The notes under the pieces are model-generated. The model worked only from the letters and a program-made list of their open reading frames with translations. It was not told where the DNA came from and ran no database searches. The translations under genes and the position numbers were made by a program. Of a stretch of DNA of 64,000 bases, positions 1-64,000 are shown one piece after another. The stretch is from an uncultured Lysobacterales bacterium (GTDB lineage Bacteria > Pseudomonadota > Gammaproteobacteria > Xanthomonadales > SZUA-36): contig CALBDB010000052.1 in NCBI GenBank assembly GCA_937927755.1, forward strand, positions 12,265 to 76,264, given 5' to 3'. The first letter of the stretch is position 1. Every line of letters starts with the position of its first letter.

Positions 1-30
1 CCGCTGGCGCCTACCAGTACAATTCGCATA

Positions 31-2163
31 TCAATTCCTCAAAGCCAATTCTTCGGTTTTATCCACGCACTCAACCCTGGCCGAACCATTTACACTTATC
101 TTACCGGATTCGATGTCTGGCATCCTCGCCGAAATACGTTTTACCGGCCCGCCCAGGCGCCAGTCGTAGAGGGTGGTAAATGCCAGTACACGGGGAATGT
201 AATCCCTCGTTTCAAAGTACGGCAGCGTCTCTACCCAGATAGCGGCTTCTCCCATTGGCCGGGTATTCAGCCAGCGTTTCACGGCATTAGGCCCAGCGTT
301 ATACGAGCCTGACACCAGCACCGGGTTATTATTGTAGTCCTTTAACAGGTCACTCATATAGGCCGTGCCGATGGGCAGATTACCACCCGCCGTTTTTAGC
401 TGGGAGCTGCCGCCCCAGGCCAAACCGTGCTTTTTCGCGACACGCTTGCCGGTTGCCGGGGTCACCTGCATCAGGCCCAGCGCATTGGCCGAAGATTGTG
501 CGCGCTCCATCATGGCGCTCTCCGAGCGAATCGTGCCAAAAACCCAGGCCGGCTCCAGCCCGTTTGCTGCGGCTTCACGTTTGATGTCCGCTTCCCAGGA
601 CAGCGGGAAGCGCCATTCGTAAAACTGCAGGTCGCCGCTGTTGCCAAGCGCAAATATTGCCCTGTCATGCCATTCTTCCCTGTGCGCCAGTGCGGCAACT
701 GCCCTTAAGTCCCCGGTTGGAAGCCGGTTTGTGGCCATCGACCATTCGCTGGTGGCCCAGTTGCCCATTTCCGCGCGCCTGAGTTCAAGCGCCCGCGCAA
801 ACCCGTCGATGCCGGCAATACGTTCAATCTCGGCTGTCTCGACCTGCGGTTGCCGCGGGCAAATGTTGTATGCGAGATCGAGTTCATCGGCTGCCAGGAA
901 GCCATAGTAATTCGCCTTTCCGGCCAGTTCCCGCAGCTGTTCCGACGGTGGTGAAACCTGCCCGGAACGCAGGCCGGCCTGCGCCTGCCAGTACCGCCAG
1001 CGGTCATCGTTGCTTGTTTCTTCCGGCATTTGCCCGATTACATTCAATAGCGCAGACCAGTCCTGCCTGCTCAGCAAAAACCTCGCCCACCATTCCAGCA
1101 ACTGCGAGTCCCGATACAAGACCGGCACTCTTGCCATGTGCGCGGCGGTATCGTCTTCCAGCGCCACCGCCGAATACAGCGCAATATCCCGCAGCAGAGC
1201 GGCCCTTTGCGGCTCACTCCAATTGAAGCTGTCATCCAGGATCTCAAATTTTTCCACGGCAAGGTCTGCGTCATTACGGGACAGGCGATGCAGCGAGGTC
1301 ATTACAATCTTCCGGGTTATTTCGTTGTCTGGCCAACGGCCAAGACGTTCCAGCCTTTTATAACCGGCACGGGCCTGTTTATACCAATCGCTCACCCAAC
1401 CCTGCTGATCGGCTGGAACAAAACGCGCCAGGTATTTGGCCAGGCCGTTATTGCCGGCAGCCATGGCCAAATCTATGCGCTCCCAGGCCAGGCTTTCCGG
1501 TATACCATCGGATTTAACCAGCCACGCGAATACAGGGTCGCACTCATCCGGCTGTGATTTGCCGACGGTCCAGAGACTTTGCGCCTCTGCCAACACACCG
1601 TCGGTCTGTTTCAGGATGATCTGGCCACGCGCCCGCTGACACCGCAGCACCGTATTTTTGACACCTTCCGAATTCGCCACCAGGTCTGACCAGCGGCCAT
1701 TCTTCGCCAGGGATCTCAGCCAGGAAGCGCGTAAGCCGGGTGCAAAAGCCCATTCGTTGTAGGTGTCGAGAAACGCCGTCATTTCAGCAGCCGGAACAGC
1801 AGCGCGGCGATTGCGATAATCCTCGTACTGCAGGTAGGGATACAGCAGGTAATCCTGGAGACCATCCTTGACCTTGTTGAAACTGTCGCGGTCTCCATTT
1901 CTGGCGGCCTCCCAAGCGGTTTTGAATTGCTCAAGCTGAAAATCCTCGGCGCTGACGGACGCCGCTGCCAAGCCACTGACTACACAAAACAGCAGTGCCA
2001 AAAAACGTCCTGGCAAACGTCCTGGCAAACATGCGTGCTGCCGCCCGGCGATGGCCTGGGTTATGCTTGTTTGCGCAAAGTATTTCAAAGACCGCTTAAA
2101 AATCATTTTCAATGGCAGTGTCATGGATAGAACCAATTTATGCAAACGCAGACTGCTCGGCAA
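31..2163 (-). CDS. slt: Soluble lytic murein transglycosylase (Slt70-like)
   Basis: 710-aa ORF with the C-terminal SLT catalytic block 'ESAMMERAQSSANALGLMQVTPATG'. It has a long helical N-terminal region and a signal-like 'FLALLFCVVSGLAAASVSA'. The true start is probably downstream of 2163. Confidence 0.85.
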   Translation of the reverse strand: MPSSLRLHKLVLSMTLPLKMIFKRSLKYFAQTSITQAIAGRQHACLPGRLPGRFLALLFCVVSGLAAASVSAEDFQLEQFKTAWEAARNGDRDSFNKVKDGLQDYLLYPYLQYEDYRNRRAAVPAAEMTAFLDTYNEWAFAPGLRASWLRSLAKNGRWSDLVANSEGVKNTVLRCQRARGQIILKQTDGVLAEAQSLWTVGKSQPDECDPVFAWLVKSDGIPESLAWERIDLAMAAGNNGLAKYLARFVPADQQGWVSDWYKQARAGYKRLERLGRWPDNEITRKIVMTSLHRLSRNDADLAVEKFEILDDSFNWSEPQRAALLRDIALYSAVALEDDTAAHMARVPVLYRDSQLLEWWARFLLSRQDWSALLNVIGQMPEETSNDDRWRYWQAQAGLRSGQVSPPSEQLRELAGKANYYGFLAADELDLAYNICPRQPQVETAEIERIAGIDGFARALELRRAEMGNWATSEWSMATNRLPTGDLRAVAALAHREEWHDRAIFALGNSGDLQFYEWRFPLSWEADIKREAAANGLEPAWVFGTIRSESAMMERAQSSANALGLMQVTPATGKRVAKKHGLAWGGSSQLKTAGGNLPIGTAYMSDLLKDYNNNPVLVSGSYNAGPNAVKRWLNTRPMGEAAIWVETLPYFETRDYIPRVLAFTTLYDWRLGGPVKRISARMPDIESGKISVNGSARVECVDKTEELALRN

Positions 2164-2229
2164 GCCCGCAATGAAAAATCACCTTGAACAGCAAATCCGA
2201 AACAGCATACACGTCGATGATCAGGGACG

Positions 2230-3009
2230 ATGATCTGGCTTGAATATGCATTGGCCGGTTTATTTGCCGGTTTTCTGGCCGGATACCTTGGTATCGGCGG
2301 CGGACTTGTTTTGGTGCCGGTACTGAGTTGGCTGTTCAGCCATGATCCAGCCACCGCGGACATGGCCGTGCAGATGGCAGTCGCCACCTCGCTGGCCACG
2401 ATGCTGTTTACTTCGATGAGTTCGCTGCTCTCACACCAAAAGCATGGCGCCATTTTATGGCCACTGGTCAAGCAGATGCTGCCCGGTCTGCTGGCCGGCG
2501 CCCTGCTTGGAAGCATCATTGCCGATGGCATCGGCAACACTGCGCTGGGCTATATATTTGCCGTTTTCGCGCTGGTCGTCGGTCTGCAAATGCTGCGTGG
2601 TGGCGGCCAGCCGGGGGACCGGCCGCTGCCTGGCCGCTTCATGATTGCAGGTACCGGTCTTGGCATTGGCACGCTTTCGAGCCTGCTTGGCATCGGCGGT
2701 GGCAGCATGACCGTGCCCTGGCTGTTGTGGCACGGGCAAAAGGTTCAGAAATCCATCGCAACGGCCGCCGCCTGCGGTTATCCCATTGCGGTTGCCGGCA
2801 CCCTTGGGTTCGTGTTGCTCGGAGACAATCAGACTTCGGCCCCGGCGCTTGGATACGTCCATTTACAGGCGCTTGCCGGGGTCGCGCTGTTCAGTGTATT
2901 CGGGGCGCCGCTGGGTGTGGCTGCCGTGCACAGGAGTTCACCTCTTTTGGCAAAACGCTTTTTTGCCGTGTTCCTGCTGGTCGTGGCTGTAAAGATGATT
3001 TTCAGGTAA
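2230..3009 (+). CDS. TSUP (TauE/SafE) family membrane permease
   Basis: 259 aa, multi-TM, with the internally duplicated motif 'GYLGIGGGLVLVP' / 'LLGIGGGSMTVP' typical of TauE/SafE-YfcA proteins. Confidence 0.8.
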   Translation: MIWLEYALAGLFAGFLAGYLGIGGGLVLVPVLSWLFSHDPATADMAVQMAVATSLATMLFTSMSSLLSHQKHGAILWPLVKQMLPGLLAGALLGSIIADGIGNTALGYIFAVFALVVGLQMLRGGGQPGDRPLPGRFMIAGTGLGIGTLSSLLGIGGGSMTVPWLLWHGQKVQKSIATAAACGYPIAVAGTLGFVLLGDNQTSAPALGYVHLQALAGVALFSVFGAPLGVAAVHRSSPLLAKRFFAVFLLVVAVKMIFR

Positions 3010-3038
3010 ACCTTGCCGGTGGCTTAGCCTGGTGAGAT

Positions 3039-5261
3039 TCATTCCACCGGTAAGATAATCGTCGTAAACGCACCACCAACGGCGGGGTTATTGATCGTGA
3101 TGCGGCCATCGTGCTCGACGACGATTTTGCGGCAAATGGCCAGGCCCAGGCCGCTGCCTTCGGATTTGAAAGTCACGTAGGGCTCAAAGGGTTTCTCGAG
3201 CACGGCTTGCGGATAACCGGGACCACGGTCGCTGACCTCCATCTCCAACCATTTCCTGCCGGCCTGCCTGATCAGCCTGGTGCGGATGTGGACCTCTGCA
3301 TGGCTGTCTTTGTCGACGGCCTCGCTGGAATTGACCACGAGGTTGTGGAGCAACTGTCGAATCTGCCCGCTGTCGGCAGACAAGCCCGGCGGACCGCTAA
3401 TCAACTTGAGGTGGAACTGCACCCGCTGGTCCTCGTGCCGGTACAGTTCGACAACCTCGTGAATAAGTTGGTCAAGCTCCAGTGGTTCGCGTTCCAGTTG
3501 CGGGCCCTGGGCGTAATCACCAAAGGCATCGACCAGCGTACGCAATGCCTCAACCTGCGCAACGATGGTCCCGGTGGCGCTGTCCAGCATCGTGCCATCC
3601 TTGTCATTCAGCTTGCTCATGAGCTTCATACGCAGGCGTTCCGCCGCCAGGCGGATTGGCGTCAGGGGGTTTTTCACCTCGTGTGCCAGCCGGCGCGCCA
3701 CTTCGGCCCAGGCGGCTTCCCGCTGGGCCAGGTTGAGCATCGTGACATCGTCAAATACGATAACCATTCCGCCCACGTGGCTGTGCTCTTTATCCAGTCG
3801 CGATCCGCGCACCAGCAACACCAGGGTCTGCCCATGCGCCTGCAAGCGTATCTCCTTCTGCCACTCGGCCGGGCCACGTCCGATCTGGAGTCGTATCAGT
3901 TCAGCCAGCGGTGCCAGTAACGGTGCTGTTTCGGCCCGATCTGCCAGCTTGTGTCCAACAAAGAAACCCCTTGGCATAGCCAGGATATCCTCGGCGGCGG
4001 CGTTGGCCGTGACCACCGTCTGGTTATTGTCAAGGGTCAACACACCGGCGGTGAGGCTGCCGAGCACCGTTTCAAAATACTCGCTTTGCTCCTGTAGCTG
4101 CGCCCTGCTGTTCTCCGCTTCTTCGCTCGCGCTGGTCAGGGCCTCTGTCATCTCGTTGAACGACTGTACAAGGAATCCCAGTTCATCGCGGGTCTCAGCC
4201 TGAATTTCATAAGTCAGGTCCCCCCCGGCGATTTCACGTGTCGCCTGAGCCAGTTTTGAAATAGGTGTCACCATTCTGCGTGCGACATTCAGCGCTGCGA
4301 GTATTGCCAGCAATACGGTCAGTAACAGCACCAGTGACAGGATCAGGATAAAACTTTGCTTGAGCGGTTCGCGCAGGTAGCTGAGGTTCTGGTAGCGGTA
4401 GTATTCCTTCTCAATTTTTCCGGCCAGCGACGTCACCGATTCAGGCAACGGATAGATCGCCTGTAACAGGTATGCCTGTCTGCCTGTTTCAGTGACATCC
4501 AGCCACTGAATCACCCGTATCTGCAAAACCCCGTCACTGACCGGTTCCACTGCTGCAAATTCACCTTGATCCAGGGCCTGTAACAAAGCGTAGTCACCCG
4601 GCCGTTCAGGCAGACCTGCGAGCATATTGATACTTGCGCTGGCAACCATCCGGCCATCGCTTTCCATGACCGAAAGCTCCAGCGGCCCGGCGGTACTGAC
4701 GTTTGCCAACAGGGTTCTGCGCACGGCTTCCACGTCTTCTGCGGGGTTTTCAATTTCACGCCGCAGGCGCAACACCTGGTTCCTGACCTCAAGCGTGCGA
4801 TTCTCGAGGAATTGCTGCCCCAGTTCCAGCGAGCCGGCGAGCGCCGACTCGACACCGACGTCAAACCAGCTATCCACCGTCCTGGTCAGGAAGTATGCCG
4901 AGAAAAAGTAAACGATCAGTGCCGGCGGCAACGATAAAACCAGGAAATACCTGACCCAGCGCGCCGACAGCAAGGCGCCGGGAGTGTGTTCACGGACTTT
5001 CCTGGTCAATGAAGCCACCCGGTGAAATATTGCAGCCGTGACGACCAGCAGGGCAAATATGGTCAACCCCAGCACCCACACGTAAGGCTGACCGATGCCG
5101 CTGGCATCCTGCTGGACATTGCTGACGAGGATTAGTGACACGAGCAGGACTACCAGGGCCACCGCCACCGGCAGCACTCTCAAGACGAGCCGTCTTACGC
5201 GCTTATTTCGAAAGGCCATACCGACCACTCCGAATCGTGCCGCCACTGGGATGAAAACCAC
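3039..5261 (-). CDS. NtrY-like sensor histidine kinase (TM-HAMP-PAS-HisKA-HATPase)
   Basis: 740 aa with N-terminal TM segments, H-box 'LAHEVKNPLTPI', N box 'HNLVVNSSEA', and G boxes 'DRGPGY' and 'GSGLGLAICRKIV'. It lies directly downstream of rsmB-DUF4390, as at NtrY loci. An alternative start is at 5219 (MAFRNKR). Confidence 0.75.
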   Translation of the reverse strand: MVFIPVAARFGVVGMAFRNKRVRRLVLRVLPVAVALVVLLVSLILVSNVQQDASGIGQPYVWVLGLTIFALLVVTAAIFHRVASLTRKVREHTPGALLSARWVRYFLVLSLPPALIVYFFSAYFLTRTVDSWFDVGVESALAGSLELGQQFLENRTLEVRNQVLRLRREIENPAEDVEAVRRTLLANVSTAGPLELSVMESDGRMVASASINMLAGLPERPGDYALLQALDQGEFAAVEPVSDGVLQIRVIQWLDVTETGRQAYLLQAIYPLPESVTSLAGKIEKEYYRYQNLSYLREPLKQSFILILSLVLLLTVLLAILAALNVARRMVTPISKLAQATREIAGGDLTYEIQAETRDELGFLVQSFNEMTEALTSASEEAENSRAQLQEQSEYFETVLGSLTAGVLTLDNNQTVVTANAAAEDILAMPRGFFVGHKLADRAETAPLLAPLAELIRLQIGRGPAEWQKEIRLQAHGQTLVLLVRGSRLDKEHSHVGGMVIVFDDVTMLNLAQREAAWAEVARRLAHEVKNPLTPIRLAAERLRMKLMSKLNDKDGTMLDSATGTIVAQVEALRTLVDAFGDYAQGPQLEREPLELDQLIHEVVELYRHEDQRVQFHLKLISGPPGLSADSGQIRQLLHNLVVNSSEAVDKDSHAEVHIRTRLIRQAGRKWLEMEVSDRGPGYPQAVLEKPFEPYVTFKSEGSGLGLAICRKIVVEHDGRITINNPAVGGAFTTIILPVE

Positions 5262-5746
5262 GCCGGTAACTGCATGGGCGCGGGCAGGCTTCTCTCGTCA
5301 AGACGCACGCGAACACGCAGTTCGTAACTGCCTGGCGGCAACGGCCCGGTGGAAACGGGGACATCAAGGTCATCAATGGCCGCCAACAAGTGTCGCAGAC
5401 GCGGGTAGGTTTTCATTCCGCCGGTTTTTTCTGAAGCCAACTGGTAACGCTCGCTCAACGGCAGGTAACTAATCTGAAAGCGGTTGCTGTCTTTTTTTGC
5501 AACGATCATGTTGTTTTCATTACGCAGTTCCATTTCCAGCACAACCGTCAGCGTGACACCGTGCTCCAAGGCTTCACGTGCCTGCTCGCTTAACTCGAGG
5601 TCCTGCTGCAACCTGACATTCAGCGACTGGTAAGCACGGTTTACATTTACGTTATTGATGGAAAACCCGTAATTAACCGGACCCTGCTGGTCACAGCCGG
5701 CAACAAAAAACGCCGCGATACTAAGCAGACTTACGCAAAACCGCAT
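5195..5746 (-). CDS. DUF4390-like lipoprotein
   Basis: 183 aa with lipobox 'FFVAGC'. The position between rsmB and the NtrY-like kinase is the usual place for DUF4390 (family recalled from memory). Confidence 0.55.
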   Translation of the reverse strand: MRFCVSLLSIAAFFVAGCDQQGPVNYGFSINNVNVNRAYQSLNVRLQQDLELSEQAREALEHGVTLTVVLEMELRNENNMIVAKKDSNRFQISYLPLSERYQLASEKTGGMKTYPRLRHLLAAIDDLDVPVSTGPLPPGSYELRVRVRLDERSLPAPMQLPAWFSSQWRHDSEWSVWPFEISA

Positions 5747-7034
5747 AAAAAAATCCGTCCATCTGAGCTTCCCCGGGCATGACCTGGCGCCCGCATGACT
5801 CGAGCGTGCCCCATTCTACAGCAGGTAGCTCGGCAACCGCGTCAGTATGTTGTTCCAGAAAGTGTCGGATTTGTTGGTTATTCTCACGCCTGAACACCGA
5901 GCAGGTTGCGTAGACGAGTATTCCGCCATTTTCAAGCAGTGGCCACAGGGCCTTCAGCAGTCCGGCCTGGGTCTGCACCGCTGCGTCCACCTGACCGCTG
6001 TCCCTTAACCACTTGATTTCCGGATGCCGGCGGATTACACCGCTTGCGCTACAGGGCGCATCGAGCAGGATCTTGTTGAACTTCTCCCCATTCCACCAAC
6101 TGTCGGGATCGGCAGCATCGGCATGCTTTACGTTCGCTGCCAGCCCGAGGCGTCCAAGGGTCTGGTGAATTTGCTCGACGCGTCTTTCCTGCCTGTCGAG
6201 GGCAGTCAGTTCAATACCAGGGCTGCTTTCCAGCAAGTGGGCCGTTTTACCGCCCGGTGCAGCACAGGCATCCAGTATGCAGTCTCCGCTGCGGGGCTCC
6301 AGTAAATCCCGCGCCAACTGCGCGGCTGGGTCCTGTACGGAAAGCCAGCCATTTTCAAACCCCGGAACCCTGGTCACTGCTGCCGCCGGGCTAATGGCGA
6401 TGGCGTCACGGGCGTAGGGGTGTTCAGTGACCTCAAAGCCCGCATTCGCCAGGTTCTCTCTCAGTTTGCCCTCATCCGCCCGTTGCCGGTTGATTCGCAA
6501 CCACAGCGGCGCCTGTTTGTTATTGGCCTCGATCATCGACTGCCATTGCTGCGGCCAGTCCTGCTTCAATTCCTTCAGCATCCAACCCGGGTGAGCAAAG
6601 CGCTGTTCCACCTGCCCAAGTTTTTCCAGTAACTGTTCACGCTCACGTTGAAAGCGCCTCAAACAGGCATTGATCAATCCGACGGCCCAGGGCTTGCCCA
6701 GCAAACGCGCACATTCCGCGGTTTCATTGATGGCCGCATGGCTGGCGGTGTCGTCCTGCCACAACTGTTGCAAGCCAAGCAGCAATAATCGTTGAACATC
6801 GCGTTCACGCTGCTTGACAGGCTTTGTCAGCAACCCGGCAGCCAGCCACTCAAGGGCGGTTTTCCATCGCAGGACACCATAAGCCAGGTGCCGGGCAAAA
6901 GCATTGTCACGGCCTTCACGGAGCCGTGACAGAGCTTCACTCTCTGCCAGGTGCCGGTTCGAATCCAGCACCTCCGAAAGTGCCTGGAGTGCTGCGATGC
7001 GGGGATTCTGCGAGTTTTTCTTCGATTTAGACAA
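5721..7034 (-). CDS. rsmB: 16S rRNA (cytosine967-C5)-methyltransferase
   Basis: 437 aa with an N-terminal NusB-like region. SAM-MTase motifs present: 'LDACAAPGGKT', 'DAPCSASGVIRRHPEIKW', 'YATCS'. Conserved fmt-rsmB order. Confidence 0.9.
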   Translation of the reverse strand: MSKSKKNSQNPRIAALQALSEVLDSNRHLAESEALSRLREGRDNAFARHLAYGVLRWKTALEWLAAGLLTKPVKQRERDVQRLLLLGLQQLWQDDTASHAAINETAECARLLGKPWAVGLINACLRRFQREREQLLEKLGQVEQRFAHPGWMLKELKQDWPQQWQSMIEANNKQAPLWLRINRQRADEGKLRENLANAGFEVTEHPYARDAIAISPAAAVTRVPGFENGWLSVQDPAAQLARDLLEPRSGDCILDACAAPGGKTAHLLESSPGIELTALDRQERRVEQIHQTLGRLGLAANVKHADAADPDSWWNGEKFNKILLDAPCSASGVIRRHPEIKWLRDSGQVDAAVQTQAGLLKALWPLLENGGILVYATCSVFRRENNQQIRHFLEQHTDAVAELPAVEWGTLESCGRQVMPGEAQMDGFFYAVLRKSA

Positions 7035-7035
7035 A

Positions 7036-7977
7036 CTATTCCCCGTTGCGGAGATCGTGTGCGTTCAAAAATTGCCCGATTGTCATACGCTGCCCACCCG
7101 CTTTCTGTATCTCCAGAATTTTCAGCGATTCTTCTGCCGTACCGACGAGCAGCGACTGGTCTTCTACGAGGATTTCTCCCGGTTTGAGGCCCGCTGAATT
7201 GTCCACCACTTCGGCCTGCCAGATCCGCAGACGCTGGCCACCTAGTTCGCACCACGCCACCGGCCAGGGGTTGAATGCCCGGATCTTGCGCTCCAGCACC
7301 CCGGCCGCTTCATTCCAGTCAAGTTCTGCTTCCGCCTTGCTCAGTTTGCGGGCGTAGGTCGCTTCGGCGGCGTTCTGCTTCTGTGGTTGTGGAAGCTCAT
7401 CGTTGCCCAGCATGTCGATGCATTCATTCAGCGCCTGTGCACCCATTTCGGCCAGCCGGTCGTGAATACTCCCCGCAGTATCCAGCGCACCGATATCAGT
7501 AGAAAGGCAATGGAAAACGGGTCCCGTATCAAGGGCAGGCTCAATCATCATGATACAGACACCGGTCTGCTCATCGCCCGCTTCAATGGCCCGCTGGATG
7601 GGGGCGGCGCCGCGCCAGCGCGGCAGCAATGAAGCGTGGATGTTCCAGCATCCCAGGCTTGGCATGGCCAGCAGTCGGTCCGGAATCATCAGGCCATAGG
7701 CCACTACGATCACCAACTCCGGCTGCAGGGCCTCGATCCTGTCCAGCCACTCATCGTCCTTCAGTGTTTGTGGTTGCAGTACCTCTAGGCCATTCTCCAG
7801 CGCCAGTTGCTTGACCGGACTGGCGCGTAACTGCTTGCCGCGCCCGGCCGGCCGGTCGGGCTGGGTCAGGACCGCGACAAGGTTGCAACCCCTGTCGATC
7901 AGCGCCTGCAACGGCGGCAGGGCAAATTCCGGTGTCCCGGCAAACAGAACACGCAACGCTTGGGGTTTATTGTTCAA
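7036..7977 (-). CDS. fmt: Methionyl-tRNA formyltransferase
   Basis: 313 aa with 'RVLFAGTPEFALPPL', 'NIHASLLPRWRGAAPIQRAI' and def-fmt synteny. Confidence 0.95.
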   Translation of the reverse strand: MNNKPQALRVLFAGTPEFALPPLQALIDRGCNLVAVLTQPDRPAGRGKQLRASPVKQLALENGLEVLQPQTLKDDEWLDRIEALQPELVIVVAYGLMIPDRLLAMPSLGCWNIHASLLPRWRGAAPIQRAIEAGDEQTGVCIMMIEPALDTGPVFHCLSTDIGALDTAGSIHDRLAEMGAQALNECIDMLGNDELPQPQKQNAAEATYARKLSKAEAELDWNEAAGVLERKIRAFNPWPVAWCELGGQRLRIWQAEVVDNSAGLKPGEILVEDQSLLVGTAEESLKILEIQKAGGQRMTIGQFLNAHDLRNGE

Positions 7978-7993
7978 GTGATACCAGGCCTGT

Positions 7994-8524
7994 TTAAATT
8001 ACGAGGTGGTCTTCGGCTTCTTTGGCGGCCACTTTCCGTTGTTTTTCGAGTTTCTTCCTGACCATATTTCGCTTCAACGGTGACAGGTAATCCACAAAAA
8101 GACGTCCAACCAAGTGGTCCATTTCATGCTGAATGCACACGGCATGCAAGCCTTCAAGTTGTTCTTCAAACACATTCCCATCTGCATCCCGGGCCTTCAC
8201 CGTGATGTTTTCAGCCCGTTTGACACTGGCATATATTCCCGGCACCGACAGACATCCTTCCTCGTGAGTCTGCTCTCCGGCCTGGCTTGTGATCTCGGGG
8301 TTAATGTAAACACGCGGCTGGTTCTGATCTGCGCTGACATCAAGCACCAGCAAGCGTTTGTGGACATTTACCTGGGTTGCCGCAAGACCGATTCCATTCG
8401 CCTCATACATCGTTTGCGTCATATCCTGGACGAGCTTTTTCAGGGATTCATCGAAGTTTTCCACCGGTTTTGCGACCGTTGTCAAGCGCGGATCGGGGAA
8501 TTCCAAAATATTCAGTTTTGCCAT
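7994..8524 (-). CDS. def: Peptide deformylase
   Basis: 176 aa with all three PDF motifs: 'GIGLAATQV', 'EGCLSVPG', 'HEMDHL'. Confidence 0.95.
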
Positions 8525-8616
8525 ATGCTTCTGTGCCTGATAAATAATTTAGGTGAACTTTTGCACCACAGGATTTATGATAGCGAATGACGAACTATGT
8601 TCGCCAGTAAAGAATA

Positions 8617-9843
8617 ATGACCGCATCGGTCAAGATGGCTGGATGCCTACTATATGGGGAAAGGACCGTGATTAAGAAAATTTTTCACCTTATCCTGGTG
8701 GCGATGTTGGCAAGCGCAGCGATGGCACAGGACGTGTCAGTGCGCCCCGATCACCCTGATGAATACGTAGTCGTAGAGGGTGATACCCTGTGGGACATCT
8801 CTGGGAAGTTTCTGGAACACCCTTGGCAATGGCCAGCGATCTGGCATGCCAACCCGCAAATAGAAAACCCTCACCTGATCTATCCGGGCGACCGCATTTC
8901 GCTGGTTTATATTGATGGCAAACCCCGCCTGGTCGTTAACGGTGACAAGCCGACCGTACGCATGTCTCCCGAGATACGCGCTTTGCCTCGCGACCCTATT
9001 CAACCTATCGAATGGGATGCTATCAAGCATTTTGTTACCAATGCCCGTGTACTTCCACCCGGAGACTATTCCGACCTGCCTTACGTGGTGGCCAACGAAA
9101 ATGACCGGCACCTGGCAAGTACGAAAGATCTTACGTATGTACGGGGACTTGAAGGACGTATCGGTGAGGAATTTGCTATCGTTCGGAAACGCCACATCTA
9201 TTACGATGACAACGGCGTAATGGAAAGAGGCAAACACCACAGGTACGCAACACATTTACGTATCATGGACGAATATCCGGATAACGTCTGGGATGCCACC
9301 TTGTCGTGGCGGGTCAAGAACCCTCCGATCCTGGGTGTTGAGTTCTGGGATATCGCGGTGGGCAGGCTGCTGAAAGAGGGTGATCCGGCAATCCTTGAGA
9401 TCCAGGGCGGCCGTACGGAAGTCAAATCGGGTGATTATATTTTGCCCATTGACGATTATGTACATGACCCGCAGCTGATACCGCACGCAATGAACCCGGT
9501 ACCGGAAGGTATTGAAGTCATCGCATTGACCCAGACCACCTATGGTTCCGGTCACTACCAGATTGTTGCGATCAGTGCCGGTAACAACCAGGGTGTTGAG
9601 GTCGGCCACGTATTTTCAACCTTCCGTCCCGGCAAACGAATTCAGGACGAGGTGAAGTACCCAACGGGCAGCTTTGCAGACCAAAAAACCTTGAATGGTG
9701 ACAAGGTCACTCTGCCGGACCAGTGGAGTGGTCATATCCTGGTGTTCAGGGTATTTGACGAAGTCAGTTACGCCATGATTATGGATGGGGATCGTCCGGT
9801 TCGTGAACGTGATATTTTGAAACACCCGGACGAGACGCTTTAA
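8617..9843 (+). CDS. LysM domain periplasmic protein (TsaP/PA0020-like position)
   Basis: LysM motif 'YVVVEGDTLWDISGKF...IYPGDRI', signal peptide 'ILVAMLASAAMAQD', divergent from def. The likely true start is GTG 8668 (VIKKIF), preceded by a GGAAAGGA Shine-Dalgarno. Confidence 0.8.
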   Translation: MTASVKMAGCLLYGERTVIKKIFHLILVAMLASAAMAQDVSVRPDHPDEYVVVEGDTLWDISGKFLEHPWQWPAIWHANPQIENPHLIYPGDRISLVYIDGKPRLVVNGDKPTVRMSPEIRALPRDPIQPIEWDAIKHFVTNARVLPPGDYSDLPYVVANENDRHLASTKDLTYVRGLEGRIGEEFAIVRKRHIYYDDNGVMERGKHHRYATHLRIMDEYPDNVWDATLSWRVKNPPILGVEFWDIAVGRLLKEGDPAILEIQGGRTEVKSGDYILPIDDYVHDPQLIPHAMNPVPEGIEVIALTQTTYGSGHYQIVAISAGNNQGVEVGHVFSTFRPGKRIQDEVKYPTGSFADQKTLNGDKVTLPDQWSGHILVFRVFDEVSYAMIMDGDRPVRERDILKHPDETL

Positions 9844-9958
9844 CGATACAGGTGTAACCAAGGGGGCTGCCACGAAGCAGCGTGACTGGCTAGTAGTTCT
9901 GAATGCGCCCTCGCTCGGGGGCGCATCGCTTATCAGGGTAATTGAAGCACTGGGCGGC

Positions 9959-11002
9959 GTGTCTGCCCTGGCCTCTGCCAGCATCCATGATATGACCCGC
10001 CACGGCTTGTCAGAAGAAGCGGCTGCCGCCATTTCCAGACCGGATACGGCAAAAATCGAGTCAGATCTGCAGTGGCTGTCACGGCCAAACCACCACCTGT
10101 TGTGTTGGGACGACGACGCCTTCCCTACGCTGTTGCGGCGCATAGCAAGTCCGCCTGCGGCCTTGTTTGTAGACGGTGACCCCGGTTGCCTGTGGCAGCC
10201 TCAAATCGCTGTTATCGGCAGCCGCAACCCGACAGCCGGAGGTCTTGACCATGCCCGCGACTTCGCCACCACGCTTGCACGCCAGGGTATGACGATCACC
10301 AGCGGACTGGCCAGCGGCATCGATACTGCCGCCCATACTGCGGCTCTGGATACAGGTGCATTAACCATCGCCGTAAACGGCACTGGTCTCGATAAGGTCT
10401 ACCCTGCCAGCAGCAAGGTGGTTGCAGAACGTATCCGCGCGCAGGGCGCCATGATTTCCGAGCTTCCGCTGGGTTCAGCGCCACTCCGCAAGCATTTCCC
10501 ATCCCGCAACAGAATCATTTCAGGGCTAAGCCTCGCAGTGCTCGTTATCGAGGCCGGACTGAACAGCGGCACCCTGATAACGGCGCGAAAAGCCGCGGAG
10601 CAGGGACGCGAGGTCTTTGCCCTGCCCGGTTCGCTGAATAACCCCTTGGCGAAAGGCTGCCACCGGCTGATCCGCGAAGGTGCGCGCCTGGTGGAAACCG
10701 CGACCGACATCTTGCAGGAACTTGGCCCGGTGGCCGCAGAGCTACAGATGGCCATTCAACAGCGGCTTGGGCTTGGCCAACCCGACGAGCCCGACCCTGA
10801 ACCGACAGAAAGTAAAGGCAGGCTGTTGGATGACCCCGACTACAAAACGATCTGGGAAGTCCTCAGCCATGACCCCAAAGCCGTAGACGTAATCATCGAA
10901 CAAACTGGCCTGAGCGCCCGAGAGGTTTCCTCGATGCTTTTGATGATGGAGCTGAGGGGTATGGTCACGAAGCAAGACAACGGACGGTACCTGCGTGCCT
11001 GA
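9959..11002 (+). CDS. dprA: DNA-processing protein DprA (Smf)
   Basis: Rossmann-like core 'IAVIGSRNPTAGG...GLASGIDTAAH...', C-terminal winged-helix-like tail, lysM-dprA-smg order. Homologous sequence continues upstream of 9959 without a canonical start (see findings). Confidence 0.85.
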   Translation: MSALASASIHDMTRHGLSEEAAAAISRPDTAKIESDLQWLSRPNHHLLCWDDDAFPTLLRRIASPPAALFVDGDPGCLWQPQIAVIGSRNPTAGGLDHARDFATTLARQGMTITSGLASGIDTAAHTAALDTGALTIAVNGTGLDKVYPASSKVVAERIRAQGAMISELPLGSAPLRKHFPSRNRIISGLSLAVLVIEAGLNSGTLITARKAAEQGREVFALPGSLNNPLAKGCHRLIREGARLVETATDILQELGPVAAELQMAIQQRLGLGQPDEPDPEPTESKGRLLDDPDYKTIWEVLSHDPKAVDVIIEQTGLSAREVSSMLLMMELRGMVTKQDNGRYLRA

Positions 11003-11051
11003 GTGGTTGATGGGATTGGCTCTTGTGGGAAGTGAAACTCGAGGCAATTAT

Positions 11052-11129
11052 GTAGGAGCGATGCTCGCGTCGCGATTGGTTCAGGTTTGCAAATCGCCTG
11101 GAAAATCGCGACGCGAGCGTCGCTCCCAC
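11052..11129. repeat. Pair of REP-like palindromic units in inverted orientation
   Basis: Left arm 11052-11077 is 'GTAGGAGCGATGCTCGCGTCGCGATT'. Right arm 11104-11129 is 'AATCGCGACGCGAGCGTCGCTCCCAC'. The arms match at 24/26 positions as a reverse complement, with a 26-nt spacer. Each arm contains its own short palindrome. Confidence 0.6.
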
Positions 11130-11396
11130 AGTCAATAAACCATTCATTGCTCTTAACCGTTTAATCTGCCGGGAGCCCTTTGCAAGCAATACTTGAACAG
11201 CGGTTGATCAAACCCAACCTGCTGAACTGTGTTTTGCGCCGTAATACGGGGTACTGGCGATACCCAGATAGAAAATTGCGTAAATGTGCATTGACGATAC
11301 GGCTGGTCTCAGCCATGCTGTAATCTCGGGAAGCTAGAGAAACAAGCTGGTGTTGATGAGGATAAAGCACCGGCCCACAGTCATAGAGGCTTAACA

Positions 11397-11873
11397 ATGA
11401 AAGAAAACGTACTCGATGTACTGATGTTTCTTTTTGAAAATTATTTGTACGACGAACCGGAAGATGCACCGGACCGGGACTCCCTGGAGGAGAACCTTCA
11501 CCAGGCCGGATTCACCAATGGCGAGATCGAAAAGGCCTTTGCCTGGCTGGACGGACTCGCTGAACAGCGCCACCAACCCGACCTGTTCCAGGACAACCAC
11601 CGGCCGGTGCGCGTCTATGTTGATTCAGAGATTGCGCGTCTTGATACGGAGTGCCGTGACTTCCTGATGTACCTGGAAAATACCGGCATACTTGATGCGC
11701 AGCGTCGCGAACTTGTGCTGGACCGTGTTCTCGCCCTGGAAACCGATGAAATCACCCTGGAAGATATGAAGTGGGTGGTGCTGATGGTGTTGTTCAATCA
11801 ACCCGGCCAGGAGGCCAATTTTGCCTGGATGGAAGATTTGATGTTTGACACAGAGCAGGAGTATCGGCACTAA
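11397..11873 (+). CDS. smg: Smg protein (DUF494)
   Basis: 158 aa with N-terminus 'MKENVLDVLMFLFENYLYDE' typical of Smg. It lies between dprA and topA. Confidence 0.85.
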   Translation: MKENVLDVLMFLFENYLYDEPEDAPDRDSLEENLHQAGFTNGEIEKAFAWLDGLAEQRHQPDLFQDNHRPVRVYVDSEIARLDTECRDFLMYLENTGILDAQRRELVLDRVLALETDEITLEDMKWVVLMVLFNQPGQEANFAWMEDLMFDTEQEYRH

Positions 11874-12005
11874 TAAATAAGGGAACTGGCTTTTATTCGG
11901 CCATATTTCGGTGCCAGAGGCCACAAAGAAGGAGGTAGAAACCAACTGAACACATAACTGCCCGCTGACAGGCTGAGGGCAGTAGGTGTCTGTTTTAATC
12001 TGAAT

Positions 12006-14390
12006 ATGGCAAAAAACCTGCTCATCGTAGAATCGCCGGCCAAGGCGAAAACCATCAACCGTTATCTCGGAAGCGATTTCGAGGTGCTGGCTTCCTATGG
12101 CCATGTACGTGATTTGCCGTCCAGGGATGGCGCTGTTGATACAGAAAACAATTTCGCCATGCACTATGAACTCAGTGAAGGCAGTAAGAAACACGTAGAC
12201 AAGATCATAAAGGCAACCCGCAAAGCCGAAGCGGTTTACCTGGCGACCGATCTCGACCGCGAGGGTGAGGCCATATCCTGGCACATTTTTGAAATTCTGA
12301 AAGAAAAGAAACTGACCGATAAAGTTCCTTTCTACCGGGTCGAATTCTCAGAAATCACCAAGCACGCAATACAGGAAGCGGTCTCCAGCCCACGCGAGCT
12401 TTCCATGGACCTGGTCAACGCGCAGCAGGGCAGACGCGCACTGGATCACCTGGTCGGTTTCAACCTGTCGCCCTTGCTGTGGAAAAAAATCAGGCCCGGA
12501 CTGTCAGCCGGCAGGGTTCAGAGTCCAGCCTTGCGAATGATCGTAGAGCGCGAGCGTGAAATCGAAGCCTTCAGGACACAGGAATACTGGACCATAGAGG
12601 CCGACTTGCAAAAAGCAGGTCATGCATTTACAGCCAACCTGGTGCGACTGGACGGCGACAAATACCGCCAGTTTGATATCCAGGATGAAAAACGTGCGGC
12701 GGCAGTACGTGAAAAGTTACTAGCCGATGCCAACGGCCAGTTGAAGGCAGACCGGATTACCCGCAAGGAACGCAAGCGCCGGCCGACACCGCCGTTCATT
12801 ACCTCCACGCTGCAGCAGGACGCATCGCGGAAACTCAGGTTTTCGGCCCAAAAAACCATGCGCACGGCACAGTCATTGTATGAAGGTGTCGATATCAATG
12901 GTGAGACAGAAGGCCTGATCACCTATATGCGTACTGATTCGGTCATGCTGTCAAACGATGCGCTCGCGGACATCCGCGCACAAATCGTCGATCAATTTGG
13001 TCCGGACTATCTGCCCGAAAAGGCAAATTTCTACAAGACCAAATCAAAAAATGCCCAGGAAGCCCATGAAGCCATTCGCCCGACTTCCGCCAGGTTGGTC
13101 CCTGACAATATCAAGTCATCCCTGAGCGATGACCAGTTCCGTCTGTATGAGTTGATCTGGAAACGCACGCTGGCGTGCCAGATGACACCGGCAAAAATGG
13201 ATACGGTTGCCGTCGAATTTGATTGCGGCGCGAACGCCAGTTTCCGCGCCAACGGTTCTGTTATTACCTTTCCCGGTTTTCTCGCGGCCTATGAGGTCTC
13301 TGTGCCTGAAAGTGAGCAAAAATCCGAGTCCCGTCTTCCTGATATGCAGGAAGGTGACATCCTCAAGCTTGAAGAAATACGCTCCGAACAGCATTTCACG
13401 GAGCCACCACCACGGTATTCCGAGGCCAGCCTGGTCAAAGCCATGGAAGAATATGGCATCGGTAGGCCCTCAACCTACGCCAGCATCATGTCCACGCTGG
13501 TCAGACGCCAGTATGCGGAGCTCGACAGGCGGCGCTTCAAACCGACGGATACCGGGCGTGTTGTAGAGCGCTTCCTGGAGAATCATTTTAACGAGTACGT
13601 GGATTATGAGTTCACTGCCCGCATGGAAGATTCACTGGATGAAATATCGCGCGGGGAAAAAGATTGGATTCCACTGCTGGAAGAGTTCTGGAAAAATTTC
13701 AAGCAAAGGGTGGGTGAGAAAAGCGAATCTGTCGATCCACGTGAAGCCAAGGGTACACGTGTGCTGGGTACTGACCCGAAATCCGGTAAACCAATCTCGG
13801 TCCGCGTTGGTCGTTTTGGACCACACGCCCAGATTGGCACACGTGATGATGAGGAAAAACCTACTTTTGCAGGCCTGAGGCCCGGACAAAGCCTGGAAAC
13901 CATCACGCTGGAAGAGGCGCTGGAGTTGTTCAAGTTACCCCGCGCACTTGGTGAGACACCGGAAGGTGAGGAGGTCGTTGCCGCGATCGGCCGATTTGGC
14001 CCCTATATCCGTTTTGGAAGCAAGTTTGTTTCGCTGAAGGATGTCGATCCGCACGAGGTCACGCTGGAACACGCACTGAAACTGGTCGCCGAGAAGAAAG
14101 AGTTTGATGCCAACCGCATTATCAAGACTTTTGACGGTACCGACATCCAGGTTCTGAGCGGTCGTTACGGACCCTATATCACCGATGGCAACAAGAATGC
14201 GCGCATACCGAAAGACCAGGAGCCCGAAACGCTGACACAGGCCGAATGCGAAGAACTGATTGCAGCAGCGCCTGACCGCAAGCGCGGCAGAAAAAAAACA
14301 GCAAAGAAAAAGGTCTCCAAAAAGAAAGCAACGCGTAAGAAGGCGTCCGGGAAGAAAAGACCAAAAAGAAAACGGCAAAAAAGTGACTGA
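12006..14390 (+). CDS. topA: DNA topoisomerase I (type IA), zinc-less C-terminal repeats plus Lys-rich tail
   Basis: 794 aa. TOPRIM 'LLIVESPAKAKTI', active-site region 'GLITYMRTDS', three 'GRFGP[HY]' / 'GRYGPY' C-terminal repeats, and a KKR-rich tail. Confidence 0.95.
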   Translation: MAKNLLIVESPAKAKTINRYLGSDFEVLASYGHVRDLPSRDGAVDTENNFAMHYELSEGSKKHVDKIIKATRKAEAVYLATDLDREGEAISWHIFEILKEKKLTDKVPFYRVEFSEITKHAIQEAVSSPRELSMDLVNAQQGRRALDHLVGFNLSPLLWKKIRPGLSAGRVQSPALRMIVEREREIEAFRTQEYWTIEADLQKAGHAFTANLVRLDGDKYRQFDIQDEKRAAAVREKLLADANGQLKADRITRKERKRRPTPPFITSTLQQDASRKLRFSAQKTMRTAQSLYEGVDINGETEGLITYMRTDSVMLSNDALADIRAQIVDQFGPDYLPEKANFYKTKSKNAQEAHEAIRPTSARLVPDNIKSSLSDDQFRLYELIWKRTLACQMTPAKMDTVAVEFDCGANASFRANGSVITFPGFLAAYEVSVPESEQKSESRLPDMQEGDILKLEEIRSEQHFTEPPPRYSEASLVKAMEEYGIGRPSTYASIMSTLVRRQYAELDRRRFKPTDTGRVVERFLENHFNEYVDYEFTARMEDSLDEISRGEKDWIPLLEEFWKNFKQRVGEKSESVDPREAKGTRVLGTDPKSGKPISVRVGRFGPHAQIGTRDDEEKPTFAGLRPGQSLETITLEEALELFKLPRALGETPEGEEVVAAIGRFGPYIRFGSKFVSLKDVDPHEVTLEHALKLVAEKKEFDANRIIKTFDGTDIQVLSGRYGPYITDGNKNARIPKDQEPETLTQAECEELIAAAPDRKRGRKKTAKKKVSKKKATRKKASGKKRPKRKRQKSD

Positions 14391-14415
14391 AGGGCGTATG
14401 GCCAACACCTGAATC

Positions 14416-14982
14416 ATGAAGAGAAAAGCATTGCTGAATACCGCCAGCGCGGTTGGAAAATTACGTGCAGGACAGGTCATTGCCTACCCCACCGAGGCTG
14501 TTTACGGCCTGGGCTGTGACCCCTCCAACGAAGCCGCGGTCCGTAAAATATTGACACTTAAGGACCGGCCGGAATCGGCCGGTTTCGTACTCATCGCCAG
14601 CGATTTTTCACAACTCAAACCCTGGGTTGCCGACATCGATAAGTCACTCATAGACAGAGCCATGCAAAGCTGGCCCGGGCCCGTCACCTGGTTATTCCCT
14701 CGCGCCCCTGGCGTGCCGGATTACATCGCCGGAAAGCATGACACCATTGCCGTGAGAATCACTGCACACGAGCCCAGCCGGGCCCTTTGTGAAGCTTTTG
14801 GCTCAGCCCTGACGTCATCCAGTGCGAACCACCGGGCGGCTGAACCCGCCCGTAGCGCGGAGGAAGTCGACGCCTATTTCGGCGACAGCATCGCCGGCAT
14901 ACTTGAGGGCGCGTTGGGCGAGTCGCAAAAACCCAGCGAGATCCGGGATCTCGTAAGCGGTGCCATTATCAGGCAAGGGTAG
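14416..14982 (+). CDS. tsaC: Threonylcarbamoyl-AMP synthase (TsaC/YrdC)
   Basis: 188 aa with 'IAYPTEAVYGLGCDP', 'KDRP', 'SSANHRAAEPA' motifs of the YrdC/Sua5 family. Confidence 0.85.
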   Translation: MKRKALLNTASAVGKLRAGQVIAYPTEAVYGLGCDPSNEAAVRKILTLKDRPESAGFVLIASDFSQLKPWVADIDKSLIDRAMQSWPGPVTWLFPRAPGVPDYIAGKHDTIAVRITAHEPSRALCEAFGSALTSSSANHRAAEPARSAEEVDAYFGDSIAGILEGALGESQKPSEIRDLVSGAIIRQG

Positions 14983-14989
14983 CCCCTGA

Positions 14990-15949
<960 letters not shown>

Positions 15950-15954
15950 AGACC

Positions 15955-18015
15955 ATGAATAGAATTATCGCCGCTTCGACATTAACCGTACTGCTCGCAG
16001 CCTGCGGACAGGACCCTGCCTCAACCGAAACACAAATCGCTGAAGTTGCCGAAGCAAAGCCTGAAAAGCACTCCGGGATACTGCTTGAGAACATGAATAC
16101 CGAGGTCCGACCAGGCGATGATTTCAATCTTTACGTCAACGGAACCTGGATGGACACCAATGAGATTCCGGCGGACCGCGCCAGCAACAGCGTCGGCCTG
16201 ATCGTTCACGAGGAAGCCACCGCGAACGTCAAGACGATTATCGAAGAGGCTGCTGAGGGTGATTTCGCCAAGGGTAGTGACGAACAGAAGGTGGGCGCCC
16301 TTTACGCCTCATACATGGATATGGAAACCCGCAACAGCCTGGGTGTGGCCCCGCTGGAGTCGGAATTCTCAAAGATTAATGCGCTGGAAAACCACGAACA
16401 ACTGGCCGTTTACTTTGCCGAAGCGAACAAGATTGGTGTTGATTTGCCATTTGCACTGGCTCAATACGTCGATTTCAAAGACCCCAATACCTACATGATG
16501 TACACCTGGCAGGCGGGGCTGGGTCTGCCCGACCGTGAGTATTACTTTGAGGAAGATGAGCGCTCAGAAGGAATTCGCGATGCTTACGTGGCGCACATGG
16601 AAAAGATGTTTGCATTAGCCGGCCTCGCTGGCGGCGAAGACGCTGCCAACATGATCATGGCGCTCGAAACCCGCATGGCCGCCGAGCACATGAAAAAAGA
16701 AAAAACCCGCGACATGGTCGCACTGTACAACAAGTTACCGCTGGATGAACTGCCTGGATTGATGCCGGATTTCGCCTGGGACGCATACCTGGAAACTGCG
16801 GCCATCTCTGGAATAGATGGTCTCGTGGTCACACAACTTGACTACATGCGCGCACTCAATGACATCATCAAAGACACCAGCATGGAAGACTGGAAGACTT
16901 ACCTGACCTGGAAAGTTTTGAATGCCAACGCCGCACTGTTGAGCGAAGAACTGGACCAGCAGAATTTTGAGTTTTATTCCAAAACACTGCGCGGCATCGA
17001 GGAGCAACTGCCCCGCTGGAAACGTGCTGTGGCCAATGTGAACAATAATCTCGGTGAAGTTGTCGGCAAGGTTTATGTTGCACGCCACTTTCCACCGGAA
17101 GCCAAGGACCAGATGCTGGAACTGGTCAAAAACCTGATAAAGGCCTACGAGATCAGTATCAAGGAGCTCGACTGGATGGGTGATGAAACCAAGGCGCAGG
17201 CATTGGATAAACTCTCAAAGTTCACCCCGAAAATTGGCTACCCGGACAACTGGGAAGATTACTCTCGGCTGGATATTGAGGAAAACGACCTGGCAGGCAA
17301 TATGCAGCGCTCTGCAATGTTCGTCTATGAGAAAAACCTTGCCCGGCAGGGTGGGCCGGTCGATAAATCCGAATGGGCCATGACACCGCAGACGGTCAAT
17401 GCCTACTACAACCCGCCGTTGAATGAGATCGTATTCCCGGCCGCCATTCTGCAACCGCCATTCTTCGACCTGAATGCCGATGACGCCGTCAATTATGGTT
17501 CCATAGGCGCGGTTATCGGGCACGAGATCGGTCATGGTTTTGATGATTCCGGCAGCACTTTCGATGGCGATGGCGTACTGCGAAACTGGTGGACCGATGA
17601 AGACAAGGAGGAATTCAAGAAACGCACCGCCAAGCTGGTTGACCAGTACTCCGAATTCAAGCCGTTTGATGACCTGAATGTCAATGGTGAATTCACACTG
17701 GGCGAAAACATTGGCGACCTGGGCGGCCTGGCCATTGCCCTGTTGGCCTACAAACTGTCCCTCGATGGCGAGGAAGCACCCGTCATGGATGGGTTTACAG
17801 GCGAGCAACGGGTGTTTATCGGTTACGCACAGGGTTGGCTGGGCAAGTCTCGCGACGAGGCTGTCCGTCAGCAAATCGCCACGGACCCGCACTCACCGAG
17901 ACAGTACCGGGTCAACGGTGCGGTCAGAAATATACCGGAATTCTACGAGGCATTTGACGTTGTCGAAATCGACGCGCTTTACCTGCCGCCTGAGGAGCGA
18001 GTAAAAATCTGGTAA
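15955..18015 (+). CDS. M13 family zinc metallopeptidase lipoprotein (PepO/endothelin-converting-enzyme-like)
   Basis: 686 aa with lipobox 'LLAAC', 'NAYYNPPLNEIVFPAAILQPPFF', the zinc motif 'HEIGHGFD' and 'GENIGDLGG'. Confidence 0.9.
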   Translation: MNRIIAASTLTVLLAACGQDPASTETQIAEVAEAKPEKHSGILLENMNTEVRPGDDFNLYVNGTWMDTNEIPADRASNSVGLIVHEEATANVKTIIEEAAEGDFAKGSDEQKVGALYASYMDMETRNSLGVAPLESEFSKINALENHEQLAVYFAEANKIGVDLPFALAQYVDFKDPNTYMMYTWQAGLGLPDREYYFEEDERSEGIRDAYVAHMEKMFALAGLAGGEDAANMIMALETRMAAEHMKKEKTRDMVALYNKLPLDELPGLMPDFAWDAYLETAAISGIDGLVVTQLDYMRALNDIIKDTSMEDWKTYLTWKVLNANAALLSEELDQQNFEFYSKTLRGIEEQLPRWKRAVANVNNNLGEVVGKVYVARHFPPEAKDQMLELVKNLIKAYEISIKELDWMGDETKAQALDKLSKFTPKIGYPDNWEDYSRLDIEENDLAGNMQRSAMFVYEKNLARQGGPVDKSEWAMTPQTVNAYYNPPLNEIVFPAAILQPPFFDLNADDAVNYGSIGAVIGHEIGHGFDDSGSTFDGDGVLRNWWTDEDKEEFKKRTAKLVDQYSEFKPFDDLNVNGEFTLGENIGDLGGLAIALLAYKLSLDGEEAPVMDGFTGEQRVFIGYAQGWLGKSRDEAVRQQIATDPHSPRQYRVNGAVRNIPEFYEAFDVVEIDALYLPPEERVKIW

Positions 18016-18020
18016 ATACC

Positions 18021-18095
18021 GTAGGAGCGACCGGCGCGGCTGGTCGCAATCCTTCGCTTTACTGTGGGAGCGATCGGCGTAGCCGGTCGCGATTC
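18021..18095. repeat. Two REP-like units in direct orientation
   Basis: 18021-18052 is 'GTAGGAGCGACCGGCGCGGCTGGTCGCAATCC'. 18064-18095 is 'GTGGGAGCGATCGGCGTAGCCGGTCGCGATTC'. They share the GTRGGAGCGA...TCGCRAT flanks with the 11052-11129 element, and each has an internal stem. Confidence 0.55.
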
Positions 18096-18223
18096 TTTTC
18101 AAAACGCGTGCGAACCTGAAACAATCGCGCCGCACATCTGACCTCCAGGGACGGAGGAAATGCAGGGGATTGTAGGGAACAATCCCTGCCATGTGCTCAC
18201 TCGCGATATTCCGTTCATCCTGA

Positions 18224-18256
18224 AAATAAAAAACCCTGCCGGATTTCCCGGCAGGG
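18224..18256 (-). terminator. Rho-independent terminator (minus strand)
   Basis: Perfect 9-bp stem CCCTGCCGG / CCGGCAGGG (18234-18242 / 18248-18256) with a 5-nt loop. On the minus strand it is followed by TTTTTTATTT. Confidence 0.7.
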
Positions 18257-18337
18257 TTAAAAATGGGTATCGGCTTGGGGGAGAATGCCTAACCCGGGTT
18301 TCGCTATGGGGCGCGAACCCAACTGCAAGAACAGTCA
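18224..18337 (-). ncRNA. Candidate small RNA downstream of polA (Spot 42/ErsA-like genomic context)
   Basis: About 114 nt between the sigmaE-like promoter and the strong terminator. It contains a CU-rich 'ATTCTCCCCCAAG' stretch (anti-SD-like). Supported by context only; no sequence homology was checked. Confidence 0.25.
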
Positions 18338-18342
18338 TTGAT

Positions 18343-18369
18343 TAAGACCTGACTGCGTTGGGATGGTTC
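18343..18369 (-). promoter_or_regulatory. Candidate sigmaE/AlgU-type promoter
   Basis: The minus strand reads GAACCA-N16-TCTTA, against the remembered consensus GAACTT-N16/17-TCTGA. It lies 40 nt downstream of the polA stop. Confidence 0.25.
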
Positions 18370-18408
18370 AGTTGATCCGAATAAATTCCACCTGCCCTTG
18401 TAAAAATG

Positions 18409-21096
18409 TCAATGGGCAGTATCCCAATCCAGGCCGGATCCCGCATCCACGACCAGCGGCACAGCCAGATCGGCGGCGCCCGACATGTGCTCGATCACTG
18501 CATCGCGCACCTCGCCGAGTTTCTCTTCCTGCACTTCCAGCACCAGTTCATCGTGGACCTGCATGATCAGCCTTGCCCCGGGCCGGTTTGTCTGCAGCCA
18601 GTCATCGACCCTGATCATGGCGATCTTGATGATATCCGCCGCCGTCCCCTGCATCGGCGCATTGATAGCTGCTCGTTCCGCACCCTGCCGGCGCATCATG
18701 TTGCTGGCTTTGATCTCCGGCAGGTACAGCCGGCGGCCAAAGAGCGTCTCGACATAACCCTGGTCACGCGCCTTCTCGCGTGTCCTTTCCATGAATTTCT
18801 GCACTTCCGGGTACCGTGTGAAATAGGTATCCATGTATATCTGTGCCTCGGGTCGGGAAATATCCAGCTGACGCCCGAGCCCAAAGGCGGACATACCGTA
18901 CATCAGCCCAAAGTTGATGGCCTTGGCGGCACGGCGTTGGTCATCGGTTACTTTTTCATAGTCTTCGCCAAATACCTCGCCGGCTGTCGCCCTGTGGATG
19001 TCAACACCGTCGTGAAATGCCTTCAGCAGACCCTCATCCCCGGACAGGTGCGCCATGATGCGCAACTCGATCTGCGAGTAGTCGGCGGCCAGCACCAGTT
19101 CCCCTGGCGGCGCGATAAAAGCCTTGCGGATCTTGCGGCCCTGGGGTGTGCGTATGGGAATGTTTTGCAGGTTCGGGTTGGAGGAAGACAACCTGCCAGT
19201 GGCCGCCACCGCCTGGTGGTAAGAGGTATGCACGCGCCCGGTACGCTGGTTGATCTGCTCGGGCAGCCTGTCAGTGTAGGTCGATTTGAGCTTGGAAATC
19301 GAACGGTGTTCAAGAATTAGCCTGGGCAGTTCATAGTTATCGGCCAATTCGCTCAACACATCCTCGGCCGTTGATGGCTGACCCTTGGGCGTTTTCCGTA
19401 CGACCGGTAACTCCAGTTTTTCAAACAGGATTTGCTGAAGTTGCTTGGGCGAGCCAAGGTTGAACGACTGCCCGGCGGCTTCGTGCGCCTGCCCTTCCAG
19501 TTCCGCCATTCTTTTTGCCAGTTCGTTGCCCTGCTGCAGCAGTAGCTGACCATCGATCAGCACACCTGCCTGCTCCATCCGGGCCAGCACCGGCACCAAC
19601 GGCATTTCAATCTCCGACAAAACTTTTTCCAATGCAGGCTCAGCCTGCAGTTTTGGCCACAGGTGCTGATGCAGGCGCAACGTGATGTCCGCGTCCTCGG
19701 CTGCGTAGTGTCCTGCCTCCTCAATGGATACCTGGCTGAAAAGAATCTGCTTGGCGCCCTTGCCGGCAATATCCTCGTAATGGGTGGTGTGGTGACCAAG
19801 GTACTTCAGCGCCAGTGAATCCATATCATGACGGCTGCCGGTGCTGTTGAAGACGTAGGATTCAAGCATCGTGTCAAAGGCAACACCCTTCACTTGCAGG
19901 CCATACTGTGACAGGACGTTCATGTCGTACTTGATATGCTGGCCGGTCTTTTTCGGTGATTCACCCTCCAGTATCGGCCGCAGTGTTTCCAGCACATACT
20001 TTTGATCGAGTTGCGCCGGCATGCCCGGATAATTATGGCCAACGGGTATATATACCGCCTCGTTTGCCTCGACGGCGAAACTAAGACCCACCAGTTCGGC
20101 CTGCATCGGGTCCAGGCTGGTCGTCTCCGTATCAAAGGCAACCAGGTCAGCTGCCCTTAGCTTTGCCACCCATTGTTCGAAGCTGGCCTGATCAAGCACC
20201 GTGGAGTATTCGGGTGGTTTCGCTGATGTGCCGGGAGATTCATCCGCGCCAAGCTCCTGCAGCCAGCTGTTGAACTCGTTGTGTTGCAGGAACTTCCTCA
20301 ACGCAGATTCATCGACGGGCTCGCGTTTGAGCTGGCCAAGCTCTATATCCAGATCCAGGTCAGTGCGTATGGTTGCGAGGTCGCGCGACAAGGGCAGAAC
20401 CTCCAGTCCGTCGCGCAGGTACTCACCGATTTTGCCTTTGACCTCACCGGCATTGGCCATAATGCTTTCCAGGTCCTGCCATTGGTTCAACCACTTGGCC
20501 GCTGTTTTCGGCCCGCATTTTTCCACACCCGGGATGTTGTCGGACTTGTCGCCCGTCAGGGCAAGAAAGTCAACGATCTGCGTGGGCTTTACATCAAATT
20601 TTTCCATCACGCCATCGGCGTCCATATGCGTATCGGTCATCGTGTTGACCAGTGACACGTGCTCATCGACCAGCTGCGCCATGTCCTTGTCACCGGTTGA
20701 GATGACACAGTCCATTTTTGCAGCGGCGGCACGGGCCGCCAACGTGCCGATGACATCGTCGGCTTCCACGCCCTGCACCTGGATCAATGGGAGGCCCAGC
20801 AAGCGGACAATTTCATGGATCGGTTCAACCTGTTGTGCGAGTTCCCCCGGCATTGGCGGCCGGTTCGCCTTGTACTGGTCATACATCTCATGGCGGAACG
20901 TCGGTCCTTTTGCATCGAACACCACCGCGATATTTTCAGATTCTGCATCATTGATGAGGCGCCGCAGCATATTGGCGACACCCAGCAGCGCGCCGGTCGG
21001 CTCACCGGCTGAATTGGTCAGGTTTGGAAGCGCGTGGAAGGCTCGGTAAAGATATGAAGAACCGTCGACGAGGTAGAGGACATTTTTCGCGCGCAT
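18409..21096 (-). CDS. polA: DNA polymerase I
   Basis: 895 aa. 5'-nuclease N-terminus, 3'-5' exonuclease motif 'AFDTETTSLD', and polymerase motifs 'ADYSQIELRIMAH', 'RRAAKAINFGLMYG', 'QVHDEL'. Confidence 0.97.
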   Translation of the reverse strand: MRAKNVLYLVDGSSYLYRAFHALPNLTNSAGEPTGALLGVANMLRRLINDAESENIAVVFDAKGPTFRHEMYDQYKANRPPMPGELAQQVEPIHEIVRLLGLPLIQVQGVEADDVIGTLAARAAAAKMDCVISTGDKDMAQLVDEHVSLVNTMTDTHMDADGVMEKFDVKPTQIVDFLALTGDKSDNIPGVEKCGPKTAAKWLNQWQDLESIMANAGEVKGKIGEYLRDGLEVLPLSRDLATIRTDLDLDIELGQLKREPVDESALRKFLQHNEFNSWLQELGADESPGTSAKPPEYSTVLDQASFEQWVAKLRAADLVAFDTETTSLDPMQAELVGLSFAVEANEAVYIPVGHNYPGMPAQLDQKYVLETLRPILEGESPKKTGQHIKYDMNVLSQYGLQVKGVAFDTMLESYVFNSTGSRHDMDSLALKYLGHHTTHYEDIAGKGAKQILFSQVSIEEAGHYAAEDADITLRLHQHLWPKLQAEPALEKVLSEIEMPLVPVLARMEQAGVLIDGQLLLQQGNELAKRMAELEGQAHEAAGQSFNLGSPKQLQQILFEKLELPVVRKTPKGQPSTAEDVLSELADNYELPRLILEHRSISKLKSTYTDRLPEQINQRTGRVHTSYHQAVAATGRLSSSNPNLQNIPIRTPQGRKIRKAFIAPPGELVLAADYSQIELRIMAHLSGDEGLLKAFHDGVDIHRATAGEVFGEDYEKVTDDQRRAAKAINFGLMYGMSAFGLGRQLDISRPEAQIYMDTYFTRYPEVQKFMERTREKARDQGYVETLFGRRLYLPEIKASNMMRRQGAERAAINAPMQGTAADIIKIAMIRVDDWLQTNRPGARLIMQVHDELVLEVQEEKLGEVRDAVIEHMSGAADLAVPLVVDAGSGLDWDTAH

Positions 21097-21212
21097 TAGA
21101 GAACCTATGGAATTACGGAATCAGATATTCGGGTCTGGTATGCTGAGAGTATCGGAAAACCCGCTTGTGAACCACCCGGTTCTTTGCGTGGACAAATAAG
21201 GGAGGGTAGAGA

Positions 21213-21560
21213 ATGGAGAAACAATGGATTAGCCTGGCAGTGATCGGAATTATGCTCAGCGGCCAGCTACTGGCCCAGCAGGCGGCCACGCAAAACACAG
21301 ATCCGGCTGCGCCCCCGCCCATACCGCCAAAAGTACCCGGTGAAGAGATCGAACCCAGTGTTGTAATAACTGAACGCGAAGGCGAACGAATCGAGGAATA
21401 CAGCCAGAACGGCCGTGTCTACATGGTCAAGATCACACCCGTAAAAGGGCCGGCATACTACTACCTGGATGAAGACGGTGACGGGCAACTGGAACTGAGG
21501 GAGTCCGACAGGGCGAAGAACCCGGTGCGGCCGGTTTACTGGAAACTGAAAGAGTGGTAA
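21213..21560 (+). CDS. DUF2782-like secreted small protein
   Basis: 115 aa with a signal peptide, and 'IEEYSQNGRVYMVKITPVKGPAYYYLDEDGDG'. Adjacent to and divergent from polA, as remembered for DUF2782. Confidence 0.55.
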   Translation: MEKQWISLAVIGIMLSGQLLAQQAATQNTDPAAPPPIPPKVPGEEIEPSVVITEREGERIEEYSQNGRVYMVKITPVKGPAYYYLDEDGDGQLELRESDRAKNPVRPVYWKLKEW

Positions 21561-21934
21561 ACCAAGCGAAGCAGACAGGTATTTCCTGGCTACGCAATGG
21601 AATCGCCTTCTGTGGAAAAACCGGCGCCTGGCTGATGCTTGTAATGGTCTTGCTTTCGTTTTTCATCGTCGTTCTCCGTTACGGCTTTAACCTCGGCTGG
21701 ATCGGGCTGCAGGAATCAGTGACCTATCTGCACGTGACGGTGTTCATGGTGGTTACCGCACTGCCCTATGTCGCCTCTTCCTCGAAACTGCTGGAATCCT
21801 CCCGTGAAGCTGGCGGCCTGCCGCTGGTATTTCTGCTCAAATCACTGATCCTGGTCATGCCGGTGCTGTTGCTCGGCCAGGGCTTGCTGAACTCCATGGA
21901 CGCGCTGCAAACCCTGCGGAGAAATGACACCTGA
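21554..21934 (+). CDS. DctQ-like (TRAP small permease-like) membrane protein, apparently shortened and orphan
   Basis: 126 aa. N-terminal 'LVMVLLSFFIVVLRYGFNLGWIGLQESVTYLHV' resembles DctQ TM1-2. No dctP or dctM lies nearby. It overlaps both neighbouring genes by a few nt. Confidence 0.4.
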   Translation: MVNQAKQTGISWLRNGIAFCGKTGAWLMLVMVLLSFFIVVLRYGFNLGWIGLQESVTYLHVTVFMVVTALPYVASSSKLLESSREAGGLPLVFLLKSLILVMPVLLLGQGLLNSMDALQTLRRNDT

Positions 21935-22595
21935 CCGTCAAGCCAGGCTGGACGCGGTGCTTGCCATGCGCCAGCCCGATCTGACCGTATTTGCCGAAAA
22001 CCTGCACAAGCCCAGGAATTTTTCCGCCATGGTGCGCAATTGTGATGCTGTCGGTATAAACGAAATGCACGTATTACCGGGCGAGGCCGATCTGCGCAAA
22101 CACTGGAACACCTCCCAGGGGGCCGAAAAATGGATGCGTATAAAGACCCACGCCAGTGCCAAAGCGGCCTGCACCTTTCTGAAGGCGCGGGGTTTCCGGC
22201 TGGTGGCCGCCCATTTGAGCGATGAGGCCATCGATTTCAAAAAAATCGACTACACGCAACCCGTGGCCGTGGTATTGGGTACCGAACTATTTGGTGTCAG
22301 TGACACAACTCTTTCCTTTGTCGATCAGCAGATCAGGATACCGATGATGGGGGTTACCCAATCACTGAATGTCTCCGTTGCCTGTGCGTTGGTGCTGTAC
22401 GAAGCGCAGCGGCAGAGACAGGCGGCGGGTATGTATGATTGCTGCCGCCTGGATCAGGAAACACTCAACCAGCAACGCTTTGAGTGGCTGCACCCGGTGC
22501 TGACCGACTACTGCCGGCGGCATGGCCTTGACTACCCGGCGCTGGATGAGAACGGTGACCTGGCGGAGCCCATGCCCAGATCGCCGGCCGATTGA
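21924..22595 (+). CDS. trmH: tRNA (guanosine18-2'-O)-methyltransferase (SpoU/TrmH)
   Basis: 223 aa. 'RQPDLTVFAENLHKPRNFSAMVRNCDAVG', the SPOUT knot region 'VVLGTELFGVS' and 'IPMMGVTQSLNVSVA'. Confidence 0.85.
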   Translation: MTPDRQARLDAVLAMRQPDLTVFAENLHKPRNFSAMVRNCDAVGINEMHVLPGEADLRKHWNTSQGAEKWMRIKTHASAKAACTFLKARGFRLVAAHLSDEAIDFKKIDYTQPVAVVLGTELFGVSDTTLSFVDQQIRIPMMGVTQSLNVSVACALVLYEAQRQRQAAGMYDCCRLDQETLNQQRFEWLHPVLTDYCRRHGLDYPALDENGDLAEPMPRSPAD

Positions 22596-22658
22596 AACCC
22601 GGATACCTTACCTCAGGTCCGCCCCGGCAGCTCGAAGCAATTTTTAATGCTTTTTTCA

Positions 22659-22686
22659 TTAAACTTGGCTGTTATTTCCCTATACT
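22659..22686 (+). promoter_or_regulatory. Possible sigma70 promoter for the minor-pilin cluster
   Basis: TTAAAC-N16-TATACT, about 80 nt upstream of the first pilin-like gene. Pattern match only. Confidence 0.3.
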
Positions 22687-22764
22687 GGGAGTCGTAAAAA
22701 AGGGGAAATGAAAGACAAAGGGGGGGTAAAAACAATCACATAAAGCTGTGACAAGGATGTCGCC

Positions 22765-23346
22765 ATGTTTCGAAATAAAATGGGTTTCACGCTCATAGAG
22801 TTGCTTGTCGTTATTACCTTAATCGGCATCTCTCTCACCTTGGCCGTCCCGTCCTGGGAGCAGGTCAGCAAAAAAAGAAGAATTACGAACGGAGCCGAAC
22901 AGGTTGCGGCGTTTTTGGCTACCGCTCAAAGCGAGGCTCAAAAACGCAACCTGCCGGTTACACTTTCTTACCGCCGCTCCGGAGACCAGGATTGGTGCAT
23001 CGGCGCGGTGCTGGGCGCAAGCGGTTGCGATTGCACCGAAGCAGACCCGGATTCAGGCCAGTTCTGTTCCGTTGACGGCAATCCACACCTGATTGACGCA
23101 CAGGCATTCCAATTAACCAACCTGATAGGCGTCATGGATGTTAAACCCGACGGCGGTGACTCGAATATCACCTTCGACCCGATCCGCGGAATACTGCAAC
23201 CCGCCGGCGAAAGACTGCAACTGACATTTGAATCACCCGGTGGCTACTATCAGTTGCGCCTGGTGATCCGACCGACCGGATTACTATCCATTTGCAGCCC
23301 TGATAGCAGCAATACAATAGGTGGATACCTGACATGTTCAGGATGA
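22765..23346 (+). CDS. FimT/FimU (GspH-like) type IV minor pilin
   Basis: Prepilin N-terminus 'KMGFTLIELLVVITLIGISL' and GspH-like 'AAFLATAQSEAQKRN'. 193 aa. Confidence 0.75.
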   Translation: MFRNKMGFTLIELLVVITLIGISLTLAVPSWEQVSKKRRITNGAEQVAAFLATAQSEAQKRNLPVTLSYRRSGDQDWCIGAVLGASGCDCTEADPDSGQFCSVDGNPHLIDAQAFQLTNLIGVMDVKPDGGDSNITFDPIRGILQPAGERLQLTFESPGGYYQLRLVIRPTGLLSICSPDSSNTIGGYLTCSG

Positions 23347-24020
23347 ATTCGGCCCCGGGGCGCCAAAGCGGCCTCAGCATCATAGAAATGATGGTTTCCC
23401 TGGCATTGAGCCTGCTGGCCATTGCCACGATGGTTATCCTTGTGGCCAATACGTTGGGCAGCGGCGCCACGACTATCCAGATGGCCCGTCTTTCCCAGGA
23501 GTTGAGGGCATCCATGCAACTCATGAGCCGCGACCTGCGCAGGGCAAACTTTCACAGCAGCTTTCTCAACTGCTTTGCAAATGTCGATTGCCGGGACGAC
23601 CTGAGTATTGCCGCCTACGTGGATACTATCCACATCAATACTACCGGTGATTGCTTCTGGTACTGGCTTGACCGGGATGGCGATGCAGCACTCGACGATG
23701 ACCCGGTCGGCGGGTTCCGTTACAGCACGATCGACGGTATTGGTGTCATCCAGATGCGAACCTCGGGAAATTCGGCCGCAAACTGTGATGACGGTACCGA
23801 CTGGGAGTTGATCACAGATCCAAACACCGTCGAAATCACCAGCTTCAGCGTCAGCAATGCCGATTCATATACCGAGACGCTGTCGGCCGCCGGCGATGTG
23901 CAAGTCGTCGAAAAAATCAGGCTGAACATCAATGGCAGAATAACCGGAAACCCATCCATTGCGCGGGAAATACAGGATCTGATCCTGATTCGAAACGACA
24001 TTCAGTCAGCAGGTGCTTGA
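23334..24020 (+). CDS. PilW-like type IV minor pilin
   Basis: 'RQSGLSIIEMMVSLALSLLAI' followed by 'LSQELRASMQLMSRDLRRA', typical of the PilW N-terminal region. 228 aa. Confidence 0.7.
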   Translation: MFRMNSAPGRQSGLSIIEMMVSLALSLLAIATMVILVANTLGSGATTIQMARLSQELRASMQLMSRDLRRANFHSSFLNCFANVDCRDDLSIAAYVDTIHINTTGDCFWYWLDRDGDAALDDDPVGGFRYSTIDGIGVIQMRTSGNSAANCDDGTDWELITDPNTVEITSFSVSNADSYTETLSAAGDVQVVEKIRLNINGRITGNPSIAREIQDLILIRNDIQSAGA

Positions 24021-25548
24021 AGGCATGAGGAATATGACTATCAAACCGTCGCGGTGGCGGCAATATCACAGGAGTTTTTCCCCTGACCGGCAAAAAGGCG
24101 GATTGACCATATTTTCAGCGGTCATCCTGCTGTCACTGATCACCCTGATGCTTATTTATTCCACCCGAATCCAGCAGTCCGAGCAGCGAATATCAGCCAA
24201 CGAATACCGTCAGAAAATGGCTTTTCACGCAGCGGAATCCGCCGCTGACCAGGTCATTGAATACATGCTTGCCAATAGCTTGCGAATCCTGTCGGCCGAG
24301 GCGGAAGCAGCGCCGGATGGTGCCGGTGGCAGCCGGCCCGGGTGGTTCCACGAGACAGAGGGGGTTTGGGCGCCCTGCCCGGCCGATGCCGGGGTCAACC
24401 ATCCATGTGGTGGTGAAATCGCTGCGGGGAATGTTGCCTTGTCCTTTTTCTACGATGATCCGGGAACCACGATAGCTGGCAAGTATGACACCATCCCGGT
24501 TAACCTGGACATGTTGCCCCTTGAGTCCACCGCCCGCGTATCGGCGGTGTTCTGCCAGGTAAATTTCTCCGACCCCAGCGGCGGTTGTATGTCTGCGCCG
24601 GTTGCCGGTGAAGACATTGCACGGTCATCGTTTGTCATCACGGTTTTGTCTTACGGCTACGCCGATTGCACTGACACCACGGACACGGACACATGCCTGG
24701 TCTCAGCCCATCTGGCGCTTCCCCTCACGAGTTATAACCTGGCCCGGGGTTCCCCACCGGTACCGCTGACTACACGGACAACATTTCCGCCGACCGGAAC
24801 AGCCGAAGTTGTTCCGAACCCGAATGCAGGTGGTGTAGGTGTGCCCGTTTCCGTGTGGGCCAACGCCAATCCAGCCTGCTCCAGTGGCCCAACTCTGCTG
24901 GGGGGTGGCGACTGGGCGACCTGCGAGTATCACGAGTGGTACGAGACTGACGAGATTCCCGATGACATGGCCTGCACTAACCCGAGTTGCAGCTGCTCTG
25001 CTGAAGAGGCCATCAGCTATACGGTTGGGACGGAAGACCATGTGGGTATAGACCTGCTGGAAGATGTGAATTTTCCTTGTGACCTGTTCCAGTTCTTTTT
25101 TGACATTCCACGTAGCCAGTATCAACTGGTGAAATCGGCGGCAAAAGTCATTGAAGACTGTGACGGCCTGGGGCCGGAGAGCCATGGAATCTACTGGGTA
25201 TCGGGCGCCGAATGCCGCCTTGATGGAACCAATGTCATCGGCTCATCCAAATGGCCCGTCATGCTGATCAGTGCCGCCCAGACCACGACGTTTACGGGCG
25301 ACAATAATATTTTCGGTGTGATCTTTGTAACCGATGTTGAAAAGCCAACTGCAGAATGGAACGCTTCGGGCACCAATGTCGTGTACGGCTCAGTCATCCT
25401 TGATGCGGAACTGGATTCCTTTGTCGGCACCTTCAAGATTATCTACAACAAGGATGTTGCACTGCTTGCGGCCGGTTCAAGCGGCATCGGCACGCTTAAT
25501 GGCGGGTGGCGGGACTTCGGCTTACCGGATTTTGATTGGGAAGGGTGA
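24013..25548 (+). CDS. PilX-like protein, enlarged (up to 511 aa), Cys-rich
   Basis: PilX_N-like 'QKGGLTIFSAVILLSLITLMLIYSTRIQQSEQRISANEYRQKMAFHAAESAADQ', then a ~400-aa Cys-rich extracellular region. The start may be ATG 24025 or 24034. Confidence 0.6.
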   Translation: MLEGMRNMTIKPSRWRQYHRSFSPDRQKGGLTIFSAVILLSLITLMLIYSTRIQQSEQRISANEYRQKMAFHAAESAADQVIEYMLANSLRILSAEAEAAPDGAGGSRPGWFHETEGVWAPCPADAGVNHPCGGEIAAGNVALSFFYDDPGTTIAGKYDTIPVNLDMLPLESTARVSAVFCQVNFSDPSGGCMSAPVAGEDIARSSFVITVLSYGYADCTDTTDTDTCLVSAHLALPLTSYNLARGSPPVPLTTRTTFPPTGTAEVVPNPNAGGVGVPVSVWANANPACSSGPTLLGGGDWATCEYHEWYETDEIPDDMACTNPSCSCSAEEAISYTVGTEDHVGIDLLEDVNFPCDLFQFFFDIPRSQYQLVKSAAKVIEDCDGLGPESHGIYWVSGAECRLDGTNVIGSSKWPVMLISAAQTTTFTGDNNIFGVIFVTDVEKPTAEWNASGTNVVYGSVILDAELDSFVGTFKIIYNKDVALLAAGSSGIGTLNGGWRDFGLPDFDWEG

Positions 25549-25552
25549 TGTG

Positions 25553-27706
25553 ATGAAAATTTCCGCCAGGAGCCAACCGGGGTTCAGTCTGCTTGAACTG
25601 GTTATCGGATTGTTTCTTTTCAGCGTGGGTATGCTGGCGCTTGCCTCTTTGCAGGGTCAACTGACGCGCTCGCAGGCCGATGCAAATGTCCGTAGCGTCG
25701 CTACCAATATAGCCGAGGAGCAAATCGAGCTGATCCGGGGATTTGGCCTGATCGATAATGACCCCCTTAGCTCCATCCCCGCTTACGGGGATATTCAAAA
25801 CCGTACATTTACGGTGCGCCGCGGCAATGTTGACTACGTTGTAGTGATGCAGGTCACTGATTATTACTATGATTTGTTAACGGGGGGGTTCGACACATCG
25901 AACACCGACGGCCTGGCGGTTTCCGACTTCAAGGATGTCACTGTCAATGTCTCATGGGGCAGCACACCCGGATTCCGGGTGTCCGACTCACGGGAGATTT
26001 CATCCGAAGACCTCGGCACCGGCAAAATCGAACTCACGGCTATTATCTCTTCGGTGACAACCCAGGGCGCCGCACGTTCAACCACTCAAGGTGATACCAA
26101 GTCGTTACTCCCCGATGTTTCTTACACGCCAGGCAGCAACCCCGACATTGTTTCGCTGCGACTGGGTGAGACCCGCTTGAAGGAGTCGACTCAACCGGAA
26201 CCCCGCGTTTATCGAGCTGATGAGAAGGTGGAAACCCGCTTTGACGTTGTTACCTACTCCCAGACAGGTGACGGCACGTTGTTTCTTCGCCGTGAAGAAT
26301 TTATCGGTGTAAGTTGTGATTGTGAAATGTCTGCGTTACCCGTCACGGCGGAAGAAGGCGGGCGTTTGCCGACGACCTGGGCGGCGGATGAGTATGAACG
26401 GGGCGAACTCGCCATCAAGCCAACCGGAATATCCAGCAGTAACATGCAAAGCATTTTTTGTAACGAGTGTTGCCGCGATCACCACGATGGCGCGTCCGTG
26501 ACCGGTGACACCGCCGCGGCACTTTACGACCCGTTTCGCAGCCCTGGCGATTACTGGGGCTCCGACACTTTTAAGGGTGACCATAAGCACTATGGCCGCA
26601 ACAGCCGCGGCGAACTGGTCCTCGCCCAGTCAGTTGGCGACAGTTACATGGAAGCCTGCAGGATGGTCAGGGTGAATGGATTTATGCGGGTCGGACAGGA
26701 TTTCCGCCAGGAAGGCCGCAATGTCTTTCCCGAAAATTATCTCGATGAAGAAAGTGAGGTTAACGACTATTCAAACTGGGTAACCGCCAGTACAAACATG
26801 TTTGAAAATGCGCTCAGCGGTGATTATGAGTCGGCGCCGCTGACATTTCCTTCGCCGCCACTGGCCCCGGCCATAGGTGGCTTTCCGATCGCGACGACCC
26901 TGCCCACCTCACTGGGTGCTGAAACTCAGCAACTTAGATCCCGCGGTGTTTACGTTGATTATCTCAGGGAAGACCTGCGTACTGCCATTGACTGCTTGCG
27001 TGCATTGCCCGTTGACGGCATAGCGGCGGATTGTGATAGCGACACGATCCAGTTTGATAAAAGCTCGTCCACCAACGTGCTGGAGTTGATTCCGTTTTTT
27101 GATGTTCAGCTGACATGGTTGAACCGCTGGTCCGAAAAACCGACAAACCAACCCGTAGATACCACCAATGAACCCGTACTGACAGACAATGCCCACAGCC
27201 GTGGCGTCGCTTCAATTACCACCGGCAGCGGGACCTCCACCGTTACCGCGTCCGGGCACAAGGGAAATCTCGGCTTAACGGATACAGACCCGATAGAACC
27301 CGAATTTTTCAGCCAGATTCGAACCGCGAAGCTGGCGGTTAGCGCACTGACGTCTGCTCCGCCGCCAGCACCCGGAAAGGCAATTATCAGGGGTGTAATT
27401 ACATCCGGTGTCACCGGCCTGAGGGCAACCGACATCCAGGTAGAAGGCAGCGGAGCGTTCTGCAATCGCTTACCCGATGGATATATCTGTGAGATTTCGG
27501 TCCATGCAACAGATGTCACCCTGAAGGTCTTTAACTACAAGAAACTGACCCTCAGTCTCGCGGCTTGCAGCGAGACTCTGACGAAGCTTTCAAGCGGCAC
27601 AGATGCCACGGGACGCGGTTTTACCTATTTTAATCTGGCTCCTTCACCGGAACTGGACAGCACCATCAGCCATGATGTTTCAATCCAGGTTGATGGGTGC
27701 CTCTGA
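25553..27706 (+). CDS. PilV-like prepilin fused to a ~650-aa Cys-rich C-terminal region
   Basis: The start was re-set to ATG 25553 (MKISARSQPGFSLLELVIGLFLFSVGMLALASLQ, a PilV-type N-terminus). The track ORF from 25334 merely overlaps the upstream gene. 717 aa. Confidence 0.65.
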   Translation: MKISARSQPGFSLLELVIGLFLFSVGMLALASLQGQLTRSQADANVRSVATNIAEEQIELIRGFGLIDNDPLSSIPAYGDIQNRTFTVRRGNVDYVVVMQVTDYYYDLLTGGFDTSNTDGLAVSDFKDVTVNVSWGSTPGFRVSDSREISSEDLGTGKIELTAIISSVTTQGAARSTTQGDTKSLLPDVSYTPGSNPDIVSLRLGETRLKESTQPEPRVYRADEKVETRFDVVTYSQTGDGTLFLRREEFIGVSCDCEMSALPVTAEEGGRLPTTWAADEYERGELAIKPTGISSSNMQSIFCNECCRDHHDGASVTGDTAAALYDPFRSPGDYWGSDTFKGDHKHYGRNSRGELVLAQSVGDSYMEACRMVRVNGFMRVGQDFRQEGRNVFPENYLDEESEVNDYSNWVTASTNMFENALSGDYESAPLTFPSPPLAPAIGGFPIATTLPTSLGAETQQLRSRGVYVDYLREDLRTAIDCLRALPVDGIAADCDSDTIQFDKSSSTNVLELIPFFDVQLTWLNRWSEKPTNQPVDTTNEPVLTDNAHSRGVASITTGSGTSTVTASGHKGNLGLTDTDPIEPEFFSQIRTAKLAVSALTSAPPPAPGKAIIRGVITSGVTGLRATDIQVEGSGAFCNRLPDGYICEISVHATDVTLKVFNYKKLTLSLAACSETLTKLSSGTDATGRGFTYFNLAPSPELDSTISHDVSIQVDGCL

Positions 27707-27764
27707 GTCCCACTACCTTGTTTGAGCCAAGCGGGTAAACGTAGCCAGGCCCCGGAGAGGGTCA

Positions 27765-30207
<2,443 letters not shown>

Positions 30208-30317
30208 TTCAGCTTTCTCACGCTTTTTCTATCATATCGCTGGAACGCCTGCGCTTAAAACGAGATAATAACGGGCTATTTTGATCATTGTACGCAAAGA
30301 TTCCTGGAGAGTACGAA

Positions 30318-30941
30318 ATGAAGCATTTATTGCAAATTGCCGTCGGGCTGTCACTGTTGGTGTCATTACCTGTGCTTGCATTGGGCAATGCAGAAGTCGG
30401 CCAGGGCAAAGCTGCCATATGTGCCGCCTGCCACGGACCTGACGGCAACAGCGTCGTTCCCAACTGGCCCAAGCTGGCAGGCCAGCACGCCGATTACATC
30501 GAACGCCATGTGGTCCTGATCAAGAGCGGTGAGCGCGCGGTTCCCGAAATGACAGGCATTGTAATGGCTCTTTCGGACCAGGATATCGCCGATATCGCGG
30601 CATATTATTCCTCCCAGGCCACGGCCGCCGGCCTGGCCGATGAAGCCCTGGTTGCAACCGGCGAACGCTTGTATCGAGCAGGTATTGCCGAAAAAGACGT
30701 TCCCGCCTGCATGTCCTGTCATGGCCCGGCCGGAGAAGGCAACCCACTGGCCGGCTATCCGTCACTTGCAGGGCAGCATTCTGTTTATTCAGAGAAAATG
30801 TTATCAGGTTTCCGGGCTGGCACGATGTGGGGTGATGATGACGCCAACAGTAAAATCATGACCGATGTTGCCAACAGGCTGACCGATGATGAAATCAAGG
30901 CCGTTGCCAGCTATATTCAAGGTCTGCATTCAGCAGAATAA
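30318..30941 (+). CDS. Dihaem cytochrome c4
   Basis: Signal peptide and two CXXCH motifs ('CAACHG', 'CMSCHG'), each followed by a distal Met region. Start re-set to ATG 30318 with a GGAGA Shine-Dalgarno. Confidence 0.9.
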   Translation: MKHLLQIAVGLSLLVSLPVLALGNAEVGQGKAAICAACHGPDGNSVVPNWPKLAGQHADYIERHVVLIKSGERAVPEMTGIVMALSDQDIADIAAYYSSQATAAGLADEALVATGERLYRAGIAEKDVPACMSCHGPAGEGNPLAGYPSLAGQHSVYSEKMLSGFRAGTMWGDDDANSKIMTDVANRLTDDEIKAVASYIQGLHSAE

Positions 30942-31022
30942 CCTGAAAACCAGGCCGCACGGAACAACAGGTCTCCGACGGGGTCTGTTAACCGAGAAGA
31001 TTATCTTGTGGAGAGATTGAGA

Positions 31023-31652
31023 ATGATAAAAAAGATTTTGCTAGCTTCCGTCCTTTTGTTGGGTAGCCAGTTCGTGTTCGCGCAATTCGAGGAAGGTACC
31101 CATTACATCAAATTTGGCCAGGTACCTGCCCAGTCGGATGACGGCACCATCGAAGTAACGGAGGTCTTCAGTTACCTGTGCAGTCACTGCAATACGCTGG
31201 AACCATACGTTGAAAACTGGCATGAGAGACAGCCGGACAATGTCAAATTCAGCCGCATACACGTGGATTTCGGCGGTGCATCCACATTGATGGCAAAAGG
31301 TTATATCGCGTCAGAAATGACCGGTATCGTCGAGCAAAGCCACCCGGCCATGATGGATGCCATCTGGAAACAGCGTAAGCAGTTCAGGAACGCGGACCAG
31401 CTGGCTGATTTCTACTCCAATTTTGGCGTGGAAAAGGAGCGCTTCCTGGCTAACCTCAACTCATTCGCCCTGGACAGCCAGATGCGTCGCAGCATGCAGA
31501 ATGTGAAGAACTGGGGTGTGACCGGCACCCCCTGCATCATCGTGAACGGCAAGTACCTGGTTCCAAATACCAGTGTGACCATGGACGTTGTTGATTACCT
31601 GGTCGCCAAAGAGATGGAGACAACAGCCGGGCAGGTTAGCCTGAGCCAATAA
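31023..31652 (+). CDS. dsbA: Thiol:disulfide interchange protein DsbA
   Basis: Signal peptide, active site 'FSYLCSHCN', 'GVTGTPCIIVNGKY' cis-Pro loop. Start re-set to ATG 31023. Confidence 0.85.
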   Translation: MIKKILLASVLLLGSQFVFAQFEEGTHYIKFGQVPAQSDDGTIEVTEVFSYLCSHCNTLEPYVENWHERQPDNVKFSRIHVDFGGASTLMAKGYIASEMTGIVEQSHPAMMDAIWKQRKQFRNADQLADFYSNFGVEKERFLANLNSFALDSQMRRSMQNVKNWGVTGTPCIIVNGKYLVPNTSVTMDVVDYLVAKEMETTAGQVSLSQ

Positions 31653-31679
31653 GCCAGGCCCCCAGCTCCCCAAACGGGC

Positions 31680-31704
31680 ATCAGCGGTTGACTCAACCGC
31701 TGAT
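31680..31704 (+). terminator. Hairpin downstream of dsbA (probable terminator)
   Basis: ATCAGCGGTTGA-C-TCAACCGCTGAT near-perfect palindrome, followed by a T-rich 'TGGAGTATTCTGTTGTTT'. Confidence 0.5.
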
Positions 31705-31748
31705 TGGAGTATTCTGTTGTTTCCTTACCACACCGTAGTTGACAATCT

Positions 31749-33119
31749 ATGTCATATGCCCAAATTCTGGTCGTTGATGACGAGCCCGATATCCGGCAGC
31801 TCGTACAGGAAATCCTTGAGGATGAAGGTTATTCCGTGCAGGTCGCGGAAGACGGTGAAAGCGCCCGCCAGGCCTTTGCGCAACAGAAACCCGACCTTGT
31901 CCTGCTGGATATCTGGATGCCGGACATCGATGGAATTTCACTTCTGAAAGAGTGGTCGGCCTCCGGGGCGCTTGAGTCACAGGTTGTCATCATGTCGGGC
32001 CATGGAACACTGGAAACCGCCGTCGAAGCCACCCGCCTGGGTGCATTTGATTTTGTCCAGAAGCCATTGTCACTCGCCAAATTACTGGCAACCGTCCGCA
32101 AGGCGCTGGAATCAAGACCGCAATCCAGGGCCACCGAGAAATCCCGGCAACAATCGCTGACGGTGGAGCCATTGGGCCATAGCCCGGTCATGCAGTTGCT
32201 GCGTAATAACGCCAAGCAGGCTGCGAGCAGCACCTCACCGGTAATGATAACCGGCGAAAGCGGTAGTGGCCGGGCGACATTGGCCCGGTATATTTACCAG
32301 TTATCCCCCGCCGCCGGCGACATGGTCATACTGGATCACAGCCAGGCAAACGGCGCCAATGTATACAGCTACCTGTTTGGCGCCGTATCCAATGGCCAGC
32401 CGGTCAAGGGCCTCCTGGACCAGGCGTCAGGTGGCGTGCTGTTCATACCAAAACTGCACAAATTGCCGGCCGAAACACTCGATTTGCTCAGCAATGCGCT
32501 CGAATCCGATGGCTTCACACCCCAGGGTGGTACGAGCCTGAGACCGGTCAACTGTCGTATCATATCCAGCGCCTGCGAGAATCTCGAGCAGATGGTCCAG
32601 GACGGCCAACTGCCGGGGCCATTGTACTTCAGCCTGAATGTCCTGCCTTTGAAAGTACCCTCATTGCGTGACAGGCCCGAAGATATCCCCGAGTTGATAC
32701 GGTATTTTTCTGACTGGTTTCCCAACCAGGAGAACCTGCCCTATCGCTCTTTCTCGGTCTCTGTACAGAACCGGATGCGCAACCACAGCTGGCCCGGCAA
32801 CGTCAGGGAGTTGCGTAACCTGGTCCAGCGCCTGCTGGTGCTCGGTGGCGAACCCGAGGTTTCCATCCAGGAAATCGAAGACAGCCTGAGCCAGAGCACA
32901 GCCAGCATTGAAGCCGGTGATTCCGGTCACGAAGGCATGTTTGATATGCCGCTGCGCGAGGCCAGGGAGCAGTTTGAACGCGACTACCTGACCTACCAGT
33001 TGAAAAAGGCCGGCGGCAGTGTCGGCAAGCTGTCCGACTCGGTGGGCATGGAAAGAACACATCTTTATCGAAAACTCAGGTCACTGGGTATTGATCCCAA
33101 AACGGTGGGCAACAAATGA
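31749..33119 (+). CDS. NtrX-like response regulator (REC + degenerate AAA+ + HTH)
   Basis: 456 aa. REC 'ILVVDDEPDIR...LLDIWMPDIDG', AAA+-like core with 'GESGSGRAT' and 'GNVRELRNLV', no GAFTGA loop, and a C-terminal Fis-type HTH. Confidence 0.75.
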   Translation: MSYAQILVVDDEPDIRQLVQEILEDEGYSVQVAEDGESARQAFAQQKPDLVLLDIWMPDIDGISLLKEWSASGALESQVVIMSGHGTLETAVEATRLGAFDFVQKPLSLAKLLATVRKALESRPQSRATEKSRQQSLTVEPLGHSPVMQLLRNNAKQAASSTSPVMITGESGSGRATLARYIYQLSPAAGDMVILDHSQANGANVYSYLFGAVSNGQPVKGLLDQASGGVLFIPKLHKLPAETLDLLSNALESDGFTPQGGTSLRPVNCRIISSACENLEQMVQDGQLPGPLYFSLNVLPLKVPSLRDRPEDIPELIRYFSDWFPNQENLPYRSFSVSVQNRMRNHSWPGNVRELRNLVQRLLVLGGEPEVSIQEIEDSLSQSTASIEAGDSGHEGMFDMPLREAREQFERDYLTYQLKKAGGSVGKLSDSVGMERTHLYRKLRSLGIDPKTVGNK

Positions 33120-34492
33120 AAATTGTTATTCTCGGTGCTGGACAGGTCGGCTCAACCGTGGCCAGTGCGCTGGCCCACGAGGACAACGATATAACCATCG
33201 TGGATTTCGATGAGCGGCGTCTTAAAGACCTGCAGGACAAGATGGATATACGCACGGTGCTCGGGCACGCATCCCACCCCAAGGTGATGGAGCGCGCCGG
33301 TATCGAGGATGCCGATCTCGTCATCGCACTGACCAGTTCCGACGAGGTCAACATGACAGCCTGCCAGATAGCTTATTCGCTGTACCTAGTGCCCACACGT
33401 GTGGCGCGTATCCGGTCCGCTGAGTACACTATGCGGCCCGAGTTGTTTGGCCGCACACATATCCCGGTTGATGTCCTGATCAGTCCGGAGTTGCTGTTAA
33501 CCGAGCACATCACCCGGTTGATCGAATATCCCGGCGCTACGCAGGTGCTGGATTTTGCAAACGGCAAGGCACAACTGGTGGCGACGGACGCCGAAGCGGG
33601 TGGTTTACTGGTTGGTCAGAAGCTGTACACGCTACGTCATCACATGCCGGGTGAATCGGATGCACGCGTGGCTGCGATCTACCGGGCCGGGAAACTGATC
33701 GTGCCGGACGGCGATACCATCATTGAGGAAAATGACACCGTGTTCTTTCTGGCCGCCAAGCGGCACATTCCCGCCGTCATGAAAGAACTCAGGCCAATGG
33801 ACAGACCGATTCGCCGGGTGATCCTTGCGGGTGGTGGCAATATCGGCAAAAACCTCGCGCGGCGCCTGGAACGTAATCACCACGTAAAAATCATCGAGCG
33901 CGACCCTGCCCGGGCCGAAGAAATCGCAGAGGAACTGACCAAGACCATCGTGCTGGTCGGAGACTGCGCCGATGCCGGGCTGCTCAGGGAAGAAGGCGTG
34001 GAAACCGCCGATGTGTTTTGCGTGCTCACCAACGACGATGAAGCCAATATCCTGTCAGCCTTGCAAGCCAAACGCATGGGTGCAAAAAAGGTCATCACCA
34101 TCATCAACAGGTTGTCCTATGTTGATCTGATGGAATTTGGCACCATTGATATCGCGGTGTCCCCACAACAGATCACGATCGGCGCACTATTGACCCATAT
34201 CCGCAGGGGTACCATGGTGCGCGTGCATTCACTCCGGCGCGGCTCGGCCGAGGCAATCGAGGCAATCGCGCTTGGCGACCGTACCAGTTCCAAGGTGGTC
34301 GGACGCTCGCTGGAAGAACTCAATTTGCCGGAAGGCGCGACTATCGGCGCAATTGTCAGGGATGAAGACGTCATCATCGCGCACCACGACACGGTAATAG
34401 AGGAACATGACCATGTTCTGCTGTTTGTTCATGACAAGAAGCAGATTCACGAAGTCGAACGGCTTTTCCAGGTGAGTCCAACCTTCGTATGA
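33116..34492 (+). CDS. trkA: Trk potassium uptake system NAD-binding protein
   Basis: 458 aa with duplicated RCK-N domains ('MKIVILGAGQVGSTVA', 'RVILAGGGNIGKNLA'). Confidence 0.95.
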   Translation: MKIVILGAGQVGSTVASALAHEDNDITIVDFDERRLKDLQDKMDIRTVLGHASHPKVMERAGIEDADLVIALTSSDEVNMTACQIAYSLYLVPTRVARIRSAEYTMRPELFGRTHIPVDVLISPELLLTEHITRLIEYPGATQVLDFANGKAQLVATDAEAGGLLVGQKLYTLRHHMPGESDARVAAIYRAGKLIVPDGDTIIEENDTVFFLAAKRHIPAVMKELRPMDRPIRRVILAGGGNIGKNLARRLERNHHVKIIERDPARAEEIAEELTKTIVLVGDCADAGLLREEGVETADVFCVLTNDDEANILSALQAKRMGAKKVITIINRLSYVDLMEFGTIDIAVSPQQITIGALLTHIRRGTMVRVHSLRRGSAEAIEAIALGDRTSSKVVGRSLEELNLPEGATIGAIVRDEDVIIAHHDTVIEEHDHVLLFVHDKKQIHEVERLFQVSPTFV

Positions 34493-35949
34493 AAACGCGG
34501 CGAATGGCGGCCATTCAAAGAATCCTGGGATTCCTGATCGCCGGAGCCAGCCTGATGATGCTACCTCCCGCCCTGGTCTCATGGTGGTACCAGGACGGTA
34601 CGTCCGAGTTGTTCCTGACCAGCGCCATCATCCTGTTCATAACCGGCATGGCAATCTTCCTGCCGGTCCGTAATATCCAGGAAGACCTGCGCCTGCGTGA
34701 CGGGTTTTTGATCGTCGCGGTTTGCTGGCTGTCACTGGCACTGGTCGGGGCGCTGCCATTTCTATTGCTGATGCAACCCGAAATCTCTTACGTGGACGCA
34801 GTGTTCGAATCCATGTCCGGGCTGACCACTACAGGCGCCACCATCCTGACAAACATAGACGGCCTGCCACGCGGCCTGTTGTATTACAGGCAGCAACTCC
34901 AGTGGCTGGGAGGCCTGGGTATCGTTGTATTGGCCGTCGCAATTATGCCGATGTTGCGTATCGGTGGTATGCAGCTTTACCGGGCGGAAACACCGGGACC
35001 GATGAAGGACAGTAAACTGACCCCGCGTATAACCGAAACTGCAAAGGCGCTGTGGTTAATATATCTCGGTATCACGGTAACCTGCGCTCTGGCCTATTGG
35101 CTTGGAGGCATGACATTGTTCGACGCTGTCGGCCACGCCTTCAGCACCGTCGCGATCGGCGGGATGTCAACCCACGATAGCGGGTTTGGCTATTTTGACA
35201 GCCCGACCCTCGAGATGATCGCGATATTCTTCATGGTCGTCGCAGGTGTGAATTTCGCCATTCATTTCACTTCGTGGAAACGTGCCAGCGCACAACCCTA
35301 TTTCCATGACCCGGAACTCAGATTGTATGCGGGCTTGTTGCTGGGGTTCGCCATCCTCACCACCTTTGCCCTCTACCTGAACGGGACTTACGGATCAATT
35401 TCGGAAGCTGCGCGCTATGCGAGTTTCCAGGTTGTCTCGGTAATGACGACAACCGGTTACAGCACGGCCAATTTCTCCCTGTGGCCGGGCTTTATTCCGA
35501 TCATGCTGATCTGTATCGCTTTTATCGGCGGTTGCGCCGGCAGCACCTGTGGCGGCATGAAAGTCATACGCGTGATGTTGCTGTACCGGCAGGCCGTACG
35601 TGAAATCCAGCGCCTGATACATCCCCACGCTGTATTCCCGGTTAAAATTGGCGGCAGGAAAACATCCGCCACCGTGATGGACGCCGTGTGGGGGTTTTTC
35701 TTCCTGTATGTTTCAAGTTTTGTAATGATCACCATTGCACTCAACGGTGTAGGCGTAGACCCGGTTACCGCCTATGCCGCTGCCGCTGCTTGCATTACCA
35801 ACCTCGGGCCCGGCCTGGGTGACGTCAGTTCAAACTACGCCAGTTTAAACTCCACGGCCAAGGTGATTCTTAGCTTCGCAATGCTGATGGGACGTCTGGA
35901 AATTTTCACAATACTCGTGCTGTTCACACCAGCATTCTGGCGCGCCTGA
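34489..35949 (+). CDS. trkH: Trk system potassium uptake membrane protein
   Basis: 486 aa, polytopic, with selectivity-filter-like 'MSGLTTTGAT', 'IGGMSTHD', 'TTTGYST', 'NLGPGLG'. Overlaps trkA by 4 nt. Confidence 0.9.
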   Translation: MKTRRMAAIQRILGFLIAGASLMMLPPALVSWWYQDGTSELFLTSAIILFITGMAIFLPVRNIQEDLRLRDGFLIVAVCWLSLALVGALPFLLLMQPEISYVDAVFESMSGLTTTGATILTNIDGLPRGLLYYRQQLQWLGGLGIVVLAVAIMPMLRIGGMQLYRAETPGPMKDSKLTPRITETAKALWLIYLGITVTCALAYWLGGMTLFDAVGHAFSTVAIGGMSTHDSGFGYFDSPTLEMIAIFFMVVAGVNFAIHFTSWKRASAQPYFHDPELRLYAGLLLGFAILTTFALYLNGTYGSISEAARYASFQVVSVMTTTGYSTANFSLWPGFIPIMLICIAFIGGCAGSTCGGMKVIRVMLLYRQAVREIQRLIHPHAVFPVKIGGRKTSATVMDAVWGFFFLYVSSFVMITIALNGVGVDPVTAYAAAAACITNLGPGLGDVSSNYASLNSTAKVILSFAMLMGRLEIFTILVLFTPAFWRA

Positions 35950-35975
35950 TGATCTAATCCTGGTCCTCAGCCAGC

Positions 35976-37871
35976 TCAGGAGGCCCAGTATTTTCTTTTC
36001 TTGAGTCCTGATGCCAGACGCATTTTACGCATCGGGTAGTGTTTTTTACGGTGATTTTTCTGTTCGCGCTGCAGGATTTCATTCAGCATTTCCACCGCTT
36101 CGACAATATGTGAACCCTTATTCAACATAACTGCTTCTGCTGCCTGGGCCATTGCAGCATCGGTAATTTCTGCCCGCGTAACATGGCCGTACTTGGTCAA
36201 TCCTTCCAGCACCTGGGTAGCCAATATCACTGGAACGTGCGCCGCTTCGCAGATCCACAACATTTCTTCCTGCACTTCTGACAGTCGATTGAAACCACAC
36301 TCAACGGCTAAATCGCCACGCGCAATCATGGCCCCGCAGGCAGGGAGTTTCAGGGCCTCGAGCAATATGGCAGGCAGGTTGGAAAAACCCATCTTGGTTT
36401 CGATTTTGAGAACCACCCCGATATCTTCCCGGCCCAATGTCTTCAATGCGCCCCGCAAAGTACGCACATCGGCCGGGCGGTTTGTAAAGGACAGTCCCAC
36501 AAGGTCGGAATGGCGAACTGCAAACTCCAGGTCCTCCTTGTCTTTCGCACTGAGTGCCGGAAGTTTCAAGCTCGTATCCGGGAGGTTGATCCCCCTTCTG
36601 CCTTCAAGCTTCTCCACCGGGTTTCGTGTATGTGTAATGCGAATCTGCAACAGTGCCGGTTCGCACTTTTCGACCAGTCCGGAGATACGGCCATCATCGA
36701 ATGATATCGGCTCGCCGAGGCGAATATCCCGAAAAACTTCCGGGATCGCCAGGGACACCCTGCCCGGCGTTAGCAACTCATCATTGATGTCATGCAATGC
36801 AGCTTTACCCGGCTCATCGGTTAACGACACAAACAGGATATCCCCGGGCCGGACAAGGCTAAAACTCTCCTTCGGAGGTAGTCCCTCTATTGTTGTTTCC
36901 GGACCTTTACCACCATCCCGGCGCCGCAGCTGCAATACCGTGCCATCGGTGAGGTAAGCGGTCTTTTTTGCTTCCACCCAACAACCGCCCGTGGTCGATT
37001 CACGGATAAGCCAGCTTCTGCGGGAGCCGCGATTATCCTGGAACTTCAAGCAGTCTCCTGACTTCAGACCCGACAACCAGTCAGGGTCCACGGCCAGGCT
37101 GGCATCCGCAGTAGGCATCTCTGCAAACGCTTCACCTGTTCCCGTCAACCAGATGCGGGCCGGACGGACCACTTGCCCATCGGTTGCCCTGACTGGTCTG
37201 ATTTTCATTACACCGGGCAACAATTCCATTGTACCGAGTCGCAGTTTTGGCCCCGCCAGGTCCATGAGCACCCGGCAGGACTGGCCGGTTGCCTGCTCGG
37301 CAAGACGCAAGTGTGCGATCATTTGTGACCAGGTCGATGGGCCGTCATGCACACAATTGATTCGCATACAGGTCATGCCGCTTTTGACTAACTGGTGCAC
37401 CAAAAGGTAGTTATCCGCTGCCTCTGCAGACATGGTTACAATGATGTGCCCCTGCCGCTTTCTGGGATGTTTGCCAAACAGCGTGACCGCGTTTGATTCG
37501 AGTTGATTAACCCCCGTGTCATATACGGAATGCACGGGCAGCTGCCCTGGTTGCGGAAGTTCTTTTCCACTGAGAAGCCGCAGGTTCTGCAACAGCGTAT
37601 CGAGGGACGCCAGCACATGGGCTTCCGGTCTGCCCAGCGAAGACAGGCCGAGACGCTCCAACTTGTCTTGTAGCGGCCTGATATCCTTGCTCCTCAGAGC
37701 CATGTAATGCAAGAGGTTTTCTGCGCTCCGGTGACGCTTAGGCGACAAGCCCTGCAAAACCGCCTTTCTACGTTCTGCTTGCTGAACAATGAACGCACGC
37801 AGCGATGCCACCTGTCTTATCAGGTCTTCAAACGCGTCAGCTGGCGGTGATCCGTGTACGACGGAGTTCAT
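35976..37871 (-). CDS. Atypical pyruvate-kinase-family protein (N-terminal extension, enlarged B domain, no C domain)
   Basis: PK A-domain blocks 'IIVTMSAEAA...GMTCMRINCVHD', 'MDLAGPKLR', 'KIETKMG', 'MIARGDLAVECG', 'ATQVLEGL', 'TRAEITDAA'. The 631-aa length and domain layout are non-canonical. Confidence 0.6.
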   Translation of the reverse strand: MNSVVHGSPPADAFEDLIRQVASLRAFIVQQAERRKAVLQGLSPKRHRSAENLLHYMALRSKDIRPLQDKLERLGLSSLGRPEAHVLASLDTLLQNLRLLSGKELPQPGQLPVHSVYDTGVNQLESNAVTLFGKHPRKRQGHIIVTMSAEAADNYLLVHQLVKSGMTCMRINCVHDGPSTWSQMIAHLRLAEQATGQSCRVLMDLAGPKLRLGTMELLPGVMKIRPVRATDGQVVRPARIWLTGTGEAFAEMPTADASLAVDPDWLSGLKSGDCLKFQDNRGSRRSWLIRESTTGGCWVEAKKTAYLTDGTVLQLRRRDGGKGPETTIEGLPPKESFSLVRPGDILFVSLTDEPGKAALHDINDELLTPGRVSLAIPEVFRDIRLGEPISFDDGRISGLVEKCEPALLQIRITHTRNPVEKLEGRRGINLPDTSLKLPALSAKDKEDLEFAVRHSDLVGLSFTNRPADVRTLRGALKTLGREDIGVVLKIETKMGFSNLPAILLEALKLPACGAMIARGDLAVECGFNRLSEVQEEMLWICEAAHVPVILATQVLEGLTKYGHVTRAEITDAAMAQAAEAVMLNKGSHIVEAVEMLNEILQREQKNHRKKHYPMRKMRLASGLKKRKYWAS

Positions 37872-37993
37872 ACATACTGCCTCCCAATATCACTGTAATC
37901 CCACGCACTTGAAAGCCACTTGACCCAAATCAAGACTGCTTATGATTAAGTAGGAAGTACTATGAAAATAGTTGGTGGCAATTCTTCGGATAT

Positions 37994-38875
37994 TTACTTT
38001 TTATAGAATGGTTTCTCGCCTTCAGGACGGTTCCTGAAACGTTTGTAAGCCCATAAATACTGGTCGTTATCCACTTCAATACACTTTTCGATACCCCGGT
38101 TAACAGCGGTCACCGCCTCGCGCATGTTATCGCTATAAATGCCATCGTCAGATTTGAAGAGTTTTACACGATACCTGCCGCCTTTACGCCGCTCGCATAC
38201 TGCGAAGACAACCCCCGCACCCGTTCGTTGGGCCATACGCGGCAGTAGTATGCCGGTCAAAGCCTCTACTCCGAAAAACGGTGCAAACTGGCCCTCGCCC
38301 CGGGTGGGTTCCTGGTCGGGCAGCAATGCCACGAAATAGCCGATTTTCAGCAACTTGAACATTCTACGGATACCGGAACCCGTGGCCGGCACCATTTCTG
38401 CACCCCCGCGGTTGCGTTTTTCCAATAGCATCTCGTCGAAGTCCGCATGCCGGCCCGGCTTGTAAAGGATCGCGGCTCTTCCGTATTGGTGCAAAAGCAG
38501 GTTCAACATCTCCCACGACCCGCAATGCGGTGCAGCCACGATCAGCCCCTCATGTTTATTCTCGGCCTCAGTCAGGTACTCCAGGCCCTCTACTTCATCA
38601 AAGTACCCGTACAGTTTCTCCAGCGGCCAGTACCACAGCATGCCGGCCTCGAATACACCCCTGACATAGTGGGTCATACTCGCGCGGCCAATCCTGTTAC
38701 GCCTTGCCGGATCCATGTCCGGGTAAACGGCGCGCAGGTTCAAGCGTGTTACGCGGCGTTTGCGTGGTGACAGATACCAGAGCAATGTTGCCAGCGGGGG
38801 AGCAATTATCTCGGCCACCCGCGGTGACACCCAGCTGAGCGCGCGCATGATTGCCCGGATTAAAAACAGTTTCAT
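37994..38875 (-). CDS. LpxL/HtrB-family lipid A (lysophospholipid) acyltransferase
   Basis: 293 aa with an N-terminal TM segment, catalytic 'APHCGSWE' (HX4E/D), and 'LPDQEP'. Confidence 0.8.
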   Translation of the reverse strand: MKLFLIRAIMRALSWVSPRVAEIIAPPLATLLWYLSPRKRRVTRLNLRAVYPDMDPARRNRIGRASMTHYVRGVFEAGMLWYWPLEKLYGYFDEVEGLEYLTEAENKHEGLIVAAPHCGSWEMLNLLLHQYGRAAILYKPGRHADFDEMLLEKRNRGGAEMVPATGSGIRRMFKLLKIGYFVALLPDQEPTRGEGQFAPFFGVEALTGILLPRMAQRTGAGVVFAVCERRKGGRYRVKLFKSDDGIYSDNMREAVTAVNRGIEKCIEVDNDQYLWAYKRFRNRPEGEKPFYKK

Positions 38876-38974
38876 CGCTGTCCGTAGTCGTTCGTTCGTT
38901 AATCAATGCTAACATTAACAGTGTTAAGTTCTGGTATCACTTGCCAGGCCCAAATTTCAGGATGCATCCGTGAG

Positions 38975-39460
38975 ATGATTGCATTATTACAGAGAGTATC
39001 GGAAGCCAGTGTGCTTGTGAATGAGGGTTCTGCCGGTTCCGCGGAGAGCGGTGAAGTTACGGGCGCTATCAGCGCCGGAATCCTGGCCTTCGTTGCGGTT
39101 GAGAAAGGTGACACTGAAACCCAGGCCGACAGGCTCTTGCAAAGAATACTCGCGTACCGCATTTTTGATGATGAAAACGGACGTATGAACCTGAATGTGC
39201 AACAGGCAAGCGGACAGTTGCTGCTGGTCTCCCAGTTCACGCTGGCCGCCGATACCAATTGCGGCAACCGCCCCAGCTTTACCCCGGCAGCCGAACCGGC
39301 CGAAGGGAGAAGGCTGTTTGACTACCTGCTGAAATCGGCTCGCGACGCAATGGGTGACGTGCCCTGTGGCCGGTTCGGCGCCCACATGAAGGTCAGCCTT
39401 GTCAATGACGGGCCGGTGACTTTCAGCTTGCGGGTGCCGCCGGTGGACAACGCCGGCTAG
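38975..39460 (+). CDS. dtd: D-aminoacyl-tRNA deacylase
   Basis: Start re-set to ATG 38975 ('[13 protein letters not shown]'). '[10 protein letters not shown]', '[19 protein letters not shown]'. Confidence 0.9.
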
Positions 39461-40851
39461 TTATTTTCTTCGAGTTCTTTCAACTTCCTGGTGAGCGTAT
39501 TACGCCCCAGGCCCAGCAAACGTGCGGCCTCGACGCGTCTGCCACCGGTAAATTCAAGGGCACAGTCAAAAATGACCCTTTCCAACTCGTTGCGGGCTTC
39601 GGTCATCAGGTCGGTCTGACCCCGGAACAAGGCCTTGCGGGTCCAGCTGCGCAGTGCCTGGGACCATGAGTCTCCTCCTTCGCCTGCCGGGCCCGTATCT
39701 TTCAAACTGGCAGGAAGGTCTTCGGGCAGGATCTGTTCTCCCGGCGCCATTACACATAACTGCTGGCAAAGATTCTGCAACTGGCGGACATTGCCCGGCC
39801 AGGCCTTCTTCTGTAAAGCCTCGATGGTTTCCGGAGATAAATATTTTTCTTCCAGTCCCATTTCCTCGGCCGCCTGGCGTAAGAAATGCCGGGCAAGCAA
39901 GGGAATATCCTCGGCGCGTTCGCGCAGTGGCGGCAATTCGATAGTGATCACGTTCAGACGGTGATAAAGATCTTCGCGAAAACTGCTTTCGGCAATTTTC
40001 TTCTGCAGATCCTGGTGGGTTGCAGTTAATACACGCACATCGGCGCTTAGCAGGTCACGTCCGCCAACCCGGTGGTAATCACCCTCGGCCAATACCCTCA
40101 ATAACCGGGTTTGCAGGGGTAACGGCATATCGCCAATTTCATCCAGAAAAAGGGTACCGCCAGCGGCTTCTTCAAACCGGCCGGGGCGCCTGGCGTGCGC
40201 ACCGGTAAACGAACCCTTCTCGTGACCGAACAGTTCTGATTCAAGCAGTTCGGCCGGGATTGCCGCCGTATTGATGGCGACGAACGGTCCTGCCGAGCGT
40301 GGGCTGTGCTGGTGCAGTGCGCGCGCTACCACTTCCTTGCCGCTACCGGTTTCACCGGTTAGCAGCACGCTGATGCTGGAGCGCGACAACCTGCCTATGG
40401 TCCGGAAAACTTCCTGCATGGCCGACGAATCACCGATCAACAGCCTTGATTCGGTTGCCTCCTCTGCAACGTGGGCAGCAGCGGGAACCGTTGAGGCGCG
40501 GGCAACCACCGACAGTACCTTGTCGAGGTCAAAAGGCTTGGAGAGATAGTCGAACACACCCGACTGGAAAGCGGAAACGGCCTGGTCCAGGTCCGAAAAA
40601 GCCGTCATTGCGATCACCGGTAATTCGATACCACGTTCTTCCAATGTCTTCAGCACGGTGAGTCCGTCGGCGTCGGGCAGACGGATATCGGTAATCAAGA
40701 CAGCGGGCCGGTCGCTTTCGAGCGCGGTACTGACGTCCTTTACATTACCGAAACTTTTAGTTTTATAACCCGCGCGGCCCAGCGCTCTTTCCAGCACAAA
40801 GCGAATCGCTTCGTCGTCATCGACCACCCATACCATCATCTGCTCAGCCAT
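39457..40851 (-). CDS. ntrC: Nitrogen regulation protein NR(I), sigma54-dependent response regulator
   Basis: 464 aa. REC domain, Walker A 'GETGSGKE', the '[15 protein letters not shown]' sigma54-contact loop, 'GNVRQLQN', and a C-terminal HTH. Downstream of ntrB. Confidence 0.9.
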
Positions 40852-41842
40852 GATAGCGCTCCAGTGGCAGCCTCAATGTAAAACGGCTGCCGGTATCCAG
40901 TGGCGCATAGCTAAGAAGGCCGTTATGGGCGGCGGCGATCTGTTGCGCCAGCGCGAGGCCCAGTCCTGTGCCATCCCGGCGGCCGGTGACCATTGGCAGA
41001 AATAACATGCTACGCAGAGATTCCGGTACACCGCAGCCGTTATCCTGGATATCAAGCCGGAGCGCACTGCCGCAGCCGGGTTGAAGCATGGCGCTATCGT
41101 AATCAACACGAGTGCGGATTTTTATCTCGCTGGCGCCAGCCTGGAATGCATTGAGCAAAAGATTCAGAAGTAATTGCCTTATTGCTGTTGCATCAAGTGA
41201 AATCCCGGGAATACTGGGGTCGTAATCGTGGATGATCTTTACGCTTTCGGCAGACTCCAGCCTGAGTAGCTCGGTGGTTTCCTGCAGAACAAAATGTATG
41301 TCGGCCGGGCTGCACTCGAGTTCGGGCTGGCCAAAGCGCGCCAACAGTTCGTCGATGCGGTCGACCTCGCGCATGATCAACTCCGCCAACGTACCCAGTT
41401 CGCGGCCGTTCAACTCGGCCGCCATCATTTGCGCGGCGCCACGAATCCCGCCCAGCGGGTTGCGGATTTCATGCCCGAGATTACGCCTCAACAGGTCCAT
41501 CATTCCGGTCTGGACTTCACGTTGTTGCAGCTTGCTCTGTTGCAACTGCCACCTGAGGTCATAAAACTCCAGCAGCATGTGCTGTGACGGCAGGGGCTGG
41601 ATGGTGCAGTCGAACCAGCCGCCAGCCAGTTCGCATTCGCGAACATGGCGGCCACGCTGTTCGGCTGCTGTTGCTGCAATCGCATCCGTCAGTATTTCGG
41701 GAATCCGTTCAAAAGCGGAGAAAAGGTTGCCATGGGCGCGCTCCCTGCCAATTGCCAGACAATGCTCGGCGGCAGCGTTCATGTGCAGGACACAGCCTTG
41801 CTCATCGAGTTCTACAACTGCGGTCGAAAGCGAATCAAGCAT
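40844..41842 (-). CDS. ntrB: Nitrogen regulation sensor kinase NR(II)
   Basis: 332 aa. PAS-like N-terminus, H-box 'LGHEIRNPLGGIRGAAQ', 'DNGCGVP', 'GTGLGLALAQ'. Overlaps ntrC by 8 nt. Confidence 0.85.
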   Translation of the reverse strand: MLDSLSTAVVELDEQGCVLHMNAAAEHCLAIGRERAHGNLFSAFERIPEILTDAIAATAAEQRGRHVRECELAGGWFDCTIQPLPSQHMLLEFYDLRWQLQQSKLQQREVQTGMMDLLRRNLGHEIRNPLGGIRGAAQMMAAELNGRELGTLAELIMREVDRIDELLARFGQPELECSPADIHFVLQETTELLRLESAESVKIIHDYDPSIPGISLDATAIRQLLLNLLLNAFQAGASEIKIRTRVDYDSAMLQPGCGSALRLDIQDNGCGVPESLRSMLFLPMVTGRRDGTGLGLALAQQIAAAHNGLLSYAPLDTGSRFTLRLPLERYHG

Positions 41843-41860
41843 GGGATGTGGGTCAAAAGA

Positions 41861-42457
41861 TCAACCACCTCTGGGTGTCGGGCGTGGCCGGTTATACAGA
41901 CCCGGCCTCCTTATGAAAAACGTGACAGGTTCAGCCATGGCGACCCTGCGATTTTTTGCGTCTGTCAATTCAGCCGTTACCGTGTGTTCCCCGCGCTCCA
42001 GTCCTGTTACCGCTATCACCTGCTCCGTGGTCGGCGTTTGCCTGACGCCGTCCACCGATACGGTTACCTGCATACCAGGTTGTAACTGGTAACGCGCATT
42101 CCAGGCCACGGTTATGACATCTTCAGGGTGCCAGACTGACTCTTCCTGCTGCGGGGCAACGATGGCAAAATCGGCGTAGTTTTTGCGCATGTAGCCGAGC
42201 GACATTTCCTTGCCACCCTCACCCTCGGTAGCTTCTTCCGTCGACTTGACCGGTTTTTGATACGTTGGGGCTTCGATGATGCTTAGCGGACGCAATTCGA
42301 TCGGCTGTGAGCCGTCCCCCGGCGGTTGATCGGTAAAGGTTACGTTTCCCTCTTCATCGACGGTCTTGTAAACCTGTGCTGTCAACGTCCCGGCTGCTAA
42401 AAGCAGGGAAATCGTAACCAGGGCCAGTAAGAATGCTTTGTAAGTGCTTAGTTTCAT
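41861..42457 (-). CDS. DUF4124-like secreted protein
   Basis: Signal peptide and 'VYKTVDEEGNVTFTDQPP', the DUF4124 signature as remembered. It sits between glnA and ntrB. Confidence 0.6.
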   Translation of the reverse strand: MKLSTYKAFLLALVTISLLLAAGTLTAQVYKTVDEEGNVTFTDQPPGDGSQPIELRPLSIIEAPTYQKPVKSTEEATEGEGGKEMSLGYMRKNYADFAIVAPQQEESVWHPEDVITVAWNARYQLQPGMQVTVSVDGVRQTPTTEQVIAVTGLERGEHTVTAELTDAKNRRVAMAEPVTFFIRRPGLYNRPRPTPRGG

Positions 42458-42490
42458 CGTCAGGCTCCATGCTCATTCCAACCTTGTGCA

Positions 42491-42539
42491 CCCCGCTTGC
42501 GCGGGGCGTGCCGGTTTCCGTGGAACTGCCGATCGGCAG
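42491..42539 (-). terminator. Two hairpins downstream of glnA (possible attenuator or partial terminator)
   Basis: 14-nt perfect palindrome CTGCCGATCGGCAG (42526-42539) and CCCCGC-TTGC-GCGGGG (42491-42506). There is no clear U-tract, so the function is uncertain. Confidence 0.25.
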
Positions 42540-42581
42540 CTCCCAAGTGCCCTGATAACCTTAATATCGAGAGTCAGAGCA

Positions 42582-43991
42582 CTAAATAGAATAATACATA
42601 TCAAACTCAACCGGGTGAGTGGACATGCGGAAACGCGTGACCTCTTCCATCTTGAGAGCGATGTAACCATCAATCAGGTCATCATCAAATACGCCACCTG
42701 CCTTCAGGAAATCCCTGTCCGCATCCAGTGCCTCAAGTGCCTGGTCGAGGCTGGAGCATACTGTCGGAATTGCCTTGACCTCTTCGGAAGGCAGATCGTA
42801 TAAATCCTTGTCCATGGCCGGACCCGGATCGATTTTGTTAATGATTCCATCGACACCAGCCATCATCATGGCTGCAAACATCAGGTAGCCATTACCCGCC
42901 GGGTCACCGAAACGTACCTCGATACGGCGGCCCTTGGGGTTGCCGACATGCGGTATACGGCAGGATGCCGAGCGGTTACGGGCTGAATAAGCCAACATGA
43001 CGGGGGCTTCAAAACCCGGAACCAGGCGTTTGTAGCTATTGGTCGAGGCGTTTGCAAATGCGTTCAGCGCCCTGGCGTGCTTGAAGATACCGCCGATGTA
43101 ATGCAGGGCCGTGGTTGAAAGACCACCGTATTCTTCACCGGCAAACAGGTTCTCACCGCCTTTGAACAATGACATATGTACATGCATACCGGAACCATTG
43201 TCACCAACCAGCGGCTTGGGCATGAATGTAGCGGTACGGCCGGTTGCGTGGGCAACATTGTGAGTTGCGTACTTGAACATCAGCAACTCATCCGCCTTGC
43301 GCGTCAATGTGTTGAACTTGGTGCCAATCTCACACTGGCCTGCAGTTCCTACCTCATGGTGGTGAACTTCGACCTCTACGCCCATTTCTTCCATCACTTT
43401 GCAGATGTTCGCGCGCACGTCGTGCAGGCTGTCAACGGGTGGCACCGGGAAATAGCCGCCTTTTACCCGTGGGCGATGGCCATGGTTGCCTTCTTCATAG
43501 TCCGCACCGGTATTCCAGTCACCTTCTTCCGAATCAATGGTGAAGAAGGTTGAATGCATATCCGTACCAAAGCTGACGCTGTCAAATACGAAAAATTCAG
43601 GCTCGGGACCAAAATATGCTGCGTCTGCAACCCCGCTGGACTGCAGGAAAGCCTCGGCGCGCTTGGCCACGGACCTTGGACAACGGTTGTAACCTTCCAT
43701 GGTGTCGGGCTCGAGCACATCGCAACGCAATACCAGGGTGCTGTGCTCCATAAAGGGATCCATCACCGCTGAATCGGCATCCGGCATCAACACCATGTCT
43801 GATTCATTGATGCCTTTCCAGCCCTTGATGGAAGAGCCATCAAACATTTTGCCTTCTTCAAAAAAATCTTCATCAACCACGCTTACGGGCATGGTGACGT
43901 GCTGTTCCTTACCTGCGGTATCACAAAACCGCAAATCAACAAATTCAACTTCCTTATCGATGATCATCTTCTGGATGTTTTCTACGCTCAT
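42582..43991 (-). CDS. glnA: Glutamine synthetase type I
   Basis: 469 aa with 'FDGSSIKGW', '[10 protein letters not shown]', '[13 protein letters not shown]', and the adenylylation-site region 'MDKDLYDLP'. Confidence 0.97.
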
Positions 43992-44047
43992 GTCATTGTT
44001 CCTATGCTATTTCCTGGATTAAGGTCCAAAATGGGTCACTATGTATA

Positions 44048-44063
44048 TGCAGAAGTCATGCCA
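44048..44063 (-). promoter_or_regulatory. sigma54 (-24/-12) promoter of glnA
   Basis: The minus strand reads TGGCAT-GACTT-CTGCA, with GG and GC at the correct 10-nt spacing. It lies about 57-72 nt upstream of the glnA ATG, and an AGGAA Shine-Dalgarno follows. Confidence 0.6.
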
Positions 44064-44197
44064 AAAGCGTATAAAAATCAGAATTGATCACAGCACACAA
44101 ATTTAAGATTTTAAGTGCGTCTTCACAGCATTTAATGACATTTTAGCAACTTTTGCATCATGTTAAAGAACTCAGCGCAGATTGATGAATTCAGTAA

Positions 44198-44244
44198 TGC
44201 ACCATTATCGCACCAATTAGATTTGTTTGCACTATTTTGGTGCG
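44198..44244. promoter_or_regulatory. NtrC enhancer-like sites upstream of glnA
   Basis: 44228-44244 'TGCACTATTTTGGTGCG' fits the GCAC-N7-GTGC dyad of the NtrC consensus (TGCACCA-N3-TGGTGCA). 44198-44215 'TGCACCATTATCGCACCA' has one good half-site. The sites are about 140-185 nt upstream of the sigma54 promoter. Confidence 0.5.
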
Positions 44245-44252
44245 TTTTTTGG

Positions 44253-45041
44253 CTAGAATGCGAACCAAAGCAGTGCCACACCCAATGCCAGCCGGTAAAT
44301 AACGAAAGGAACAAGGCCAACGCGCTGCAGCAGCGCAAGAAATGCAGCGATACACAACCAGCCCGCGACGGCGGAAAGCACGACCGCGAGGCCAAACTGA
44401 AACCAGTCAATGGGCGCCTGGTGCCACAACATACGCAACACACCAAAGCCACCGGCCGCCGCGATGACAGGAATAGCCAGGAGAAATGAAAATCGTGCGG
44501 CGCTATCGGCGCTAAAGCCAAGCATACGCCCCATGGTAATGGTGATTCCCGAGCGGGATGTGCCGGGCACCAGTGCCAACACCTGTGCAAAGCCGATGAT
44601 AATACCGGCCTTCATGCCCATATCCGGCATATGCTTGCTGCGGTCAAAGCGGGCGTCCGCCCACCACAACAGCAAACCAAAACCGATAGTGCTGTAAGCG
44701 ATCACCCTGGCGTCCCTGAGCGCCGATTCGACCAGGGTGTGAAGCAGGCCGCCAAAAATAATCGCAGGGATACTGGCTACAAGCAGGGTCATGCCGAGCT
44801 TTCGCGCTGTTTCATCGCCATCGGCTCTGAACCACGGTGTAAGCATGCCCCGCAGGTCGTTGCGGAAGTACACCAGCACAGCCAGCAAGGTACCCAGGTG
44901 CGTGGCGACATCAAATACCAGGCCCTGGTCGGGCCAACCAAAGACCTTGCTGCCGAGGATCAGGTGGGCGGAACTGGATACCGGCAAAAACTCGGTCAGG
45001 CCCTGTATCAGGGATAAAACTATGATTTGAACCAGCGTCAT
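44253..45041 (-). CDS. uppP: Undecaprenyl-diphosphate phosphatase
   Basis: 262 aa, polytopic, with 'GLTEFLPVSSSAHL' and 'PGTSRSGITI' BacA motifs. Confidence 0.9.
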   Translation of the reverse strand: MTLVQIIVLSLIQGLTEFLPVSSSAHLILGSKVFGWPDQGLVFDVATHLGTLLAVLVYFRNDLRGMLTPWFRADGDETARKLGMTLLVASIPAIIFGGLLHTLVESALRDARVIAYSTIGFGLLLWWADARFDRSKHMPDMGMKAGIIIGFAQVLALVPGTSRSGITITMGRMLGFSADSAARFSFLLAIPVIAAAGGFGVLRMLWHQAPIDWFQFGLAVVLSAVAGWLCIAAFLALLQRVGLVPFVIYRLALGVALLWFAF

Positions 45042-46135
45042 TGCGTGTAGCTGATCCTGTAAATAACGTCGGCATAGTCATCCGATACCAACAAGGCGCC
45101 ATCCGGCATCACCAGCACATCATTTGGCCGCCCCAGGGTTTCCTGGCCCTGCAACCAGCCACTGGCGAATACCTGTTTATCCAGCACTGTTCCATCAGCC
45201 TGCACATCGAGAACGAGGACACGGTAGCCGACTTTTTCAGTACGGTTCCATGAGCCATGCTGCGTGATAAATAACCGGTTTTTATACTCGGTTGGAAACA
45301 TATCCCCGGTGTAGAAAGCCAGTCCAAGCGGTGCGGCATGCGGAGCGAGCTTTGCTACCGGCGGGGTGTAATCGTCGCAATTCTTGCCCTTACCGAACTC
45401 TTCATCCAGTAAATCACCCTGGTGGCAGTACGGAATACCAAAGTGCATACCGCTTTTCGGTGCATGGTTCAGCTCATCGGCTGGAAGATCATCGCCCAGC
45501 ATGTCTTTGCCGTTATCGGTAAACCACAATTCGCCATTTTCCGGATGAAACGCCAGGCCCACGCTGTTTCGCACACCTTCGGCGAAAGTCTCAAGACCAC
45601 TTCCATCCGGGTTCATCCGGCGGATCAGGCCAAATCCCTCCTCGTCACACATATTGCACGGGACGCCGATCGGGATATACAACTTGCCATCCGGTCCAAA
45701 TCGCAGATATTTCCAGCCATGGTGTCTTTCATCGGGAAATGCGTCACTGACAACGACCGGCGCAGGCGGCTGATCAAGCTTCGATTCAATATCGTCATAA
45801 CGCAATATGCGGTCTACCGCACCGACATAAAGAGCACCATCGCGAAACTCCAAACCGGACGGCATCGTCAAATCGCTGTCAATCAGCCTGACCTTGTCAG
45901 CACGCTGATCATTGTCCGTATCAGAGATTGCCCACAATTTCCCGGCGCGTCTGCTGCCGGCAAACACCGTGCCGCTCTCGCCGAGCGCCATTTGCCGGGC
46001 GTTCTCAACACCTTCTGCGTACACCGAAATTGAAAAACCATCCGGTAGTTTGATGATGTCCAACTCAACCTCGGCCAGGCTGGACTGAACCGGGAGGAGG
46101 GCCAATAACAGCATGCAGAACCTGAGTGTTTTCAT
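45038..46135 (-). CDS. PQQ-dependent sugar (glucose/sorbosone) dehydrogenase-family beta-propeller
   Basis: 365 aa with a signal peptide, and 'GELWFTDNGKDMLGDDLPADELN', 'HFGIPYCHQG', 'LFITQHGSWNR'. Confidence 0.8.
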   Translation of the reverse strand: MKTLRFCMLLLALLPVQSSLAEVELDIIKLPDGFSISVYAEGVENARQMALGESGTVFAGSRRAGKLWAISDTDNDQRADKVRLIDSDLTMPSGLEFRDGALYVGAVDRILRYDDIESKLDQPPAPVVVSDAFPDERHHGWKYLRFGPDGKLYIPIGVPCNMCDEEGFGLIRRMNPDGSGLETFAEGVRNSVGLAFHPENGELWFTDNGKDMLGDDLPADELNHAPKSGMHFGIPYCHQGDLLDEEFGKGKNCDDYTPPVAKLAPHAAPLGLAFYTGDMFPTEYKNRLFITQHGSWNRTEKVGYRVLVLDVQADGTVLDKQVFASGWLQGQETLGRPNDVLVMPDGALLVSDDYADVIYRISYTQ

Positions 46136-46213
46136 GCCGGCTATGGTAGCAGCAGATCAGGCGCCCTACATCATTGAAAATCATTAGAGCAATACACTTG
46201 TGCATGCCATAGA

Positions 46214-48787
46214 ATGAGCGCTTCATTTGAAAAACTGATGGAATCAAGCATGCGTTTACCAGCCCTTGTTTTTGGAATCCTGTTGTCGGCCGCCACAATG
46301 GCAATGCCGTCTGCCGAATATCTGCCCAAAGATGCAAACCTTGACACTTCGATACCGTCACCAGAGTCGGTGTTTGGGTGGGAACCGGGCGACTGGCGTG
46401 TCCATCACCCCGACCTGGTGCGCTACATGTATACGCTGGCTGAAAAATCGGACCGCGTCAGTATCAAGGTCACCGGTCAAACCTATGAGCAAAGACCGTT
46501 ACTGCAACTGGTCATCAGTTCCGAAGAGAATCAGCCACGGATAGAAGAACTGCGCCAGGCACACCTGGATTCTGTGCAATCCGGTGATACTGATTCCCCG
46601 CTGGTCGTGTGGCTGGGCTACAGCGTGCATGGTGACGAATCCAGTGGTAGTAATGCCGCACCCATCGTGGCCTGGTACCTGGCGGCATCGCAATCCGAAT
46701 TTGTCAAAGACCTGCTGAAGAACACCATCATCATCATTGACCCCAGCCTGAATCCGGATGGCCTTGACCGCTTTGCAAGCTGGTCCAACTCCAACCGCAG
46801 CCTGACTGCCGTGGGTGACCGCAATGGCCGCATTCACAACCAGGCCTGGCCACCGGGAAGAACCAACCACTACCTGTTTGACCTGAACCGCGACTGGTTA
46901 CCCATAGTTCACCCCGAGTCGCGCGCACGGATCACCGAGTATCACCGCTGGATACCGCATGTGCTAACGGACCACCATGAAACCTGGCACGATGGGTTTT
47001 TCTTCCAGCCCGGTGTGCCCAGCAGGCAGAACCCGCTGACCACACCGGAAAACCTCGAAATGACCCGCGCGCTGGCCACCTACCACGCCCAAAGCCTGGA
47101 TAGCGCCGGTGAAATGTATTTCACCGAGGATAACTATGACGATTTTTACTACGGTAAAGGCTCAACCTATCCGGATATCAACGGCAGCATCGGCATCCTG
47201 TTTGAACAACCGAATATCAGGGGTGCTGTAAGCAACCGCGATTCCGGTCCGCTGACCTTCAAAGCGGCCATCCATAACCAGGTGCGCACATCCATATCAA
47301 CGCTCAAAGGGTCCCACGAATTGCGCAACGACCTGCATCAATACCAGGCCGGGTTTTTCCGGGCGATGGAGCGAGGGGCTGACAAGGCAGGTTTCCAGGC
47401 CTGGGTGATAGGCGACGATAACGATCCCGCCCGCGCTGCAGCACTGCTGGATGTGTTCGAACGCCACCAGGTTGAGTACCGCGCCCTGGACAGCGAGATT
47501 GAAGCCGGAGGACATGTCTTTACGCCGGGCCACGCCTGGGTGGTGCCGGTAAAACAACGTCAGTACGGGCTGGCGATGGCCATGCTCGAAACACGCACCA
47601 GCTTTGAGGACAACAGCTTCTACGATGTTTCCGCCTGGAACCAGGCGATGGCCTATAACCTGCCCTACGCATCGTTGGAGCGTATGCCCGCCACAACCGA
47701 AAACAGCGCTTCACCCGCATTGAGCCAACCCGATCCGAAAGCCGTGGGCTGGATCATTTCGTGGCAACAAGTCAACGCGCCCGCCGTGTTGCAAAAGTTG
47801 CTGACCGCCGGCGCCAGGGTCCGCGCCGCAACCAAACCATTCAGTATCAGCAACGGCTCCGGCACCAGCAGCTTCAGCGAAGGCAGCCTCGTGATGTTGG
47901 CCGGCTCTCAAGATGAAGAAAAAATGGGGGCCATTCTCGAAGTTCTCCAACAGGCCTCGAGCAGCTACGTTGATGTTGTTTCGTATAACACCCAGATGAC
48001 CACGAATGGCCCCGGCCTGGGTACAAGTCACTTCAAACATATACCCGTCATCAAGCCGTTGCTAATCGTTGGCGATGGAACACGGGCCTACGATGCCGGT
48101 GAGGCCTGGTTCCAACTCGACCGGCGTCTCGGTGTCGAACCGGTCATGGTCAATATGTCCCGTCTTAAATTGCTCAACCTGAATGACTACACGCATTTGC
48201 TGATGGTTGAAGGCAGCTACGCCGCCATTGGCAAAGAGCTGAAGGCTCGAATCGCTACCTGGGTGAAGGACGGCGGCATACTTGTCGCAATCCAGGGTGC
48301 AGCTACCTGGGCTGAGTCCCTGTGTTTTGAAAGCAAGGAATGTGAACAGAAAGCGGCAGAGGAAAAGAAAGAAGAAGCCCCCCAAAACATGGCATACGGC
48401 GATTTTGAAGACCAGAGGGCACAACGTACTATCAGCGGCGCCATCGTAAATGCACTGGTCGACACATCTCACCCCGTTACCTATGGCTACCGCGAAACCA
48501 TGCCGGTATTCCGTCGCGGAACCACACTTCTGAAGGCAAGTGATAACGCATTCGCCATGCCGGTACGTTACACCAAAGAACCACTCTTGAGCGGTTACAT
48601 CGGGGAACAGCGATTGGCCGAGATGAGCGGCCAACCGGCTGTCATTGCCGAGCGACATAACAAGGGCTTGGTGGTGCGTTTTGCCAACAATCCTTTGTTC
48701 CGCGGATTCTGGCGTGGGACTGAAAGAATGTGGGTCAATTCGATCTATTTCGGGCCACTGATCGATGCAACAAAATTACCGAAATAA
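46214..48787 (+). CDS. M14-family zinc carboxypeptidase with large C-terminal extension
   Basis: 857 aa with a signal-like 'LPALVFGILLSAATMA', the zinc motif 'SVHGDESSG' (HXXE), and 'DPSLNPDG'. The ~450-aa C-terminal region has unclear family. The start may be an internal Met. Confidence 0.8.
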   Translation: MSASFEKLMESSMRLPALVFGILLSAATMAMPSAEYLPKDANLDTSIPSPESVFGWEPGDWRVHHPDLVRYMYTLAEKSDRVSIKVTGQTYEQRPLLQLVISSEENQPRIEELRQAHLDSVQSGDTDSPLVVWLGYSVHGDESSGSNAAPIVAWYLAASQSEFVKDLLKNTIIIIDPSLNPDGLDRFASWSNSNRSLTAVGDRNGRIHNQAWPPGRTNHYLFDLNRDWLPIVHPESRARITEYHRWIPHVLTDHHETWHDGFFFQPGVPSRQNPLTTPENLEMTRALATYHAQSLDSAGEMYFTEDNYDDFYYGKGSTYPDINGSIGILFEQPNIRGAVSNRDSGPLTFKAAIHNQVRTSISTLKGSHELRNDLHQYQAGFFRAMERGADKAGFQAWVIGDDNDPARAAALLDVFERHQVEYRALDSEIEAGGHVFTPGHAWVVPVKQRQYGLAMAMLETRTSFEDNSFYDVSAWNQAMAYNLPYASLERMPATTENSASPALSQPDPKAVGWIISWQQVNAPAVLQKLLTAGARVRAATKPFSISNGSGTSSFSEGSLVMLAGSQDEEKMGAILEVLQQASSSYVDVVSYNTQMTTNGPGLGTSHFKHIPVIKPLLIVGDGTRAYDAGEAWFQLDRRLGVEPVMVNMSRLKLLNLNDYTHLLMVEGSYAAIGKELKARIATWVKDGGILVAIQGAATWAESLCFESKECEQKAAEEKKEEAPQNMAYGDFEDQRAQRTISGAIVNALVDTSHPVTYGYRETMPVFRRGTTLLKASDNAFAMPVRYTKEPLLSGYIGEQRLAEMSGQPAVIAERHNKGLVVRFANNPLFRGFWRGTERMWVNSIYFGPLIDATKLPK

Positions 48788-49091
48788 TCAGCTAGATGCG
48801 AATGATTTGTATCATTATTGTCTAACATCAACTATAACTAGATACATATTAATGCGTAAAACGCGGTTTTAAGGTAAGAAACCATTTAAGAGATTTAACT
48901 AAAAATACAAGCCAATTTCTGATTATTTGTAAGCCTGACAGGGCTTTAGGTAAATCAGTCAATCGGCCTGTCGTTAACTGCGGGGGTAGAAACGACTTGT
49001 CCTTTGTCGGGGAATTAAAACGCCGGTACGTCTTTCGTGCCGGCTTTACATACTCAAATACCATTTCTGTGTGTGTTGCGGGAGGCTTTGA

Positions 49092-51323
49092 ATGAGCTTC
49101 TTCGCCGAACTCAAACGCCGCAATGTTTTCCGCGTGGGTATTGCCTACCTGGTGGGCAGTTGGTTGTTATTGCAACTCACGGATGTACTTTCAGAGTTGC
49201 TTGATCTGCCGGACGTAGTTGGGCGGTCCATTGTTTTGGTGGTTGCGATTGGGTTGCCAGTGGTGTTGTTTTTCGCCTGGGCATTCGAAATGACACCGGA
49301 AGGCGTCAAGCGCGAAAAAAACGTGGATCGCAGCCAATCGATCACGCCCCAGACCGGCAAGAAACTGAACGTAACCATCATGGTGCTGATGGCGCTGGCA
49401 ATTGGATACCTGTTATTCGACAAGTTTTCAGCGCCGACACAACCAGTGCCAGACCACTTTTCTCAACAAGCTTCAGATCAAGCTGCCGAATCCAATGAGG
49501 AAAGTGAGCCTGTCGCCGCCAAAACCGAGTCGGTTATCAGTGAGCAATCCATTGCCGTTTTGCCCTTCAGCAACCGCAGCAACCTGGAGGAGGACGAGTT
49601 TTTCGTCGAGGGCATGCACGATGACCTGCTCACCAACCTGGCCAAGATCGGGTCCTTGAAAGTCATTTCCCGCACCTCGGTGGCACGCTACAAGGATACT
49701 GAAATCCCCATCCCTGAAATTGCCAGGGAACTGGGTGTAGCCACCATCATGGAAGGCGCAGTCCAACGTGCCGGTGGCATGGTGCGTATCAACGTGCAAT
49801 TGATCGACGCGCAAACCGATGAGCACCTGTGGGCGGAAATCTTCGACCGCGAACTGACCACCGAGAACCTGTTTGCAATCCAAACCGAGATCTCAAAAGA
49901 AATCGCTTCGGCACTGAAAACAACCCTTTCTGCAGACGAAATTGAGCGGGTCGATCAACGCCCAACGGATAACCTGGCCGCCTATAGCGCGTACTTGCGT
50001 GGACGGCAATTGATAGCCAGGCGCACCGCTGAAACCGTCGACCAGGCATTGATAGAGTTCGAGCGCGCTGTCGAGTTGGACCCGCAATTTGCACTAGCAT
50101 GGGCAGGCATCGCCGAGGCCGCATGGCTGGCCCTGTGGGTCAGTGATATGAACAGGCCCGAAGCGATTCAACTTTCTCAGGAGGCCGTTGATAAAGCGAT
50201 GGCTATCAACGATCAACTGGGGGAAGTACAGCTGGCCCGGGCAGAAATGCTGCGCCTGACCAGGGGCGATGATGCAGAGAGAGAAGCCGCTTACAAGCTT
50301 GCCATTGAATTGAGCCCGGGACATGCACAAGCGTGGCAACATTACTCGGACTTCGTCAGCGGCTTTTCAGACCGTCTCGACGAGGCGCTTGCACTGGCGA
50401 GGAAAGCTGCCGAACTTGACCCATTGTCAACGGCCATTCAAAACCAGGTCATCGAAATTCTGCGCAACCAGGGTAATTACGAAGAAGCAGAGCAGCGTCT
50501 GTCCCGATTGATTCAACAGGACCCCGGTTTCGCAGGTTCCTACAGACAAATGGCTGACCTCAAATCAAATATGGGCCAATTCGATGAAGCCCTTTATTGG
50601 TTGCACCAGGCACAGTCGCTGGACCCGGGCAACATCCGTTTTGTCATGCGCGAAATATTTCCACAGATGGATATAGGAAACACAGTGGAACTCGATCCAC
50701 TGCTGGCGCGCATGGCAGTCATGGATCCCGACAGTTCAACCCTGAGTTTCATGGAACTAATGATCAACATCTACAAGGGAAACCTGGATGCGGCATTGGA
50801 AGCTGCAAGGCTGTTCGACCAAAAAACGGGCTTTAACCCTAATGGCAAATTTCCTCAGGCGATGGTCCACATGCTGCAGGATGACCAGACGGCGTTCCGC
50901 AATATCGTACAGGAAATCATGCCAGCCTATTACGACAGCGAGACTTTCCAGGAAGGCCTTGAGTGGAGACCATGGATTGGCTGCAACGTGGCCTGGTCCA
51001 TGGTCCAGGCCGGTGATAAGGAAATGGGTTTCGACCTCGCGCGCCAATCCATTGAGCACCTGCGGAACAATTTTCCAGACAGTAACGAAGACCTTTTCAC
51101 GGTGCTCTGCTACATGGTGCTGGACCAGCCTGATCAGGCATTGTTGCAAATTGAAAATGCTGTCGAAAGCGGCAAAGTGAACGGTTGGTGGAGGGAGTTT
51201 CAACATCCTGCATTCCAGTTGCTGCAATACGATCCGCGCTTTGCTGCCGCACAAGCGGCCATCCAGTCGATGATTGCCGCGCAACGCGAGAACCTCCTGC
51301 GACTTGAAAAGGAGAACGGATGA
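49092..51323 (+). CDS. Array paralog 1: 3-TM N-module + TolB-N-like (COG5616-type) domain + TPR-like tail
   Basis: 743 aa. 'MSFFAELKRRNVFRVGIAY', 'FAWAFEMTPEGVKREKNVDRSQSIT', and the most divergent core of the set ('SIAVLPFSNRS...RINVQLIDAQTDEHLWAEIFDR'). GGGAGG Shine-Dalgarno. Confidence 0.8.
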   Translation: MSFFAELKRRNVFRVGIAYLVGSWLLLQLTDVLSELLDLPDVVGRSIVLVVAIGLPVVLFFAWAFEMTPEGVKREKNVDRSQSITPQTGKKLNVTIMVLMALAIGYLLFDKFSAPTQPVPDHFSQQASDQAAESNEESEPVAAKTESVISEQSIAVLPFSNRSNLEEDEFFVEGMHDDLLTNLAKIGSLKVISRTSVARYKDTEIPIPEIARELGVATIMEGAVQRAGGMVRINVQLIDAQTDEHLWAEIFDRELTTENLFAIQTEISKEIASALKTTLSADEIERVDQRPTDNLAAYSAYLRGRQLIARRTAETVDQALIEFERAVELDPQFALAWAGIAEAAWLALWVSDMNRPEAIQLSQEAVDKAMAINDQLGEVQLARAEMLRLTRGDDAEREAAYKLAIELSPGHAQAWQHYSDFVSGFSDRLDEALALARKAAELDPLSTAIQNQVIEILRNQGNYEEAEQRLSRLIQQDPGFAGSYRQMADLKSNMGQFDEALYWLHQAQSLDPGNIRFVMREIFPQMDIGNTVELDPLLARMAVMDPDSSTLSFMELMINIYKGNLDAALEAARLFDQKTGFNPNGKFPQAMVHMLQDDQTAFRNIVQEIMPAYYDSETFQEGLEWRPWIGCNVAWSMVQAGDKEMGFDLARQSIEHLRNNFPDSNEDLFTVLCYMVLDQPDQALLQIENAVESGKVNGWWREFQHPAFQLLQYDPRFAAAQAAIQSMIAAQRENLLRLEKENG

Positions 51324-51348
51324 TGGATCACGGGAAAGGAGGTAAACG

Positions 51349-53229
51349 TTGAGCTTCTTCGCCGAACTCAAGCGCCGCAATGTCTTCCGCGTAGGGATCG
51401 CTTACGCCGTCACTTCATGGCTGCTGATCCAGGTCACCGATATCCTGTTTGAATCCATCGGTACCCCGCCCTGGGTCATGCAAGCCATGTTCGTGGTATT
51501 GGCAGCTGGGTTTGTCATTGCGCTGATCTTTGCCTGGGCTTTTGAGCTGACCCCGGAAGGTGTTAAAAAAGAAAAAGATGTGGACCATGAAGCGTCCATC
51601 GCGCCAAGGACCGCTCAAAAGCTCAATATGGTAATCGGCGTCTTGCTGGTCATTGCCCTGGCATATATTGCCTATGACAAGCTGTTCCTTGAAACCGATG
51701 ATGCATCGGACGTCACCGAAATCAGTTCTTTAGAAAGTGAACCACCAGCAAGCGAAGCCACTTCCGAGCTAACTGAGCCAGAACAAAAACCTGCCGACAC
51801 TCAAAAATCCATCGTTGTCCTGCCCTTCGTGAATATGAGCAATGACCCGGAACAGGAGTTTTTCTCTGACGGGCTATCGGAAGAGCTTTTGAACGTTTTG
51901 GCGCAAATCAAGGATTTGCGGGTCATCTCCCGCACCTCGGCTTTCGCGTTCAAAGGCAAGGATGTCGATATTCCCACTATCGCCGCACAACTCAATGTAA
52001 CCCACGTGCTTGAGGGCAGCGTGCGAAAAGCCGGCGAAGACATACGTATCACCGCCCAGTTGATCGAGGTGAAGACCGATTCTCACCTGTGGTCCGACGC
52101 TTATAACCGCAAGCTGGAAAACGTCTTCGAAATCCAGGAGGAAATCTCAAAGGCCATCGCCGCCGAACTGCAGGTCACGCTGGGAACATCAGGCAAGACC
52201 GGCAGGCCAACGGAAAGCCTGGAAGCCTGGCAGTTATTCCTGCGCGGCAGACACCTTTACCAGAACCGTGGTAAGGCGCAATTGGAGCGGACCATAGAAC
52301 TGCTTAAACAGGCCGTAGACCTCGATCCGGATTTTGACGAGGCATGGGCAAACCTCGCCGCGGCCAATGTGGTTAACGGTTACAGTGAAGAAGAAGGTTA
52401 TTCAGACTTTTATCGCGAAGGAAAGCTTGCTGCTTCACGCGCCATCGAGATCGACCCGGACAATGGTTTTGCCCATGCGGTCCTCGGCCTGGTGCATATG
52501 TCTGAACTCAACTGGGATGAAGCCATGCGGGAACTTGACCTTGCCATCCAGCTAAACCCCAACGAAACAAACTCCCTGCTTTGGAAAGGCATTTCCTTGA
52601 TCGCTCTCGGCTATGTGGACCAGGCCAGCGCCATGTTTAAGCAGGCGGAGCGCCTCGACCCGGCATTTACCAATGTCCACAATTGGCTCGCATCCACTTA
52701 CCGCGTTAAGGGGGATGTTGAAAATATGCGTCGGCATATTAGAAAGCTCCAGCGCCTCGACCCCGACTTTCCCCTGGACAGTTTTATTAACTTCGCACCT
52801 TATTCCGGCGACCTGGATACCGCTGAGGAATTAATGCGCGCAGAGGAAGTTAGAAACCTCGGGTCCGATGTCCTGGCTGTAGCCGCGTTTTCAGCCCTGA
52901 GGGATTCCGGGCGTAAAGAAGAGGCAGTGAAAACCCTGCTGGCAAATGAAAGCCTGGCCAGTGCTAGCGACTTGGCACCCTACCTTTGGAAAATAGGTGC
53001 AATAGGCGAGACCATCGCAAATTTCCAACAGCTTTTCGAACGAGGCCGTGGTCTGCGTGCCACAAATTCCCTGCAAATTTTCTGGGACGACTTTAACCGG
53101 GATCAATTGTCGGACCCGGCGGTTACTGAATTTTTTGAGTCCATCGGCATGGTGGCTTACTGGCGCAAACACGGCGACCCGGATTACTGCCGGGTTGACG
53201 GTGCACACGTCGAGTGCGGTGACCTATGA
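51349..53229 (+). CDS. Array paralog 2
   Basis: 626 aa. The TTG start is supported by an AAGGAGG Shine-Dalgarno and by MSFFAELKRRNVFRV homology. Core 'SIVVLPFVNMSNDPEQEFFSDGLSEELLN...RITAQLIEVKTDSHLWSDAYNR'. C-terminal 'YWRKHGDPDYCRVDGAHVEC'. Confidence 0.8.
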   Translation: MSFFAELKRRNVFRVGIAYAVTSWLLIQVTDILFESIGTPPWVMQAMFVVLAAGFVIALIFAWAFELTPEGVKKEKDVDHEASIAPRTAQKLNMVIGVLLVIALAYIAYDKLFLETDDASDVTEISSLESEPPASEATSELTEPEQKPADTQKSIVVLPFVNMSNDPEQEFFSDGLSEELLNVLAQIKDLRVISRTSAFAFKGKDVDIPTIAAQLNVTHVLEGSVRKAGEDIRITAQLIEVKTDSHLWSDAYNRKLENVFEIQEEISKAIAAELQVTLGTSGKTGRPTESLEAWQLFLRGRHLYQNRGKAQLERTIELLKQAVDLDPDFDEAWANLAAANVVNGYSEEEGYSDFYREGKLAASRAIEIDPDNGFAHAVLGLVHMSELNWDEAMRELDLAIQLNPNETNSLLWKGISLIALGYVDQASAMFKQAERLDPAFTNVHNWLASTYRVKGDVENMRRHIRKLQRLDPDFPLDSFINFAPYSGDLDTAEELMRAEEVRNLGSDVLAVAAFSALRDSGRKEEAVKTLLANESLASASDLAPYLWKIGAIGETIANFQQLFERGRGLRATNSLQIFWDDFNRDQLSDPAVTEFFESIGMVAYWRKHGDPDYCRVDGAHVECGDL

Positions 53230-55040
53230 GTTTCTTTGCTGAACTCAAACGCCGAAACGTCTTCAAGGTGGCTGCGGCCTATATCATCGTCGGCTGGCTT
53301 ATCATGCAGGCCGGCGACACGTTGGCCCCTGCCCTTCATTTACCCGACTGGATCAATTCCGCACTCGCGTTCTTCCTGATCCTTGGCTTTCCCCTTGCAA
53401 TATTTTTTGCATGGGCTTTTGAAATGACCCCTGATGGCCTGAAGAAAGAAAAAGATATTGATCGGAGCCAATCTATCACCAGCGTCACGGGCCAAAAGTT
53501 GAATAATGTGATTATCGGTGTGCTGGTATTGGCATTGGGTTACTTCGTCATCGATAAGTTTGTACTCGATCCAAAGCGTGATGTGGAATTTGCAAGCTCT
53601 GTCCGGTCCACACCGGCGCCGGTTTCGGAGGCTGACAACCCCCAAAAACAATCCATTGCCGTACTTCCGTTCGTCAACATGAGTGATGATGGCGCTAACG
53701 AATACTTCTCAGACGGACTCTCGGAAGAGTTGCTGAATTTGCTCGCCAAGATTCCTGAGCTCAAGGTAGCGGCCCGGACATCTTCTTTCCAGTTCAAAGG
53801 TCAAACCGGTGATATCGACACCATTGCCAGGAAATTGAAAGTTGCAAATATTCTCGAAGGTAGCGTGCGCAAGTCCGGCAACCAGGTGAGGATTACCGCG
53901 CAACTGATCAAGGCGGATGACGGATATCACCTGTGGTCTGAAACCTACGACCGTACACTCGAAAACATCTTCCAGGTGCAGGATGAAATCGCAGTGGCGG
54001 TAGTAGACGCCCTGAAGATTACATTGCTGGGAGAGGCGCCGGTTACAACTGAAGTCAATCCTGATGCTTACGCACTGTTTCTCCAGGGCAGATACTACTT
54101 TACGCAAAATAGCGATGGGCCGAGTTCCCGCAAAGCAGTTGATGCATATAAAAAAGCGCTTGAGATCGACCCGGATTACGCGGCCGCGTGGGCCGGGCTT
54201 GCGCTAGCCACCGCCTGGCGGGCCGGATTTGGACACATTGAATATGAGCCCGGCGTAGCAAGTGCACTTGCTGCTGCCGAAAAGGCTGTCGAACTGGATC
54301 CGGACCTGGCCCTCGCCTGGGTCAGCTTGTCAAACACCCAGGGAAGCTACCTGTGGCAATGGCAGGCCAGTTACGAATCAGCTCAAAAGGCAATTGAACT
54401 GGATCCCGCCAATAGCACAGCGCTCTCACAAGCAGCGCAGATAACACGGGACCTGGGCGAGTTTGAACAAAGCCTGGCTATGTATCAGAAGGCGGTAGAG
54501 CTTGATCCGCTAAATCTCGAGGCCATTAGCCAACTGGCTCGGGCTTATGACAGCGTAGGCAGGCATGAGGAAGCGGAACAGCAATATCTGAACCTGATGA
54601 ATCTGATCCCCGATCGCGAGGGGGTACACAGTCAATATGCATACACACTGCTTCTGATGGGCCGCTTCCAGGATGCGCTTGCAGTAGCGGAAAAGGAACA
54701 GGACGCCATTTGGAGATCACTTCTCACGGTTTTCGCATTGTATAGTCTGGATAGAATTGAGGAATCAGACGCCGAACTGCAAGCATTCATCGAAAATCAC
54801 CAGGATTTCTGGGCATACCAGATTGCCGAGGTCTATGCATGGCGCAATGACGCAGATGCAGCTTTCAAGTGGCTTGAGTCCGCCTTTAGTTACCGTGACC
54901 CGGGTCTCAGTAATCTCTTGAGCGATCTTACCCTGTCAAACCTGCACCACGATGTGCGCTGGGAGCCATTTCTGGCCAAAGTCGGCTTGCTCGAACCCTG
55001 GCAAGCCTTGCCCGACAAATACAAGGGACCCAGGCAATGA
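53226..55040 (+). CDS. Array paralog 3
   Basis: 604 aa. ATGA overlap with paralog 2. 'MSFFAELKRRNVFKV', 'FAWAFEMTPDGLKKEKDIDRSQSIT', core 'SIAVLPFVNMSDDGANEYFSDGLSEELLN...RITAQLIKADDGYHLWSETYDR'. Confidence 0.8.
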   Translation: MSFFAELKRRNVFKVAAAYIIVGWLIMQAGDTLAPALHLPDWINSALAFFLILGFPLAIFFAWAFEMTPDGLKKEKDIDRSQSITSVTGQKLNNVIIGVLVLALGYFVIDKFVLDPKRDVEFASSVRSTPAPVSEADNPQKQSIAVLPFVNMSDDGANEYFSDGLSEELLNLLAKIPELKVAARTSSFQFKGQTGDIDTIARKLKVANILEGSVRKSGNQVRITAQLIKADDGYHLWSETYDRTLENIFQVQDEIAVAVVDALKITLLGEAPVTTEVNPDAYALFLQGRYYFTQNSDGPSSRKAVDAYKKALEIDPDYAAAWAGLALATAWRAGFGHIEYEPGVASALAAAEKAVELDPDLALAWVSLSNTQGSYLWQWQASYESAQKAIELDPANSTALSQAAQITRDLGEFEQSLAMYQKAVELDPLNLEAISQLARAYDSVGRHEEAEQQYLNLMNLIPDREGVHSQYAYTLLLMGRFQDALAVAEKEQDAIWRSLLTVFALYSLDRIEESDAELQAFIENHQDFWAYQIAEVYAWRNDADAAFKWLESAFSYRDPGLSNLLSDLTLSNLHHDVRWEPFLAKVGLLEPWQALPDKYKGPRQ

Positions 55041-56890
55041 GTTTCTTCAGTGAACTCAAACGCCGCAATGTCTTCCGCGTTGGCATTGCCTACCTGATAG
55101 TTTCCTGGCTGCTGGCACAGATTGCCGAATTATTGCTGGAAACTTTTAATGCGCCAGACTGGACCATGCAGTTTATCGTGGTCGTGTTAATGGTTGGTTT
55201 TCCCATTGCCGTATTCTTCGCCTGGGCATTCGAATTGACACCCGACGGCGTCAAACGCGAGTCTGACGTCGATCGCTCCCAGTCTATTCGTGCCGAGACC
55301 GGCCGCAAGCTGGACCGAAGCATCATTTTAGTCCTGGTGGTTGCGCTGGCTTATTTTGTGTGGGAATCGCGTTTCAGCCAGGATATCGCCACACCTCCGG
55401 CAATCGAACCAATTGCCGAAAGCAGTGAACAGCAGATAACACAACAAGCAGATACGGAAACGCAGTCTGTCGCCGTTTTGCCGTTCGTTAATATGTCCTC
55501 AGACCCGGAACAGGAGTACTTCTCCGACGGTATCACCGAGGAAATCATCAATGCGCTGGTTAAAATCCCGGGTCTTTCGGTGCCTGCCCGCACATCCGTG
55601 TTTGGCTTTAAGGGTCATCAGGGCGATGTTCGCAATATCGGCGAACAGCTGAGCGTTGCGCACGTGCTGGAAGGCAGCATTCGCTCACAGGGCGACCAGG
55701 TACGTATCACGGCACAGTTGATCAAGGTCGATGACGGCTTTCACCTGTGGTCTGAGACCTATGACCGCAAGCTGGACAATATCTTTGTCGTGCAGGAAGA
55801 AATCGCTAAAGCAATCGCCACGGTGCTGACCGGGGAACTGGGTCTGGGGGTCGTCACCGTTCCGAACAAGACCCGCAACATGGCGGCTTACGATAGCTAC
55901 CTGCAGGGCCGCGCGCTGTTGCATAAACGTGAGAACCTCGACCAGGCCGTGGCTTTTTTCCAGCGGACCACGGAACTCGACCCGCAGTTTGCCCCCGCAT
56001 GGGCCGCGATGGCGCTGACCTATTCGGTTATGGATTCGACCCCTGAGCTTCTGGATAAATCCATCACGACGGCCAGACATGCCCTTTCGCTTGATCCGGA
56101 AAACGTCGACGCACTGGATGCCCTGGCAAGCGCCCTGCGCGACAGCTGGCAATGGGCCGAAGCAGAAACCTACTTCGAACGGGCCATGAGCATCGACCCG
56201 CAATCTTCCGAGTTGCTGGAAGATTACGCGGAGTTCCTCGGCACGGTCGGCCGTTTTGACCAGTACCTGTCAACGGCCCGGGAGGGTTACACGATCGACC
56301 CGCTGCTCGGACCACTGGCCGACGCCTACGTGTCGGCGCTGATGTTCGACGGTCAGTACATCAGGGCAATGGAAGTCATAGAGCAATGGAACAGGTTAAA
56401 AGGAAAGGCACAGATCATCGCATGGTGGTATGAGCCTTATTGGAAGATGCTGCCCCTGATGGCAAGTGGCGATGACGCCGGGGCGATTGCAATGGCCAAC
56501 CGGCTGGGCCCCGAGAACATGGCGGAACCGATCAGTACTGCGATCATCGCTATGCTGGAAAACCCCGCGAATGAGCAGGCACGGGATGTCCTCAGAGCCG
56601 CTATCAGTGGCGAAAACAGAAACTATTACGATGCGGATGCCTGGATGGCCAACCTTGTCCTGGCCCATACCGGCGATATTGATTTTGTCATCGACGACAT
56701 CATCACTGAAGCGCAAAAATTCAGATTTGGCAATATTGAAGATATCTGGTCGCCCATTTACGGGAAACTCAGGCAACACCCCCGGTTTGAAACATTCCTC
56801 GAATTAGTGAACCTGCCTGAATACTGGGATCAGGCCGGCTGGCCGGATATCTGTCAACGCAAAGACGATGGAAGGATTGAATGTCAATGA
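55037..56890 (+). CDS. Array paralog 4
   Basis: 617 aa. ATGA overlap. 'MSFFSELKRRNVFRV', core 'SVAVLPFVNMSSDPEQEYFSDGITEEIIN...RITAQLIKVDDGFHLWSETYDR', C-terminal 'YWDQAGWPDICQRKDDGRIEC'. Confidence 0.8.
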   Translation: MSFFSELKRRNVFRVGIAYLIVSWLLAQIAELLLETFNAPDWTMQFIVVVLMVGFPIAVFFAWAFELTPDGVKRESDVDRSQSIRAETGRKLDRSIILVLVVALAYFVWESRFSQDIATPPAIEPIAESSEQQITQQADTETQSVAVLPFVNMSSDPEQEYFSDGITEEIINALVKIPGLSVPARTSVFGFKGHQGDVRNIGEQLSVAHVLEGSIRSQGDQVRITAQLIKVDDGFHLWSETYDRKLDNIFVVQEEIAKAIATVLTGELGLGVVTVPNKTRNMAAYDSYLQGRALLHKRENLDQAVAFFQRTTELDPQFAPAWAAMALTYSVMDSTPELLDKSITTARHALSLDPENVDALDALASALRDSWQWAEAETYFERAMSIDPQSSELLEDYAEFLGTVGRFDQYLSTAREGYTIDPLLGPLADAYVSALMFDGQYIRAMEVIEQWNRLKGKAQIIAWWYEPYWKMLPLMASGDDAGAIAMANRLGPENMAEPISTAIIAMLENPANEQARDVLRAAISGENRNYYDADAWMANLVLAHTGDIDFVIDDIITEAQKFRFGNIEDIWSPIYGKLRQHPRFETFLELVNLPEYWDQAGWPDICQRKDDGRIECQ

Positions 56891-59085
56891 GCTTTTTCGC
56901 CGAACTCAAACGACGAAACGTATTCCGGGCAGGTATCGCCTACTTGATAGGTGCCTGGTTATTGGCTCAAATCGCCGACCTTCTGATCGACAATATCGGC
57001 GCACCGGATTGGGTTATGAAAACCCTGTTTGTTGTACTGGGACTGGGTTTCTTCCTGACCCTGTTTTTTGCCTGGGCGTTCGAGATGACACCGGAAGGCG
57101 TTAAACGGGAATCCCAGGTAGACCGCAGCCAGTCGATAACCAAGGTTACCGGCCACAAACTGGACCGGACAATTATCCTGATCCTGGTACTGGCGTTGGC
57201 ATACTTTGCCTGGGACAAATTTGCGGCACCTGCCCCAACTGCGATTCCAGAAACAGCGTCAACAACCGAGCAGGCCATGATCGATAAATCTATCGCCGTG
57301 TTGCCTTTCGTCAATATGAGCGCCGATGCGGATAATGAATATTTTTCAGACGGCCTGTCAGAAGAGTTGCTCAACCTGCTGGCCAAGGTGGATGGCCTGA
57401 AGGTTGCCGCCCGCACATCCTCTTTCAAATTCAAGGGCTCTGAAGCTGATATCGCTGAAATCGGCCAGAAACTGAATGTCGCCACTGTCCTTGAAGGCTC
57501 GGTACGCAAATCCGGCAACCAGGCCCGCATCACGGCACAGTTGATCAAGGTCGATGACGGGTTTCACCTATGGTCGGAGACCTATGATCGTGAACTGGAT
57601 AACATATTTGAGGTACAGGATGAGATAGCCACGGCCATCGTAGACGCCCTCAAGTTACCGCTACTGGGTCACGATGCAAAACCCGTTACCAGCACATCGG
57701 CAAACAACTTTGCCTCCTATGACCTGTACCTTCAGGGCAGGCACGAGGCGCGGCAGTATTCAGAACAAAGCTTTAAACGAGCCATCGAATACTACCTTGC
57801 ATCTCTTGAAAATGATTCATCCTTTGCACCAGCTTACAGCGGTCTTGCGGACGCCTATATGTACTTATCCGATTTTGGAGACCTGCCACAGGGCGAAGCC
57901 CAGAAACTTGCACGAAGCGCGACCGAAAAAGCACTTTCTATCAACCCTGATTCACCGGAAGCCCATGCTTCCATGGGGCTTTTGTTAAACAACCTGGGCC
58001 ATATACGCGAGTCCGACATACACTTGCAGAGAGCACTGCAGATCAACCCCAATTATGTCAATGCATTGATTTGGTACCGCAACAACCTGAATTCCCAATT
58101 CAGAAGCACCAAGGCCATGAGCGTGATCAAAAAGGCCTTGAGTGTTGATCCATTGTCACACTCTGTTCGCAGAGCCTACGCCAGCCAGTTGTATGTCCTT
58201 CTGAAGTTTGATGAGTCAGTCCAGAAAATCCAGGCACTGATTGCGGCCAACCCGGACGACCCAACGCCTTACGAGCTTTGGGGAAACATTTTCATGGAGA
58301 AAGGTCTTCCGCAAAACGCAATACCCATGTATCGCAATTCACACCGCTTAAGGCCTGGTGATATTTACATGGCGGCACAAAACGTGAACGCTGGTTTACA
58401 GTTAAACGATCCGGAACTGGTTGAATATTGGCTGGAAGAGGCGAGAAGCCGTGGCGCTGATGGCCAATGGACACGATCTGCGGAAAATGCCGTGATGTAT
58501 GCGAATGGCAAATTTGCCGAACTGCTTAGCCAGGTTGATCACTTGCTCGAGTCGCAACCGGGGCAAATGGGATTACTGAGGTATCGCCGTGACGCCTTGG
58601 TGAATATGGGTCAGATTGAAGCTGCAAAAGATACCGTGCAACAAGCCCTGGAATCCAGCGGTCATGTGAGCGGCCAATCCATCTCAGGTGATCAGCTATT
58701 TAATGTTGTTTCCCTCGCAAACGTAATGGACATTACCGGCGATACTGTCGCCCGTGACCAGTTAGTCTCGCAATCATCAAGCCTGCTAAATCATCTTCGC
58801 CAATCAGAACCGGCCAACAGTACTGTGCTTCTTCTCAGTGCAATGGTGGCATCCATTCAAAATGACCTGCCAGGTGTGCTGAGCAATCTCGAACTGGCCG
58901 TGCAGAATGGCTTTACAGATCACTGGGAACTGATCAGGAGCCCTGTATTCGCACGCTGGCAAGACAATGAAGAATTCCAGGCTTTTTATCAAAGCATGTT
59001 AAAAACCGCAGCCGATAATTTGCGTGAATACAAAACCAACAATCCCAAAGAAAAAGCCACAACGGCGAGGGAGGTTTTCGGCTGA
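56887..59085 (+). CDS. Array paralog 5
   Basis: Start set to the second ATG (56887), which gives MSFFAELKRRNVFRA and an ATGA overlap with paralog 4. Core 'SIAVLPFVNMSADADNEYFSDGLSEELLN...RITAQLIKVDDGFHLWSETYDR'. 732 aa. Confidence 0.8.
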   Translation: MSFFAELKRRNVFRAGIAYLIGAWLLAQIADLLIDNIGAPDWVMKTLFVVLGLGFFLTLFFAWAFEMTPEGVKRESQVDRSQSITKVTGHKLDRTIILILVLALAYFAWDKFAAPAPTAIPETASTTEQAMIDKSIAVLPFVNMSADADNEYFSDGLSEELLNLLAKVDGLKVAARTSSFKFKGSEADIAEIGQKLNVATVLEGSVRKSGNQARITAQLIKVDDGFHLWSETYDRELDNIFEVQDEIATAIVDALKLPLLGHDAKPVTSTSANNFASYDLYLQGRHEARQYSEQSFKRAIEYYLASLENDSSFAPAYSGLADAYMYLSDFGDLPQGEAQKLARSATEKALSINPDSPEAHASMGLLLNNLGHIRESDIHLQRALQINPNYVNALIWYRNNLNSQFRSTKAMSVIKKALSVDPLSHSVRRAYASQLYVLLKFDESVQKIQALIAANPDDPTPYELWGNIFMEKGLPQNAIPMYRNSHRLRPGDIYMAAQNVNAGLQLNDPELVEYWLEEARSRGADGQWTRSAENAVMYANGKFAELLSQVDHLLESQPGQMGLLRYRRDALVNMGQIEAAKDTVQQALESSGHVSGQSISGDQLFNVVSLANVMDITGDTVARDQLVSQSSSLLNHLRQSEPANSTVLLLSAMVASIQNDLPGVLSNLELAVQNGFTDHWELIRSPVFARWQDNEEFQAFYQSMLKTAADNLREYKTNNPKEKATTAREVFG

Positions 59086-61340
59086 TGTCATTTTTTGCTG
59101 AACTCAAACGCCGCAACGTGATCCGCGTGGGTGTCGCCTACGTGGTGGTCGCCTGGTTGATCATGCAATTCGCCGACGTGGTGCTGAACAACATCGAGGC
59201 GCCCGATTGGGTGTTCCAGGCCATCATGTTGGTGCTGGCCATCGGGCTGCCGCTGGTGCTGATCTTTGCCTGGGCTTTCGAGATGACACCCGACGGCGTC
59301 AAGCGTGAAAAAGACGTCGACCGCACGCAGTCTATCACGCAAACCACCGGTCGTAAGCTGGACCGGGCGATCATTGGCATCATGGCGGTGGTTATCGCTT
59401 TCCTGGTCCTTGACCGCTTTGTGCTGACCGAAGAAAACGCTTCAGTGGCCGAAGGTGCCGGGCAAGAATCTGTTGTGGCTGAAGAAGAAGCGGCTCCAGC
59501 AGCGGAAACCAATCCATCAGTTGCAGTACTGCCGTTCATCAACATGAGCGGCGACGTCAACAACGAGTACTTCTCGGACGGGTTGACCGAAACCTTGCTG
59601 CACATGTTGGCGCAGTTGCCGGATCTTCACGTTGCCGCACGAACATCCTCCTTTGCTTTCAAGGGCAAGAACCCGAGCATCAATGAAGTTGCCGCAGCGC
59701 TCGGTGTAGCCCATATTCTTGAAGGAAGTGTGCAGAAATCGGGTAACCGCGTGCGTATTACCGCCCAGTTGATACGTGCAAATGATGGCTTCCATGTATG
59801 GTCTCAAAATTACGATCGCACGCTGGACGATATATTTACCATCCAGGATGAAATCGCGAATGACGTGGCCTCTGCACTCGATGCGTCACTGTTTGGAAAG
59901 TCCAAACCAGACCTTCATGGGGTAAGCACAACTAACCTGCAGGCCTATGACAGCTACCTGAAAGGGCTGGAACAACAGGCCCTGTTTTCCTATGGCAGCC
60001 TTGCAATTGCTGAAAACCACTTCAAGGCTGCACTGGCCTTCGACCCGCAATTTATCGATGCCCGGATAGCATTGATTCGCAACCATTTACTCAAGTCAGG
60101 CACGGGAGTTATTACCGTGGAAGAGATACCGGACCTGGTCGAGCCACTTATCCAGCAGGTCAATGAACAGGACCCCAATAATCGACTGGCGCGCGCATAT
60201 GAATTGTGTGCGTATATTTTTGCCTCCCGGTACAGCGCAAACAGGGATGAAATGGAAAATGCCGTCAATGAGTTACAAGAATTGTTGGCCCTGATGCCTA
60301 CTGAAACCTACGTCAGAACCAGTATGACCTACCCGATAGCTTACTTTTTTGAGCAACCCCAACAAGCGATTGATCTGCTCGAGGCTGGTCTGCTGATTGA
60401 TCCGCTTTCTTCCGATCTGTACTTACAGCAAGCCCGGATTTATCGCGATGAAAGACGTCTTGACGAGGCACGGGAAGCAGCAGAAAAGGCCCGGCAGTTG
60501 TCTCCGGGAAATCCAAACACGTACGGCCAGCTGGGCTATATTGCAGCAGACAGCAATGATCTGCCGGCTTCATTGCTCTGGTTTCGCCAGGCAATGGAAG
60601 TTGATCCGCAGGATCACGAATTTGCAGCAAATATCGCCACCACTTTTTATCAGTTGAACCTGCCCGAGGAAGGTGACCGTTGGTACGCACGTGTAAAAGC
60701 CCTGGCGCCAGGTTCTGCCGTGGCACGGTTGCTTGAGCTTGATCGCGCCGTTGCCAGACACGAGCAAGAGCAAATTCTCGCGCTGGCCAAGAGCATGATT
60801 ATCGACCAGGTAGACATGCGCCACGGCGCTTTTGATTTTGCAAATGTCGAATATGCAGACCTTATGCTCGAAGCCGGTCGCGCTCGTGAAGGCTATGAAT
60901 TCCTGCTGTCCGTAAGGCCAGATATCAGCAACTACGAAGTCATGCCGGCTGACCCACAGGGCGAGGTTATGCAACGCTATAGCATCCTGCTAATGACAGG
61001 CTTCGATACGTTTGAAGCCCGCCTGGCAACCTGGAATGCATTCACAGCAAACTGGGACAAAAAGGGCTACCCCTGGCGGAACCCGAGATTCTGGGATTTC
61101 ACCTGGGACAGGATCATCAACGGCGATATCGAGACAGCCACTGAAAACTTCCTGCAATACCAACTGACCTTGCCCGTAGCTACGACTTTGTGGCGAAGGG
61201 AAGATCACCTCCGTCCATTTTTCGAGGAAATGATGTCCGACCCCAGGGTCGTAGCCGGCATGGTCGAGTTCAACAAGGAGTACGACCGAATCCGGAAAGA
61301 TGTACAGGAAATGCTGCAGGAACCGGAGTGGAACCAGTGA
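59085..61340 (+). CDS. Array paralog 6
   Basis: 751 aa. TGATG 1-nt overlap with paralog 5. 'MSFFAELKRRNVIRV', core 'SVAVLPFINMSGDVNNEYFSDGLTETLLH...RITAQLIRANDGFHVWSQNYDR'. Confidence 0.8.
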   Translation: MSFFAELKRRNVIRVGVAYVVVAWLIMQFADVVLNNIEAPDWVFQAIMLVLAIGLPLVLIFAWAFEMTPDGVKREKDVDRTQSITQTTGRKLDRAIIGIMAVVIAFLVLDRFVLTEENASVAEGAGQESVVAEEEAAPAAETNPSVAVLPFINMSGDVNNEYFSDGLTETLLHMLAQLPDLHVAARTSSFAFKGKNPSINEVAAALGVAHILEGSVQKSGNRVRITAQLIRANDGFHVWSQNYDRTLDDIFTIQDEIANDVASALDASLFGKSKPDLHGVSTTNLQAYDSYLKGLEQQALFSYGSLAIAENHFKAALAFDPQFIDARIALIRNHLLKSGTGVITVEEIPDLVEPLIQQVNEQDPNNRLARAYELCAYIFASRYSANRDEMENAVNELQELLALMPTETYVRTSMTYPIAYFFEQPQQAIDLLEAGLLIDPLSSDLYLQQARIYRDERRLDEAREAAEKARQLSPGNPNTYGQLGYIAADSNDLPASLLWFRQAMEVDPQDHEFAANIATTFYQLNLPEEGDRWYARVKALAPGSAVARLLELDRAVARHEQEQILALAKSMIIDQVDMRHGAFDFANVEYADLMLEAGRAREGYEFLLSVRPDISNYEVMPADPQGEVMQRYSILLMTGFDTFEARLATWNAFTANWDKKGYPWRNPRFWDFTWDRIINGDIETATENFLQYQLTLPVATTLWRREDHLRPFFEEMMSDPRVVAGMVEFNKEYDRIRKDVQEMLQEPEWNQ

Positions 61341-61367
61341 ATTACCTAACCGGATTAATAGCTCGTC

Positions 61368-61397
61368 ACCCCGGACTTGATCCGGGGTCCGTTTTTT
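61368..61397 (+). terminator. Rho-independent terminator after paralog 6
   Basis: Stem ACCCCGGA / TCCGGGGT with a 5-nt loop, followed by CCGTTTTTT. Confidence 0.6.
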
Positions 61398-61429
61398 ACC
61401 CCATTTTTGCATCAATGACAAAAAAATGG

Positions 61430-61449
61430 ATTCCGGCTTTCACCGGAAT
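61430..61449. repeat. Second intergenic hairpin (ATTCCGG-N6-CCGGAAT), REP-like
   Basis: Perfect 7-bp stem preceded by an A7 run. This is the kind of palindrome that yields spurious '...WIPAFTGMT...' ORFs. Confidence 0.4.
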
Positions 61450-61467
61450 GACGAAAACTAGAGAAAG

Positions 61468-64000
61468 ATGAGCTTTTTTAAAGAATTAAAACGCCGCAAT
61501 GTAGTTCGTGTCGGCATCGCTTACACGGTGGCCACGTGGCTGCTGATACAGGTAACTGATACAGTTTTCCCCCGCATCGGTTTACCTGATTCAGCAGTCA
61601 CGCTGGTCATCGCTTTATTGGCTATCGGCTTTATTCCCGCGCTGATCTTTGCCTGGGCTTTCGAGATGACCCCAGATGGCATCAAACGGGAAAAAGACGT
61701 TGACCGCACGCAGTCTATCACGCCGGAAACCGGTAAAAACCTCAACCGCTTGATCATTGCAGGGCTGGTACTGGTCATTATTGTTATGGGTGTCGAGCGG
61801 GCCTGGTTTGCAGGGAACGACGAAGTTGAAGAAAGGCAAACTAAAGCAGTGAGCAGCGCCGTTGCCGAACCCGCAAAATCAATTGCGGTACTGCCTTTTG
61901 CCGACATGAGCCAGGGCGGCGACCAGGCATGGTTTGCTGATGGGCTGGCAGAAGAGATTCTGAATGCCCTGGTGCGGGCGCCCGATTTGCTGGTATCTTC
62001 CCGGACATCATCTTTCGCCTACAAGGACACCAGTACTCCCGTTGCTCAAATCGCGGACGAACTGGGCGTCGAACATGTGCTGGAAGGCTCTGTGAGACGC
62101 GCCGGTGACCGCATCCGCGTAACGGCCCAATTGATCAGGGCCAGCGACGGATTTCATGTTTGGTCTGAAAATTATGACCGCAATGCCGATGATGTCATCG
62201 CCATCCAGGAAGAGTTGGCTATCAGTATCGCCAAAGCCCTGAAAACTACGATGGACCCCGACAGACTGGCGGAAATGTTGCGCGCAGGGACCCGTTCTGT
62301 GGCGGCTTACGAGCACTATCTGAATGGGCTTAGTATCGCCAATGAAGCGTCTGTCAATTCGGAGTTCGAAAGATTGCTGGGAGCCTACAACGAGTTTGAA
62401 CGTGCGCGTGAGATTGACCCGCAATTTTCTGCGGCACATGGAAAAGCGGCAGGATTTTGGCGTGGGCAGCTGTCAATTTCCCAGCGCGGCGCAAATCTGA
62501 CTGATCTTTCACCGGCGGAAATCCAGACTTTGTTCCTGGTAAGAATCAACCTGGCAATCGAATCCGCCGACAATGACATCGACCGCAAACGCCACAAAAT
62601 CATGAAGGCATTGGTTGATCTTCGTGTGAGGGAAGGCATAAGGCTTGCCCGTGAGGCTCTCAATGCCAACCCATATGATAGTGATGTATTGACTGAGCTC
62701 GTTGATCTTGCCGTCTGGGCAAAGGACACGGAAGCAGAGAACTTTGCACTTGACCACGCATATTCGCTTTGGGAACACGGAGCACAATGGGCTAACGCAT
62801 ACATAACGACAGCCTGGCGCGTTACCCAACCCCGCCCACTGGCGGAATTTGTCTCCAAGGTACTTGCACGTTATCCCGGCAACAAGGGCTTGATTTACCA
62901 GGCGCACCGCGGCTTGTTATGGCAGGGTGAGTTCGAAATGGCCAGGAAACTGGTGAGTGACCTTAAAAACGAAAACCCCCGGTCTCTCTCCATCGTTCAA
63001 ACAAGGCAGGCCTGCGCTGATGGTCGAAGGTCGGAGGCTGAGCGCATACTTCGCAGCGTGGTTCCAACCTTGTCAAAAGGAGATCAAGCATCTTCGAAAT
63101 GGCACATGCTGCAAGCATTGAGCCGCCACGAAGAAGCCCATGAACAACTCAGGCCCTGGGCCAGTGCCGAGGTCCCCCTGCCCGTAGCCGCCTACATGAT
63201 TTACCCGGATTTTGATCCATCTTATTTTCCGTTCGTGCAAGAGATCATACGCCGTGAAGGGATTAAACGACCGCCGCCCAGGGAGATCCCATTTGCCTGC
63301 CCGGAGCAGGATGTCATTGAACAGGAGTCCGTGGCCGTTTTGCCATTTAAGGCCATGAGCAGTGGTGAAGACGATGGTTACTTTGCCGATGGCCTGACCG
63401 AGGAGATTCTGAATTCGCTGGCCAGGCTGCCGGAACTGTTGGTCACCGCCCGCACCTCTTCCTTCCACTTCAAGGGCAAGAACCTTCCTATTCCCGAGAT
63501 TGCGGCAACCCTCGGGGTTAACCATGTAGTAGAAGGTTCGGTGCGCCGCTCCGGTGAACGGGTCCGCATTACTGCCCAGTTGATACGCGCTGAAGACGGC
63601 TTCCACCTGTGGTCAGATACCTATGACCGCACCCTGGAAGACGTATTTTCGGTCCAGGAGAATATCGCCGAAAACATTGCTGAAACCCTGGATGTCGTTC
63701 TGAACGAAGACAAGCGGCAGCAAATGCGCGATGCACGTATCGATGACGTCGAGGCATTTATTGCCTACCAAAAAGGAATGGAAATGTCATCGCGGGCGCA
63801 CTCCATCAGTGACCCGATCGAATTACTTCCAGAGGCTAATGTCTATTTCGACCAGGTATTGGCAATAAACCCGGAAATCACCAATGCCCAATTGGAGCGA
63901 ACAGACCTATTTGGTCACATTATCTACAACAACGCCATAGGCCGTAGCACCTCTACACAGGCTGAACTTGAAGCCGCATTAGAAGAAATTTTAGCCGGTC
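61468..64000 (+). CDS. Array paralog 7 (partial, runs off window): N-module + core + TPR-like region + second core domain
   Basis: Hand translation from ATG 61468 gives 844 codons with no in-frame stop up to 64000, so the ORF is absent from the supplied track. 'MSFFKELKRRNVVRVGIAY', 'FAWAFEMTPDGIKREKDVDRTQSIT', core 1 'SIAVLPFADMSQGGDQAWFADGLAEEILN', and core 2 from 63328 'SVAVLPFKAMSSGEDDGYFADGLTEEILN...RITAQLIRAEDGFHLWSDTYDR'. Confidence 0.75.
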   Translation, partial: MSFFKELKRRNVVRVGIAYTVATWLLIQVTDTVFPRIGLPDSAVTLVIALLAIGFIPALIFAWAFEMTPDGIKREKDVDRTQSITPETGKNLNRLIIAGLVLVIIVMGVERAWFAGNDEVEERQTKAVSSAVAEPAKSIAVLPFADMSQGGDQAWFADGLAEEILNALVRAPDLLVSSRTSSFAYKDTSTPVAQIADELGVEHVLEGSVRRAGDRIRVTAQLIRASDGFHVWSENYDRNADDVIAIQEELAISIAKALKTTMDPDRLAEMLRAGTRSVAAYEHYLNGLSIANEASVNSEFERLLGAYNEFERAREIDPQFSAAHGKAAGFWRGQLSISQRGANLTDLSPAEIQTLFLVRINLAIESADNDIDRKRHKIMKALVDLRVREGIRLAREALNANPYDSDVLTELVDLAVWAKDTEAENFALDHAYSLWEHGAQWANAYITTAWRVTQPRPLAEFVSKVLARYPGNKGLIYQAHRGLLWQGEFEMARKLVSDLKNENPRSLSIVQTRQACADGRRSEAERILRSVVPTLSKGDQASSKWHMLQALSRHEEAHEQLRPWASAEVPLPVAAYMIYPDFDPSYFPFVQEIIRREGIKRPPPREIPFACPEQDVIEQESVAVLPFKAMSSGEDDGYFADGLTEEILNSLARLPELLVTARTSSFHFKGKNLPIPEIAATLGVNHVVEGSVRRSGERVRITAQLIRAEDGFHLWSDTYDRTLEDVFSVQENIAENIAETLDVVLNEDKRQQMRDARIDDVEAFIAYQKGMEMSSRAHSISDPIELLPEANVYFDQVLAINPEITNAQLERTDLFGHIIYNNAIGRSTSTQAELEAALEEILAG

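What the first reader, a model, noticed from the sequence alone, without database searches (positions are those of the whole stretch)
49092..64000. Tandem array of at least seven paralogous '3-TM module / TolB-N-like domain / TPR tail' genes, a candidate undescribed envelope system
Genes starting at 49092, 51349, 53226, 55037, 56887, 59085 and 61468 share three alignable blocks. Block 1 is the N-terminus MSFF[AKS]ELKRRNV[FIV][RK][VA]. Block 2 is FAWAFE[ML]TP[DE]G[VLI]K[RK]E..[VI]D[RH]..SI. Block 3 is a ~125-aa core with S[IV][AV]VLPF...S...[YF]F.DG[LI].EE[LI][LI]N.L......L.V..RTS.F.[FY]K, then [VI][LM]EG[SA][VI][RQ]..G...R[IV][TN][AV]QLI...D..H[LV]W[SA]..[YF][DN]R, then Q[DE][EN]I. After these the proteins diverge into helical, TPR-like tails of very different length (604-751 aa totals). 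P2 and P4 end in a similar Cys-pair motif ('YW...PD.C...G..[VI]EC'). From memory, the core plus TPR part resembles the periplasmic half of COG5616-type signalling proteins (adenylate cyclase, wHTH or kinase, then TM, then TolB-N-like, then TPR). Here the cytoplasmic output domain is replaced by a tiny, extremely conserved membrane module, so the output or partner is unknown. No enzyme, regulator, transporter or mobile gene interrupts 15 kb of paralogs, and the array may continue beyond the window. The conserved anchor with diversified tails suggests a multi-specificity or hetero-oligomeric envelope sensor or scaffold.
Basis: partly seen in the sequence, partly recalled or inferred. Interest (0 to 1): 0.8.

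Follow-up and report, generated by a model that had tools for sequence, protein, structure and literature searches.

The report
Tandem array of membrane-anchored TPR paralogs
An uncultured marine gammaproteobacterium carries 15 neighbouring copies of an uncharacterised inner-membrane protein: an almost invariant three-helix membrane module followed by a TolB-like domain and a copy-specific TPR tail, from a very large family whose membrane module is in no domain library I searched and whose function is unknown.

Summary
The seven genes are real, co-oriented and mostly overlap by 4 bp. On the source contig the array runs to 15 full-length paralogs plus one truncated copy, about 31.7 kb.

Each protein has four parts:
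- a 112-aa N-module with three TM helices, N-terminus inside;
- an acidic linker;
- a TolB-N/PelC/LpoB-fold domain;
- a TPR solenoid.

The last two together resemble the CadC periplasmic sensor. Charge distribution and cysteine parity place them in the periplasm.

The N-module matches nothing in Pfam, NCBIfam or PDB, yet occurs in about 18,800 protein clusters at 50% identity. They come mainly from Woeseiaceae/Lysobacterales-like MAGs, where tandem arrays are common. Its invariant residues lie on the cytoplasmic face. Tails differ between paralogs (22% identity) but are kept between orthologues (48%).

No output domain, enzyme or conserved partner gene was found, and no literature. Source annotations call these proteins 'TolB-like protein', 'TPR protein' or, wrongly, 'adenylate cyclase'.

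Best reading: a battery of periplasmic binding receptors or adaptors with distinct specificities, sharing one membrane and cytoplasmic interface. That mechanism is inferred. I rate it a new variant of a known, uncharacterised kind (COG5616-type TolB-N plus TPR proteins), of moderate interest.

The parts
48997..49095 (+). 32-codon TTG ORF that overlaps the P1 ATG by ATGA. It contains a relic of an N-module start, LSFVGELKRRYVFRAGFTY, at 49012-49053.
   Evidence: The translation resembles MSFFAELKRRNVFRVGIAY. Direct-repeat family D6 is 64-76% identical to the 5' ends of six of the paralogs (all but P3).
49092..51323 (+). P1, 743 aa. N-module 49092-49427; acidic linker; TolB-N-like core aa 151-274 (49542-49913); TPR tail to the end.
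   Evidence: Members of the P1-like subtype (about 745 aa) recur in other genomes.
51349..53229 (+). P2, 626 aa, TTG start. N-module 51349-51684; core aa 151-272 (51799-52164); TPR tail ending in a Cys pair.
53226..55040 (+). P3, 604 aa; its start overlaps P2 by 4 bp. N-module 53226-53561; core aa 141-262 (53646-54011); TPR tail aa 279-594.
   Evidence: AF2 model with pLDDT 86.8. More than 100 full-length orthologue-like clusters at 52-78% identity.
55037..56890 (+). P4, 617 aa; 4-bp overlap with P3. N-module 55037-55372; core aa 142-262 (55460-55822); TPR tail ending in a Cys pair.
56887..59085 (+). P5, 732 aa; 4-bp overlap with P4 (an alternative ATG lies at 56881). N-module 56887-57222; core aa 133-254 (57283-57648); TPR tail.
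   Evidence: Best partial HilA/EilA hit, E = 1.8e-17.
59085..61340 (+). P6, 751 aa; 1-bp overlap with P5. N-module 59085-59420; core aa 143-264 (59511-59876); long TPR tail.
   Evidence: The P6-like subtype is multiplied in other genomes.
61368..61397 (+). Intrinsic-terminator-like hairpin followed by a T-run in the 127-nt gap between P6 and P7.
   Evidence: It heads the site list (8 pairs, 6 of them G-C, then TTTTTT). I infer that P1-P6 form one operon and that P7 starts a new unit.
61468..64000 (+). P7, cut by the window end (1099 aa in full). N-module 61468-61803; core 1 aa 136-257 (61873-62238); helical tail 1; core 2 aa 619-739 (63322-63684); tail 2 continues beyond the window.
   Evidence: Core 1 matches FlgO PF17680 at 28.3 bits, above the 22.6 cut-off. 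A double-core form of about 1092 aa is conserved in L023 and L042.

Best explanation
**What it is (shown).** The region is the first seven genes of a 15-gene, roughly 31.7-kb tandem array. The genes encode paralogous inner-membrane proteins. Each has:
- a 112-aa N-module, made of a cytoplasmic amphipathic N-terminus (ELKRRNV), a TM1-TM2 hairpin, a near-invariant cytoplasmic loop (AWAFE.TPEG.K.E.DVDRSQSIT..TG.KL) and TM3;
- an acidic, disordered periplasmic linker of about 30 aa;
- a TolB-N/PelC/LpoB-fold alpha/beta domain;
- a TPR solenoid of about 340-840 aa.

The last two together resemble the periplasmic sensor domain of CadC. There is no catalytic, DNA-binding or other output domain.

**How it most likely works (inferred; I put it at about 0.35-0.45).** Each paralog is a periplasmic binding receptor or adaptor. 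Its TPR tail gives a distinct, evolutionarily stable specificity for a protein, peptide or polymer ligand. The shared N-module holds all of them in the inner membrane. Its invariant cytoplasmic face couples them to one common partner or to each other by homo- or hetero-oligomerisation. The array would then be a multi-specificity receptor or adaptor battery.

The ligands, the partner and the output are not known.
For: **Architecture and topology**
- AF2 models have pLDDT 86.8 and 83.8. Helices span 12-37, 42-67 and 87-113; residues 117-137 are disordered; the alpha/beta core spans 139-268; TPR helices span 279-594.
- Positive-inside counts in 527 N-modules: K+R 4.0 (N-terminus), 0.4 (loop 1) and 6.1 (loop 2). 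The linker after TM3 is 5% K+R and 17% D+E.
- In 355 proteins with three TM helices, cysteines in core plus tail are few and mostly paired: 0:181, 1:48, 2:72, 3:9, 4:38, 6:7. This is the pattern expected of exported proteins.

**Fold**
- Foldseek matches the core to the TolB N-domain (rmsd 3-4 A over about 135 residues), PelC, LpoB, FlgT, GNA1162 and CsgG.
- Core plus helices match the CadC periplasmic domain, 3LY7/8/9, at E = 4e-7 to 2e-6 over about 305 columns.
- Partial NCBIfam hits to CadC, HilA/EilA and TIGR04510. TPR Pfam models score above their cut-offs.

**The N-module is a functional unit**
- In 527 distinct sequences, E6, L7, R9, R10, N11, V12, Y19, W24, Q28, P40, G54, W63, E66, T68, P69, G71, S83 and T88 are at least 98% conserved. 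They concentrate in the cytoplasmic N-terminus and loop.
- That loop is predicted with low confidence (pLDDT 50-70). This fits a partner- or oligomer-dependent interface.
- DNA identity between paralog N-modules is only 62-78%. The conservation is therefore selection on the protein, not gene conversion.
- The same hairpin and motif are kept in a subfamily with two TM helices, where core plus TPR must be cytoplasmic.

**Specificity pattern**
- Among the 15 paralogs, identity is 57.5% for the N-module, 55.3% for the core and 21.9% for the tail.
- P3 tails are 48% identical to those of 61 orthologue-like hits, against 23% to its own paralogs.
- Recognisable subtypes recur across genomes, with lineage-specific duplications.

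**Scale**
- About 18,798 clusters at 50% identity carry the N-module.
- In 80 genome loci, 164 of 190 complete ORFs have this exact architecture, and arrays of 7-15 genes are common.
Against: - No ligand, partner or output has been identified.
- No gene is conserved next to family members outside close relatives. Neighbours include an M14-like peptidase, an M1 peptidase, DUF885, a sortilin/BNR protein, an ABC-F ATPase and isocitrate lyase.
- The cytoplasmic surface is only about 45 residues, which is small for a signalling output.
- Every well-understood protein with the TolB-N-like fold (TolB, LpoB, PelC, CsgG, FlgT) is a structural or adaptor envelope component, not a signal transducer. That favours the scaffold rival.
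- Oligomerisation could not be modelled here.
- There are no expression data.
Confidence: 0.42

Rival explanations
1. Structural envelope scaffold or tether. The proteins signal nothing. Their TolB-N/PelC-like domains and TPR arms organise or brace periplasmic machinery, peptidoglycan enzymes or exopolymer export, as CpoB/LpoB, TolB or PelB/PelC do. The N-module serves only as an oligomerising anchor.
For: - All top structural matches of the core are envelope adaptors or ring-forming lipoproteins: PelC dodecamer, CsgG, FlgT, LpoB, TolB.
- Periplasmic TPR proteins are typically scaffolds. Weak NCBIfam hits go to PilW, PgaA, BcsC, PrsT and NlpI.
- There is no output domain.
- P7 carries two core-TPR units on a single anchor.
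Against: - A plain anchor does not need about 20 invariant residues on its cytoplasmic face across thousands of clusters.
- The same hairpin also tethers a cytoplasmic version of core plus TPR.
- No export, peptidoglycan-synthesis or Tol-Pal genes are linked.
Confidence: 0.3
2. Membrane-anchored periplasmic chaperones or substrate-capture adaptors, with a CcmI-like logic of membrane module plus periplasmic TPR that holds client termini. They would serve secreted proteins or peptides, perhaps tied to the protein-degrading lifestyle of the host.
For: - Tails give weak hits to TPR_CcmH_CycH, PF23914.
- Several neighbours are secreted peptidase-like proteins: an M14-like gene directly upstream and syntenic in five relatives, plus M1 and DUF885.
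- Many stable subtypes would fit many clients.
Against: - The TPR_CcmH_CycH hits are all below the cut-off of 42 bits; the best is 29.3.
- Linkage to peptidases is neither universal nor specific.
- Nothing links the family to any maturation machinery.
Confidence: 0.15
3. The source annotation is right and these are adenylate cyclases. Alternatively, they are ToxR/CadC-type one-component regulators.
For: JGI and NCBI name many members 'adenylate cyclase'. There are partial hits to TIGR04510, CadC and HilA.
Against: - No cyclase domain and no wHTH appears in any of the proteins scanned.
- The NCBIfam hits cover only the C-terminal core-plus-TPR part and fall far below the cut-offs: 66.8 bits against 400, 62.9 against 589, 37.3 against 400.
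- Only about 45 residues are cytoplasmic.
Confidence: 0.01
4. Non-functional or artefactual repeats: decaying duplicates, an assembly artefact, or 5' ends homogenised by gene conversion.
For: - A relic fragment lies upstream of P1, and the array contains a 135-aa truncated copy.
- Split genes are seen in some long-read contigs.
Against: - All 15 ORFs are intact. The six in-window ORFs are called with the same lengths on three metagenome contigs from three samples (two JGI, one ENA), and the array beyond the window on ENA contigs from two samples.
- Each subtype has conserved full-length orthologues.
- Paralog DNA identity is 62-78%, with changes that leave the protein conserved.
Confidence: 0.02

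Closest known systems
COG5616-type 'TolB-like' plus TPR modules fused to cyclase, wHTH/HTH or kinase domains (for example TIGR04510 mod_pep_cyc, HilA/EilA)
   Same: They share a homologous alpha/beta core followed by TPR-like helices. Partial profile hits reach E = 1.5e-18 and 1.8e-17. JGI names the proteins 'TolB-like protein'. An HTH-core-TPR relative with no TM helix was seen at L051 478-2319.
   Different: Here there is no cyclase, wHTH or kinase. The N-terminus is instead a three-TM module with no match in Pfam or NCBIfam. The genes are massively amplified in tandem. The function of the shared module is itself unknown in most of these proteins.
CadC (ToxR-like transmembrane one-component regulator), periplasmic sensor domain, PDB 3LY7
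   Same: Both have a two-subdomain periplasmic unit, alpha/beta followed by a helical bundle, anchored in the inner membrane. Foldseek gives E = 4e-7 to 2e-6 over about 305 columns. NF007540 gives a partial hit at E = 1.5e-9. CadC senses pH through its dimeric periplasmic domain (PMC5430869).
   Different: CadC has an OmpR-type DNA-binding domain and a single TM helix. These proteins have three TM helices, about 45 cytoplasmic residues and a much longer TPR solenoid. Sequence identity is about 14%.
TolB N-terminal domain, PelC, LpoB, FlgT/FlgO, GNA1162 and CsgG fold group
   Same: The core has the same alpha/beta fold (E about 1e-6, TM-score normalised to the single-domain targets 0.56-0.63). 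All are envelope proteins. FlgO PF17680 scores above its cut-off for P7.
   Different: Those proteins are soluble or lipoprotein components of defined machines: Tol-Pal, Pel export, PBP1B activation, the flagellar H/T ring and curli. Here there is no beta-propeller, no lipobox and no linked machine genes, and the domain is fused to an inner-membrane module and TPRs.
CcmI/CycH-type proteins (membrane module plus periplasmic TPR chaperone). This comparison rests on my own knowledge.
   Same: The design is shared: a small N-terminal membrane module with a cytoplasmic loop, followed by a large periplasmic TPR domain. Tails give weak PF23914 hits.
   Different: There is no significant sequence relationship, the TolB-N-like domain is extra, and no cytochrome-maturation genes are linked.

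Membership tests
TolB-N-like fold group (Pfam TolB_N PF04052 / FlgO PF17680 / LpoB / PelC; COG5616) | Alpha/beta fold of the TolB N-terminal domain | tested here: met
   Foldseek of the AF2 model matches the TolB N-domain (1crz, 2hqs, 3iax; rmsd 3-4 A over about 135 residues), PelC, LpoB and GNA1162 at E = 5e-7 to 1e-5.
TolB-N-like fold group (Pfam TolB_N PF04052 / FlgO PF17680 / LpoB / PelC; COG5616) | Sequence match above the curated Pfam cut-off | tested here: inconclusive
   FlgO scores 28.3 bits for P7, above the 22.6 cut-off, but 12.9-21.6 bits for P2-P6. TolB_N scores 14.9 bits for P1, below its 22.4 cut-off.
TolB (Tol-Pal system protein) | C-terminal six-bladed beta-propeller and a linked tol-pal operon | tested here: not met
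   No propeller domain. TIGR02800 matches only profile positions 16-149, at 23.6 bits against a 343-bit cut-off. No tol or pal genes are nearby.
TPR-repeat proteins | Several TPR motifs scoring above Pfam cut-offs and a helical solenoid | tested here: met
   TPR_1, 2, 8, 11, 14, 17 and 19 score above their cut-offs in P1-P6. AF2 gives about 20 helices across 279-594. Foldseek matches consensus TPR and OGT TPR structures at E = 1e-10 to 1e-8.
ToxR-like / CadC one-component regulators | Cytoplasmic OmpR-type winged-helix DNA-binding domain | tested here: not met
   No Trans_reg_C or wHTH hit in any paralog. Only about 45 residues are cytoplasmic.
ToxR-like / CadC one-component regulators | Single TM helix | tested here: not met
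   Three predicted TM helices.
ToxR-like / CadC one-component regulators | CadC-type periplasmic sensor domain (alpha/beta subdomain plus helical subdomain) | tested here: met
   Foldseek matches 3LY7/3LY8/3LY9 at E = 4e-7 to 2e-6 over about 305 columns. NF007540 gives partial hits.
Class III adenylate cyclases (the name given by JGI and NCBI to many members) | Cyclase catalytic domain (Guanylate_cyc) | tested here: not met
   No such Pfam or NCBIfam hit in the seven paralogs or in the relatives checked. TIGR04510 aligns only to profile positions 309-615, at 66.8 bits against a 400-bit cut-off.
HilA/EilA regulators (NF009037) | Full-length match above the cut-off, including the N-terminal wHTH | tested here: not met
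   The best score is 62.9 bits against a 589-bit cut-off. It covers profile positions 119-427 only.
PelC / LpoB / CsgG-type outer-membrane lipoproteins | Lipoprotein signal peptide with a lipobox cysteine | tested here: not met
   The N-terminus is MSFF.ELKRRNV followed by a TM hairpin. There is no lipobox, and cysteine is absent from the N-module consensus.
Anti-phage defence systems (PADLOC) | Match to any defence-protein model | tested here: not met
   No relevant hit. The only hit is a spurious TPR-region match to PrimPol at E = 4e-4.
Tat signal anchor (the N-terminal KRRNVFR fits Z-R-R-x-hydrophobic-hydrophobic) | Twin-arginine motif directly preceding the exported passenger | tested here: inconclusive
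   The RR is invariant, but only a loop of 4-8 residues follows TM1. The passenger domain comes after TM3. In one variant with two TM helices the RR is broken (LKNRKV). I consider this reading unlikely.

The most novel reading that the evidence does not exclude
The N-module would be a new, widespread membrane coupling module. Its invariant cytoplasmic face would link dozens of diversified periplasmic TolB-N/TPR receptors per genome to one shared cytoplasmic partner, so that many inputs converge on one output, much as chemoreceptors do.

That partner could be the conserved two-TM paralog, which carries the same hairpin but places its core plus TPR in the cytoplasm. In three of the genome loci fetched (L036, L045, L062) that paralog lies within about 7 kb of a three-TM member. 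TM3 would act as an evolutionary topology switch.

If so, the arrays are a previously unrecognised class of envelope receptor battery in abundant marine-sediment bacteria.
Probability: 0.15. Interest if true: 0.8.

Novelty: new variant of a known kind. Interest (0 to 1): 0.5.

Why it matters
- **Scale of the unknown.** About 18,800 protein clusters at 50% identity share an N-terminal membrane module. It has roughly 20 near-invariant residues, no match in Pfam or NCBIfam, no solved relative and no literature that I could find.
- **Cost to the host.** The MAGs carrying it are labelled mostly Lysobacterales/Xanthomonadales, Woeseiaceae, Chromatiales or simply Gammaproteobacteria. Some devote tens of genes to it. 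One MAG shows at least 22 copies across the three contigs fetched, and 15 copies occupy one 31.7-kb array here.
- **Annotation errors.** Many members are named 'adenylate cyclase' although they have no cyclase domain. That name can inflate counts of cAMP-signalling genes in metagenome surveys.
- **Value of a function.** Knowing what the family does would annotate thousands of genes. If the receptor-battery reading holds, it would also show how these bacteria sense or organise their envelope.
- **A built-in experiment.** The forms with two and three TM helices place the same domains on opposite sides of the membrane. This offers a natural test of what the N-module does.

Tried and rejected
- **Domain libraries.** Pfam and NCBIfam scans found nothing for the N-module at E up to 0.1 in the seven paralogs. 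The apparent N-terminal extensions in relatives are ORF over-calls with no domains.
- **Solved structures by sequence.** A profile search of PDB with N-module plus core gave no hit at E up to 1.
- **Solved structures by fold.** Foldseek gave no match for the N-module among the 50 best hits listed. All of those are to the core.
- **Defence systems.** PADLOC gave nothing relevant.
- **Literature.** Searches for COG5616; TolB-like plus TPR plus adenylate cyclase; TolB_N plus TPR; Woeseia plus tetratricopeptide; Woeseiaceae plus TolB; and the motif strings ELKRRNV and variants found nothing relevant.
- **Conserved neighbours.** Only synteny in close relatives was found, in the order glnA, uppP, GSDH, M14-like gene, array. 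Neighbours of single copies and of the two-TM form are heterogeneous.
- **Stand-alone N-module proteins as a class.** Most short hits are contig-end fragments. On the one long contig I inspected the genes are split into fragments, which I read as frameshifts. The 135-aa ORF in this array is the only well-supported case.
- **N-module fused to other domains.** The few cases are rare and look like chimeric or partial gene calls: a DcuC fragment, PKD/Ig domains, and an unknown beta-rich domain.
- **Gene conversion.** Rejected as the cause of 5' conservation, because paralog DNA identity is 62-78%.
- **Tat signal.** Considered and judged unlikely.
- **Small ORFs.** The 33-aa and 32-aa ORFs called after P7 and P15 show no resemblance to the family.


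Full report
**1. Observation**

The + strand from 49092 to the window end holds six complete ORFs and a seventh that is cut off:
- P1 49092-51323, 743 aa
- P2 51349-53229, 626 aa, TTG start
- P3 53226-55040, 604 aa
- P4 55037-56890, 617 aa
- P5 56887-59085, 732 aa
- P6 59085-61340, 751 aa
- P7 from 61468

P2/P3, P3/P4 and P4/P5 overlap by ATGA, and P5/P6 overlap by one base. The 127-nt gap between P6 and P7 holds the terminator-like hairpin that heads the site list for the region (61368-61388 plus a T-run).

The Cys-pair ending shared by P2 and P4 is also there.

**2. The array is larger than the window**

Metagenome contigs that encode identical proteins are held as L001, L002 and L003. L002 comes from a 242-kb ENA contig. 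They show P7 as a 1099-aa protein followed by paralogs of 634, 692 and 627 aa. Next comes a 135-aa ORF that is an N-module alone, then paralogs of 625, 609, 615, 618 and 614 aa.

HMMs built from the window's N-module and core hit every one of them at E = 1e-49 to 1e-60. After P15 the sequence is unrelated.

The array therefore holds 15 full-length genes plus one truncated copy, about 31.7 kb, equivalent to window positions 49092 to about 80826.

P7 has one N-module but two core domains (aa 136-257 and 619-739). I read it as two units fused on one anchor. The same form of about 1092 aa recurs in other genomes.

**3. Anatomy**

AF2 on P3, using 67 homologues, gave pLDDT 86.8. A second model of residues 1-275 gave 83.8. 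The elements are:
- a short N-terminal helix, residues 3-9;
- three long hydrophobic helices, 12-37, 42-67 and 87-113;
- a loop between helices 2 and 3, modelled with low confidence (pLDDT 50-70);
- a disordered stretch, 117-137;
- an alpha/beta domain, 139-268;
- about 20 TPR-type helices, 279-594.

Charge distribution in 527 distinct N-modules gives the topology. K+R averages 4.0 in the N-terminus, 0.4 in loop 1 and 6.1 in loop 2. The linker after helix 3 is acidic (5% K+R, 17% D+E) and rich in A, E, P, S and T. So the N-terminus and loop 2 are inside, and the linker, core and TPR are in the periplasm.

Cysteine counts agree. In 355 proteins with three TM helices, core plus tail holds 0, 2 or 4 cysteines far more often than 1 or 3 (0:181, 1:48, 2:72, 3:9, 4:38, 6:7). 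This is the parity bias expected of exported proteins, an interpretation that rests on my own knowledge.

**4. Fold and homology of the periplasmic part**

Sequence profiles give:
- TPR families above their cut-offs;
- FlgO (PF17680) above its cut-off only for P7, at 28.3 bits against 22.6;
- TolB_N below its cut-off.

NCBIfam gives only partial, sub-threshold hits to the C-terminal parts of three families:
- TIGR04510, a peptide-modification-system cyclase, E = 1.5e-18;
- HilA/EilA, E = 1.8e-17;
- CadC, E = 1.5e-9.

Foldseek on the 1-275 model returns only matches to the core. They are GNA1162, FlgT, PelC, the TolB N-domain (rmsd 3-4 A over about 135 residues), LpoB, CadC and CsgG.

Foldseek on the full model returns TPR proteins and the CadC periplasmic sensor domain (3LY7/8/9, about 305 aligned columns, E = 4e-7 to 2e-6).

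Core plus TPR is the same module that elsewhere follows cyclase, wHTH or HTH domains. An HTH-core-TPR relative with no TM helix turned up by chance at L051 478-2319. JGI's automated name for these proteins is 'TolB-like protein'.

**5. The N-module**

It matches nothing in Pfam or NCBIfam, nothing in PDB by sequence profile and nothing among the 50 listed Foldseek hits.

It is nevertheless very common. A profile search of 1.84 billion representative proteins found 18,798 clusters at E <= 1e-3, 12,051 at <= 1e-10 and 2,138 at <= 1e-30.

In 527 distinct sequences these residues are at least 98% conserved: E6, L7, R9, R10, N11, V12, Y19, W24, Q28, P40, G54, W63, E66, T68, P69, G71, S83 and T88. 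Most lie in the cytoplasmic N-terminus and in the loop after helix 2.

Among the 15 paralogs, residues 1-14 are 86% identical and the loop 63%. DNA identity between paralog N-modules is only 62-78%. The conservation is therefore selection on the protein, not gene conversion.

**6. Distribution and evolution**

A scan of GTDB species genomes found at least 572 loci. The best 80 are all from MAGs. Most are labelled Lysobacterales/Xanthomonadales, Woeseiaceae, Chromatiales or 'Gammaproteobacteria'. A few are labelled Rhodothermales, Gemmatimonadota, Chthoniobacterales or Sphingomonadales.

In those loci, 164 of 190 complete family ORFs have the N-module, core and long-tail architecture. Arrays of 7-15 genes are common (L006 plus L068, L011 plus L023, L056, L042, L049, L028), and single copies are common too.

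Eight relatives share one or more of the window's upstream genes (glnA, uppP, a GSDH-like gene, an M14-like gene) next to their arrays. The locus is therefore ancestral in this clade.

Subtypes are recognisable across genomes and carry lineage-specific duplications and reshuffling. They include P1-like (about 745 aa), P6-like (about 750 aa), P3-like (about 605 aa), P12-like, P13-like and the double-core P7-like form.

P3 has more than 100 full-length orthologue-like clusters at 52-78% identity. Its tail is 48% identical to those, but 23% identical to its own paralogs. Across the 15 paralogs, identity is 57.5% for the N-module, 55.3% for the core, 22.9% for the linker and 21.9% for the tail.

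This is an old birth-and-death family with stable, subtype-specific tails. It is neither a hypervariable system nor decaying duplicates.

**7. A topological variant**

A well-conserved subfamily of about 518 aa keeps the N-terminal motif, TM1, TM2 and the AW.F[DE]..P.G motif but lacks TM3. It comprises at least 120 clusters at 64-92% identity. The core follows after at most about 19 hydrophilic residues.

With two TM helices, core plus TPR must lie on the same side as the N-terminus, which is the cytoplasm. Its cysteine content fits: 2-8 per protein with no parity bias, 74 odd against 46 even.

I infer that the conserved unit is the hairpin with its cytoplasmic face, and that TM3 acts as an optional topology switch. 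This argues that the N-module does more than anchor. In three of the genome loci fetched (L036, L045, L062), a two-TM member lies within about 7 kb of a three-TM member. Otherwise its contexts are housekeeping and uninformative.

**8. What it most likely does**

Shown:
- architecture, topology and fold;
- operon-like packing;
- family size and divergence pattern;
- absence of any enzymatic or DNA-binding domain;
- absence of conserved partner genes and of defence-system matches.

Inferred: each paralog is a periplasmic binding receptor or adaptor whose TPR tail sets its specificity. The shared N-module couples them, through its invariant cytoplasmic face, to a common partner or to each other.

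I give this about 0.4. The main rival, at about 0.3, is a purely structural envelope scaffold. It is favoured by the fact that every understood protein with this core fold (TolB, LpoB, PelC, CsgG, FlgT) is an adaptor or ring component. A CcmI-like chaperone or client-capture role gets about 0.15.

The 'adenylate cyclase' name used by several sources is wrong, because there is no cyclase domain.

**9. Comparison, novelty and verdict**

CadC signals through dimerisation of its periplasmic and TM regions (PMC5430869).

The proteins fail the defining tests for ToxR-like regulators (no wHTH, three TM helices), for TolB (no propeller), for lipoproteins of the PelC/LpoB type (no lipobox) and for cyclases.

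Three things are new relative to described systems:
- the N-module that no library I searched models;
- the large tandem amplification;
- the dimorphism between forms with two and three TM helices.

No paper describing any of this was found in six searches.

I classify it as a new variant of a known kind. Interest is moderate at 0.5. It is a very large 'known unknown' with clear experimental handles, but no mechanism is established and no long-standing question is resolved.

Noticed in passing
window 48997-49095 (relic at 49012-49053): A 32-codon TTG ORF ends in ATGA on the P1 start codon. It encodes LSFVGELKRRYVFRAGFTY..., a degenerate copy of the N-module start. It may be the remnant of a lost upstream paralog or a leader peptide.
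   Followed up: partly
L002 21644-22051 (window-equivalent about 70728-71135): A 135-aa ORF consists of an N-module alone and sits between the 10th and 11th paralogs. It keeps nearly all the invariant residues and the same protein is on record on 8 contigs, but no core follows it. It could be a truncated paralog or a functional mini-protein.
   Followed up: partly
L036 17156-18739; L045 6725-8299; L062 13554-15113 (-); L021 13441-15186 (-): A subfamily with two TM helices (about 518 aa, at least 120 clusters) lacks TM3, so core plus TPR should be cytoplasmic. Its proteins hold 2-8 cysteines with no parity bias, unlike the form with three TM helices.
   Followed up: yes
window 61468-64000 and L002 12384-15683: P7 carries two core-plus-TPR units on one N-module (1099 aa). 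The same double form is conserved in L023 (1092 aa) and L042.
   Followed up: partly
window 46214-48787 (+): An 857-aa protein with an M14 carboxypeptidase domain lies directly upstream of the array and in the same orientation. It is syntenic in L004, L005, L006, L010 and L022 at 53-71% identity. Whether it is functionally linked is unknown.
   Followed up: partly
window 39457-45041: The upstream context is housekeeping: an NtrC-like response regulator and a histidine kinase, glnA, and uppP, followed by a GSDH-like gene at 45038-46135. The array therefore sits in a core chromosomal region, not on an island. GC is 51-54% across the array, against 51-59% elsewhere in the window.
   Followed up: partly
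L051 478-2319 (-): A 613-aa relative has what I read by eye as an N-terminal HTH-like segment (not scanned against any library), no TM helix, then the same core plus TPR. It shows the periplasmic module reused as a cytoplasmic regulator module.
   Followed up: no
P0335, P0317, P0313 (representative-library hits): A few N-modules are followed by other sequence: PKD plus Ig-like domains, an unknown beta-rich region of about 170 aa, or a DcuC fragment. These may be chimeric or partial gene calls, or they may be genuine alternative architectures.
   Followed up: partly
L086 (ENA ERZ25039600 contig_38178, 420 kb): On this contig the family genes are split into fragments of 140-640 aa, which I read as frameshift errors. 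This probably accounts for many of the apparent stand-alone N-module proteins in the databases.
   Followed up: partly
database names of P0026, P0052, P0122, P0201, P0210 and others: Many family members are named 'adenylate cyclase' or 'adenylyl cyclase' by JGI or NCBI. No member scanned here has a cyclase domain, so this looks like a propagated misannotation.
   Followed up: yes
L001 and L003 compared with L002 and the window, P6-P7 intergenic region: The gap between P6 and P7 is 42 nt longer in two of the metagenome contigs (169 nt against 127 nt). The region carrying the terminator-like hairpin therefore varies between populations.
   Followed up: no
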